A DNA stretch of 64,000 bases. Source: Botryllus schlosseri (Eukaryota). The notes beneath the pieces were generated by a model, which saw nothing but the letters and a program-made list of their open reading frames with translations, was not told where the DNA came from and made no database searches. Made by a program: the position numbers and the translations under genes. Of the stretch, positions 1 to 64,000 are shown in pieces (position 1 is the first letter of the stretch; every line of letters starts with the position of its first letter). The stretch lies in contig CM119372.1 of the NCBI GenBank assembly GCA_051294905.1, positions 5,458,001 through 5,522,000 on the forward strand, read 5' to 3'.

Positions 1-2332
1 TGAAAAAGTGTCCTCTTTTTAGATTTCCAAAATATGGTAAGCCTATAATATTCCCATAAAATCGGAATCTTTCGTCTCTGCGGGTCAAGCTCACAGCCGG
101 GTCACGAAACATTCACAAACAGAAAGCTAGATATTTCGAGAAAACTTTTGTAACAAAGCAGGTAAAATTTTAATGAGATTGTCGAAGTGCATGCTCGTCT
201 AGTGTTTATTTTTATGCTGCCAGCGCCATGCGTAGAGTGGCCCGCAGTTTAAATGCAATAAATTTCAAGAAAGATATTATAATGACGTAAAAATTGTAAT
301 AATGAAAAAGGTTCACAGTGCAGAACCTACCAAGGCTCGTTTGTGAACGTGAACCTCTAAATTTTCGAGGTTCACACACAGAACGCGAACGTGAACCTCA
401 CGTTCACACCATCCCTAGTGACCACTCGCGATTTTGGTGCGCACAGTAAGCCTATCATCAAATAGATTAGTCCGGAGTTCACCAGAAATGGACGGACATA
501 GACACTTTAACCTGGGTATTTGGCGTCCAGCAGCTCGTTCATTACGACTCTGCCCTGGAATGCGGCCGTAGGCTACACCAGTAGTCGAAATGCGACCGTG
601 AATGGCAAAAAGGTTGGCCACCCCTGCTTTAGTCATAATCTGGCGTTAGCCCTGCGTATGCGTTGTGATGAATACAAGACGCGGACGTTGTAATTTGGTT
701 TATCACTGTGGATGTGATGGATAATATAATCTGTTTTCAATGTACTCAGAATTGCTATGCGGGCCGGATCCGGCCCACGGGCAGTATATTTGACGTACCT
801 GGCCTAGTTCAATAGAATTTGTTAATACACCTCGCATAGGTCAAATACGTGAGTATGACGTCATAAATGGTGGAAACGCGCGTACCTTATATAGGTGGTA
901 CGCGAGCACTGCATAAAACCTTAAAATGGTACGTATGGGTGGAAAAAGGTTAGGAACCACTGCAGTAAGTGAATGAATTCGTTCTGCATTACATGTTGAC
1001 CGTCGAAACTACAAGTTTTATACTACATCGTCGGTTTGCGAAGTCGAGACAGCATTGTACCACTGCGCTGCGATTGTTAGTCAACAGTGAGGCAAATCCA
1101 TATGTGCCTCACCCGGTCTATGCGCTGTTATCGTACGTAACAAAGCGGAATTCCACATTCCCTGGCGATTTAGTGCTCCGACGTTAATTAAGTTTAGATT
1201 TTCGGAATCAGTACCACAATAGCATTCGATTATTATTAGCAGTTATTATCAATCACGAGCTGTTCATGATGAATTGTGCTATCATCACAGGTGAGGCTTG
1301 GCCCGCGTCTCTGCCTCACCAGTCACTGCTTTCGCGCTATATTTTTGGACAATAAGTAGGCCTAAGCAAACTCCCGAATTTTGTGTTGAAATATCTGAAA
1401 TACGTTCATTCAGAAATATCCAAAGAAAATGCCTAGAATTACTAATTTCATAATAATTGAAGGTTTCATAATTTTCTTATTAACCCTGACGACAGGTGAG
1501 GGACTGCTTCCCTTGACCGCACGTCACTGATCAGTTATCATAGCCTCATCTATATGGTAGGCCAACAGCTAGAAATCGAATATTGTGGGGGTTGCAGACG
1601 CTAATGCGTACTCTGTAACAAATTAGTCGTAGTGATTGTTTTAACAGCTTTTGAGCCGCGGATTCCATTGGTTCGGTTTCCTATTCTTCGAAGATATAAT
1701 GAAATCCCTGTCTTGACCGTGCGAAAGCAAATTTCCGCGTCAAAAAAACGACCCGATTCACCCAAAAATCGCGACTCGAGTCGTTACACCCCATATGGAA
1801 TTTAATAAGTTATGCCATCACCGTTATCAATTCTTGTTTGGATCATGGCTCCTGTGACTGCAAGAAAGCATACATGAACGACCCATAGTACTGTTATACG
1901 GTACGCATGGCAAAAGGATTCCATATTTCTGCGTGAGCATTTTCATCGACATGTCATTACAACTTCTAAATTAGCAAGCTAGAAAGTAACTCTATTAATT
2001 GCAATATCTTTCCAGCGTCAAGCCGACGGTACTAACCAGCCGATTTTCTCCCCGGAAAGCAAGACAAGCAGTACACAATCTAAATTCAGGAGAACATACA
2101 ACATAGAATCATCTCCAAAACGGAGCAAACGGGAAAATATTCGGAACGCAGCTGCGTAAAACATACAAAATCAATTTCAAATCGCAGTTCAAAGCTACAA
2201 AGACAGATTGCATTGGTAAAGAAGGTCAAAATCAATCGCAAAAACCCGTACACACCGACGGGTCTAATTCAAAATCAGGAACGAGACAGTTGAACAGAAC
2301 TATCCGAGCTCTACCGGAGAACGGACGTTGAA

Positions 2333-2474
2333 CTAGAGCGACGTCACATCGTCGCCATTCTTGTCTTTACTCTCTGGCATTTCCTCCATCTGAGCGGCCT
2401 TGTTTTCGTAAGCTTTCTTTTCCGAGAGCGGCGTGTCGGGGGATTTTGACGCGGTGCTGTGGCGGCGCGAGGCG
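2333..2474 (-). CDS. Gene A last exon: cytoplasmic tail ASRRHS...KKAYENKAA...DDVTSL*
   Basis: Acceptor ttccag|C completes the phase-2 codon CT|C from the TM exon. Basic juxtamembrane RRH, then TAG at 2333-2335. Confidence 0.8.
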
Positions 2475-5400
2475 CTGGAATTACCAAAATAGTTTGCGAA
2501 TGAGCCCAGTTGCGGGCAGATCATTTCACGCTGACCAGAAATGGACAACTAGAGTTATCTAGCTGTCTAATTTGATGAGAGCATTATGCCGGTAAAATAA
2601 TCTAATCTAAGTTGAGCAATGCTTCTATGATATAATTTTAATTCTCATCGAATTTCTGGTTTTCCTGAAAATGCTACAGAACTGTACAGTGCGAAATGAA
2701 CCAAGCTTGGTGTAACCCTGTACACTGTACGGCGTTCGCTGGCCTGTAGCAGGAATTAAGGAACATATTGGTATAAATTAATAAAAGTTATAATCATTTT
2801 GTTCAAATCGAAATAATGTCCCTCGCAAACTAACTTCCAAGTTTAGACACTGGTCCAAATATAGAAAAAATTTGAAATTCAAAGATGTTCTTTGCTACAA
2901 ATTTAATCTTCAAATGTATGTCCTTTTTCACTTCTTGTAAACTTCATCCATCAACTTGACTTCTCTTTCTATTATTATGTTAGTGCCAGGACATCTACGA
3001 CGGACATATCCGACTTCCAATGGGGTTTTGAGGCACTTTATCGCTGCAGGACATTCGACCGCAAAGATAGCAGCAAATTATCTTTGGTATATTCTAGAGC
3101 CCGAACGATATTAGATTTTTGGGTCGATACCGATAAAACCGATATCTCACACCAGGGATATCTAGAAACTAGTTCTAGAAGTTCTAGATATCCCTGTCTC
3201 ACACTTTGACCGATAACCCCAATACATTCAGCCGATATTCAAAAGAAGTTGGATGTATACACAAGCACATTTTCAAAGCTTCAGGGCATTTGTTTGAACA
3301 TCGTTACAGCCATTGTTATACTTGAACAAGAAATAAACTGGAAAGCCTGCATCTGGACACCTGTAAAGTGTAAGCTATATGAAATATATCAATATTCTCA
3401 GTCTAGCGGTCAAAGATTATAGTTTTCTGACTTCCTACCAGTGTTGGGATCAAGTCACTACCTTCGAGTCACGAGTCATTTCGAGTCATTGCACATTTTG
3501 ACTCGAGTCAAGTCAAGTCAATCGATTTTCAAAGGTGACTCGAGTCAAGTCAAGTCACTCGATTTTTGGAGGTGACTCGAGTCAAGTCGAGTCAAGTCAA
3601 GTCAAGTCACGAGTCAAGTCACATTTCAAGTCAAGTTGCCTTTTCGATGTATGTATGAGGCATGATTACGTCATTGCAATTTGCTAGCTGTCTGAAATTC
3701 AGTTTGAGTGGTCATTGGTCATTGATTCCGAACCGATGAACGAATATAGGGTTAAATATACACGCAAGAAGGCGCTTTATCGCTCACATATACATAGAAC
3801 TGTTAAACTACGTAATTGCATAGCCTCAGTTTATAGTTACCAGCCAAAATAGAGAATGGGGACACGAATTGATAAGATGCAATACGTTACCCATTTACAA
3901 ATAGATATGATACCATTCGAGCCTGTGCCAATGGTTGAGGACTATATAAACTATATTCGACTTCAATTTCAATAAAACAATCGGCTTGGTTAAGGTAAGA
4001 TGAGAACAAAAATAGACATTTTGCTATTCTATTACTTTACCACTATAGTTGCTTTAAGCTTCGATCACTTCGTTTGCAGTCAATCTATTTGTGAGAGAAC
4101 AATCGAGGCTCTGTGAAATGCACGCTTATTGAATGATTGGTCGCTCGCTCTCAGTCTCACGGGTTACACAAGCGTTTCGCGAACAATCCGAACATATCCA
4201 AGATACAGTGATTTTTATCGACACCGATTACTTAATGACTTGAAATTGACTCGTGAATTTTGCTCCGAGTCACGAGTCAATCCACATTTCTGATACGCCG
4301 AGTCAAGTCAAGTCAAGTCATTTTGGCAAAGTGACTCGAGTCAAGTCAAGTCATGCGAAAAAGGTGACTCGAGTCTGACTCGAGTCAAGTCATGACTCGA
4401 GTCATCCCAACACTGCTTCCTACCGCCATGTTGTGACGTCGCGAAAATTACCGATAATTCTTTCAAAGTGTGATAACGTCCCGATATTATCGGCGAACCG
4501 ATAATCGGCGAACCGATAATCGGTTAGGCTCCAGTATATTCCATCCATACACATCTGGTTAGAATACCAGACTTCCTGACGATGAATAAGCATGATATCT
4601 CAAAGAGTTATTCTCCATCTGGGGACTTGGAAGTACGGAATTATAGCCCTTTGAGCTTCATCTCGCATTGCGTAGAGATGGAAGTTTATGTCATTTGACT
4701 AGTGGTAATCTATTATTTTCTCTGAAAGAGCAGCATGCTCTGCACAGCACATAGATCAACTTAAAATCATTCCTCTATCCTCGGTTTTCTAATATTTTCA
4801 TTTGAAATTCTGGCTTGGTGGATTGTACCAAGTTTTTGTAGTGTTTTACCATTTCATCCCCAAATTTGTAGCTGAGAGTTGCATTTGTTGAGGATGTTGG
4901 ATTGAAAAACTCTGACATATGCTTTAATATTATATTATGTTGGCAACCAATGTATTGTGGTTTATGTAAACCCTAGCTCATCATTGCATTTTGCAGTTTC
5001 ACAACAACGCCATTCCGCCGCCCAGTATCAACAGATTCTGAGTCACATATGATATGACATTTTCATCATATTCCTCTAATCAGTTTTCTAGACCGGTGAA
5101 AATATGTTGAGTTGTTCTACTTTCGCCTTTTCGAGCACCCAGTTTGATTTGTGTCAGACAAATTGAAATTATACGATATATACAGTCTACATCTAAAATC
5201 GAAATTAATAATTATTTAGTAATTATTCAATTTTTACTGTAAGCAAGAAAACGATCAGATTAATTCAATCTGGGCAATCACGATTTTCAAAATACTATTT
5301 TAAATCTTCGCAATTGGAATTGTGTCCGTTAAATTCGTATCAGTCGCTATATATATTATATAGTCTGTATCTACAAAAAAAGCCTATCCTTCATACAGTG

Positions 5401-8400
5401 AAAACTGGAAAATTTTTGTGCGGGAGGTTTTTCTTGAACCAGTCCTAACTTTTGTTCATTTTGAAGTCAGGACACAAAAGTTCATCGTTTGTGACTACAG
5501 GACACACAAAATTTGGAATTTTTGTTTTCTAGCGAAATTTTCAATTTTTTATTTTCTGTAATAAATTAAAATTTTTAATTGGATCTGCGGAGTCCTGCAC
5601 TTGTTAGAATTGAACCAAATTTGGTGTGCAGCGTTTTATAGGGTAAACTGACAATTTAATCCGTGAATGGCTGAAATCCGGGAAAAAAAAGTTATTTTTG
5701 AACAGCCCTAACGTACAGCCATGACATTCCCATGCTTATGAGAAGGAAAGTCTCTGATTTGATATGAACTGAACTTGATTTTTGTTATTTTTTTCTAGAT
5801 TATTTTTCGAAATTATTAATTCGTAATTTAATTCAATTTACAAGTTTTTGCGAATTCAGAAATTCGAACTATAATCCAATTGGGAGCTCGTGAGGCTCAA
5901 GACGTGCGTTGCTTAAAACTAGAAAGTGCAAATCACCATCCAAAATACTCATTTTGCTCGACCAGAGTAGCAAGCGAGCCAGCATTTACGTATGATACGC
6001 CAGTCGCACGGTATAATCAAATAGTTAAATTCTGTAAATTGGTAGATATTCAAACCTAATTTTTGTCTGCGTTTTAAATCAATCATTATATATGGTAAGG
6101 AAGCATACCACCGCGTTGACGACGCCTTCTAGCGCAGTGCTTTCCAACCGGTGGGTTGCGATGAATTTCTAAATGCTACAGTTTTCTATTCCATTTGCCA
6201 GATATACTGAAAATGAACACCTATCTTCTCACGATTAGGCGGGCCGTTCTCCTCCTCTGATTTAAATTGTTTTGTGTCGATAAGTGCCGTGCTCTCAATA
6301 ATTCATGAGCCAGCCGGCTGTCTGTACCAGTCATCTTGATAGGTTGGAGCGTGGAATTGGACAGTGTTTTTGTATGCCTTAAAATTGAAATTCATTCCTT
6401 CCCACAAAGTTTTTGCGAACGTTGATAGGAAAATGCAATCCAGCCAGGTTATAATCAGCAAACAATTGCCGCGACGCAAGCCATACCAGGAACCCTTTTT
6501 GTGTTCGACGTAAAACACGAGTTACTGCTTGAATACACGCTTTCTCGTTTGTAATCAACTATTACAGTGATTCTCAAACTTTTTCAGACACGCCCCCATT
6601 TATGATAGTGAAATATTTCGCGCCCTCCTTATCGTCACATCGCAAAATGCAACGAGAATGCTGGCAATCCTAACAAATAGTTTGATGGCATGGGAGGTTA
6701 TGACTGTTGATGAGAAAGCTCTCAAATATGGAATTAGGACTATACACACAGCAATCACCATGGATTTTTCATTTGATTGCAGCTTCGCGCCCCCTTCCAG
6801 ATGCTTTCACGCCAACCCGTTAGAGAACCACTGATCCATTACATGTATTCTTGTCTCCTTGATACACTCGTATTCTCGAATGGCCGCGCAATTTCACTTA
6901 TGAGAGTCTAATTTAACCCGTTACTCACACGACTCATAGTATGTCGCATTACGTTCTCATTCGTTCGGTCGTATCTCATAGTGGGTCGCATAATGAAACT
7001 TGCATTAGGAGAGGGTCACGAACAGAAAAAGGTTATGAACAACTGCTTTAGCATACCCTAAAAATCATCACGTCCAACAGCCTGGAGCTGCAGAAATAGT
7101 TTGCCGGACAGTTGAGATTGCGACACTCGAGAATGTGACTTTATCCCCCAAAACTAAACCCTAACCCCATCATCATTCGCATTCCAACGTAACCACGAAT
7201 CTAACCTTAGCTCAAGTCATGCATAAGCTTATCATGCTTAATTGCTCATCGCTCATTTGTCCAGTGTAGACGGGCTATCGTAATCACCCGACCGCGTCAT
7301 TTAACCAGCAACCGCTCGCCACCCGCTGACAGCTTTTTTTACACGATCTAAACCAGTGCTCTTCCATCTTTTTTGGTGAGGTGCCCACTTGCATGTGCTG
7401 TGACGAAATCGCGCACCCTTTTTAACGAGCAGCCACTAAAGGTCAATTTGACAGCCAGATCCGCAGAAACAGGGACTAGATACAACATACTCATCAACGT
7501 TCACAGATCTTTTAAAAAAAGTTGATCTCCGCGTGTCAGCCTAATCGCGGCCTATTTTGAGAGTCGTCTGTTGAAAAGGTTAGCATCTTCGCAAGGGTCA
7601 GTTTTGAGCCGACTTTGGTTGTCTAAATTTACTAAGTAGAGCGAAATACTGGTAATATAATTCTAATCTCATTTGTTAAATGTTTCTGCGCATTAATTCG
7701 AATTCTAATCTAATTTCTGATTTCACCGACAGTGTTTCAGAAGGACTGTGCAGCGTGAAACTATACAGGCTTGAAGTACAGACATTTGCTATTCTCATCC
7801 TTATGAGAATTGAAACTGATTTGCTACAAACTGAACTCGAATCAGCATGTTTTCGTGAATTCAGTAATGCTAATTCTAATCCAATACGGACAAACAGGTG
7901 TAGCTATATTTATAAGCAATGTTCCCTCTACTTTTTGACGAGTCTGCGCGCACTTACCAGCTCACTGCGCGGTCCCCTTGGACAACAGTGCGTAACGACC
8001 AAAATAAAGGTCATCACTTTGTATTTTTTGTGCGCAGCTCAAAGTGAACATTGATTATAATTCTAGTCTAGTCAGATTTGGAAAAACTCTCTGCTTTTGA
8101 GCGTAATTATTCTCATGCACCCCATGTATATTTTGATGCACTTAACCGGTCGAAGAGCACTGATCTAGACGAGGTCGAAACGTGTACTTACAGCGCCCAG
8201 CCGATGCCGGCGAAAAGGCAAGCTCCCGCGATCGATCCGAAAACGATCCCCACGATCTCACCGCTGCTGAGTTCTAAACGCGAGCGACAACATTTACGAG
8301 ACGCTTCCACCGATCGAAAACCAAGCCGCATCACCTCCGCCACTCCCGCCTTTCACGATCACTCCGATTTCAGCGCCATCTACCCGGTAGCTCTCCCCGG

Positions 8401-11400
8401 ATATCCTCTGCACAGCCGAGAACTGATACTCTCCGGCGTCCTCGAGGGTCACGTCGTACCTCGTGTAGACATACAGCCGCCTGCCGTCGACTACTGTGTA
8501 GTCGTTCGCGTCTGCAGCTGCCCAACGCGGAGTGCGTATGCTGACTGATACGTCGAACGGGTCGGACATGGCGTATACGTATGCACTGATTTGGAGGAAT
8601 TCGTCTCCTTCTGTGAGGGTGTACGCTGTCCTTTCAGGTTCCACGACTACGGAGAATACTATAAGGGAATAGAAAAAGAGAGAGAGACTTTATTTTCATC
8701 CAACTGAACTTACATCACAATCGACTAATATATTCATATTGAAATAAAGCTGAATATTTTCTGCTGACACTCGTCAGTTGTAAACGTCAGCAATTAGTGG
8801 AGAATTAGAAAGAAAAATGTTGTGATACGATTGTTGATATAGAATGTTCGTTCTAATTCTCCGCTACTTGCTGGCGATTACCCCTGACGAGAGTGAGCCA
8901 AAAATATTCGGGTTCATTTCAATATGAATATACTATTTGTGATGCTTGCGTATGGTGTCAAGGTGTTGGTTAGTGTAATTAGTTTACTTCTGTCTGTGAA
9001 ATCTGTTCGTTCCTCAGTTGCTCACGTCAGCTCATTTCAGTCGGTTATTTTACGTAGGCAATCGATTTCTTTGCAAAGGGACTATTTTTCTTACTTTTGC
9101 GAGGACTAGGACACAGACAGAACATTAACGAACAGGGAATCGCGCGTTGCTGTATAAAGTCAAACTGACAGTAGAAACGACAGATTTGGAAACTTCACTG
9201 TAAATCAGACTTGTACCAAGTACCAACTACCAATCTAGTTATTTGACAGTTTGCTTACCACTGTTTCTTCAGTAGTTCTGATTGCAGATTTTTAAAAGTG
9301 AGTAATTCTTGTTCTAGTTGCACATTTCAAAAAATTTAGCTGCAGAACTAGAAAAACACGCGTCGTTATTTGGTGTGAATCGTGATACTGTCGATGTTCT
9401 TGTAGCCATTGCTAGCTCAGAGTCATCACAACTAACAGCCAAGAATTGGATTAGGGGGTCGAGACCCCTTCCATTTCAAACTTATACAGATGTTCATGTG
9501 ACCAAACTCTCTGATTATGATGATATAAAAATCAATGAGTTGCTTCGGAATTGAATGTAGTTAGTTGCGTGTTAGTGAGTTGGTTGTGGATTTTCAGAGG
9601 TCATTAGTTACAGTTCTAGTTGCGAGTTTTGAAAATCCATGGGTTTGGAGGATTTGTATTTCTGTTTCAAAAAAATCGAAAATGACCTCCGACTCCGAGG
9701 ACGTCCAAATATCCTCCTTTTTGGCAATTCGTCCTCCTTCATAGCTTTGACAGCTCGGCGATTGTACCAGTACAGGCACAACTAAAAAAAGGCATAATGA
9801 CACGAAAAAACTGTATTTCGACGGCAGTGACGGCAAGTATGAACACAATCTGATGTTAGAGCGGGTCTTGCGGGAGCGGGTTTTTTCGGGAGTAGATTCG
9901 GAAAATGACCTCTTTTTTTAGTCGACGAGAGTATTCCCAAAAAATTACCCGTTTTCCTGTTCGATTTTTAAGTTTTTTTTATTTGTAAAAAGTGTCCTCT
10001 TTTCTGGTTCTCAACAATATGCTAACCCTACTGCTGTTACAAACTAGGTTGGCGAATGTTGATAAAAGTCGACTCCAAGGCACAAAAATGAAAGTGTGAA
10101 CGGCGTCTCCTGTGTAATTGGTTATCATAGATAATATAATTCGAATTATTCAAAATCAACCCGCACATCTAGTGGCTAGGGAAAAGCGGTGTTCCACACA
10201 TCTTCGAGATATCGGATGAGTCAACATGCAAACTTGATATTTTTTCAAACCAACCTTCCAGTGTAGTTTCGTCCGTAACGTTGTAGGTGTACTGATTGTA
10301 GATTATCTCCGTCAACCGGAATACATACTGCCCCTGGTCACTCTCGTATTCGACACTGGGAATCGTGTAAAAGTACGTCCGCACGCCGGGATTATCCCCG
10401 CTCTCTGTCCAGCTTTCGACCGGTAACGTTCCGAGTGTGGGCGTGTCAACTTCCATCAGGACTAACCAAGTACGCGTCGTGATGGAAACGGACATTCTGA
10501 CCTCGCCGCCAGGCTCGCCGACGTACGGGCTAGTTATGGGCTGTATGGCAGCCGTGAACACTGTAAATGCATGAAATGTATACGTTTTTATTGTGGGTAG
10601 GTTGTTTTCGATAAAATACATGATATGGCAATATATATTAGTTTACTGTAGACAGGTAATCGAACGAAAGTAAGAAATGATTACTGCTGCTGCTCAGGTA
10701 GCAAATGACAATACGAAACAGCAATTCTAAGTTTGGAGGCTACTCACGATTCCAACCCAAGCATTCTTCATTGTCTTTCTTAACTAATAAATGTATGGCG
10801 CAAGTACAAATGGGTCCAGCGACTCAAGCACTCGAATCATAGACGAATATCCATCGTTATGATTTCATTAGTGAAAGTCTATTAAATAATGGAAATGCAC
10901 GCTTTCACACCAGAAGACGACAATAAATATAGTTTCAATGCTACATCAACATCGTTGAAGTCTCTAGACATTGGTTAGCCGTGTCTCTGCATCAGTTAAT
11001 ATATGGTTAGATTCAGAATTTCAACGCCTAACCAACTACTCCACGAAGCTAGGCGAGAGTAGGGCAACCGAGCGTGTATATAATCAAGAAGACGAGATAA
11101 CTTTGTTGTAAAAATGAACACCATGCTTCTCGTTAATCGACCGCGCGCAACACTGGTAATACGACTTACTGAATATTATCGTCAGAATGGATATTTAAAA
11201 AGGACGGGGTTTCGCGTTTCAAAATGGGGGTTATTCAGCATCTATTATTCAATTCTGCCACATTTTGTAGTCACTCCTTTGTGACGGCATCTAGCCCGCA
11301 TACCTCCGTAAAATCAGAGTATTCAGATTCCAGCCCTATTGATAAACATATTACGACACAATGCAATTGATACCACAATGTACCGCAACACCAACGCGTA

Positions 11401-14400
11401 TAACGACAACGGTGCAGCCACTTCGGCGTGCACAAGATCGCAAGATGCATAACTAGCTGAATCCCGAAGCATTGGTATTCCATTGAAAAAATATTTCGCA
11501 CCAAACCCACTTACCGTGAAGGGAGAACGGGGTACGCTTCTCCTCTCCAAAAGCATCGGTCGCGACAGCTTCATAATCCCCATGGTTTACGTCGTAGTCA
11601 AGGTCGGTGATGTCATATTCGTAGTATCTCTGAGTGTTTAGATCTCCGTATCTGTACTTGGTCACAGGCACTTGCGATCCGGACGGGGTGACAACATGCA
11701 CCGACACGCCCTCCCATCGTCCGCTTGTCACAACCATTATATCGATCGTGGTGTCCTCGCCGGACACAGCCGTGTATCTGCCCTCCTCGACAACAGGACT
11801 TATCGCAAATTCTATCACAAAGAAAACGGGTTGTTTGCTTTCGATATTTCCTATTTCAAACGGACGCTCACGGTCTTTTTCAGCTATCCTCGAAACAAAG
11901 TGTTCCAAAACTAGATCCACTTCCAAATATGGAATCGCGGCGCCCGACGAACTGAAATAATACAGATTTGGGAATAGCGCCCGTGTTACATAATGCAGCA
12001 CATGAGTGATTGAACAGTGCAAAACCCAAACCCCACTGGCGTGGTGTGGAATAACTTACCATCTGCACTCCGCATTCTACATTTTGTGAGTTTAAAAAAT
12101 ATGTTTCGACTGTCTGCTCTCAATCTACTGCTAAATTGTGTTCTGCCTAATGCCTAACGACCAATGACCTTAGTTTATTTACTCCATATCCAAGTATTTC
12201 CCACGATGCTGCATTTTTTCCCATTCATTTGCATTATTGTTGGTTAATCTGAACTTCCGAGTGTACCGCCTTCCGTAGTAAGAAGCTCTTGGCCTGGTTG
12301 GCTCGCATACGATGACTGGTACATTGAGCTTCCCATTATTAGCCCAGTGGTTCTCAAGCTTTTTCACTGTGGGAGCCATTTTATGAACCTCAACTCTGTC
12401 GGGAGCCGCATGATGGCACGAATAACGTAATTTATTGAGAATAGAAAAATATCATCAAAAATGGTATCAACGAAATGGTGTACGGCTAAAATAGCGACGG
12501 CCTTAATAGCGACGGCCAAAACACCGACTGGCCACAACAGCGACGGCCATAACAGCGACGGCCAAAACCGCGATTGGCTCAAACAGCGACGGCCAAAACA
12601 AATACGACAATTTCCCCAGACGACACTGTGACAGCGGGCACTCCCCATACGGACAACTTCCGAAACGACGTTACCCAGCCACGTCCCTTCACCGATGGTA
12701 TACCGAGGTATACCCTTCACCGTTGAAGCCGATTGCGGATGATTTACAATTTACATTCTTCCAGATAGTAAATAGATAGTGATCACCACAGATTTAGCGT
12801 CACAACATGTTTATTGAGACTTAATCCACAATCTTTCTGAGTTCCGAGAGCATGTGAATTGAGTTTGGATGAACAAGGCGTGACGCTAAATCTGTGGTGA
12901 TCACTATCTATTTTGCAACTTAGTGCGAAACTTGAAATTGAATTTGATTTTTCACAAGTTTGTCATAACGAGGTTTCATCGTGGAGGAAGCTGTGCACAA
13001 GAGCTGTTTCAGATGACGATCAGTCAATCGGTTGCGATATTTGCTTTTGATCCTCACTAATTTGCTGAAAAGGGCTTCACATACATAGGTTGAACCGAAC
13101 ATGCAGGCATTCTTCGATGCGTTAGCTATCAGGTTGGGGTATTTTTCTTCAGGAACAGCACCCCAAAATTCAAGGAGTCCATTGCTTTGAAACAACAGTC
13201 GCAATTCTATATCGGACTGCAAGTCCAGCAGTTCCATCTGAAAAATATCAGGGGCAGTGGCGGCATCTACTGCCATTGGGTTTGAAAATATATTCATCAG
13301 GGGTACGGAATGATGCATTCCCTCTATTCGACGTTTAAACCCGTCAATCAAGGTACTAATAACCTGGTCATATGTTTTGAATGATCCATTCTGTCGGTGG
13401 TTTGAAAGCGTTACAAAATGTGTCGTAACACCCTCCTCTAGGTGCTTTCTCCAAAGACACAATTTCTCAATGAAACCAGACACTGTCCCGTACCAGGCGT
13501 GACAGAGCTTGTTATTTCCTTGTAAGTTCCGATTTAGTGACGACAGGTGTGAGGTAATATCCACCATGAACGCCAAGTCAGCAACCCAGTGTTCGTTTCC
13601 CAACTGAGGGATGTCTTTCTTTCCTTCGACAAATATTTTAATCTCAGGAAGTAGCGCGTAAAATCTTTTGAGGCATGCAGCTCGGCTTAGCCATCGTACA
13701 GCGGTGAACATGATCAAGTCTCCATGGTCAGCATCAATATCGGTGAGAAAAGCCTTGAATTTTCGATGGTTAAGTGCGTTTGCTCGAATCCAATTTACGG
13801 TCGATATTACTATATCTGTCACATTGGACATCTTTAATGATTTAGCAACAAGACTTTCCTGGTGTATAATGCAGTGTTGCCAAGTCACAGCGTCAAGATT
13901 CTGTTCAGCACGCCATTTGTTGACGAGTCCTTGAAGACCTAGATTTTTGCCGAGCATTGCTGGGCAGCCATCTGTCGCCAATGAATATAATTTCGATGGG
14001 TCTAAATGCGCTTCTTGAAGAGTAGCATGAAATTCACGAAACATGTCGGTTCCCTTCGTTGTGCCATGAATAGATCGCAAAGTAAGAAACTCCTCGCAAA
14101 TCTTGAAATCTGGCATGACTCCCCGGATGAATACAGCTAATTGCTCTATGTCGGTAATGTCGTTAGTGCTGTCAAGAGCAAGCGAGTAGTAAGAAAAATC
14201 TTGCGACTTGTGAATAAGTTGCTCATGCAGATCTTGGGATATGCAATCGACACGACGCGTTACTGTATCATTGCTAAGCTGCAATTTTTTAGCTTTCTGC
14301 TGAATGGCAGGAGAACAATTGTCTTCGGTAAACAAAACAATAGCCTGCTTCGTAATTTCGCCATCAGAATATGGCTTCATATTGCTGGCCAATAGATGAC

Positions 14401-17400
14401 TGATCTTATATGATGTTATTGTTACCTCTTCGGGTTCTTTTTTTTTTAAAAACATTTTTCCTTGTTTGCTACGCTCTGCTTTCAGACATTCTAACTTCCG
14501 TTTCCTTGATTCACCTTGATAGACGTCGTATTTTCCCGCATGTGTTTTATAATGCCTCTTAACGTTGAAAGATTTTACACCGTTTATTATTATAGGGCAC
14601 AGAAGGCATTTCGCTTTGCCGTTTTCCTCAATTTGAAAATACGCCTCTTCCCATTCACTTTGAAAGGCCCGATTTTCTTGCACAAGGGTGCGAGATTTCT
14701 TTGCAGGTTGATCTGAACCTGACATTATCATTGAACCAAAGTCTCCGATATTTTCTAACGCTATCAAGATCAAAGCAAAGAGTAAGAAAATAAAGTACCT
14801 GCAGTTACCCCAAACGTTGATTGTCTTATTGACCGAGTCTCTTGTCACCCGTATTCTAATATGAGCCGCCGTCTCGAGCGAAATAAACTTCGCCCGTCTC
14901 ATTACAGACACCTGATTAGGCTTAGGTCAGACGGTCAGAGCCTTCAGTAAAGCAGTAAAGGTTCGGATTTAAAGCCTACCGAAATTACTATCGGTAATGT
15001 TACGTCACAACCCGTACAACTTGTATTACGTAGGATTCTATTGTGATCAGGGAATGACCTTCGCGTCAGTAAACGTGAACATAAACGTACATTTGTTGTG
15101 TTGAAGGCGCGATTTATTTATGATCATGAATAATTAGAATTTCCGTAGAAGCATCAATGATTTCACATCGTTAGTGAGAGCCGCACGGAGAGCAGTCGAG
15201 AGCCGCATGCGGCTCGGAGAGCCGCGGTTGAGAATCACTGACTTTGCTCATCTGCATATTATACATCACCTAATTGCATTATTTTGTTATGTAGGTTATT
15301 GATTTGGACAGTTGCCAGATTAAGATTCTCTCTCTCTCTCTTGACTTAACAAGGATTGATTCGGATTACTATGAGGTATGATGTGAAGATATAACATTCT
15401 AATATATCGTGAGTCACGTTTTACTTAACACTGCGACACTACACACGTGTAGGTAAACTAAATTTCATTTCATTTTTCATTGAAATCTCACTCCGTTCAC
15501 TGCTAATATTATGAGGTTGCGTCGCAGAAATGCTGTTCTTACAGGTTTGGCGACAAAACGCATATGTGTTTTACAATGGAGTTCATGTAGATATTTAAAA
15601 ACATAATTCAGACTTGAAAATTTTTCGAGTATATTTATATTACAGCAGGGGTGGGCAGACCTGCTTCATGTGCGAGCCGCCTATCAAAAATGTTAGCTTT
15701 AGAAGAGCTCGATTCGAGAGTTGAATTGCAAAGTTCTAACCGTAGTGCAACTCTCCCAAGAATTTTACAAGTCTTGCGTAAACCATAGAAACAACCAAAA
15801 GACAACACGAAAATAACACGCATATTGTTAATTCGCGATAGAATACATCAATTTATAGTCGGGTTAAACTTATCTAGCAAAATGGTCAAACGCATGCGCA
15901 ATCAATCGCTGTAAGAGCCGCAGTTTGCCCGCTCCTGTAACACAGGTTTTCAAAAAGGAAGCCGTGAGATAGCTACCTGGCTAGTAAGGTGTATCCCATC
16001 ATGATATTTCGTGCAGGTCCCGACACGGTCGCTTTGTTCCCGAGGAATTGCGGGGGCGTTTTACCCACGGTGATGTTGAAGCTGTCCGGCTCAACGGAAT
16101 CCCAGTACTGAATTATCATAACCGATAATTACACCCAACACAATGAAAATCACCCAAAAAGTGTCTCACAGATGGATTGGTAATCATGAAATAAACTTCA
16201 CATATTGTCGGGCTACTGCCTTGAAGAACTTGAAACGTTTCGTAAGTCACTGTGTATGTGCCTTCCACCAAAATACGACGGTAGGTCTCAAAACTCTCGG
16301 CGTTGCTTCCAGCCGTGCCTTCTACCTGCATTAAATCATCCGTTACCATACATCACGCGCCAACAGTGGCTTCCAAAAGCGTCACCTCAATGCCAAATCT
16401 ATCCCGAACGCCGCCAGTGTTTGTGATCCACATCATCGAAACAAATGGGTAGAGACTCTTGGAAGAGAAAGTGATCACGCCATTACTGCGAAAAGAGAGA
16501 AAGTTTTTCAACACCCGAACTATTACATTCATGCATTGCAGTGTCTCACTCGTAAGGCTTTCCGTATGGTTGATTGATAACTTCGTCGCTTGTGAGCAGT
16601 GTGCCCCATTCCAACGAGATCTGTATGTACAAATCTTAATCATTCTGACATCTGTTTTAGATATTGCCAATGATAAACTGTGCAATAATGATATCCTGGT
16701 ACCATACGTAAGGCTTATGCAGAAAGTGAGATGTATTTTATATGTGACAGGATTCCTGGTACCGCTTCAAAATCAAGTTAGTCTATGACTAATTACAATT
16801 ACCACTGGAGGCCATTATGGAATTTGCAGGTTCCACGGCTGGGTTTAGTTACTCCAAATGCTTTTCACGGGATAGGCATTTAATGCTATAGTCAAGTACA
16901 TGGTGGGCTACGCAATAAGTCATAACATATATCCATACAGCAGTACGTAGCTTCACGAGTGCAGAATTATTCTCATTAGAGGCAAAGTTATAATTTCCTG
17001 CCTCTCCTCGGGGCATATGTACGTCAGGTCAAAATACAGCGAAGGATCACAACTTGAAATCCAAGAAGATCACAAAACGTACCGCATTTCCACCATTGTA
17101 CATATCATTGCCACCGTCAGCTATGTTTGTGTAGTCGGGACCATCATACCAGTAGGTGGTCCAGTTGGAGATGTAGCTCACCAATTGATCAGAGTCACTC
17201 AGAATGCGGTACAAGTAGTCGTCGACGACAGTACCATCTGTGAAATGACGGCACCTATTTAGCAATATGCGTCATTTAAAAAACATCACATGCTGCTGAT
17301 CTGGTCCAAAAGATACGCACCAGAAAATAGGTAAAGAAAAGCCGAAGTAGGTGAACTGTGGACATATGCGTATGTGGGTTAAGTGGGGGGTTTGGGTTGA

Positions 17401-20400
17401 CCTAAGGTCACTTTCGAAGTGATAAAGTCACGTGCTCATGTGTCCAATGCTCGACGGTCGTTTTTGATTATGTGACATGCTCAAATGTCGGGCAACTTGC
17501 TTATACACATCTTGCACGATCACCAAAGTCAGTTACTACAGACAAATTGACAGATGTATGGACACAGATCAATTTTCGACGGCATCTATCGCGCGGAGCA
17601 CTCACTATGACGCTCGACGATGTGGTTGACGTTAAGAGTGAGCGATGTCGCTTGAACTCGTTCGGTGAGCGCAATCCAATACAATCCTTCCGTCACATCC
17701 GTAACGGTGGCCGCAAACACTCGGATTCTGTCCGTTGGACCGTCAAACATTTCCATCGGAAATACTTTGCCATCCGGCGCCTTCACTTCTGCGTTTACAT
17801 TTGCCCAATCTCCGTCGCATATAGCGTATATCATCATCTCCGACTTGTCCTCTCTTCCGGCGATGTGAGAGTCGAACTGCTCCGGCAGGTGATCGATCGA
17901 GAGCACTGCGACAAGGCAAGGCCTTATTTCAAAGGCAGACAAGACGGCAGACTTCCATCTCGTTGCAATAAGGCGTCGTGTTGCCATCATTGGATGCCGG
18001 GATCAAAATTGGACAAGATAATGCTAGTTGTGAAATTAGACTAATTCGAGAAAAATTCCAAAATGGACTTCCACTTGAAGTATCTTTGACTGGTCTAGAA
18101 AATGTAACTTTGATTCGTCTAGAAAATCTCACTTGCAACAGAATAGAAATTTACAGCGTTACTTCAAATTATACGACAGTACAGAAACAGACCTATAGTA
18201 CAACATCCGGATGTACTTTTTGAACTGTGGATGGTAATAAGCGACGCACTGCTTCTAAGAACAACTTGACATTGAATATATTAGTGAAAAAGTTGTGAAA
18301 AAAGCGCTAAGACTGTTGAGCTGTCACTAAACTTATTCACCATTTAAAATAGTCCAAAGCGCAACCTTTTGAAATTTTTTTGACACTTTTCAAACATTTC
18401 CCGGTCAAAACCAAGTTATCGCAAGATATAGTGTGGAGCTATATCTTTGATCAAACAGTCGGACCAAATTGTGGTTTCACTCCCAACATTTTGAAAAATA
18501 TCAGAAGAAGATAGTCAATGCTCATTGGTTATTCTAAGGCAGTGGTTCTCAAACTTTTTTTAGACATGCCCCACTTGATGATATCGCCATATTACCATAT
18601 CAAAAACACACAAGAAAAGCATACTTGGAGGGCAGGGAAGGTTGTGACTGTTAAGAGACTTTTCCAATATGAAATTCGGACTAGTCACAGAGCAATAATT
18701 ATAAGCCAGATGTAAATCGCAACGAGTGCGAAAGAATTTTCAGTTGAATGATTCGTCAAAAATAATCCAGTGCAATGGTAGCACACAGCACATAGATATT
18801 TTAGCGATTTTGGTGTCTGTATCCCTTCTATTAGCCCACTGGAGCTTGGCTTAAACGTAGCCAACCTGACCATAAGCTCAGTCAAAAACCAAACGGAGCA
18901 GGCCGCAGTCATTCAAACTTGGCACTTCTTCACGGGACAAACAGTTTTTCTGTTCAGCAAGAGTATATTTCTGTCGGGTACTTTTGGACTGCCATAAAAT
19001 GTGCTTCGTAAGGATGGCATTCTACAAAATGAGTTCTCATTGAGTATACTCGGAGGGGCTAGTTGGACGTTTCTTAGATTCAAAAGGTATATCATACATG
19101 GCATGTGACGTGACCTTGTAAGGAAATATCTTACTGCAGACTCCACAAGTCCAAATGGCCAGAAAAGAAGATGCACGGATGAATGATTATCCCACACATC
19201 ACACAACCCAATCACAAAAAATTCTTGTTCTTGAAATGAAGCAGGTATCTAAAGTCCTAAAACAGCCACCATTTTCACACATAGGCCTACTGACCGATCG
19301 ATGGATTGAAATGTACTTACAGTAAACAGTAATGTTCAGCATGTCCGACGACACCTCTCCAAATCGCGACGCGTAAAAAGTATATACCCCGGCGTCTTCG
19401 ATGAATAGATTAGGCATGGTGTAAGTGTAAGTCCTCTCCCCGCTGCCTACATCGGTCGTGACCGCTTCCTCCACATTGCCATCCGGCAAGACCACCATTA
19501 CAGTAATGTCAGCCCAATCGTTAGTGGTCACAAGTACAGGGATGTCCAATTTTCCGTTGTTGGTTTGCTGAAACAATTCCGTCGCCTCCGCTCGTATACT
19601 TGCAGTAAGAACTGGAAACGGAGCGAAGAAAAACAGGCTTTACAGACTTTTATTGCTAAGGGTAAAACAATCAGGTCGACCATTTTGTAAATATTGTATA
19701 GAAAGTCATCACTGATTTGTCTTGAGGTATGATTTCCAAGGCAAATGTGTGACGTATTGTTTAACCGGTTAGGACTACCGAATCGTGATAATTGAACTTG
19801 GGCCTGAACACTATGACTCGAACTTGACTCGGTGGTGAAGGGAAAATGACTCGTCTTCCCTCGAGTCAAAACAATTAAAGTAAAATTGGATTGTGATTCG
19901 GAAACTTGATTACAACCCTGACTTTATATGTGGCAACAGATACACCAGTGTTCAACATTTATAAAGAACACTCGATAACCATTCTACCTTGAACTGTTGT
20001 GCTCGATTCGAGCTGATATCCGGTAAAATCAGTTACGATAAACGTGTACACTCCATTATCCTGTTCGTCTGGATTAGCGATGGTGTAAGGGTATATCCTC
20101 GCGTTACCGTCTTCTGTGAAGTAGGTCAGAGGCACGTCGACCCCACCAGGGGTTGCAATCCTCACGCTTGAAGTTGACCAATCGGGTGCAACGATTCTAG
20201 AGCTCAGAGTGATGCTATTTTCGTCAGGCTCCACCACAGCCTCGGCTTCAGCAGAAATGCTGACACCTATAAGTGAATATCCATCAAGTTATTCCGGTAG
20301 TTTCAATGAAGTCTTATAGGACATATTCAGGCCCTAGAAAAACTGCAAGAAGACGAAGCAAGGGTGGAGAGAGTGTTTATTGATGCTATTTTAAGTACCA

Positions 20401-23400
20401 TCAATCCTGTCACTGTCAACTAAAATTGAACCACATTGGATAAAATATGTTTGAGATATTGCTAGTACACACACCTACGGTATGTGAGCGGTGGAGTAGG
20501 CTACTTTACGATACAGCAAGTAACAAGGCTACGGCTACCCATATCTTCTAATCCTTGATCAGACAACCGATTCAATGAAATATGTAACACGTAACAGCAA
20601 TATTTGCAAGGCTCAAAGCTTCAAGAGGCATCTCTTTAAATGACCAAGGTATTTGACGATTGAACTTGCAAAAGAGCGATTTTAAGCATTTGTCTGTAAA
20701 AGTTATTGAACAATAATTATTCTGCTTATAGGTGCAGTAACAAAGCGTTGGAAACAACACAAATCAATGGTCATTTCAATTTATCAAGAATGGACATCCA
20801 GTGATTTTGATGTAGCCTAATTTGAGTTTGATGAAGATATAGTTGGAAAACTAGACCATTTTCAGTTTTCCAAATTAGAATACAATTAGAATAATAGCTA
20901 TACGGTTTTTCCAAATTAGAATTACTGAATTCGCGAAAACGTGATAAGTTCTATTGATATCAAATCAGTGTTCATCAGCATCACTCGTTATGCACTATAC
21001 ACTTCTTTACCATTTTCAGGAAAACCAGACATCATATCGGAACTGATATTAGAGCATGAAAACATTTCAAATTTTAGATTAAAATTAGATTACCGCTATT
21101 TTCCTCCAATTAGTCCAATGCAGCATTCCATTGTATCCAGTAAACCAACAATTGAGAAATTTAGATCATTCAAAACTACGTGACAATAATGTAGACTACA
21201 CTCTACTGTGCATCAGGGCTGTTCAAAAATAACTTTTTTTTCTGGATTCCAGCCATTCAGTGATTAAATTGTCAGGTTACCCTAAAAAACGCTGCACACC
21301 AAATTTGGTTCAATTCCAACAAGTATAGGGCTCCACGGATCCAATTGAAATTTTTAATTTAAACAGGAAAATAAAAAATTTCAAATTTTTCTGTCAACCC
21401 CATGAAATTGTTGAGCTGTCTTCCGAGACGATGCAAAACAAATTTGACTCAATTCCATCTAGTAGAAGCGGAGTTATTGAAGTTTTTCGTTGATAATCCT
21501 CAGATTATCCTTGATTAGTGGATGTTCCGAGGATTATCAACTAAAAACTTCAACAACTCCACTTCTACTAGTCGGAATTCACTCAAATTTGTTTTGCATC
21601 ATCTTCGAAGACAGCTCAACAATTTTATGAGGTTGACAAAAAAATTGGAAAAATTTTATTTTTTCAATTTTCCCTAATAAATTAAAATTTTTAATTAGAT
21701 CTGCGGAGTCTTATACTTGTTGGAATTGAACCAAATTTGGTGTGCAGCGTTTTTAGGGTAGCCTGACAATTTAATCAGTGAATGGCTGGAATCCTGGAAA
21801 AAAAGTTATTTTTGAACAGCCCTGCATATATAACCGATTACTGTAGCACATGTGCTGACAATAAAAACTCATCATACCATCAACTTGGGAAAATAATCCC
21901 GCAATCTCTGTTAAGATCCCTTGCACAACGGCGTCATCAACCTTTTCCCCTCCGCTCCTGAAAATAAAGCAATAAGCTGTATCATATTTCGCATAGCTGG
22001 TCAAAAGTTCTATGTACTCATGTTGAAGTAGAGAAATAACATAAATATATATTTAGTTACAAGTAGAAGTAGCAATTGTCAAGATGCGCACAAACTACTT
22101 CAAGTAAATGTAACAAGCCAGAGGTCTCACTCTCTCTTTGGTGACTCGACTTGAGTCATTTTTTTCTGATGCGTAAAATGACTAGACTTGTACTCGAGTC
22201 ATTGTACATGACTCGAACCAAGTCATATGACTCGAGACTGACTAGGACGGCTAAGACAGACATTTCCTTGTTACTTATATAGAATAGCAAAGTCACCACA
22301 TTATTGGTATTTTGTCTATCAGTCCTGATATTTGGAAAACAGGGCCAGCAACTGTTAGTAATCCTTAGGACCGAGGAGAATTCAGATATTATGAATGCGA
22401 GCCATTCTATATCACTCGAGCAGAGTCGAAAAAAGTGGTTGAACCGGATTGAACTCATAACTGAACAGTGACCACAAGGAATTGGATTCGGACTCGTGTC
22501 CCAACTCTATGACTCGGACTTGACTCGGTGATGAATTGAGAATGACTCGACTTGACTCGAGTCAAAAATTATAAAAGGGAGATTGACTTGTGACTAGGAA
22601 CCTTGTAACTTGCTTACAACCCTGACAAATGTACTCATGCAGTTTCCAAAAGTAGATTTGATTGAGGCGATGCATACTTGGAGTAGACAATCAGAGGTAG
22701 CTACTTTCAAAATGCAATGACGCATCGTAACGGCCAACACAGAATGATTATTAATGACAATGCAAGCCGGTGTTGGCTAATTTCCGAAATATCGGGATGT
22801 TGATTACATGTAATACAAGGAGCTTTTGAAAATTTCACCCGTAAAAGTGATGCAAACCTATCCCAAATCGACTTTACAAAATCATAACTGTACAAGAGCA
22901 CGCAGATTTACTTGAAAAAACATGAAGTAGAAGTGGAAGTAGTCTTAAAGCATATCCATTTGAGTCAGTAGTGCAAGTCGGCAAAACCCACTTGAAAACT
23001 CCAAACATGTAGAAATAAATATTCCCTGAAAACTTCCTTCATTTCGATAGCACATTTTATATTCATCATTCTGAATACCTTGACAGCAAAGTGTATCCCA
23101 TCATCACGTTCTTGACTGGACCCCAAAGCGTGAAGTGATTCTCCAGACTGTTTGGCGGCGAGGCCGCGACTTCCATGGTGACGTTCTCAGGGTCAACCGA
23201 TTCCCAGTCCTGAATGTGTTTATGTAATGTAGAGGTTTAATTCGGAAATGACATTTGCACGGGACGCTTCTTACCGGGTTGCTGACGTAGAAGTAAACTT
23301 CGCAGATGCTCGGATCGGTGCTCAAGTCAAAGACTTGGAAAGTAGCGAATTCGATGTGGTAAGAATCGACATGGAAGTGGTTAAGTTCGGATTGTGAAAA

Positions 23401-26400
23401 ATTCCCGGTACCGACACCAGTTTGACTCGCAACCTGTACACGACACATTACGGTATCTAATGAAATCTACTGTCTACAGAAACATCCTGAATTCGAGAGC
23501 TCATCTTTATCATCACCATCGTTTTTACAGTTCCAATTGCATAAAAAAATTATATGGATTGATTGACCTTAGAAACTCACACTTTGGTCAGATCGCGTCA
23601 GTTTGCAACCACATGATAACCTCAATGTTACACATGCACACCAGCCTATATTGTTATCATCTAAAACCGCCGGTCCATGGCAAGTTTTCTACCGGTCCGC
23701 CAAATATATAAGACTTAAATATCTCAATTCCGAAATCAGAGAAATGAAACATTAAATTTTATCCGATTTCATATTTTCTGCATAGTGTCGCACTTTACAA
23801 TATCCATTTCATAGTCTGCTCGGGGCTTAGGGAACGTCACAATGCTGGAAGTGCTGTGTGAAAATGTTTAAAGTAACTCCCACAGCTCGTTCAGGAATTG
23901 TTATATGTGAAAGCTGTAAGAAGACATTTAAATATTGGTCGGTAAATTTCAACAGTACAATTTATTCTGATGTTTTAGCAGTCCGCAAGGTCAAAAACGT
24001 TGAAAGCCAGTGATGTAAAGCTGATCCAATATTGTTGAAAGTGTATTACATATAATTTCAAATTATCTGCTCTGCAGCTATGATTTTTCTCGATTGATTA
24101 ATACGTAACGTTAACAATGTTCAACATTCATCTAACCTACAAACGATTCGAGATCAATGGACTTGTGGCTAACTCATTGTAGAATAATGCGCAGTGCACA
24201 GGTGTCAAGTTATCCATATCTGCGATTTGTGTCAATATTTACAGGAAAAGTCAATAATTAGAAAATTAGGTGACACCACGCTCTGTGTTAGCATGGTTCT
24301 CGTAACCACAAGTGGAGGTTAGTACAACAAGACAATAGTTTATCATGCGAACAGGATATTTGATCATCAGAGATAATTGCAATATGATTTCACGGCCAAC
24401 AACAACGCTTACTTGATACCCGAACCGAGTTTGTGATCCTTCGCTGTTAGTAATCCACATTAACGATGTAAAAGGGTAAGTTGGAACGGATGAGAACTGA
24501 TAGCTTTGGAATCTGGTAATATATTGTACGCTCAAGGTGTGATCACAATTTACCGACAAACTACTAATATCCCCACCCATAAGGCTTTCCATATGGCACC
24601 ATGGATGTCGATTGGTCCTCGCTGGTTGAAATTGATAGCTGTGTAAGATACATTGCAATGCATCACTAGTAAACTTGTATTGGACAGGATTTAGTACTAA
24701 CGTAATTTCCTCTGTCATACATATCATTCCCTCCGTCAAGGACATAAGTACTATCAGGACCATCATAGAAATAGGAGTAAAAATCTGGAAGTGCCGCTGT
24801 CAGGGAAGCAGTTGCGAATTGAATCCTGTATAAGTATTCATCCACAGTCATGGTGGCTGGAATGTAAATGAATATTATGAAATGGTTTTTTCACGACATG
24901 ACCTTACTTACGATTCACTTCTACCATTGCAATTGCCTCGATAGCTTTGGATTGACCGCCAAGGGCTTCTGTGACTGTGAACTTGTATTCTCCCGGCACA
25001 ATGTCAGTGATCTCGCTGGTGTAGTATCTCCAATTCGACCCTAGTGACGTGGTCGTTTTCATGGTGACAGTGTATCCTTGACCCGATGGAGACAAAGTGG
25101 TGACAGTAATGTCGTCCCAACTGCTGTCCGTTCGCACGTACGATGATATCGTCAACTCGGTTGTTCTCTCGACGGCGTAATATTGTGATTCCGGGTGAAG
25201 CAGGGACACAGTGTAAACTAAAGTGAAAATTATTTTATTAGTAGGCCTAATAAGTAGTGTGGTTTTTTTGACCAAATTTTGTCAAAATTGCAGCTTAAGG
25301 TCAAAATTTTTTTGACGTCTGCATTTCGTTTGTATCGTAAATTTTGCACTGTCGGTTGACGTATCATTTGATATTTTACAGCTTGTAGCCTACTTTATAA
25401 GCCTACCGTTGTAAACGGCTAATCCTCTGCTCATTGTGAATCATAAACGGTCAAATAAAACAAATAGGTAGACATGGTATCATGGTCAGCGTAACGCAAT
25501 ATCCTAACTGAAGAAAGACTTCTTGGGCATTGCATCATTCTTATACTGAGAAGTGCATGATGAAAAATGGTGATGTGGACAACATTGTCAGAATGAAGCA
25601 ACACGGTGTGCCACCAGCAGTGCACACACAAGTTGAGGGTAGTCAGCCAACAACTGCTGCTGTTGCACGTTCTTGGCAAGTTTCATAGTGCACTTTCTAC
25701 CCAAGAATGTAGGAAAGTGTCTCTCTTGGTACCACAAATTTTTTAAATTATTTCCACCATAATACGTATTGTAATCCCTGGAATTTTTCATAGGGTCAGA
25801 TTTCGTTAAAATATTGTTTTTTTTTCATGTAAAAAGTTGCCTGTTTCTAAGCCAAAAACGTTTTTTCAGGCCAAACTTCTTCGTTAGGACAGACAGTTCC
25901 AACCAGAAATGTAGATAAGTGGTACAATTTTAACATTACGTGGGAAAACACCTAATTTGCATACGCTAGGTCAAAATTTGGTCAAAATTTTCTTTTTTTC
26001 AGGTAAAAAAAATTGCATTAGTAATAAGGCATTAGTAGCATGCACATGCACACTATATATTTTCTCTTGGCTATTTAGCACACAATAAAAGTGAGTGTGG
26101 ACATATTTTCGAACTTCTCATAATATAAATGATAAGATATGGTAACCAAGACTTCAGTGAACCTAACACAATGCGGATGAACCAGGGGACTGCACTTGCT
26201 TGCATCCAAAGACAAGACCTTGATCAAAGAGGCAAGCCGTCAGATTTTCATTAATAAAATTCAGCTACTCATGCAGTAACAGATGATTTTATTGCATGGG
26301 TGGGTAGTGGAGATTTTAACCGATCACATCTGAGAGAGAGAGATATGATATTCTTTCTCGCCTGCACCATCGAGATGCTTTGGCGACGGAAATGCGATAC

Positions 26401-27374
26401 GGCCCCATGAGGTCATCTAGTCTGCGCCCCCGTTTTTTTTTTCTCCTCCATGCTATCCGTGATTGCTGAGCGCCTAGCAGGATAGCTGCGGATACCATTT
26501 TTCGAGTCTTTGGTATGACCCGGCCGGGGATCGAACCCACGACCTACCGCTCGAGAAGCCGGACGCATAACCATTACACTATCTCGCATTAAACTTTTAT
26601 CAATCCCAGATGAAATATTGTCAAAGTGTAATGGGCGGGTTAATATAGTAATTTCACATAGTAAGCTAAACTCGCTAGCATCTCTTCAATACACGAACCA
26701 CATAAATAAGCGTTCCCCATGACAACCAATCTATACTATTTATTAACGTTATGGTTTGGAGGGAATTGAGAAATTGTAGTTACACCACTTACTTACATTG
26801 GTATCCCACTAGTGCTAACCGGAGTCAGTGATGCACATCAACTAATTGTAGTGGGGTACACTTCTAAATGCGATCGTGTATCAAAGAAGTATCTAATACT
26901 TTCGAGATTTAGGACTTTGTATTTACTTAATGAACATTAGAATGATAAGACAGACGGTGGAACGTGGAACCAACAAGTGTTCCATAATTTTGACTATAAT
27001 ATTGCAATTGATCAAAATAGAAAGGAAAGGACATAGAAGATTGGCTGCTAGTTAGAACTCACTATAGACTTCGACGGATGAATCATCTTCACTTGTATTC
27101 CCCGACGAGCCCCCTTGGTTCCCAGAATCTGCAGCCGTGAAGGTGTACGTTCCGGCATCGTCAATAAATAAAGACGTCACAGTGTACGAATATATTCTGG
27201 ACACGGAGTCCGGGTTAGTGTCCGCCGTGGAAGCATCCCCCACTCCAAAGTTCGGCGTTTGAACCTGGACTGTGACACCATCCCAACCGGAATCGGACGT
27301 TACATTTACGTAGATCTCTAACTCTGAATCACCGTCACTCCCCCAAAATGCTTCAACGGGCGATGTTACAACAA
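2333..27374 (-). CDS. Multi-exon type I membrane protein (gene A): 8 Ig-like domains lacking the canonical disulfide, 2 copies of an unrecognised ~230-aa domain, TM, short tail; 5'-partial
   Basis: Exons in transcript order: 27374-27063, 25217-24912, 24856-24702, 24638-24577, 24512-24413, 23433-23275, 23209-23079, 21957-21878, 20266-19988, 19611-19321, 17905-17606, 17237-17083, 16620-16550, 16485-16386, 16325-16170, 16107-15977, 11951-11872, 11811-11515, 10560-10255, 8658-8335, 8273-8192, 2474-2333. All have AG/GT boundaries with compatible phases. The total of 4019 nt (2 nt + 1339 codons including TAG) stays in frame. Confidence 0.88.
3153..3196. mobile_element. 44-bp TIR-only mini-element
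   Basis: CAGGGATATCTAGAA...TTCTAGATATCCCTG flanked by the perfect 8-bp TSD TCTCACAC. Confidence 0.85.
3439..4415 (+). mobile_element. hAT MITE with GACTCGAGTC/CAAGT subterminal arrays, copy 1
   Basis: TIR CAGTGTTGGGAT, perfect TSD CTTCCTAC. Confidence 0.93.
6565..6833 (+). mobile_element. ~300-bp hAT MITE family (also 34929-35240, 39582-39897 and a partial copy from 18540)
   Basis: TIR CAGTG(G/A)TTCTC, shared core aaatgcaaccagaatgctagcaat. TSDs are decayed. Confidence 0.82.
7354..8162. mobile_element. hAT MITE with a nested ~137-bp element (7917-8053)
   Basis: TIR CAGTGCTCTTC, TSD ATCTAAAC/ATCTAGAC. The inner element has CAATGTTC...GAACATTG ends. Confidence 0.8.
8192..8273 (-). CDS. Gene A transmembrane exon LSSGEIVGIVFGSIAGACLFAGIGWAL
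   Basis: Acceptor tttag, donor gtaagt. Hydrophobic ~22-aa helix preceded by the common LSxGxIxGI entry motif. Not in the ORF track. Confidence 0.88.
8335..8658 (-). CDS. Gene A Ig-like domain 8
   Basis: Phase1-phase1 exon with a pyrimidine-rich acceptor and DAGEYQF motif. The donor (gtgatg, 61-nt intron) is the least certain boundary. Confidence 0.82.
8728..8934. repeat. Imperfect ~200-bp foldback (MITE-like); ends approximate
   Basis: tatattcatattgaaat...agaattagaa pairs with ttctaattct...atttcaatatgaatata. Confidence 0.78.
10255..10560 (-). CDS. Gene A Ig-like domain 7
   Basis: Phase1-phase1 exon, tttacag acceptor, gttggt donor, DQGQYVF motif. Confidence 0.85.
11515..11811 (-). CDS. Gene A Ig-like domain 6
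   Basis: Phase1-phase1 exon, gtaagt donor, W...V.TPSG and HGDYEA motifs. Confidence 0.85.
11872..17237 (-). CDS. Gene A domain X copy 2 (six exons, 231 codons)
   Basis: Exons of 155, 71, 100, 156, 131 and 80 nt. Motifs VDDYLYRI, DGGNDMYNGGN, PYGKPY, YPFVSMMWITN, PTICEVYF, NIMMGYTLL match copy 1. Confidence 0.87.
12491..12597. repeat. Tandem ~15-bp repeats (ACAGCGACGGCCAAA-like, ~7 units)
   Basis: Directly visible periodic gcgacggcc units inside the transposon 3' region. Confidence 0.85.
12770..12913. repeat. 144-bp hairpin immediately 3' of the transposase stop
   Basis: 12770-12803 is the exact reverse complement of 12880-12913 (34 bp). Imperfect pairing continues inward. Confidence 0.92.
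12920..14731 (-). CDS. Intact hAT transposase, Buster/SPIN (GTF2IRD2-like) group, ~603 aa
   Basis: N-terminal CxxC...HxxxH zinc finger, YSLALDST, ATDG, CIIH, RWLS and STYVCEALFS motifs. Uninterrupted ORF. The first ATG is at 14731; the track's longer call starts at a non-ATG codon. Confidence 0.95.
   Translation of the reverse strand: MIMSGSDQPAKKSRTLVQENRAFQSEWEEAYFQIEENGKAKCLLCPIIINGVKSFNVKRHYKTHAGKYDVYQGESRKRKLECLKAERSKQGKMFLKKKEPEEVTITSYKISHLLASNMKPYSDGEITKQAIVLFTEDNCSPAIQQKAKKLQLSNDTVTRRVDCISQDLHEQLIHKSQDFSYYSLALDSTNDITDIEQLAVFIRGVMPDFKICEEFLTLRSIHGTTKGTDMFREFHATLQEAHLDPSKLYSLATDGCPAMLGKNLGLQGLVNKWRAEQNLDAVTWQHCIIHQESLVAKSLKMSNVTDIVISTVNWIRANALNHRKFKAFLTDIDADHGDLIMFTAVRWLSRAACLKRFYALLPEIKIFVEGKKDIPQLGNEHWVADLAFMVDITSHLSSLNRNLQGNNKLCHAWYGTVSGFIEKLCLWRKHLEEGVTTHFVTLSNHRQNGSFKTYDQVISTLIDGFKRRIEGMHHSVPLMNIFSNPMAVDAATAPDIFQMELLDLQSDIELRLLFQSNGLLEFWGAVPEEKYPNLIANASKNACMFGSTYVCEALFSKLVRIKSKYRNRLTDRHLKQLLCTASSTMKPRYDKLVKNQIQFQVSH
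15646..15937. mobile_element. hAT MITE
   Basis: TIRs CAGGGGTGGGCA and CAGGAGCGGGCA (rc), gagccgc subterminal motifs, TSD TATTACAG/TAACACAG. Confidence 0.72.
17606..17905 (-). CDS. Gene A Ig-like domain 5
   Basis: Phase1-phase1 exon, cgcag acceptor, gtgagt donor, DW.NV..EV.APDG and EGLYWI motifs. Confidence 0.83.
19321..19611 (-). CDS. Gene A Ig-like domain 4
   Basis: Phase1-phase1 exon, ttccag acceptor, gtaagt donor, DAGVYTF motif. Confidence 0.86.
19988..20266 (-). CDS. Gene A Ig-like domain 3
   Basis: Phase1-phase1 exon, DNGVYTF motif. Confidence 0.85.
21214..21824. mobile_element. 611-bp foldback element (near-complete palindrome); one arm also at ~5510-5709
   Basis: CAGGGCTGTTCAAAAATAACTTTTT...AAAAAGTTATTTTTGAACAGCCCTG, with arms pairing for ~300 bp. 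CAT on both flanks. Confidence 0.92.
21878..24856 (-). CDS. Gene A domain X copy 1 (six exons, 229 codons)
   Basis: Exons of 155, 62, 100, 159, 131 and 80 nt with the same intron phases as copy 2. Motifs VDEYLYRI, DGGNDMYDRGN, PYGKPY, YPFTSLMWITN, PSICEVYF, NVMMGYTLL. Confidence 0.87.
22130..22624. mobile_element. Older GACTCGAGTC-type MITE family (related decayed copies at ~19810-19920, ~27400-27849, ~43645-43773)
   Basis: Degenerate gactcgagtc arrays ending in (t)acaaccctg. The left boundary is approximate. Confidence 0.7.
24912..25217 (-). CDS. Gene A Ig-like domain 2
   Basis: Phase1-phase1 exon, gtaagt donor, SWDDITV...SPSG and PGEYKF motifs. Confidence 0.85.
26330..26587 (-). mobile_element. 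tRNA-derived SINE
   Basis: On the minus strand, A box (tagtgtaatgg) and B box (ggttcgatccc) are followed by a non-tRNA body (gggtcataccaaagac...gcgctcagca) and a (TC)n tail. Ends approximate. Confidence 0.8.
27063..27374 (-). CDS. Gene A Ig-like domain 1 (most 5' exon identified)
   Basis: Phase1-phase1 exon, tttacag acceptor, gtgagt donor, GWDGVTV.V.TP and DAGTYTF motifs. Confidence 0.86.
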
Positions 27375-28287
27375 CTGTAAAACGAGTCACTTGATGTACA
27401 CATGGTTATAATGACTTGAGTCACAGTTTTTTGATGACTCGAGTCATTTTCTTAAAATACGGAAAATCAATCAGCTTGAGTCAATTTTTGTACTTGAGTC
27501 ATTTCGCATGACTCGAGACTCCGATGGCCAAGACAGGCATTTTATTTTAACTTTGAAGAATAGACAAGTTACTGCATTATTCTTATTTTGTCTACGGTAT
27601 CATCACTGGTACTTGAAAAATATGGGCCAGAAACTTGGAAGATTGAAGACATTAGATTGCGAATGCGAGGCAGTTGTAAAATCTAGGTTCAACACGACCG
27701 AACAGTGGACTCAATGACTAGGACTCGAGCCTCTGCTCTCCGACTTGGACTTGACGGTGAATTGAAAATGACTGGACTTGACTCGAGTCAAAATCATAAA
27801 AGTGAGAGTGACTTGCGACTTGGAGCTTTATGAATTATTCACAGCCCTGCGTATGTATCACGAGTGCATGCTCAAGAGGTGGTCAACGTCAGAGTAGTCA
27901 TTGTCGGTACTCAAGTAGAAAGAAATTATATTTTACTCAATTACAATTAGAAGCAAATGTTCAAACTACGCAAGAAGTGGAAGTAGAACACAAAAGTCTG
28001 AAAAGTACTCAAGTGAGCGGTAGAATCGGATGAGGGTCGCATCTTTTTAGCGGTTGATTGGAGGTGGCTATACTTACGAAATTGCGGCATTCATCTAACT
28101 TACGTACAACGACTAATGACACCGACACGACAGAGATACAGTTTCTGAGATTATAATCGGTTATCGTGATACAGCTCTTTTACCCAGTTTCATGAAAATT
28201 TCAATCGTGAAAGTAATGCAAACATACCATACAACTACTGTATGCTTTACAAAGCCAAATTATTAAAAGTAAGCAGTTTCACCCAGA

Positions 28288-28565
28288 TAGGGTAACCATA
28301 CGTCCTCCTTATTCAAGAAATGTCCTACCTTCGCCAAAATGTTCTACTTTTTGGCAATTTGTCCAATTTTGTAGATTAAAATACCAAAAATGAGTGTTGA
28401 ATTTACCTGAGACTGGTATTTCGGGAGTCGAGTTGGAAAAATGCCCCCTTTTTTGGTCAATCCTATGACATTAGCTGTATAAATTAAAATTCTCTTCCGC
28501 TAAAGTAACTTTAGCGGCTTGTGAAAAGTGTCCTTCTCTAAGAATCTTAAAATATGGTAACCCTA
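28288..28565. mobile_element. MITE with TAGGGTAACCATA termini (related pieces at 1-45, ~9690-10031, ~49560-49900)
   Basis: TIRs TAGGGTAACCATA and TAGGGTTACCATA (rc), tgtcctc repeats. Confidence 0.75.
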
Positions 28566-30488
28566 CACGCGACAGACTTTGGTGGGAGCGGAATTTGTCA
28601 AAAAACAAAACCTATTCGAGTACCCCGAAAAAGCAGAAGTAGTTCTTTACTGACCCCCTGCCGCTGCCTGTACACTGTACAGTGCATGCTGCACATCTGT
28701 ATTCTATGAGATGATTGAAGTTTTGATTTTGGTTCAGAATTAGCCTGCAATGTGAATTGGTTATGTTTAGTGTATAATAGCTAGAGGATTGTCATACACT
28801 CGGTGGGTTGCTGAGATTGAGTGCACACGCAATAAGGGCATTGGTGTCCGTCCGTGCCCATATAACTCTAAATAGGCTAATCGAAGTACAGAACTTCAAT
28901 ATTGCAGCAAACAATAAGTTCATATTGTCAAATTTATTCCACTGGAAGCTTTTTGACTGGCTCTCTTCAGCAGTGAACGCCAGTAAATGAGGTTAACCAA
29001 GTTTGAAATATAGAAAGTATTTTGTCGTTGTGACGTAATAATGACAAGTACACAGAGTCGCTAACGGCAGTAAACAACGCACTTACTACTTGTCCGTATG
29101 CACTCAATCCAACCAGCCCTGGACTATGGAAAGAACTGTAAGGCTTCAAACGCCAAATTATCATAAATATATGCAATATAACTTCACATCACTCGCTATA
29201 GATTGCACAATGCACATGTTAAAAGATTGACTTATCCGAGGACCGCGGCGTACCAAACCTGGAGCTAAAGTCTAATATCATTGATCAAAAGATGTTAGAT
29301 TCAATTAGTATCGGAATGCGACAGAGCCATGACAGAGGTGACGTGATAATCACTATGGTATGGAGGAGAGGAGAATCTATTCTTGCCAATCATGCAATTC
29401 AATAACATACGCAGCAAAAATGCAATTTGTTAATTGAATCGTGATGTGAGATGTGATAGGCATGCATGATAATGCATGGATGGTATAGACGAGACACGAG
29501 AGGCTCGACATAACAGCTATCAAAGCCGAGGTTAGGTAAGGAGCATCTTACCCAGAAGTCGTTTCCTTCAAAACCTTGAATCAAATTATAAAAAAATGAA
29601 ACGTGCCACACGATAATTCCAGTGCAAACAACAGAATTTGAGATTCCTAACGTGCCGGCTTGCGGCATTGCCGCAATTTGGCAGTAGCCGACATATGCTT
29701 CAGCTTCTGCAATCTGCCTGCAGCTACTGTCGTTCAAGCGTGAAAATAACACTACCATAGATGAAGAAATGAACAAATACAAATTCGTCTTGGTGAGTTA
29801 GATTAATCGATCATATCAAAATTTTACACTGTAAGTACTAACGTTTAGATCGTTTAGATACATGTACTGTATAATAAGTCCGAAAATACCACAACAGATA
29901 TTGGTGTTGTTGATTTCTTCGTTCTGAAGCAACCCGAAATCGTGACTAAGGCTGCGCAGTCTGCTCTGTGCGGTGTGCAGTGTGCAAGCACGTACAGCGA
30001 TTCGAGTACGCGAATCCGAATTGAGTACTAATTGTAATGATTCGAGTCGAGTAGTGAGAGACGATTTCCTTAATACTGAAAGTATACGCCTCTTTACGCT
30101 AAGAGAAAGACACAGCGAAGGAAAGTGTCTGAAAAGCTGGACGGACGCCACTAGATAGAAATGATTGAGAGACCTCACGTAGTCCTTTCAACATTTTCCT
30201 ATCTGTTTATTTCATTGGACTGTATCTTGCACATCGTGAGTGTTGAGCGGATAAATATAAGAAAAGTGATGTTAGCAAACAATATAATTGGTGAATTATA
30301 ACGATTTTCCAATTAAAGAAAGGGTTCTATTATCTGCTCACCACGGATAATGTACAATGTGATTCCCGAAACGCAATGCGAATGCGAATAAAATTCGTAT
30401 GAATATCGTCATTGGCCGATTAAATACAGTTATCAACCACTAAAACAGTGATCCAAAAGTCCCACCGGTCGCGACGATGTAAATTTGC

Positions 30489-31450
30489 CAGTGTTGGGAT
30501 GACTCGAGTCATGACTTGACTCGAGTCAGACTCGAGTCACCTTTTTTGTATGACTTGACTTGACTCGAGTCACTTTGCTAAAATGACTTGATTTGACTTG
30601 ACTCGGCGTATCAGAAATGTGGATTGACTCGTGACTCGGAGCAAAATTCACGAGTCAATTTCAAGTCATCAAGTAATCGGTGACGATAAAAATCACTGTA
30701 TCTAGCATGTTCGGATTGTTCGTCAAACGCTGGCGTAACTCGTGACAGCGACGAATCATTCAATGATCGTGCGTTTTACTGAGCCTACAATATTCTCTCA
30801 CAAATATGTTGACCACAAACGAAGCGATCAAAGCTTACAGCTTACGTTGTCGTAAACTAGTAGTGAAGTAGTTTAATACCAAAATATCTCTTTCTGTTCT
30901 CTGTTCTTACCTTATCCGAATCTTTTGTTCTATTTTGAAATTGAAATCGAATATAGTTTATATACTCCTCAACCATTGGCGCAGACACGAATTGTATCAT
31001 ATCAATATGTATAAATGGGTAATGTATTGCATCTTATCAATTCGTTTCTTTATTCTTTATTTTAGCTGGTAACTATAAACTGAGGCTATGCAATTGCTTA
31101 ACGTAGTTTAACAGTTCTGTGTATGCGATACAGCCCCTTATTGCATATATATTTAACTCTATATTCGTTCGTCGGTTCAGAATCAATAACCAATTAATAT
31201 GTAATTCAGAGAGCTGGCGAAATGTAATGACGTAACCATATGCTTCATACTTCGAAAAGGCAACTTGACTTGAATTTTGACTTGACTCGTGACTTGACTT
31301 GACTTGACTCGACTTGACTCGAGTCACCTCCAAAAATCGAGTGACTTGACTTGACTCGAGTCACCTTCGAAAATCGATTGACTTGACTTGACTCGAGTCA
31401 AAATGTGCAATGACTCGTGACTCGAAGGTAGTGACTTGATCCCAACACTG
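30489..31450 (-). mobile_element. Same MITE family, copy 2 (inverted)
   Basis: TIR CAGTGTTGGGAT, perfect TSD AAATTTGC, colinear with the reverse complement of 3439-4415. Confidence 0.93.
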
Positions 31451-33901
31451 AAATTTGCATGTCTGTATGATCGCTTGGTTTTATTCGGTGTTGCCCTGCG
31501 CATTGACGAATGAATGGATGTTTCGAATTTCTGTCATTATTATTGTTATATCACTCTTCGGTTTTCCAAATATGTACGATTTCGCGTCGCGGCAACAAAT
31601 GATGGAAATGGGGTATAGCAAAGAGAGTAATTGTGTTTTCCGAGATGAACTGTTATTAGAGCTGGGCAAAATCGAGTATCCGAGTTATTTGATTCGATAA
31701 TCGAACGCTTAGAGTAGAATCGAGTCGCGATGATTATGACTGCATATACCATAAGTGAAAAGTTCAAATAGTATATGTAACCTACCTTTTATGCAACCAC
31801 AAAGAATATATAATGCCAGATCTGCATGACTTGAGATTTTTTTTAAGTGAGTACCAGATCATATACCGGACCATGCACAAAAAACTTTGTTCAGACTCGT
31901 ACGATCCCGAATTCCCACTTTTCACAGAGGACAATATTTTCCTGTGCGAGCCACATTTCTACCGCTGGGGTCAGATTTCAAGGACAGGACTATTCAACGC
32001 CAGTCATTTTGGCACTTGGTCCTGGACCTATGAATATATCCAAGGCTTTGGTCAGCATCTGTCGGTTCTAGAAGGTCATGTTCTCTTTCGCCTCCCTGGT
32101 TATAGATGGGTGTAAAGTTGGTGAATGCACTCGAAGAAACTTTTTAGATGATATAGTCAGGATCACAGGGATAAATAATATCATATTATAAGGATCAATG
32201 GGTGTCGAATCTGTGCAATTTCCGCTTATTTTTTTGCAATAGTGCCGCCAACCGTATGGCGTTCATTTTCGACTATAGAATGTCGCCTATGTCGTTTTTC
32301 TGTATACACATTACAGTAGGTTTATGCTATGCTAGGTTCAACGTCCAACTTGGGTTGACGTATTGTTTGTTCATGTGATTATGTACAGTCGCCGCATTGT
32401 GCGTGAATTGTAATGGAATTCATAAAACAAACGGACCATACAGTTTATTCTTTCCACACTGATAACGATTGAAACATATTAGTCTATATTTCTGATGATG
32501 CATCAAGAGTGCTTCTCCAAATATTAGGATATTATTCGGTACAAGTGGGTCACTGCTTTTACATCACATCGAGTCATCTCGGTATTATGATAAATTATAT
32601 TATTTTGCTCGATACCGATTCTGCGGTACGAACGCAAACAAATGGTCTGGTATCAGATAATATATATAGTGTTCGCTATATGCGGTAGAATTAACTGCCG
32701 TATGAATTTTTAATACAGTTACAGTTAATTAATACATTTAATTAATACAGTTACCGATGCCTTCGGTCCCGATGGCGGCTTATTTATTTTAATCGTGTCC
32801 GCATGCTGTGTTATATCATAGTAATTGCGACCCACGGTGCTACCCCGTAGACTGTCCCGAAATTCCTGCCAATGAATTGAGCCTAAAAGTCCATCTTAAG
32901 AACCTGTCAATAACAACGACTACTTTCGCCGGCTGTTTCATATAATAGTAGGTTGAAAATGCCCCGGGCACACGCAACCCCCGTATCAATCTTCTCAAAT
33001 GATTTTCTATTAGAATTTTTGTTTTTAGCGATTATATATAATCTGCATTAATTTTATCTTACTCGATTGAGGTCTCGGTTATATCGGCATTTCAGCTTTT
33101 ATATGTCATTACATTGCAACCGTTGGGCAAATAATCAAACACGATACCTTGAGCGTTGCTTTTCCCTGAGTATATTGAGAGTATTCCCACCGCAAGAATT
33201 ACTATGAAACGCATGGTCTTAAAACTTAACCTATGCTGACAAAACGTAAACGTAAAAGATTATAGCGATGCCATTAGAACTCTGTGATCACCAGAGCCAC
33301 TGCTAAATCACTGCTCTATATCCTACTGGACCGACTTTGCTGTGGTCGAATCTACATTCGGATGGAGAATGAAGCTGCTTGCACAACATTGCATAGTGTT
33401 TGCACATATTAAATCAAGAATGTGTAAATATTAACTATGCGCATTAATCGGCCTAGTACATTTTATTGAATGTTTTGTTCAGTAAGTAAGAAAGCAGTAA
33501 GTTGATATCCTGTTGGTTTCACACTATTTTTATATACAGCGGTCGCTTTTCGGCATAGTTGAGGTTACGAGGCAAATGAATATGACGCCACGATGTTGCA
33601 AATCCAATATTTGAACGGGACAAGTGTCCCTTCCGTCTTTTCTTGTTTCTTTACTACAGGCAATCACTACGTCTTAGGATAAAGATATCGTTGTTCAATT
33701 CAATATTATTTGTTATTGTTGTGGACAAGCCTGAATTAATTCGAGGCTCTGGAAACGATTATGCACATCTCCAGTTGGGTAAGATTTTGCGGGATTGTTG
33801 CTGCGATTCCAGCTCTAAATTACCGAGGGCTTACAACGCGTCAGGGAACCTTCCGATTAGAATGAGTCTGGTCCTGGATGTGTCCATGCTATTGTATAGG
33901 G

Positions 33902-36358
33902 CAGGGGTCGGGAACCTTTTTTGACCGAAGAGCCATATTGACCCGATATTTTCAAATCTAACTTCCAAAGAGCCATAAATGTCAATCGACTGTTACGTTA
34001 CAATTGAAAATTAGTGACGTATTGGTAGCACTAATACATGAAATTCGTAGTGTGCGCCATATTTTATCTGCTCACATGCGCAGGTGGAGCCAAACATGGC
34101 CAATACAGCAGTACATACATTGAAGCCTTCAATGATTTATTGGTATTTTCTATTGATGTTCATGAATGACTAGATTTTCAACAATTTTACTCCCAACATC
34201 AAGCAATTGCCAAATTTATTATTCGAAAATAAAGCGGGATAGGAGAGGTAGTGCACAGGTGAGGCACAGATGGACCAAGCCTCACCTGTGATAGCACAAC
34301 TCATCGTAAATAGCTTAGAATTTATAATCAATGATAATAATCGAAATATATTGTCGCACTGATTCCGAATATCTAAATATAGACCGACTTCTCCAGTATT
34401 TGGCTATCAAAACCTTGCGCTATACACCTACATTTTAACGGCGTTACTGAAAAGCTACTAACCAACAAGAACATGGATAGCAATGGCGTTTTTTTAATTT
34501 GAATTTCTAATTGTGAATGTCACTTCCAAGGCAGTTCATTGCTCGGCGTAGATCAGGAAGAAAATGTGTATTTGAAAACTGCATTGTCATACAAGCGTCG
34601 TCATGTATACTATCCTCTATGATCAATCAAGGTATCGTGTAATCCAGGGGTGGGCAACTATTTTCCTCGGCGGGCCAAATGAGAAAAATAAATACGTTGG
34701 CAGGCCGAGTGAAAATTTTTAGCTATATTATCCAGCATATTTTAATTTTATTTCTAAATTACATTGTTAATAAATGCTGCTAAAAAATATTTTGATATTA
34801 GGCAATGAGCAAGTGACGGTTAATTAAAAAAATATTTATTTGCTGTCATGATTCGAAACGAGGTTAAACATTATACATTTTAGCTCTCTTTCAACCCCTA
34901 TCCACGTTCTTCTATTAAGACTTTAAAACAGTGGTTCTCAAACTTTTTAGGCATGTTAGGATAGGATACCGAACAATTTCACGCCTCTTATAATGATATC
35001 ACAAAATATTAAAAAGTGCAACCAGAATGCTAGCAATACCAACTGATAGTTTGATGACATGAAAGAATATGGCTGTTGATGAAAGAATTGTGACATATCA
35101 AAGTCGGACAATACACAGAGCAACAACTATAAGCTGGGGCCCGGGGGTATATCGCGCCGAGCGCGAAAAAAATTCTCAATAAACTTCGGTTTCGCGCCAC
35201 CCTTTAGATGCTTTCACGTCTCCCAGTTCGAGAACTACTGCACTGAAATGCATATGCAATATAGTAGGCTACAAAGCTTATTTTCTTGGTCGCTGCCTTC
35301 CGAGCAGTGTGCAGATTAAGTAGCCTTTATATTGAGCGAATCTTGTAGTTTTTCTGAAGTTCGCCCTCCCTTGACCGAATGTATCGTGGTTTTGTCATAA
35401 TACCGATTTTAATTAAAATCCTTAATCTCGGCGACATGCTCGGCAAAAACTGAAAGGACGGGTTTACCTCTGACTCGAGTATGCGAATATTTCGTGCTCT
35501 AAATTCTAAACCTAACTGCGGAAGTCTGTAAACCTCGATTGGTCGTATCGTACCTTATTTGAATTTCAGTTTTCGGCTTTCTTTTTTTGCATGCTCGTTA
35601 ATAATAATTTATGGGTCATAGATATGATGAGTTAGTAATCGCGAGCACTGACTGACTTGTTTTACGAATTAGGGATTTGGTAGTATATCACGTAACGAAT
35701 GGAAACATACATACCGTATAATGCGTAATGTGACAATGACAACAAGTAAGGTTTGACCTAAACTATATGGAAAGAGTGATTTCTTGTGACTTCAATTGCT
35801 ACTCATACTTTGCCCCATTGCCATTATTTTGAATCTGGATAACGCATGCGAGGTGCGTAGGCAGCGTAAACGTGGCATATTAATGAACAGGCTTCAAAGA
35901 AAACGAATTTCCCGATCATTTGATACAGATATGGTATTAGTCTTTCAAAAAGCAGGTTTTATGTTTTGAATTCCAAGCAATCTTTCGCGGGCCGCACGGA
36001 ATAGCTTCGCGGGCCGCACTTTGCCCAGGTCTGGTGTAATCCAATACGTCGACGCGCGTGATGTCGGATGGATCCATTTCGCGAGTGATGGTAGTCGCCG
36101 GCGCGACAGCAACTTAAAATTTTGAGGATTTTGAAAAGGGGGATACAAGACCCTAACCCGGGGTACCCCACTGTCTTGACCTCTCAAAGACATGCTTAGG
36201 CTGCCACGAGAATAATTATTCTGGACGTAATGAAAATTTACTAACAACTTGCTGCAATATTGATAAATTTGTTATAAAATTAAAAATTTGTTAAAGAGCC
36301 ATATCTTATACCCAAAAGAGCCATATATGGCTCACGGGTTATAGGTTCCCGACCACTG
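33902..36358 (+). mobile_element. Non-autonomous hAT element with two nested insertions
   Basis: TIR CAG(G/T)GGTCGGGAACCT, perfect TSD GTATAGGG. An uninterrupted inverted relative lies at 59144-60278. Confidence 0.9.
34645..36033. mobile_element. Nested non-autonomous hAT element
   Basis: Ends CAGGGGTGGGCAA and CAGACCTGGGCAA (rc), gcgggccgca repeats, perfect TSD GTGTAATC. Contains the MITE at 34929-35240. Confidence 0.87.
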
Positions 36359-37436
36359 GTATAGGGCGAATGGGCTCGTAATAGGCTGCCGCGGAATGAT
36401 ATATTTGGCGCACTTGTTCACTTGCAGCAGCCCCTCTCAGCGGCTACAGCTTTATCGCGTGACGTATTTCGAGAAATACCTGAGTGTCGCGAATTTATCG
36501 TTATTCAGTGACTGCTATTAGCTTTCAACTTCAAAAACGCTGACTGACAATCCTTGTAATATTACCGTCGACCGCAAGGTTTCGCTTAAAAGAGGTATGA
36601 TACCGTACAAATGCTGTTCATTGTTCTGTGTGTCAAGCTCTTCAATTCGTTTCTCTGGCATTTTAGAAATGGGCTTTATTCAATTGGAGCTTATAGGATT
36701 TTTCATTGGCACTAGAGACCCCGATTCGAGTAGCACGGAAACAGGTTTTGAAGCGTCGAAGGTTCATCAGATCCTGCGTCATATTTATAACGACAAGGTC
36801 ATTTTTATCGTTGATGTACTTGAATTTTTATTTTTGGCAGTTTTGGCATCTGGCTCCTGGAATGCCAAAAATAACACGGCCTGTCCATAATGAAACAGCA
36901 GCCTGCTGATGACGATACTGCCACTGTTATAGGTAGAATTAGCATCATCCTTGAGATGCGTTTTCTTTCGCTCCAATAAACTCGAAAATCGTGTCCAATT
37001 CGCGCGTTACAGCTAAGAAATGGATTATAAAATATTGATATCGCTCTGCATAATTCGGTTACAAAATTCGGGTACATAATTCGTTGATTGTTTAGTGAAG
37101 ACATTACCTAGTAGACCAGTGGTTCCCAACCTTTTTCGACTCATCGCCCCCTTTTGAAGCTCCACACCGATCATCGCCCCCCAAGTATTTGGAAAATAAA
37201 AACAGCACTCCGTCAGCCCCCCAAACATTGGTCTTTGGCCCAGACCCCCCTCAGTCAGTGGGCCTTTTGTCGCTACATCCAGGCCGATTTAATATATCGC
37301 AATGCGATATTGCGATATATTACTTAAAATATCGCAGATTAGAGCCCTTAATATATCGCAAATATCGCACCTCATATAAACCCAGCCAAAAGCATTGAAA
37401 GCACTGGTTTTGTAAGGAAAAATATCGTATAATGCA

Positions 37437-40400
37437 CTACTCGTGTAAACACGCCAACAACGAATCGAGGTCCTTTCTTTGTCGAGCAAACAAGTCTCCT
37501 TCAAGAGAAAAATCAGTGAGTGCAGAGTTGAACTCGTCTTTGCGGTAGTTCATGAAGGAGAAGTCTGCTTCCACACGAGATGTGGTGGGCCTGACCGTTG
37601 CTAAACCAGCACCAAACTGACGTAAGGATGCAAAACGCTGTCCAGTGGTAGTCCACACTTGGTTGAAGGACGCACTGTCCTCCACCTTCAGCAGCGAAGC
37701 CTTGAATCTGGGCTCCTTGGCAACGGTCTCTCGCAAAAGAAGGTGCTCACTGCTCATCTGTGATCCTCTTGGGAAAGTTGTCATCGAAACCTATGCTTGA
37801 TGCGAGGCTTGTGCTTTCTGACGAGATGCACGAAGTCAACTGTAGAAGTCTCAATCAAGGCCAAAGGTGTGTGGGGGGCACTTCATCAAATTATTGACCA
37901 TAGCAGTTTCTTTCAGCCTTCATTTCCATAATTCCATTCAAAGCGACAAGATACAAAATCGATACTGATGGAAGTACTGAATTCCTTTCTGCATTACTTG
38001 CCAGATTTTCGAAATCTTCCGAGGCTGCCACACCCATGCACGTGATGAAGTCCTTCAACGTCTCTGCAGTGACTTAAGAGGGCCCCATCTTGATCCCATT
38101 GCCAGGTGGTACAACTTCAGCAACGTCGCTCGGGTTGGTGATGGATTCGTCGACGGTTACTCCACATCTCTGGACGAGTTCATCTGCCAATCATTCAATG
38201 TTGGTCATTTGCTGCGACATAGCTGCATTGCTGAGTTGCAAAGCATCAAATGTGATCATGATTGATGCCAAGGAATGATCCACGAATTGAAGAATGAGCC
38301 ACCGGGAAAACATGAATACCATTCAATTACCAGTTCACTAATGATAAACGAGTGTAGCATTGCATACCATGCCAAAGAAGGGTTATAAGCGAAAGACTTC
38401 TTTGTTGCATGTAAGTTGATACTCTCTCACGATTTGCTAATAACCATTTTGAAACCTTCGCCAAAGATTTCCACCAAACCGTGATATCGTATAGGGCAGG
38501 GGTTCTCAACTTTCCTTGTATAACGGGCCGCATTTTAACAGCAAAAGACGCTGCGGGCCGCAGAACTATGTTACCTTGCATTCATGGGCTACTATTAAAT
38601 TTAGGATATTGTAGCCGATTTACCAGTCGTATACCGGCATTTAGTACATTTCTATGCATTATAAAGTAATAATGAACAGCGTTCGTAAGTTTGCAGCTGC
38701 TGCTTGTGAGAATGTGTATCTTCTAGCGGCGCATGTAAATCCCTTCATGGAGCGTGCATTACATTCGTTGTCAAGACGGTATATGCAACTTCAAATCCTT
38801 CCACCAGAGAGCCGAACTCTTTGTTCCAATGCGTGGGTGAGCAAGTATAAAATTACTATAACTTTTGCGTTACAGAGCGTTACAGAGACCATTATCACAT
38901 TGAGCTCTGAGTGATATGAGAAGAAATCTGGTGTTTGGGGGCATTTCTGAACAAAACAATCAACATTTCTCCTTTCCGTTCATGCCTAGGGCAATGTACC
39001 AATAGTTACGGAAGTCAGCTTTGTCAAGTTGATATTTTTCGCTGGTCCCCTCCCCACGTTTGCCCACCCAGCCAGTATTTCTCTGCATATATGTCCACTC
39101 TGATGAAATTCAACCAGATAATTAGTTATACAATGTCGGTGGATTCATCCAAGGCTGCGTAAAAGTAGTCTACGCGGCAACGTGTTTCAGAACAGGCGAT
39201 TAAAGATTGACTAATATTGATGTTACTCGTCTGGTCAGGATTGAATCAGACGATTGCATCTTCGAAATTTGTCTGGTGATGTTGTCCTTGCTGCTAAGTT
39301 CCGGAAACAGCAAATATTCGCAAAGTATGTTACGATTTTATTGAAATCACACCTTCTATATCAGATTTCTTGGGTTTAGCGATATTCGAAGCAATTTTAA
39401 ACGATGCGTCTGTAACGTCGTCGGCAATCTCAACAACCGTTCGCAGTGAGTCAAACACTCTTTAAAAGTGTAGGTCTACTAAGAAGCGGGATTCTCTTGA
39501 ACCAGAGTCCAGCCGAATAATGATTCAAAACAATAACAATCTGAAGTCGAGCATATATCAAGAAACGAGAGCACATTGAAGAAGTGGTTCTCAAACATTT
39601 TTAGTCACGCCCCCCCCCCTTTTTGATAGGGAAAAATTTCGTGCCCCCTTATCGTCATATAACAAAATGCAACCAGAATGCTAGCAATACAAACGGCTAA
39701 TATTTTGATGGCATGGAAGGTTATAGCCGTTGATCAGAGAATTCTCAAATATGAAATTCGGACTATACACAGAGAAATAACAGTGAGGGATAAATTGCGC
39801 GCAGCGCGAAATTTTTTTCAGTTGACCGCACCTTCGCGCCTCCTTCAGATGCTTCACGCACCAAAGAGGGCGCGTGCCCCCAGTTTGAGAACCACTGTCT
39901 TCAAGAATGAGTAATCAAACGAAACAGAGACGGTGCGATAAAAGAGCTAAGTATCTAAATTAATTTGTAACAATACCGTGTCATTAGTAATTGCGTTTAT
40001 AATGAAAGATGTCGCGGGCCACAAAATATACGTCTGCGGGCCGCATGCGGCCCGCGGGCCGCGGGTTGAGAACCCCTGGTATAGGGGCACTTCGTACTGC
40101 CCATACTTTGTATAAGAGTCTTCTGCCGAAGAAGGTACCGAATAACTTCAGTCAACGGCTTCATGAATGTTAATACACCACAATCGTCGGGTTTAGTCGC
40201 TGCCTTCTTTGTGACGAGGTCGAGCTGATGCGCAAGGCACCACAAACGATAAAACGCTTCCTTGCACAAAGATTCATTTCTTAAGAGGGTCGAGAACCCT
40301 GCGGTATGGCCTGTCATATTTCCAGCTCCATCCGTTGATGAACCTATCAGCTTCATGCGTCAATCACAACGCAAAGCGTCCATGATCTTGATAAATTGAT

Positions 40401-41308
40401 CAACATAAACTTTCCCTGTGTGCGAGAGACCAAACAATGCTATGGCAAGAAGATGGCACCCATTCGTGACTTCAGCGCTGCCTGCAAATCCAACACCCAA
40501 TGGGAATCGAATCCTCAAATCAAGGTGGGAGTCCTGTGAAACCTTATTGTTCGACTCATCGCAGCCAATGGAGAATGCCCACGAAGCTTTCTTGATTTCA
40601 GACAGCGTCTGCAAACCAATCGCACATGTAATACGCGACATGTTCGAGTCTTCTCCCAGTGATATGGTGCCCACTTTCGCAGCAGCAGCAGCCAAATTTT
40701 CTCGGTCAGTTCGAACGAATTTTGCAAACAGACGAAAACTGAGAGCTGCAGCATGGTTGAATTGTGCCTTGTTTCGAATGGTGATAGTGTAGGATATCAC
40801 GTCACCAGCTTCGTTCTTCACCGGCGTGAACGCACGCATCGCGATGTCCCTCAGCCAATGACTCTTCCGTCGAGTCGAACAACATCTCTTTGGCGATGAC
40901 CTCGACAATCTTCTTGTCAACGGAGTAGGACAACCTCCCGTTCATGTCGCCTTTCTTGAAAAAGAACGCTTGCAGCTGAGCCTGAGAGAAGAACTCTTTG
41001 AAAGCGTCCGACGCTGCTTCCTGATTATCTCTTGCTGGAATGTACTCCTTCCACTTATTCAGATACTGTTCTCGCATGTGCTTGAGAATGTTTCCTGGAT
41101 TGAACTTGTTCTTCGTGAACGTTTGGGACGCTTTGGTCTTCTTGCGTTTCCGAACCGCTGCATCAGTTGGATGGGTTTCACGACCAAATACTTGGCAGAA
41201 AGAACACACAGCGGAATCAACGACGCCTCTGGCATCACGGCTTGCAACGCGTATGCCGAATCGCTCAACGTAGGCCTTCATATATGGATACTTGCGTTCA
41301 GGAAGCAT
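37437..41308 (-). pseudogene. Frameshifted hAT-type transposase pseudogene
   Basis: Successive ORF fragments in hAT order: CSFCQVFGRE, WAFSIGCDES, STDGAGNMTG, WCLAHQLDL, PTTSRVEADFS...LTDFSLEG. Interrupted by frameshifts, stops and the insertion at 38497-40078. Confidence 0.85.
38497..40078 (-). mobile_element. Internally deleted Buster-type hAT element inserted in the transposase pseudogene
   Basis: TIR CAGGGGTTCTCAAC, perfect TSD GTATAGGG. Minus-strand remnants MQSSDSILTRRV and YFYAALDESTDI at ~39130-39260. Confidence 0.9.
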
Positions 41309-44300
41309 GTTCAACAAGGTAAAATAAGGAATGGCAAGTGCAAGGAGCTGCTCACGGCCTAGGAAGCGCCCCACGGCCTGCCGTACGGCAGATTAATATA
41401 TCGCACTTTTCGAGGCCTAATATATCTCATTGCGATATATTAAGGCAATTGCGATATATTAAATCGGCCTGTACATATCAGCTATACCCTATTTCATGTA
41501 CCGTTTGGTGAGTCACCGTAGTTCGCCTAAACGCGCGAAGCGCGACAAATTGAGATAATTCATGTTTGAATCGGTCAATATGGTCGGGAATTGCACATAT
41601 ATTGCTATCAGTTTTTTATCCTCTTTCTGCTCGCGTAATCAGATTTACCGGTAGAGCTGAGTGTGGTGTGCTGGAAAATGTAGGACCCATAAATAATAAT
41701 TAAACATGTTCGGGCGGAATCGTTGTTATATTGACTCCGTTACATGATGCTATTTTGTGACCTCCTATATCTGCTATGTCAGAAGATATGGAAGTCGTCA
41801 AAACGTACCAAACTAAAAGACGCACATGATTTCAAATTGGTATTTCTGTACTGGCAAATAATTTTTTCCTTGCGGGATGGCATTTGTCCTGTAGGGTTAA
41901 GGTCGCCAGGACAGGAACATTCGACGCCAGCCATTGAGGCGCCTATGGACAATTAAACATATATGTATTTATATATCGAAGTTTTCGGTCAGCACCCGGG
42001 CATTCCTTTTCAGCCAAGGCCTTCTCGCTGCTGATCGTTCTGGCACACTTCTCGGAGTCGCATGATACATTGTCTCTAACTTCATATGTCTTGGTGCGCC
42101 GTGGCGCAGTAATGGCCGACGCCGAAGTCTCCCATTTCCAAAATCAAGCGTATTTTTTTTGTTGGGTGACGGGTACCCCAAAATCAAGATATATGACAGT
42201 ATGAAATCGCGCGCAGCGCGAAAAATATCTGAATAAGTTGCATGAATTTCTAAAAGATTACTCTATAATTATTGCTAATTCACGCAATAATTTTGGGCCC
42301 CCACCCCCAATTGGGGAGTTTGGGATGCGGTAGTTACGGTCCCGACTCCAATATAGCCGTTTTAACGCGCCATCGCCCCCATATCGCCCCCTTCGTCCAT
42401 TTTCGCCCCCCTATCGCCCCCTTTGTTATTTTCGCCCCCCTCGACCGCGAAATCGCCCCCTGGGGAGCGATATCGCCCACGTTGGCAACCACTGTAGTAG
42501 ACGATCAACACGGTCATAATCGGAAATATTTGGGTGTAGGAATTGTATGCAGTGTACGCAGTTTCTATAGATAACTAGTTATCTATAGTTTGTTCTGGTT
42601 TTTTAATTCATGAGATTAACACTAACTTTATGCGCTGCGATCAACTGGTTTCCTTAATCCTTGTTTGATAAATCCTGGCGAACACGCTGATCGACTTTAT
42701 TGCTAATCCAACTTTATTATATCCACCCTTAGTGTATATCCCCCCGTGTACCACCCATGATAAACAGGTGAGAATATACACTTATCACACACGAAGCCCG
42801 AACCTACCTAAGACTTATACCGCGGTGTAAAGCGAATACAACACATAAATTCGAATTATGCATGTAGGTAAGAAGATATGAAGCTATGCACTAGACACGT
42901 GGGATTTATGACCAAGATATTATTTCGATTTAGGTCCTGTTCTCATGCACCACCCCTTTCGGCCCTTTGGGTGTGAATTCGCACTCTTCTCGGAAAACCA
43001 GTTTCCGTGTCTACTTTCCGTCGAGTTTAATGTTTGTTTTCACGTCATATGCAGAATAAGCCGTCTTCACGTGCATTTGTTGGCCGTGTTAATTAAATGT
43101 ATCTCACTGGACATTCTAACATTTTCGCACCTATCGCCCCCCAGTTGCCCCCTTTGGTATTTTGATCCCCTTGTTTCTCAAATTCGCCCACTAGGGTATG
43201 AGACACTCAAATCGATCCGTATCCAAGACACCATAGCAATACTCAGTGTTGGCGAATTCAACAAAATCACTATCTTGACCCAGTTAAAATATAATTTTCG
43301 GTGGTCTAGCCTGAATGTACGTCAAATCAGAAAGGACCTCAAATTTAAACGACAGTGATATAATCAAGCGATCTATTTACATGGGGTGCCAAATATTTCA
43401 AGTAAAAAGTTTGTTGCATGAAAAAGCAACTGAAAATTGCAAAAGGTTTCATGAAAAATCGAAAAAAGCTGAAAAAAGTTTCATGAAAAATCGAAAAAGT
43501 TACACGAAAAAAAACGGCTAAAAGTTGCTAAAAGTTGCGGCATAAGATTCCTTCAAACAACACACTGCATAACTTGTGAGTATTTGAGAAGTGGCCGGAA
43601 GCTGTAAAAAAATTTGCAAAAACTTGCCGTAGTCATATATAATGTGTCAAGTCAAATGACTTGGTCGAGTCATGCGCAATGACTCAAGTACAAGTCGAGT
43701 TAATACACAAATTGACTCGAGCTGAGACGAGTTGAGTCAACGAAAAACGATGACTCCAGTCATAACAACCCTGGTATATAGAGGCTTAGTTCAGCTCAGT
43801 TCAGCTTAAGAATATTTGCCTGGTCAAAACATCACAATTTGCCATACAATGAAGAGATACAAAGGAGTCGAAATTTCTGGGCATAGACATTCAATTGATC
43901 ATCCACTTCGGCCTACAGATATTTATAAAATAGCAACATGCAGATAACAGACACGCACACGCACAATCGTACCGTGGTGGATACCTGTGTCCTATTTTCC
44001 GTCCTTTTCAACCAATTATTACTTGTTACCGATCTTGTGTCGCTCTTCCTTGGTACCTTAGTTGCAGGCCTAGTTGTGAATGTTGTGATGTATATTGTAG
44101 TGCTCTTTTCAGTTAGTAAAAGCCTTAGATACTGTATGTAATAATGGTCATCACACGCAGATTGAATGATGAAAATCGAAAATAGAGTAAAACGGACAAT
44201 CCATGAAAATGAAGTGGCGTGCCATTGAAGGTGCGAAAATAATTTAGATTTTAGCTTTTAATTTTAGCTTAAATTAAAATTAAATAAAGCGGATGCTCGG

Positions 44301-45608
44301 CGATACCAAAATACATTTTTCAGTACAAATATCAGTATAGCGTATAGCTACTTGTCGTGTTGGCATTGACGTGGGTATAACACAGTCGTTTACAGTCGTT
44401 TATAATCAACGCAAACATAAAACACTCAATATTCCGCACATGAAACCGAAGCGTTGCGAAACATCTATCTCAAGGAAAGCGGTGGCGGACGAATGTGAAA
44501 GAACCTTCAAAGCTGAAACGAAACTAATCACCATTATGTGGAAACACAGAGAAAAGCAAATATACGTCAACAGTACCCAGAGAATGTATCCAGGTGGCGC
44601 GAAGTCCGAAACATGTCTTTCAGCCAGTAAGCAATTTAAATTATGCCGACTACAATCAGTGGAAGCCCGTATAGTCATGATAGATGATTGTAAACGAGCC
44701 AGGAAAGTATCGTAACTGCCTCATCCCAAAGGGGCGAGTGAACCTGTTTGAGCTGTAGGCCCAAGTTCTAAAGAAATAATTTGAGCAGAATTCACATATT
44801 GAAATTGCGGAACTATCATATTCATTTAATGATCATTTTGGAATTCTACTGACTAACCAATGGCTCCCAACGTTTTTGTGTGCTACCCTTATCGCAGAAC
44901 TTAACCGCTCTCTCAATATTATGGGCTTAAAGATTTGTTAATGGTTCAATATCAGTCGTGTAACGGAGATAAAACAGGATGTGACGTACCACTTATAGTG
45001 AAAGGCTTGAATCGATCGGATTTCGAAAACATCTACACATATATTTATATAACACTTTCTCAGCATGGCGGATCAGACAGGTATGTATGCAAGATTACCT
45101 TTTATTATTAAATTCTTTTGTGACATAACTTGTGTTGAGATACCTGTGTGAGTAAAGTTTACGAACTGCGATACACGAAAGAAAAATAGTGAATACGGAA
45201 AACAGAATAATTTACCGACTGACGGCGGCGAAATTGCGGGTAGTTTCTTTCCGAAATGAAAATCAAACACCGTGATGTAGGGTCTACGTCGCTTAGAATT
45301 TCACAAATGAAAGGGTTGCAAACCAATCCAAACGCCATATTCCACTGGACACAATCCGAAACCCAAACGTTTATGTCGTTTGACTTCAGAAACATTTTGA
45401 AGTAGTTTAAAAGGAGCAGAAGTATTCCAAACCCATTTTCACCAAAAATAGACGTAATTCGTTACTGGTCATCTCCGGTGGGAAGTTAATACTTCAAAAA
45501 TATAAAGGTTTCGCCGAATATTTCTTACGGGACGAGGTAATGAAATAATACTACGTTTTCACTCTGACATTACAAAGACGACCGGTGATAGTCAATAAAA
45601 TGGCTACG

Positions 45609-45717
<109 letters not shown>

Positions 45718-46441
45718 CCACAGGCCACAGGCCACAGGCCACAGGCCACAGGCCAGGCCATCATGAAATCCATTTTGTGGTAGTAAGCTCGTGTTGTAAC
45801 GCTAACTCTAGAATATCACTGGGTGAAAAGTGACATCATGTTTTGCGTCATTTTCATGTCTAAATTGTAGGATATGGGGATGTCCTTCGAAAGTCTATAC
45901 CACGCATGTCAGTCTTACTCGGATATTTTTGTAATCGCACCACCTCATTCGTTATATATCATGCAGGTGACATGGAAAAGATAACAACCGGGTCTTATAC
46001 TACGTACACCACGAAAAACACACGGGAAAGTGTAGGTAATTAAGGAGAAATGATGACTACATACATCCCAGCTGTTCCAGAACCTTTAGTGTCAATGTTC
46101 TGTCGAGCCCGTGGTCTCATATAGGACCATTTGCACACACAGGATCATTCAACTCACGAATAGAAGTATCTCCGTGGCCCATTGTAATTATTATTATTTA
46201 TTTATGCAACAGACACCAGCGATACCGTGACGAATGCAACAAAAAGCTCATTTCATTCACGTAAGTGATATATTTTAGCATTAACGAGTAATTGTTCAGT
46301 AGTTTCGTACTTTTATCATACCATACACTAACAAATATGAATATGAGATACAGCGGAGTCGAGTCATGTTCAGTAATTACGTACATTTATGATAGCATAC
46401 ATTAAAAGATTCGAAGTCGTCAAAGATGGCTATTGGCTACA

Positions 46442-46446
<5 letters not shown>

Positions 46447-46528
<82 letters not shown>
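46447..46528. repeat. (CA)n microsatellite, ~41 units
   Basis: Direct reading. Confidence 0.98.
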
Positions 46529-46530
<2 letters not shown>

Positions 46531-47553
46531 ACACAGACCAAGGCCATCATGAAATCCATGTTGTGGTAGTATAAGCTCGTGTTGTAACGCTAACCTTGGA
46601 ATATAACTGGACTGGACTGGACATCATGTTTTTCGTGAATTTATACCGCGCATGTCAGTCTTACTCGGATATTTTTGTAACCGCACCACCTCATCTGTGA
46701 TGCATCATGCAGGTGACATGGAAAAGATTACAACTGGGTCTTATACAACGTACACCACGGAAAACACACGGGAAAGTGTAGGTAATTAAGGAGAAATGAG
46801 GAGTATATACAATGCATCCTTTGGCTGTTCCGGAACATTTAGTGTCAATATCCTGCCGAGACCGTGGCCTCACTTAGGACCATTTTCACACACGGGATAA
46901 TTCAACTCACAAACAGTAGTCTCTCCGTGACTCATTGCACTTATTGTTCTTTACTTATACAGCAGACACCGGTGATACAGTGACGAATGCGACTAAAAGC
47001 TCATATCATTCACGTAAGTGATATATTTTAGCATTAACGAGTAATTGTTCAGTAGTTTCGTACTTTTATCATACCATACACATACACTAACAAATATGAA
47101 TATGAGATACAGCGAAGTCGTCAGATGCCTTACTGCGGTTGCAATCATGTACCGGGGCCTACCGGTTATCCTTCCACTAGAGATTCTGTGTGAATATCCC
47201 TCTAAAAGGCACCTCGAAGGCGGAGTTGTCGATAACTTAAATTACACGACACATAAACTACTTATTTCGCCCCATGGTGTGAATCGTTTTATTCGGCACC
47301 GCAGTCCAGAATGTAAATGTTCCCACTTCGATTTCCGCAGCCCTGTCTCTTTCAAGATTATTGTGATGTGATGGTGAAATAACTACAGTACGGTTCGATA
47401 AAAATAACATAGTTTCGTAACGTACCTTACGTTAACGAATATAACGGAGCCTACCGTAAATTAGTACTGTGCTATTCGTCCAAATTCAAGCGCAACCTTA
47501 TCGTACCTGCCTATAATACCAGGTACTTTGGTAACACTGTCCTTTCATTGCAG

Positions 47554-50500
47554 CGGCGGTCATTGTGGTTCCTGTGATATTTATGATACTGGTGCTGGGC
47601 TTATTGGTGGCCTGCTGGTATCACAGGTAATATTTATACGTTGGCAGTCATTGTATGATATAGTGTGATATATAGGAACTATTTTACAGGCGCAAAACTC
47701 ACAAACGACCTACAGATCGTTCAAGTTCAGGGTACGGATATAGGCCTACAAATACAATTATACATGAACTTATACCTTCAAATCCTAAACGAGCATGACG
47801 CAATAAGAGTTGTAGATCAATAGATTTCTTATGTATCTCTACACTTCCTTACTTGCTGCAGCAAGGTTGACGTACGCGGCGGCGACTGCAAGTCTCAAAA
47901 TAACGATGAATGTACTTGTACGACGTATGAAGCAACTGAGGGTTCGGAGACATATGATAATAGTCCAACCATCACATCATCTGACGTTCCCGAATACGAG
48001 TAAGTTTGATTGATTCATTCATTCAGACTCATTTATACGATGCGTTTCTCCAGAACATCCCAATCTGCATGCCTATTCTGTTATTCCGTCAAGAGCAGTG
48101 GTTCCCAAACTTTTTCGGTGTGAGGGCCAAATTTAGAATTTCTGAGTACGGTCGGGGCCGCACGAATACTGCGGCTATGAAACGGACCCAAACAGTCATC
48201 ATGGCTATTTCGGAGTAGTTTTATTGCCCTGGCGAGATTTCAAAACTGTACACTGTTTACCGCTACTTATATGCTGCATTGGGTGTCCGTTGAGTGATTC
48301 AGCTTTTCTCGCCTAAACGCGCGAAGCGCGAGAAATTTCTTTAGTTTCATGGCTGAATCGGTCAATATGATCGGGAATTGCATGTATTGCTATCAATTTT
48401 CATCCTGTCTCTGTTCACGTAATCTGATTTACCGGTAGAGCTGAGTGAGGTGTGTTTGAAAAGGTATAGGCCCCCTCAATAGTAATTAAACATCTCCGGG
48501 GGTATACCCGTTGGCATACCCGTTGGCAGGAACGTTACAGCACTTCGTCATGACCCCGGGCTCCCATAGGGTGATAAACTGACCCCGCATCACGTTGTTC
48601 GCTTTTGCCACGAAATTAAAGTTGTACTGTTTAGTGAGACAGCGCGACGCGCGAATATTTCGATTATTCATGACAAAATCGGCGAATTAGATCGGGAATT
48701 GCCTGGTTGTCCTCTTTGCCCACGTAATCAGATTTACCGGTAGAGCTGAGTGAGAGGTGTCTTTGAAACTGCAGACCCCGTGAAATTAAACATCTTCGGG
48801 CGGGCGGACCCCTAGGTATGACTTCTTTACATGATGTTATTTCATGACCTCCTGTCTTCTATATCAAAAAATATAGAATTGCCCAAACCTACTAAACTGA
48901 AAGATCACACGATTTCAGATTGGTATTTCTTCACTGGCATATAATTTTCTTTCCTGCGGGATGGTATTTGTCTTGTGAGCTTCAGATTGCCAAGACAAGA
49001 ACATTCGGCCCCAGTCATTTAGGCGTCTACATGGACAATTAAACCTATTTGTATTTTGTATATGTAACGAAGTTTTTGGTATTTCGAAGTTTTTGATCAG
49101 CATTAAAGCAGTCCTTTACGGCCAAGGCTTTCTCGCTGCCGATCGTTCTGACACACTTCTTGGAGTCACATGTTACATGACCTAAAACTTTATATGTCTT
49201 GGTGCGATGTGGTGCGGTCATGGCCAACGCTGATATGCCCATTTCTATAAATCTTGCGTACTTTTTCTTGGGGAAGAGTACCCAATAATCAAGATATGTG
49301 GCGAATTGAAATCGTGCATAGCGCGAAAAATTTTTGAAAAAGTTGCATAAATTTTCAAAAATTACTCTATAATTTATGCTAATTCACGATATAATTTAAT
49401 GCCTCCTTCGAGCTCGGCCCCCTTCAATTGGGGGGTTTGGGGTGCGGCAGTTACGGCCCTGACTATATAGGACTACCAATTATGCTGCTTTTAGCCGGCT
49501 AAGCAGTATGCATCTCGGCGTATTCAACCGTGAGTCACGTGTTGCACATCTAGTTATCATAGGGTTACCATACGTTTTCTTTTAAGATGATTTGTCCTCT
49601 TTTTAAACTTTTTATAAAGTGTCCTCGGAGGACGCCCAAATGTCTTCTTTTTTGAGATTTTGTCTTCTTTTTTGAGGATTTTGGTTACATATAGGGCCAA
49701 ACTCGACTGATATACATTAAGTCAGCACTGCAGGAACGCTACGGCGGCTATTTCGGGAGCTGGACCGGAAAGTTGACCTTTTTTTCAGTTAACCACCTGT
49801 TAATGTGAAAGAAAAACTGTATTTTCCGGGAGTTGAGCCTCTTTTTCTTTTTTAGTCAAGCGACCACGAAGTGGAAAAAACTTACCTTTTTGGGGGGATT
49901 TTCCTCCGGTTTTGAAAGTTATCAATACCTATTCATATCTATAGCTACTGCTCGTTCAACTGGAAAGTTAGGGCACATTGCATTGAAACAGCAGTGACGT
50001 AACGTTAGCAGTCTATACTCACAACTTTCGTGCAATTCTATAATTAAAAACTACAGAGGTCAAGCCAAGCAAGAGTATTTTATAAATATAAATTTTATTT
50101 TTTGTTATAAATCGATTTCTTAATATATTTTGGGGGCCGCAAGAAGGCTATCTGGGGGCCGCGCTTGGGAATCACTGGTCAAGAGAGAATAAATTGCCAA
50201 TGTAATTACTGGGCAACCTGTGGCTCGCGAGTTGCATGCTTCTCGTCGCTTGGTTTCATGCGGCTCTTCAATCTAATTTGTATTTTTTCAACTTTCATAA
50301 CTAACATCATCTTAAACTTTCGCAAACCCATTGATATATAAATGAGGGTTTATAAGCAGTAAATGGAACAGGCTTGAATCATTTTCAGTTGATCGACGTC
50401 AATGTATCGTACATTCGATAGTATGGATTATCCCTGATCTCGAGACAGCATACGTGTCTGGTAGGGTGGCATTTAAATCAAATAGCGTTTTAGAAAAGCG

Positions 50501-52581
50501 TTTTAAAAAAAGTGCCGTTTTAAAAAAAAACATATCTCTTTCAAAAGTTGTATAATTATGCCATAATCGTGTAAATACTTTCGTAAAAACACGTAGTATG
50601 AGCCTATACGGACGATTTGCACCAGATGTAGTCTACGTATACGATGTGGAATGGTTGGAATCCACGAAATCGTCGTCGGTTCAAGAGTTATAGCACGGAG
50701 ATATAGATCAATGGTACGGAATGGATGTTTTGATGATGATGACCTCCAACCGTAAAAATGTTACATATCGATGCAGTCGTAGTTAATGATATTTTTGGTC
50801 CGTTTAGGACAGAACCCGGAAGCCTTTTTCGTCAAAGGATCCATATCTAACACATATTTTCAATTGTTAATGTCAATTCGGTATGACGTCACAATTAAGA
50901 TTCGTGACGTAATGGTTTAACAAATTAGACAACAATAAAACATGTTTTAAATAAGAGCCATTTTTTAAACATGTTTGTTTTCAATTGATTTTTGTTTAAA
51001 ATACAACCCTAATGTCTGATAGAGGTAGGGTTGCATTCAAAACAGAGTTGTAGATTAAAAAATTTCCACACTTTCTTACCTGCTGCAGCGAGGTACCCGG
51101 CGACGATTGTGAGTATCAGAACAACCATGAATGTACGGGGTATAAAGCAACTGAGGATACGGAGACATATAATGATAATCCAACAATCACATCAGCTGAC
51201 GTTCGCGAATACGAGTAAGTTTGATTCAGTTATTCATTCAGACTCATTTATGCAATGCGTTTCTCCTGTACATCCCAATCTGCATGTCCATTCTGGTATT
51301 CAGTTAAGAGTGAAGAAACTACTTATCTAATTACTGGCCAGCCCGTGGCTCGCGAGTTGCATGCTTCACATCGCCTGGTCATCATGTTTTAAATAAGAGC
51401 CATGTTTTAAGCATGTTTCCTTTACATTGATTTTTGTTTTAAATGTAACCCTAGTGTCTGGTATAGGCAATGGAACCATGTTTGTATTTGGACAGAAACA
51501 AAGATTTCATACCAAGGGATTCGAATTAATTCCTGTTATTCCAACCTATAATGACAATAGGGCAGTGGTCCTTAAGCAGTGTTCCATAGAACACTAGGGT
51601 TTTTTTGAGGCAGCATCATGGGCTCATGAGGTCAGAATATACACTCTAACTCATACATGTGATCTGTGATGATATGTCCGTCTTGGCCCTCAATGGTTGC
51701 AGGAAATTACACCTGCAATCAGTATTAGGATTGTCACCGTTATGGTGGTACATCGTTAGTAGCCTATCTATAGCGGCGTACGCAGGAGAGGATGGGGATT
51801 GAAATCGCAAGCCATCTTTCTGAACAGGCTATTGCATACCTTCAATATTTGCAAGCTCATTTCTAAATATACAATTCGTATCATGCTGTCGCGTTTCGAC
51901 CGATCAATACGATGACACTTTTCACGGTGAAACCATGCATCTCCAAACTGCTATCTATGGAAGGTAGAAGCAGAATTCACAACGATTTGCTATAAATATT
52001 CATTATAATGTTTTCGTTTTGTATGAAAATTTTATATTTGAATGGATTTGTTCTTTTAACGCTCTGCTAATGCACACTTCATTTTGTGCACCAGTCATAG
52101 TAATGTATTGGATGTGTATGGTAGAATATTGTGTTTGTTACATTTCGGAAATATGGGGTTTCCCGAAGGTTTGCAGGTTATCGCACGGGCTAATCGGGTT
52201 ATTAAAGGCCAAGAACTACTGTACTAATAATTATGACTGAGCCATAAATACCCAAAAAGATGGGTACTCTATTGGGGATATGTCTATCGTCCTTTACGGT
52301 GCGAGTTTAACAAATCCTAAACAGGAATTGTTTCCAGAAATATAGCAGTTCCCGGAGAAGGGTCTTCGGTAGGAAACGAACAAGGGAACGGTGGCGGGAG
52401 AAACACGGAGATCGGGTATCCATATCAGTCGGCCTTTCTCATTTGCCGAAATGACCATGCCGTGCTGATCAGTTTGTATTCTAGAAATCAAGATCCAACA
52501 TCCACCTATGAAGAATACGAAAGTCCAGAACATGCGGTATATATGGGCATGGATAACTCTGTCTACACCAATTGTCACTGA
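47554..52581 (+). CDS. Gene B, 3' part: TM plus tyrosine-motif cytoplasmic tail of a single-pass receptor
   Basis: Exons 47554-47626 (AVIVVPVIFMILVLGLLVACWYHR), 47690-47731 (RKTHKRPTDRSSS), 52338-52415 (NIAVPGEG...NTEI) and 52485-52581 (NQDPTSTYEEYESPEHAVYMGMDNSVYTNCH*). All AG/GT with phase-2 junctions. Extra exons between 47731 and 52338 are possible, and the ectodomain is unresolved. Confidence 0.72.
48096..50177. mobile_element. Non-autonomous hAT element in a gene B intron
   Basis: TIR CAGTG(G/A)TTCCCAA, perfect TSD GTCAAGAG. The interior ~48305-49465 resembles ~41520-42350. Confidence 0.9.
50462..51453. mobile_element. hAT-like element with a duplicated right end
   Basis: Left end TAGGGTGGCATTTAAA. 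Right ends at 51011 (flank ATGTCTGA) and 51453 (flank GTGTCTGG, identical to the left flank). Confidence 0.7.
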
Positions 52582-54669
52582 CTGCAGTTGTGGACATGAT
52601 TCAATTACTTTTATACATTTGTTCCTGACATTACATGTATTTTGAACAGGGTAAATTATGTAGCCTACGCATGGAGGATGTGATATTCTAGCAATCGGGC
52701 AGTGATCGGAACAGCACTTTTATGAATGATATAACGAGTTCTACTTTCCACGGATGCAACCCCAATATAGGTTGTGGGCTCGAGTCCGCGTGGGGTCGAC
52801 TCCGGAAATACCAGTGGTCTATTTATAAGGTCCTCGTCGCTGATCCGCGTTTGGGGTGTCTTACGCAAAGACTAAAACGAAGGTGAATTGTGTTAAGTCG
52901 GCAATTAACTGGGTCAGAAATAGTAATAAAAGCTTATCGGCCTTGTCCGAAAGGAGCAATATGTGGTCGAAACACCACGAATACCAAATCAGCAGCAACA
53001 TACAGCACATGCATAAACAATATTACTTGTGAAAAAGTATAGTATTCACTATCCGCTTCGGACTCTCAGGTTACAAATAATATTCATCCCTGATGAATTT
53101 ATTATCATATGGGATGTATATAATACACGGCCGGCTGACCGCATATCGCATCTACGACTGCAGTATATTCAATGCTAGGAAAATATATTTGGTTTACTAC
53201 TTTTTTCAGCGTATTGTGATGTTCGTCTAGTTAACCCAAATTATTTGCAGACCTGCGACAACGCCCGAGTTGAGGGAACCCACGAGACAATAATTAAAAT
53301 AGAGCGAATAAATAAATTTAATAATTAGTATAGTTACGAGGAAGAGGAAGGAAGTCGATAATTCAATAGAAGAAATATTGAAATGAATTGATAAAACAAT
53401 ATAAACAACAAACTTCAATATTTTGAATCGATATCAAAATCAGAATGGGTTGGGACATAAGTGGCCAGCACGCCGATCGCTTCAATTGCTCGTCTGGTTT
53501 CCAAATGAATTTTCTGCAATATTTGTATCAACTAAAAGAATTGGTCAATTAAGTTGCAAACTAGTCGGCTAAATAATAAGTTTTATTATAATGCAGCAGC
53601 ATATAACATCATGGGTACACTATGTAGAAATACTGTTCAATCCATAGTAGAAATTGCTGCAATGGCTCTTTGTGAGGTCCAAGTTAGCCACAAAAACATT
53701 ATTAATTGAATGAAATTGTGAACGGGTCAGCCAAATACATAATAACAGTTCTATAGTGCATTTCCAAGTAAGATTGCTGCTCCTTATGTATTTGTTGCTA
53801 TGGGAAAATGCTAGAACAGTCATAGGTTGATAACATGCAGGGTCCGCCCCTTCTAGTGCCTTAAAAGTGCACTGCAACGTAATCTCAGATTTACACTCAC
53901 GAAATCATCGCATTCACAAATGTAGGCTACTTACAGATAGAATTATTGCCATACATTTTAAAAGGAATCATAAACTATAACTTGCTATGCAAGTGTAACA
54001 AGACGGTGCATCGCAACTTGTCCTCGTGTAAGTAACGTATCGATCGTGAGTCATTCAAGAAAAATCAATAGTTCATCAAGGGTGGCCAGCCCGTGGCCCA
54101 CGAGATAATTTCCGAAATTTGCTATAATATAAATTAATAAATTATCCATGTCCTTTATTGTGAATTTGCAAGGCCAACCAAAAAATTTGATTAGCTTGAC
54201 CGTGAAATATGGGTTGTTGATGACTTAAATATCAGTTCCAACGCACTGGCGTAGCCAGGGGCCAGCCACATCTTTCGTAGATCTTCGTATATGACCAGAC
54301 CATAAAGTAGATCATTTCGTGGTAGATTTAATTGACTTGGTATTTTTCTTCCACTTCGCGCGATTTATTGCCACTCAATTTCTTGCTTTTTTGAGTCTGA
54401 CTATACTCGCAATTAGGAGGGAATGTGTCGTCCTACATCCGACTTCCTTTCTGCACTTGCAGAAATATGGTCGGCGATGAAACCTTTGCACAAAGTGATA
54501 CGCCGAAATCTTCGATATTTATATGTCTAAGCGCCCAATAATCCTGTCCTTGCTAAATGAGCCCAGCGGCATACAGAGGCGGCCCGAAAAATATGCAAGA
54601 GAAATTAGTGTCGACCGAACTCATTCATTAACTTTGAAAAATTTTCACGTTTCGCGCGGTTAGGTCATG

Positions 54670-55560
54670 CTGTGTGCACTATGTACACTGACTTTCGATG
54701 ACATAATTGTTATCGATTTTGATGCCTAATAGTGATATAAGTCGTTTTTCACCGCTACGTAATCCGGTTTGCTCCCATCGAACGACTAAAGAATACTTAT
54801 CAACATTCAACATTCAAGTGGCCCGCGCAATGATACGCTAATCTCATGTGGTCCTTTGGGCGATGAGGTTGGCCGCCGCTGGATCAGAATCAAGCAGGAG
54901 TTGCCTACCCATGGCATACAGTCTAACAACTAAATTTTCATTTTTCCTGATATTGACATATTTGACGGCTACATCCGCTCGTCGCTCGGATTTTACAAAC
55001 GATCCATTAGATATCGAAAGAGGGATATACCAAGTCGATACCATTTGTATATCTGGTCATTATCGAATTTTCGGGAATGAAAAGGCAGATTAATAGGCAA
55101 GACAAAAACCGAGCCAACCACATGTGCCAACGAATACATTCAAACTTTCCGCAAGTGACACCGCTGCTTCGTTTCGGAAGACTGCGTTGAACTTTGGAAA
55201 ACTCGCTATTCACAATCGGACAAGTCGCTGCAATATTGGGGATATTTTCGAACCGTTCACCACGGAGCAGACTTCGATGGACTGTCGAAAAGTATCGATC
55301 GAGCTTACCTATTCAAATGTTGAATAACAGATTCAGCAAATTGATTAACGCGCCTGCAAGAAGTGAGTGCCAGACATTATCAATAATTGACCTGTCACAA
55401 ATACAGACTCTGGAGAAGAGTCCTCGTGAATAGCCTACGTGTTGAAGGAAGAAGAGAATATCGCTCCCACCATGATGAACTTGCTGATTGATGCGCTGAT
55501 GTTTTCACGCGTTGTGGAATTTGTTCTCGATATGCAATCAAACGTTTGAGTTCAAATTTT
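54670..55560 (+). pseudogene. Highly decayed non-LTR retrotransposon 3' region (RNase H remnant)
   Basis: CISGHYRIFGNEKAD resembles the RNase H WxPGHxGIxGNExAD motif. An upstream YTD and a downstream eroded C/QTLE segment are in the expected order. Boundaries approximate. Confidence 0.55.
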
Positions 55561-58500
55561 GGCATGTAATGCCTGCCCAGTGCCCACCCCCTAGCTGGAT
55601 ATTACAAATATTACTTTAATATGGCGGACAGAACCACGTGGGTTGTAATCGCGAAACAAACATAATTAACAACATCAACAATGTGTTTGACAGTATACGT
55701 TGCGGGAACACTTAGTTGGAGATCTGACATTGAGAACCGACTGGACGAGAGATAACGCCAATTCTCACATTTATGGAGTCAGTATAACCCCCTGCCGCCT
55801 TCCTGTTAGTTTGCACAATAAATCGTTCTGCGCACTGTTTCATTCGCGTTTCATTCGAATATGCAAACAATGTCGTGCGAGAAAGTGTAAGCAAACCAAT
55901 ACATGTACTTAGATGAAGACTTGGATGCGCAATGCGCATGCACATTGTACATTGTGCAATCATGTACCCGACCGAAACGTAATGGTACAGTGACTAAGGG
56001 ATTTTGATGAAGCTAGAATTTTGCAGCATATATGAGATAACAAAGTTAACTAAGTATGCTTCAGAACCGACTATAGATTAGATACCGCTCTGGACAGCAG
56101 ATAGATATAAAAAGGCGCTGGTTTGACCGGCATTACGTATATAATGATTATATTCACTTGACAATTGGTCAGTCAGATGTACCGACATCGATGTTGAGAA
56201 TTCGATTAGCGGGACAGCCAATATCTCACAATATCGGACGATATTTTAAAACGACGGTAGCCTATAGTTTGGGGCTAACATTGTTTGTTCACGATGGTAA
56301 CAATAATAAACCAATCGACGGAACAGTATTTTTCATCGCTGTTGGCATTGACTAGATATGTGAGAAACTTGATTTGTTTTTTTGCGTTACCTATTTTTGT
56401 CATTTACATTCGACATGCCCGCATTCGAATTTACAGCAAAGCTACGATGTAAATGCGATTCTCACAATGTTTTGATGGTATATAATAAACAAGTTTATAC
56501 GATGGAATCGACATCTCGACCATCGTAAAAGAATCGTGGCAGCTAAGTTTTTGATAGGTTATTGAAGAGAAACGTGTCGTTATATTCTATGTGCCTTACG
56601 TCAGCAAAACGTTTTAGCATTCCTTGCATAACAATGACCAATCTTACGAAATATAATAGTTATTCGACAAATTGATACTCAACATTTCCATTTCGTTTCA
56701 TGCAATGCTGACAGTTAATTTTCTTCATCCGTAAATCTATATGATATTAATATAATGCACTATGTCACAGAAATTATGAATTGGAAATTGCAGCCAACGC
56801 TGTGGAATTATTAAAATTTACTTTAGATTATCTACACCATGAAGCCTATCGCTAGCCACACCGTCTTCGCTATCACAACGATACTATCACGTCACGTCCT
56901 TGGTCAAGGTTAGTAAATATATATATATAACACTGGTCTACACGATTTTTGCTCCTTTGAGTCATTTTTACCTATATAATTTGGGGGCGCTGAATCCGAA
57001 CATGGTGATATTTGTGTTCTATCACGTTACGTTTTGGAGAGACTATATAGGTCGATTTTTAATACTTTTTCGGGATGCTCAAGTACATTAAACATACTTG
57101 CAGTACTTACTGAAGTTGATATGTTTTCAGACTACTTCCACTCGTACCTGAACAGTATTTTGGATAAACTATTTACTTTTGCAACCTGTAATTGAAAAGT
57201 AAAAAGTAGTCTAGGGAAAAGATTGCACCACTCTTATGATTTTCATTATCATTCAAGCTGCGTGACATGGCCCCTGAAGCATGGTAACTGAATATATTCA
57301 CGAATATTCTACCAATGTGTAGTGTCATTATCGACAATTTGCGTTAGCCGAGAAGACACATCTTGCGAATTCGTATGTAGTCACCTCCGACTAACTGCTA
57401 AAAGTATGCGACCACCCTTCCCCGACCAAATATATTTAGACATACTGAGTTTTAGTACTTCGGAGACCTTTCGTTTCGTCTTCCACTTGAAGTACTTTTT
57501 ACTAGTCTTAGAAATTATTACTTCTAGTGGTAATCGAGTAGAAATGTAATGTGTTACTTGTTCTACTTGGGTAGCAACGCCGATCAATTTCTCTGGTTCA
57601 TAGAAAAATATTACGGCAAATCAGAAACCGCCAAAAATGTATAAGCTTTTTCATATTTAGAACTGGCGTTTATTCATGCTAAACAGAAACACAAAGCCCC
57701 GGAACCTTTCATAAACATCCCTAGAAATTAACCAATGCTCATATCTGACTCTGTTCCATCATATGAAACATCTTATTTGGTGCAGGCCACAATGTCCTAT
57801 GTCGAGACGGATCTACTGACCTAGAACCAATGTATATTTATTTGAATTGTGAAGTACCACGCACACGGAGTTCAGGTTTCGTGTTGAGCTGATAGTAACC
57901 TGTCTCCATTGATCTGGTTATCTATAATGGACAATGCAAAAGTAGCCGTTTTTACCATGGCAATAAACCAAAAGAAAACAGTTCAGAAACAGCTTTCCTC
58001 GATTTCGGTAAAATGTCACAGTATATGGAAATTGGAGAACAGCTAGCATGATAAGTACAGGCGGAGATTAATGATGATAAATTCTTTAAAGTTATCATGA
58101 TAAGCACTTCTTTCTTTAGATAAGCATACATCCTGTGTCTTATTATATCAAAACAAGCTTGAAGGGTCACATGTTTGAGTCATATGCGTCTGAGTGAAGA
58201 ATTCTCTTCTACATAATAATATACTAACAGTATAATGTCTATTGTTCGCAAACTTTTTCCTTCTACTGTCACAAATGCATCGATCGATTAAGTCAGCAGG
58301 ACAGATGTATAAAGGTAACGTGGGGAATAAGTCAATTATGGAGCTACTAGTCACAGACTTTACGATGAATGGTATATAATGGTGATAACAGCTACAGACT
58401 AAAAATGGTTGCGACCACATAAAATTTGATGGGTCAAAAAGAGGTCCTGATTGAAAGAAGATGAAAACCTCTGGATTCAAGTTCACCGAAAACTAACTTA

Positions 58501-58786
58501 TTCAGATCTATAATAACCTAGGTTTCGTCATTATAGATGATTTCAATAACAATATTTGATCTATTGCTGCTGTACGCTCACCGTAATGTCACTAACGAAA
58601 GCCGAAATTTCATTCATTCATGAAAATGAGAAAACTACATACCGAGAACACTTGACGTGATAGAGAAATACTGAGCACATAATTACATTCAGCTACCTGC
58701 AATTAACCTTGATTAGTGATTAAAATTTGTTGCGCAAAAGTTTTACGAAATTTGTAGACCGGTGTAATTTTATGGGTCGAAACAGC

Positions 58787-60906
58787 TAGGGATGGTGTGA
58801 ACCTTTAAAAGGTTCAGGTTCGTTTGAACGCTAACCTTTCTGAAAGATTCTGTGTTCAACGTGAACCTCATGACGTCACGTGACGTCATATTGCTTTTTC
58901 CAGCTCTACATTTCAGTTTGAAGTAATAGCATTTATTAATGTACACGATATCTAGCGACGACTCGGGCCACATAATCCCACAATGCTGAAGTACATATTG
59001 ACGTTTTAAACGTCGCCAAATGTATCAACTGGGACAATCAAATGATATGTTAATCCTATAAAATGAATATCTTCCGTCGCTTCGTCAACAATTTCGATGA
59101 GGACTTACAAGAAAATATAAGCTTACGCCTTAAAGGTCTATGCCAGTGGTCGGGAACCTATAGCTCGCGAGCCATATATGGCTCTTTGACAAATTTTTAA
59201 TTTTGGACTTAATGTATCAATATTGCTGCAACTTGTTCATAAATTTCATGACGACCCGAATAATTATTCTCCTGGCAGCTTAAACAATAAACATGTCTTT
59301 GAGAGGTTAAGTAAGTGGGGTAACCAGGAACAGGGGTTCTAACCCCATTTTCAAAATCCCCAAATTCAAGTTGCTGTCGCGCCGGCGACCAACACCACTC
59401 GCGAATACGATCTACCCGCCATTGCGCGCCTCGAAATCATGGATTGCACGATACCTTGTTTGATCAAGGAGAATAGCAGACATAGCAACGCCTCTAGGAC
59501 AGTGGATTTTCCAAATACGCATTGTATTCCTGATCTACGCCGGGAAATAGACTGACTTGGAAGTGACATTCACAATTACAAATTCAAATTAAAAACAAGC
59601 TTTCCAGCACCGCCGTAAAAATGTAGGTGTATAGCGCAGCGTTGTGTTACGCCGAATACTTTGGAAGTCGATCAATATTTAGGTTTTCGGAATCAGCGCA
59701 ACAATTCATTTGATTAATTTCAGTGCTTATAACTTCTAAGCTATTTACGATCAGTTGCGCTATCACAGGGGAGGCTTGGCCCGTCTGTGACTCATCTGTG
59801 CCTTTGCCTCTACTTTCGCGCTTTATTTTCGAGCAATAAATATGAAAATCCCGTGATTTTGGGGATAAAAATGTTTAAAATCTAGTCATTCATAGACATC
59901 GATAGAAAATACCAATCATCGTTGAAATTTCACAATTTTCCCTCACTCATCCCCGACGACATGTGAGGCATTACCTCACTCGCTTCCCCTAACCCCACAT
60001 CACTGATGTAATATACCCTGCTGGAGTGGGAATGTGCTACTGTAGTGATCATGTTTGGCTCCACCTACGCATGCAGGCTGAAAAATATGGGGCACACTAT
60101 GAATCCCATATATTAGTGCTACCAATACGGCCATAAACCAAACTTTACGCTGATTGGCCGAGAGACGAATTTCGAATTGTGACGTCATATTTGATTGACA
60201 TGTATGGCTCTTTGCGAGTTACAATTGAAAATATTGGGTCAATATGGCTCTTCGGTCGAAAAAGGTTCCAGACCCCTGGTCTATGCCATACCGGACAATG
60301 TATTCGGCATCCGAGTATTGCTACATTGATATTGAGCAGAGTGTAAAGCAGGTTTCTATACTTGTAACCGATATTACCCTTTTAACAAGTTATGCAGCAG
60401 TAGCCAACACCTCAGTCGCGCGGATTTGGTTTTTATGATACAAAATGAACATAAGAAGTCAAGATTGACCTCGAACGCCTGCCAGATTTTTTTTATATCG
60501 GACCACGATATCAATTTCATTGATTGGTTGAGTGAGCATCATTCGCTGACTACATGTAGTGTATTTCGCTCTTAATGTTGTGTGATTGCGGGTCAAGTTC
60601 ACTGCAGCGAGCCACTAAATATTCACATACGGAAAGCTGGATATATCGTGCAAACTTTTGTAACAAAGCAAGTAAAATTTTTGAGATTGTCAAGGTGCAT
60701 GCTCCTTTTGTGTTGATTTTTTTTGTTCTGCCCGCGCCATGCATAGAGTGGCCCGCAGTTCAAATGCAATAAATTTCATCATAAGATGTTATATTGAAGT
60801 GAAAATTGTAATATTTGTAAAAGGTTCACAATGCAGCACCTAACTCCGAATTTCTGAGGTTCACACACAGAACGCGAACGTGAACCTCACGTTCACACCA
60901 TCCCTA
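58787..60906. mobile_element. Non-autonomous hAT-like element (its right end recurs at ~95-417)
   Basis: TIR TAGGGATGGTGTGAAC, gtgaac repeats, TSD GAAACAGC/AAAACAGC. Confidence 0.85.
59144..60278 (-). mobile_element. Nested hAT element, relative of 33902-36358
   Basis: TIRs CAGTGGTCGGGAACCT and CAGGGGTCTGGAACCT (rc), perfect TSD GTCTATGC. Confidence 0.9.
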
Positions 60907-61443
60907 AAAACAGCTCCTGATTGAAAAAAGATTTAAAAAAACAATTGGATCCGAGTTCACCGAAAACTCTTTCATACTGTACTACCACCACCCAGGTTTC
61001 ATGATAGATAATTTCGATGACAGTATTTTATCTGTTGCTGCTGTACTTAACCGCAATGTCACTAACGAAAGCCAAAATTCCACTAGCGATATGTTGCTTT
61101 GTAAACGTAGTGATCGTATTTTAGTATTGCATCTTATAGCTGCTAATGAGGTCTGCCCGAGACTGGAAATACAGAGCATCGATATCATAAATCAATCTCC
61201 GATAACATTCCATGCTCGGAGTAAAGTGCAAAGGCCATATTTGTTGCATAGGGCGCGGCCGGATATATTCCATTCCTATTGCTACTCTCATCTTCGCAGA
61301 GCCGCAGATGAGATGTTGTTCATCTAATCGTATATGATATAATTGTTATTGTCGAGTTAGGACACTATCTGCCGTTCAATGTTGTTGCATACTTGTTCAA
61401 TGGTGAACTATGCTATTTCACTCTTCGTTTTTCCACCGAGTAG

Positions 61444-62770
61444 CAGTGTTGGGATCAAGTCACTACCTTCGAGTCACGAGTCATCTCGAGTCATTGCACA
61501 TTTTGACTCGAGTCAAGTCAAGTCAATCGATTTTCAAAGGTGACTCGAGTCAAGTCAAGTCACTCGTTTTTTGGAGGTGACTCAAGTCAAGTCAAGTCAA
61601 GTCAAGTCACGAGTCAAGTCACAATTCAAGTCAAATTGAATTTTCGAAGTATGAGTGATCATTCAAATTCATTATATTTTACTAGCTGTGTTAAAGAGAT
61701 CAATTGGTCATTTCTCTTGAATCAAATAACGAATATAAAGTTAAATATACATGCAAAAATGCGTTGTATCGCTCACGCACACGTAGAACTGCTAATAAAA
61801 TATTTCAGTAACTGTATAGCTACATCAGGGGTGTCAAACATACGACCCGCCAAATGATTTCATTTGGCCAGCGAAGAAATTCTGAGTATGTTGAAAATTG
61901 CGTAATTTTATCCAACACATTTCGCGAATTTGTAGTAAGAAATACTACTAATAAATATTCCTTAGCAAATTTCGAGTATGTTCATAGGTCACATTATAAC
62001 CACCCGACAGCGGAGTTGTGATTGTAGTATTCGTCAGGAGAAAATCGCTGACATTGATACCCAATTCCGAGAATGCGAAAAAGTGCATATATTGAGTTGA
62101 GAGTTAGAAATATTTTGGAATTATTTGACTGGTGCGGCCCGCGAGTGGTCTGAATATTTGAATTCGACCCACAACGTCAGTTGAGTTTGACAACTCTGAG
62201 CTACATGCTACATTCTCTTATTATCAGCCAAAATAGAGGATCAAATACGAAGCCTCGAGAAGATGAAAGAAATTGATATCGTAAAATACACTAGCCATCT
62301 ATACACATCCGTGAGGATAGAATATATTTGTTCGATTTAAATCACCGTGTAATGTAAGGACAGAGCCGTCCAATAAACATCGATACGTTGCTATTAAATT
62401 AATCTGCTACTACGACAACGCAAAGTGTGATCATTTCGTTTGCGGTCAGTGTATTTGTCATGTAACAATGTAGGATCAGTGAAACGTACAACCAGGGAAT
62501 GGCTGGTTGCTCTCACAAGTTACAACGGCGTATCATGAATAATCCGAACAAGCACAAAATACATTGATTTAGTCGACACCGTTCACTTGATGACTTGAAA
62601 TTGACTCGTAAATTTTGGTCCGAGTCACGAGTCAATCCACATTTTTGAAGTGCCGAGTCAAGTCAAGTCAAGTCATTTTTGCAAAGTGACTCGAGTCAAG
62701 TCAAGTCATTCGAAAAAGTTGACTCGAGTCTGACTCGAGTCAAGTCATGACTCGAGTCATCCCAACACTG
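61444..62770 (+). mobile_element. Same MITE family, copy 3, with a nested insertion
   Basis: TIR CAGTGTTGGGAT, TSD CCGAGTAG/CCGAGTAA. Confidence 0.92.
61826..62198. mobile_element. Nested hAT MITE
   Basis: TIRs CAGGGGTGTCAAAC and CAGAGTTGTCAAAC (rc), perfect TSD AGCTACAT. Confidence 0.88.
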
Positions 62771-62981
62771 CCGAGTAATGTGTCATATATCAACGTTATA
62801 TCATGTGTATGGACTCGGCGTTGTTGGTATTGTAATAGCATATCAATAGTGCCCTATGAAGTAATGGTCACATTAATGCATCTGCTCTTAGTTGGAGTGA
62901 CATCTTGAATGCCATTGGATTTGGTTGACATCATCGTTAAATTGGAACTGCACCTAACTAACGACAATGTGAATCCAGCAG

Positions 62982-63752
62982 ATGATCTTTCATTTACCGG
63001 GGATAATGAGACTGGATGTAAAATTATTCCGCTTGGCTCTGCCGGAAGTGTGTTGTGTCGGTCAGCATCAAACCAAGATGTAACATGGTGGCATGACGGA
63101 ACGCGGGTGTCTGAGTATGCTCCAGGGAAGCCTGTTCAACAATTGGATGGTGGATTATACTTTTACAACTTCGCGACTAAGGAAGATTCTGGCGATTACT
63201 ACTGCAAGTCACAAAATGATGAGAAATTACTGAAAGTCTATATTGTGGGTAAGTGATCAGATGTGGGCTTTGGGGTTGCGGAGGACTCGTAATATGCAAG
63301 TTGAAATGGAAATGCATATTACAGTTGTAAAATATATTTCCCGAACTTCACCATTTCCAAGTAAGTTGTCGGCGACGAGCCGAAATTACAAGTTCCATGT
63401 GCAAAAGCGAACCCAATCACTTTCGAAGTGCATATTATAAAATTGTATCTTTCAAAAAGGGATAGCAAAGTTTCTTATGGCCAAATAGAGTTGATAGTTG
63501 ATAGAGTTGTCATGAAAATTTGATCGGTATTTAAAGTTCTAGAGTTCTAGATATCCGTGCCAGACAATGAGCAATATAATCAATTAAACATGTCTGCGAT
63601 GAATTCGAACGGGTCATATTATGGGGTATAGGCCTTCAAATATAATAAGAACATTTCAATTTCGCTCACAGAGAATACGACAGTTGATTTCTGTGCTGCT
63701 AATTCATTGGAAACGGTTACTCATCCTACTACCGCTATTTCGACAGCAGCAG
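62982..63752 (+). CDS. Gene C fragment: canonical Ig domain exon (62982-63248) and Thr-rich stalk exon (63672-63752)
   Basis: VLCRS...VTWWHDG...DSGDYYC gives the Ig Cys-Trp-Cys triad, with donor G|gtaagt. The next 81-nt phase1-phase1 exon reads ENTTVDFCAANSLETVTHPTTAISTAA. Alternative acceptor at 62979. Confidence 0.75.
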
Positions 63753-64000
63753 GTAGTATTGCGCGGATTCATTAAATTGGCCACGGTTAAAATATTAGGC
63801 CTGTATATTTGTGTGGTGCCATGCATCAATAGTATGAACGTCACTTGCGTGTGTGTGGGTTGGTGCTGTGGCGATTAACTATCGTTAACAATTTGTTTCA
63901 CAACGGGCCATGTTGAAGTCAAAAATACCCTTTTTGATCGCCATTGCTGCTTGGTTTATCACCCTATGGGTGGCAGAAGACTAACGTTTTTTTTTCTGGC

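Follow-up and report, generated by a model that had tools for sequence, protein, structure and literature searches.

An ascidian type I membrane protein that interleaves Ig-like repeats lacking the canonical disulfide with a widespread module, X

We analyzed a window of 64,000 nucleotides of the Botryllus schlosseri genome (GCA_051294905.1, contig CM119372.1, positions 5,458,001 to 5,522,000) and found on its minus strand a spliced gene of 23 exons encoding a stop-free type I membrane protein of 1361 aa, with the domain order signal peptide-Ig2-X-Ig3-X-Ig3-transmembrane segment-tail. The initial annotation had described the order Ig2-X-Ig3-X-Ig3-TM between 27374 and 2333, and this order proved correct: 27374 is the acceptor of the first Ig-like exon (D1), 2333 is the stop, the eight Ig-like exons are phase 1-1 exons with AG/GT ends and the lengths listed below, and the reading as a single-pass membrane protein is supported. 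Module X consists of six exons in both copies, with phases 1-0-2-0-0-2-1. The features are as follows:

33148..33214, minus strand, probable signal-peptide exon (ATG, 22 codons, phase-1 donor; hydrophobicity scan)
27063..27374, minus strand, Ig-like repeat D1, 104 codons (joint to D2 in contigs of runs X5 and X1)
24912..25217, minus strand, Ig-like repeat D2, 102 codons (HMM match and contig joints)
21878..24856, minus strand, module X copy 1, six exons, about 229 aa (24856-24702, 24638-24577, 24512-24413, 23433-23275, 23209-23079, 21957-21878; contigs show its five internal joints and the two flanking ones)
19988..20266, minus strand, Ig-like repeat D3, 93 codons (HMM match and contig joints)
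19321..19611, minus strand, Ig-like repeat D4, 97 codons (the modelled repeat; D1 paralog)
17606..17905, minus strand, Ig-like repeat D5, 100 codons (D2 paralog; the sole repeat with a Cys; contig joints)
15977..17237, minus strand, module X copy 2, exons a-e (17237-17083, 16620-16550, 16485-16386, 16325-16170, 16107-15977; ortholog alignment and contig joints)
12345..15240, minus strand, hAT DNA transposon, an intronic passenger (intact transposase ORF 14926-12923; not part of the protein)
11872..11951, minus strand, module X copy 2, exon f, 80 nt (length and phases equal to exon f of copy 1; 59% and 48% identity to orthologs)
11515..11811, minus strand, Ig-like repeat D6, 99 codons (D3 paralog; ortholog alignment)
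10255..10560, minus strand, Ig-like repeat D7, 102 codons (ortholog alignment)
8335..8658, minus strand, Ig-like repeat D8, 108 codons (ortholog alignment)
8192..8273, minus strand, transmembrane exon (67% and 56% identity to orthologs)
2333..2474, minus strand, cytoplasmic tail exon with stop (ends T-S-L; one Tyr)

Exon joints were present in RNA-type contigs from two studies at 13 of the 16 introns tested, and exon coverage by the raw reads of two RNA runs was minimal (depth below 1). Among the sequencing runs that contain D7, used as a probe, none is recorded as RNA. The signal-peptide exon lies beyond the range originally annotated; it aligns to the leaders of the ortholog sequences P0003 (32%) and P0001 (27%), an acceptor-like sequence lies upstream of it, and it had read coverage in none of four runs. 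Other signal-peptide candidates were mostly GT-repeat artefacts. For exon f of the second X copy, we discarded a look-alike start at about 15935, since an apparent inverted-repeat element begins there, and kept 11951-11872, which matches the orthologs. A second hydrophobic stretch, near 12620, was also set aside, lying inside repetitive intronic sequence and matching no ortholog. The transposase of the hAT element matches Pfam Dimer_Tnp_hAT (E 2.3e-09), and its terminal inverted repeats differ at 2 positions in 15; a clear target-site duplication was not seen. ARAGORN returned no tRNA.

Two other sequences are colinear with the Botryllus protein over their full length: Styela clava LOC120342439 (XP_039267206.1/.2; P0002/P0003) and the transcript-derived protein P0001. 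They have the same domain order, the same ectodomain Cys positions (three Cys in the whole ectodomain) and a similar transmembrane segment, with lengths of 1359 and 1362 aa and per-exon identities of 19-71%. Against P0001, several X exons (a-d) rank with the best conserved (46-71%; Ig exons: 41-62%). The ascidian gene structure is real and is conserved in two other full-length sequences. As initially proposed, no characterized ortholog was found: the Styela record is annotated 'uncharacterized', its identifiers had no literature match, motif searches also returned no paper, and in keyword searches nothing concerned this protein or module X, as judged from titles and abstract openings. A search with the Ig profile found P0001 alone, not even the known Styela ortholog, and is thus weak as a negative. 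The T-S-L end of the tail is what we take to be a class I PDZ-type motif; the ortholog tails end in T-S-L and T-A-L, giving T-x-L in all three sequences. ITAM/ITIM immune receptors carry conserved cytoplasmic YxxL/I motifs, and no such context surrounds the single tail Tyr, which is present in two of the three sequences and missing from the Styela tail.

Next, we consider the Ig-like repeats. When each was scored against an HMM built from the remaining seven, it reached 30.2-64.5 bits (20 shuffled windows: at most 10.3 bits), and the full repeat profile picked out eight ORFs and no more (98-114 bits; the next scored 7.0); a strict regular expression matched two of the eight repeats and nothing in 100 shuffles. 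A canonical Ig exon at 62909-63253 is unrelated to them by profile. The motifs as first described turned out looser (literal TPxG in 2/8, RxYxYT in 5/8, and DxGxYxF in 5/8 repeats), with only P, R, G, and Y invariant, and the tyrosine corner is kept as GxY in all eight. The claimed non-Cys residue at the F-strand Cys position was seen directly, as Phe, in an alignment to titin; across the eight repeats there is one Cys (in D5, with none in the other seven), a pattern that is the same in all three species. One domain per phase 1-1 exon, common in the IgSF, is found in 8/8 repeats. Since the B-F strand disulfide of canonical I-set IgSF domains is absent, we file the repeats as Ig-like and not as canonical I-set. 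Pfam I-set matched two of the eight window exons weakly (best: 13.1 bits; cut-off: 23.7 bits); with whole orthologs, P0002 stayed below the cut-off (17.2 bits) and P0001 exceeded it (34.2 bits).

Structure prediction, run for D4 (one of the eight repeats), gave a model with eight strands (pLDDT 88.3) whose best VIA-align matches were DIP, Kit, NCAM, and Dscam (Z 11.7-12.0; about 11-12 overall), with an rmsd of 2.0-2.2 over about 90 residues to I-set domains such as Drosophila DIP-alpha/theta Ig3, Kit D3, and NCAM Ig1. For the one repeat modelled, this supports the disulfide-less Ig beta-sandwich of the initial annotation, and the model strongly supports an I-set-like Ig fold of D4 in which hydrophobic residues replace the disulfide. 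The conserved Trp, W32, falls in the BC loop (flanking strands: 21-28 and 35-40) and no Trp is present in strand C; the C-strand Trp of the pin motif is thus missing in the D4 model, the other repeats being judged by alignment alone. Like I-set IgSF adhesion proteins, the receptor has a tyrosine corner, phase 1-1 exons, and type I topology; unlike them, it lacks the B-F disulfide, places its Trp in the BC loop, and carries interleaved X modules, at 10-20% identity, and no kinase domain was found.

The domain order had been attributed to duplication of an X+3Ig unit, which is contradicted by both the pair scores and the repeat tree. The scores of D4-D7 (59.1) and D5-D8 (43.4) fall below those of D1-D4 (144.6) and D2-D5 (89.0), D3-D6 scored 91.8, and the tree pairs D1-D4, D2-D5, and D3-D6 with moderate supports (90/98, 77/84, and 85/75, respectively). 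Because these are the pairs that match, the duplicated unit is Ig-Ig-X-Ig, and repeat comparison strongly supports an origin by duplication of this block plus two further repeats, D7 and D8.

Module X has at least 672 homologues, from phage-type proteins to chordates. The protein had been proposed to be lineage-specific; this does not apply to its X part, which the initial annotation left undescribed although it is the least known part. None of six X sequences scored above the curated cut-off in Pfam/NCBIfam, the best PDB match by sequence had an E-value of 0.92, an Atlas search gave no usable match, and X itself was unmatched by PHROGs in the 19 proteins examined. It co-occurs with WSC, F5/8, concanavalin-like, CUB, TSP1, VWD/mucin, PKD, SdrD-B, and T9SS domains, in further ascidian proteins with VWD/C8/TIL and trypsin, and it is present in bacterial surface proteins and alongside phage tail collar or S74 chaperone domains. 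By an N-terminal motif, X lies inside intelectins in 12 of 153 proteins: the alignment of P0020 to human intelectin-1 is split around X, and the ascidian intelectin P0017 (Styela LOC120328249) carries a homologous X within the lectin (195 bits). These ascidian proteins have an intelectin scaffold and not an Ig one, and the motif GADGxG is kept in the four shown.

We modelled X from the ortholog P0001 rather than from the window sequence; the model (pLDDT 95.5) strongly supports a compact folded module. Nearly all of its best 50 structural neighbors are carbohydrate-active enzymes or mutarotase-like proteins, with a best match (Z 9.1, rmsd 3.9 over 178; Foldseek TM 0.39) that is weak, near scores being reached by unrelated models. 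With the galactose-mutarotase-like N-terminal supersandwich of GH65/GH94/GH63 enzymes (7fe3, 3wiq, 5h3z), X has in common a partial beta-sheet topology and a C-terminal helix (Z 8.4-9.1 over 165-178 residues; rmsd 3.5-3.9; identity 5-7%; TM at most 0.39). Such beta-supersandwich domains are mostly not the catalytic domain of their glycosidases, and X, unlike these enzymes, has no catalytic barrel and is mobile as a module. Among 192 X domains, the Asp, Asn, and Gly of an acidic loop, IxDGGxDMYDxGN, are 83-95% conserved; from the appearance of the motif, this loop may bind Ca2+. The Asp of a second family motif, G-A-D-G-x-G, is present in 157 of the 192; the two copies in the window and those of the orthologs carry a degenerate form of this motif, and the ancestral site may therefore be lost or altered in the receptor.

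That X also occurs in lectins, in surface proteins of bacteria, and in phage-type tail fibers suggests that the receptor may grip extracellular sugars. Our leading reading, which we hold tentatively, is a receptor for adhesion or recognition that is anchored through PDZ and displays on its Ig stalk two X modules, putatively for glycan binding. In this reading, the ascidian protein of about 1360 aa is a surface receptor without catalytic activity that crosses the membrane once, and its eight Ig repeats would form an acidic, N-glycosylated stalk, from which X would project sideways since its N- and C-terminal helices are adjacent. Both X modules would bind a ligand outside the cell, the likeliest being a glycan from microbes, mucus, or tunic; the acidic loop with Ca2+ is the probable means of binding, and the presence of two sites may provide avidity. 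The short tail, with no enzyme domain, would tether the receptor to a PDZ scaffold through its T-x-L end, and the receptor would serve adhesion or capture rather than strong signaling. It is possible, but more doubtful, that X as a family is an unrecognized Ca2+-dependent carbohydrate-binding module of phage-type tail fibers, bacterial adhesins, and marine invertebrates that ascidians expanded and shuffled into intelectins, mucins, an adhesion GPCR, and this receptor.

An NCAM/DIP-type adhesion protein, in which the membrane-distal repeats D1-D2, with D4-D5 as their duplicates, form protein contacts between cells of a homophilic or heterophilic kind and X is a spacer or modulator, would agree with the structural matches of D4, with a sequence profile that D1 and D4 have in common across three species, with the PDZ-type tail, and with the loss of GADGxG from the receptor copies of X. 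However, a common Ig fold is no proof of function, and core X exons conserved at least as well as the Ig exons are not expected of a passive spacer, making this reading unlikely. Secreted X proteins are numerous in ascidians, with 7-8 tandem copies in Ciona and Phallusia LOC104266555 and 2-4 in several Clavelina proteins; the receptor could thus be a membrane anchor whose X modules bind other X modules or matrix proteins, tethering tandem-X, mucin-type, and intelectin-X proteins to epithelium (pharynx, gut, or tunic-secreting epidermis). We consider this quite unlikely, as some phage-type and bacterial proteins have a single X, which better suits binding to a foreign surface than self-assembly.

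We doubt still more that the repeats, rather than being of IgSF descent, are E-set (filamin- or MG2-like) sandwiches that converged on DxGxY, with the protein serving as a mechanical stalk or a tether that senses force. The D4 model departs from the pin at all three positions, the longest match to the repeat profile is that of filamin-C (positions 19-81; E 0.007), a filamin repeat stands at Foldseek rank 6, and Atlas feature matching returned MG2 clusters (0.88, a lead only). Against this, the top VIA-align rows for D4 are all IgSF, with filamin, MG2, FN3, and PKD chains absent among the best 50; the best matches of the repeat profile are titin and VEGFR I-set domains, P0001 clears the Pfam I-set cut-off, Pfam FN3 and PKD have no match in the eight repeat exons, and the repeats sit in one-domain phase 1-1 exons. 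That X is an ecto-enzyme modifying cell-surface sugars (mutarotase-like or glycan-trimming) is very improbable, for despite galactose-mutarotase-like fold neighbors (Z about 7) and conserved acidic residues, no strictly invariant catalytic-type residue was found among the 192 domains, and arrays with as many as 8 tandem copies, like the tail-fiber contexts, better suit a binding module.

As a multi-Ig type I surface protein, the receptor belongs to an ordinary class, and there is precedent for Ig domains without Cys: Hydractinia Alr proteins are, like the receptor, invertebrate type I proteins with Ig domains that lack canonical cysteines and model as V/I-set (PMC9546547). Alr proteins are described there with domains of V-set, I-set, and Fn3-like type and six other invariant Cys; the receptor, with three ectodomain Cys, a tyrosine corner, and X modules, differs from that six-Cys pattern and domain order. 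Unlike for Alr, no gene cluster was seen within the window. The receptor architecture and module X were not found in the family libraries or the literature searched.

The Ig repeats appear to be a second invertebrate case without the disulfide and the C-strand Trp. If X as a family is such an unrecognized carbohydrate-binding module, the gene would represent a new class of pattern-recognition or capture receptor in chordates: a stalk of Ig domains that lack the three pin residues would display a lectin fold so far known only as an accessory domain of glycosidases. The function of X could then be assigned family-wide from one 229-aa domain, and a new lectin fold in tunicate immunity or filter feeding is possible.

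Reading the whole window in six frames revealed a set of eight open frames resembling one another, all on the minus strand (8.3-27.4 kb). With splice sites positioned by hand, we obtained a gene model of 22 exons running from 27374 to 2333 (-), in which all introns are GT/AG, the phases are compatible and the joined frame comprises 1339 codons without an internal stop. One further exon was placed upstream:

33214-33148, minus strand: hydrophobic ATG exon with a phase-1 donor, probable signal peptide

With this exon the protein has 1361 aa and the order signal peptide (SP)-D1-D2-X1-D3-D4-D5-X2-D6-D7-D8-transmembrane exon (TM)-tail, where D1-D8 are Ig-like repeats and X1 and X2 are copies of an unnamed module, X. 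The receptor is acidic (D+E 13.9% vs. K+R 5.2%), with nine N-glycosylation sequons and four cysteines, one in each X copy, one in D5 and one in TM. Each of the eight repeats scored 30.2-64.5 bits in a leave-one-out HMM, whereas 20 shuffled windows gave at most 10.3 bits.

We then compared four sequencing runs with 15950-33450, a stretch that holds 16 of the 22 introns of the model. In contigs of runs X5 and X1 (two studies, RNA origin presumed; run X1 is distinct from the module copy), 13 of the 16 joints were found: nine fit the model exactly or within the permitted cut shift, and four kept the modelled intron length but were shifted or carried 1-3 other letters. A single contig matching in two pieces implies the D4-D5 joint; the D3-D4 and SP-D1 joints were absent from the contig matches listed for this stretch. 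The signal exon had a depth of 0 in all four runs and is unconfirmed. Raw reads of runs X21 and X23 gave exon depths below 1, with one joint covered by 2 reads. The six 3' introns are predicted from the orthologs. In the same two runs, a short intronic element (26506-26584) drew thousands of partly matching RNA reads; by eye it resembles a tRNA-like repeat, and ARAGORN called no tRNA there.

Using the first X exon as query, we retrieved two proteins among 97 candidates: P0001, an unnamed sequence of 1362 aa, and P0002, which is Styela clava LOC120342439 and has a longer version, P0003 (1359 aa). P0001 and P0003 are colinear with the model along their entire length, with identities per exon of 33-71% and 19-60%, and of 27% and 32% in the leader, respectively. 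This conservation points, most probably, to an ascidian akin to Styela as the source of the window. Among 153 X-bearing proteins, receptor-type Ig repeats occur in P0001-P0003 only, and the named X proteins of Ciona, Phallusia and Clavelina are without them. An Ig-profile search missed even the known Styela ortholog and is a weak guide to the receptor's range. Searches by identifier or motif returned no paper, and keyword searches, judged by titles and the opening lines of abstracts, none on the receptor or module X, although a mention in a transcriptome supplement is possible and most subscription papers lay outside the search. The gene is a real, conserved, uncharacterised receptor. Other features of the window are as follows:

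12345-15240, minus strand: intronic hAT transposon with terminal inverted repeats; transposase ORF intact, 602 aa from Met at 14728
40000-41392, minus strand: three consecutive open frames, reading like a frameshifted DNA-transposase
about 52483-52578, plus strand: probable terminal exon of a different gene, encoding a short tail that contains four tyrosines
62909-63253, plus strand: exon-like frame whose product is a canonical Ig domain, its two cysteines and Trp all present (Pfam Ig_3, E 7.5e-05)
3439-4415, 30489-31450, also 61441-62771: repeat family, units of ~1 kb that contain short repeats of their own

No clear target-site duplication was seen at the hAT transposon, which is possibly recent. 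Tandem YxxM- and YxxC-type stretches precede the stop of the 52483-52578 exon, possibly a signalling receptor tail. Profile comparison related the canonical Ig exon to none of the eight repeats, and its gene probably extends beyond the window. The repeats at 3439-4415 and 30489-31450 (85% identity) are inverted to each other and flank most of the receptor gene.

The initial annotation had proposed disulfide-less Ig-like domains, and this was borne out: seven of the eight repeats lack cysteine in all three species, and D4, the one repeat modelled (AlphaFold2, alignment of the eight repeats; pLDDT 88.3, eight strands), adopted an Ig-type fold. Among 48,161 chains it matched Kit D3 and DIP-theta Ig3 best, at Z 11.7 and an rmsd of 2.1 over 88-91 residues, with Dscam and NCAM next; a second comparison gave Z 12.0 for DIP-alpha Ig3. 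Foldseek placed a filamin repeat at rank 6, with E-values near-tied, and a profile search of solved structures put titin and VEGFR on top, the match lying mostly in the E-F-G half. All eight repeats keep the tyrosine corner GxY, and seven of the eight in the window have a conserved Trp. In the D4 model this Trp occupies position 32, between strands 21-28 and 35-40, and therefore differs from the C-strand Trp that belongs to the Ig pin (the C-C-W core), so that D4, as modelled, appears to have none of the three pin residues. These C-C-W anchors have been defined, with CD2 among the exceptions, in PMC12051499. According to PMC9546547, Hydractinia Alr domains are without the canonical cysteines, one of the two features, disulfide or Trp, is missing from many Ig domains, and its authors knew of no Ig domain outside Alr lacking both. 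Since such domains were already described, disulfide loss is not new; loss of both disulfide and Trp is uncommon. We class the repeats as Ig folds of I-set-like type rather than as canonical I-set members.

Duplication of an X+3Ig unit, as first proposed, was not upheld. Mean cross-species pair scores were 144.6 for D1-D4, 91.8 for D3-D6 and 89.0 for D2-D5, vs. 59.1 for D4-D7 and 43.4 for D5-D8; D1-D2 (92.6) and D1-D8 (94.9) were likewise high. A tree of 24 repeats grouped D1+D4 (90/98), D2+D5 (77/84) and D3+D6 (85/75), and D2 and D5 have in common a short E-F loop without Asp. Eight X copies from four receptor sequences formed one clade split into X1 and X2 (FastTree 0.986). As judged from sequence comparison, with moderate but consistent support, the duplicated block is Ig-Ig-X-Ig, older than the split from Styela.

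None of six X sequences (identity to the first, 30-50%) had a Pfam or NCBIfam match above cut-off; X matched no Atlas cluster and no solved-structure sequence (best E 0.92). AlphaFold2 of the P0001 X1 copy (68-sequence alignment; pLDDT 95.5, pTM 0.93) gave ten strands, preceded by two helices at the N-terminus and followed by one at the C-terminus. The best solved neighbours were beta-supersandwich domains found at the N-terminus of GH65- and GH94-type enzymes (Z 9.1, rmsd 3.9 over 178; 8.9; 8.7), at scores that barely exceed those reported for unexplained models; nearly all of the top 50 were carbohydrate-active or mutarotase-like proteins. Foldseek TM was ≤0.39 vs. solved structures, and uncharacterised viral proteins matched well (TM 0.75 and 0.69). 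Conserved positions in 192 near-complete domains cluster in IxDGGxDM(Y/F)DxGN, G-A-D-G-x-G and D-P-S/T; the window copies keep the first motif, but in the second the Asp is missing, which is the case in 35 of the 192 domains overall.

A full HMMER scan with X gave 672 representatives at E≤0.001 (169 at 1e-10, 34 at 1e-30), the best 150 of which were retrieved; the contexts come from scanned sets of 3, 56, 50 and 19 proteins. Tandem arrays of 7-8 copies occur in Ciona and Phallusia LOC104266555; Clavelina proteins combine X with CUB, or with Sushi, trypsin and VWD/C8/TIL; and in the adhesion GPCR P0073 (Ciona XP_078482293.1) part of an X is found at the N-terminus. Scanned proteins also carried X alongside WSC, kringle, TSP1, F5/8 and concanavalin-like domains, and bacterial-type SdrD-B, PKD and T9SS proteins contain it as well. 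In P0068, P0095, P0115 and P0134 it accompanies phage tail-collar or S74 chaperone domains, and a receptor-binding role is possible there. An intelectin N-terminal motif lies upstream of X in 12/153 proteins, five of which have the C-terminal motif downstream (strict pattern). X sits in a loop of the intelectins P0017, P0020, P0026, P0028, P0030 and others, and P0029 is of intelectin type with two X copies. Human intelectin-1 can be aligned with P0020 before and after X, skipping 11 residues, which indicates that X is a genuine inserted domain whose termini lie close together.

For the receptor, topology, conservation and, by modelling, the folds of a single repeat and of X from an ortholog may be taken as demonstrated. 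Our leading reading, held tentatively, is that the eight Ig repeats would form a stalk and X the ligand-binding part, probably for a glycan with Ca2+. A C-terminal T-x-L, a PDZ-type motif, ends all three sequences and would tether the tail to a PDZ scaffold. Since the receptor has no ITAM, ITIM or enzyme domain, it would hold or capture more than it signals. Adhesion through the Ig repeats, to be read beside the IgSF matches of D4, is unlikely; anchoring of a secreted X matrix, beside the tandem X arrays, is less likely still; and an E-set mechanical stalk, beside the filamin match, is improbable. That X acts as an ecto-enzyme, for all its carbohydrate-active neighbours, is very doubtful. It is the unnamed mobile module X that gives the receptor finding its main value.
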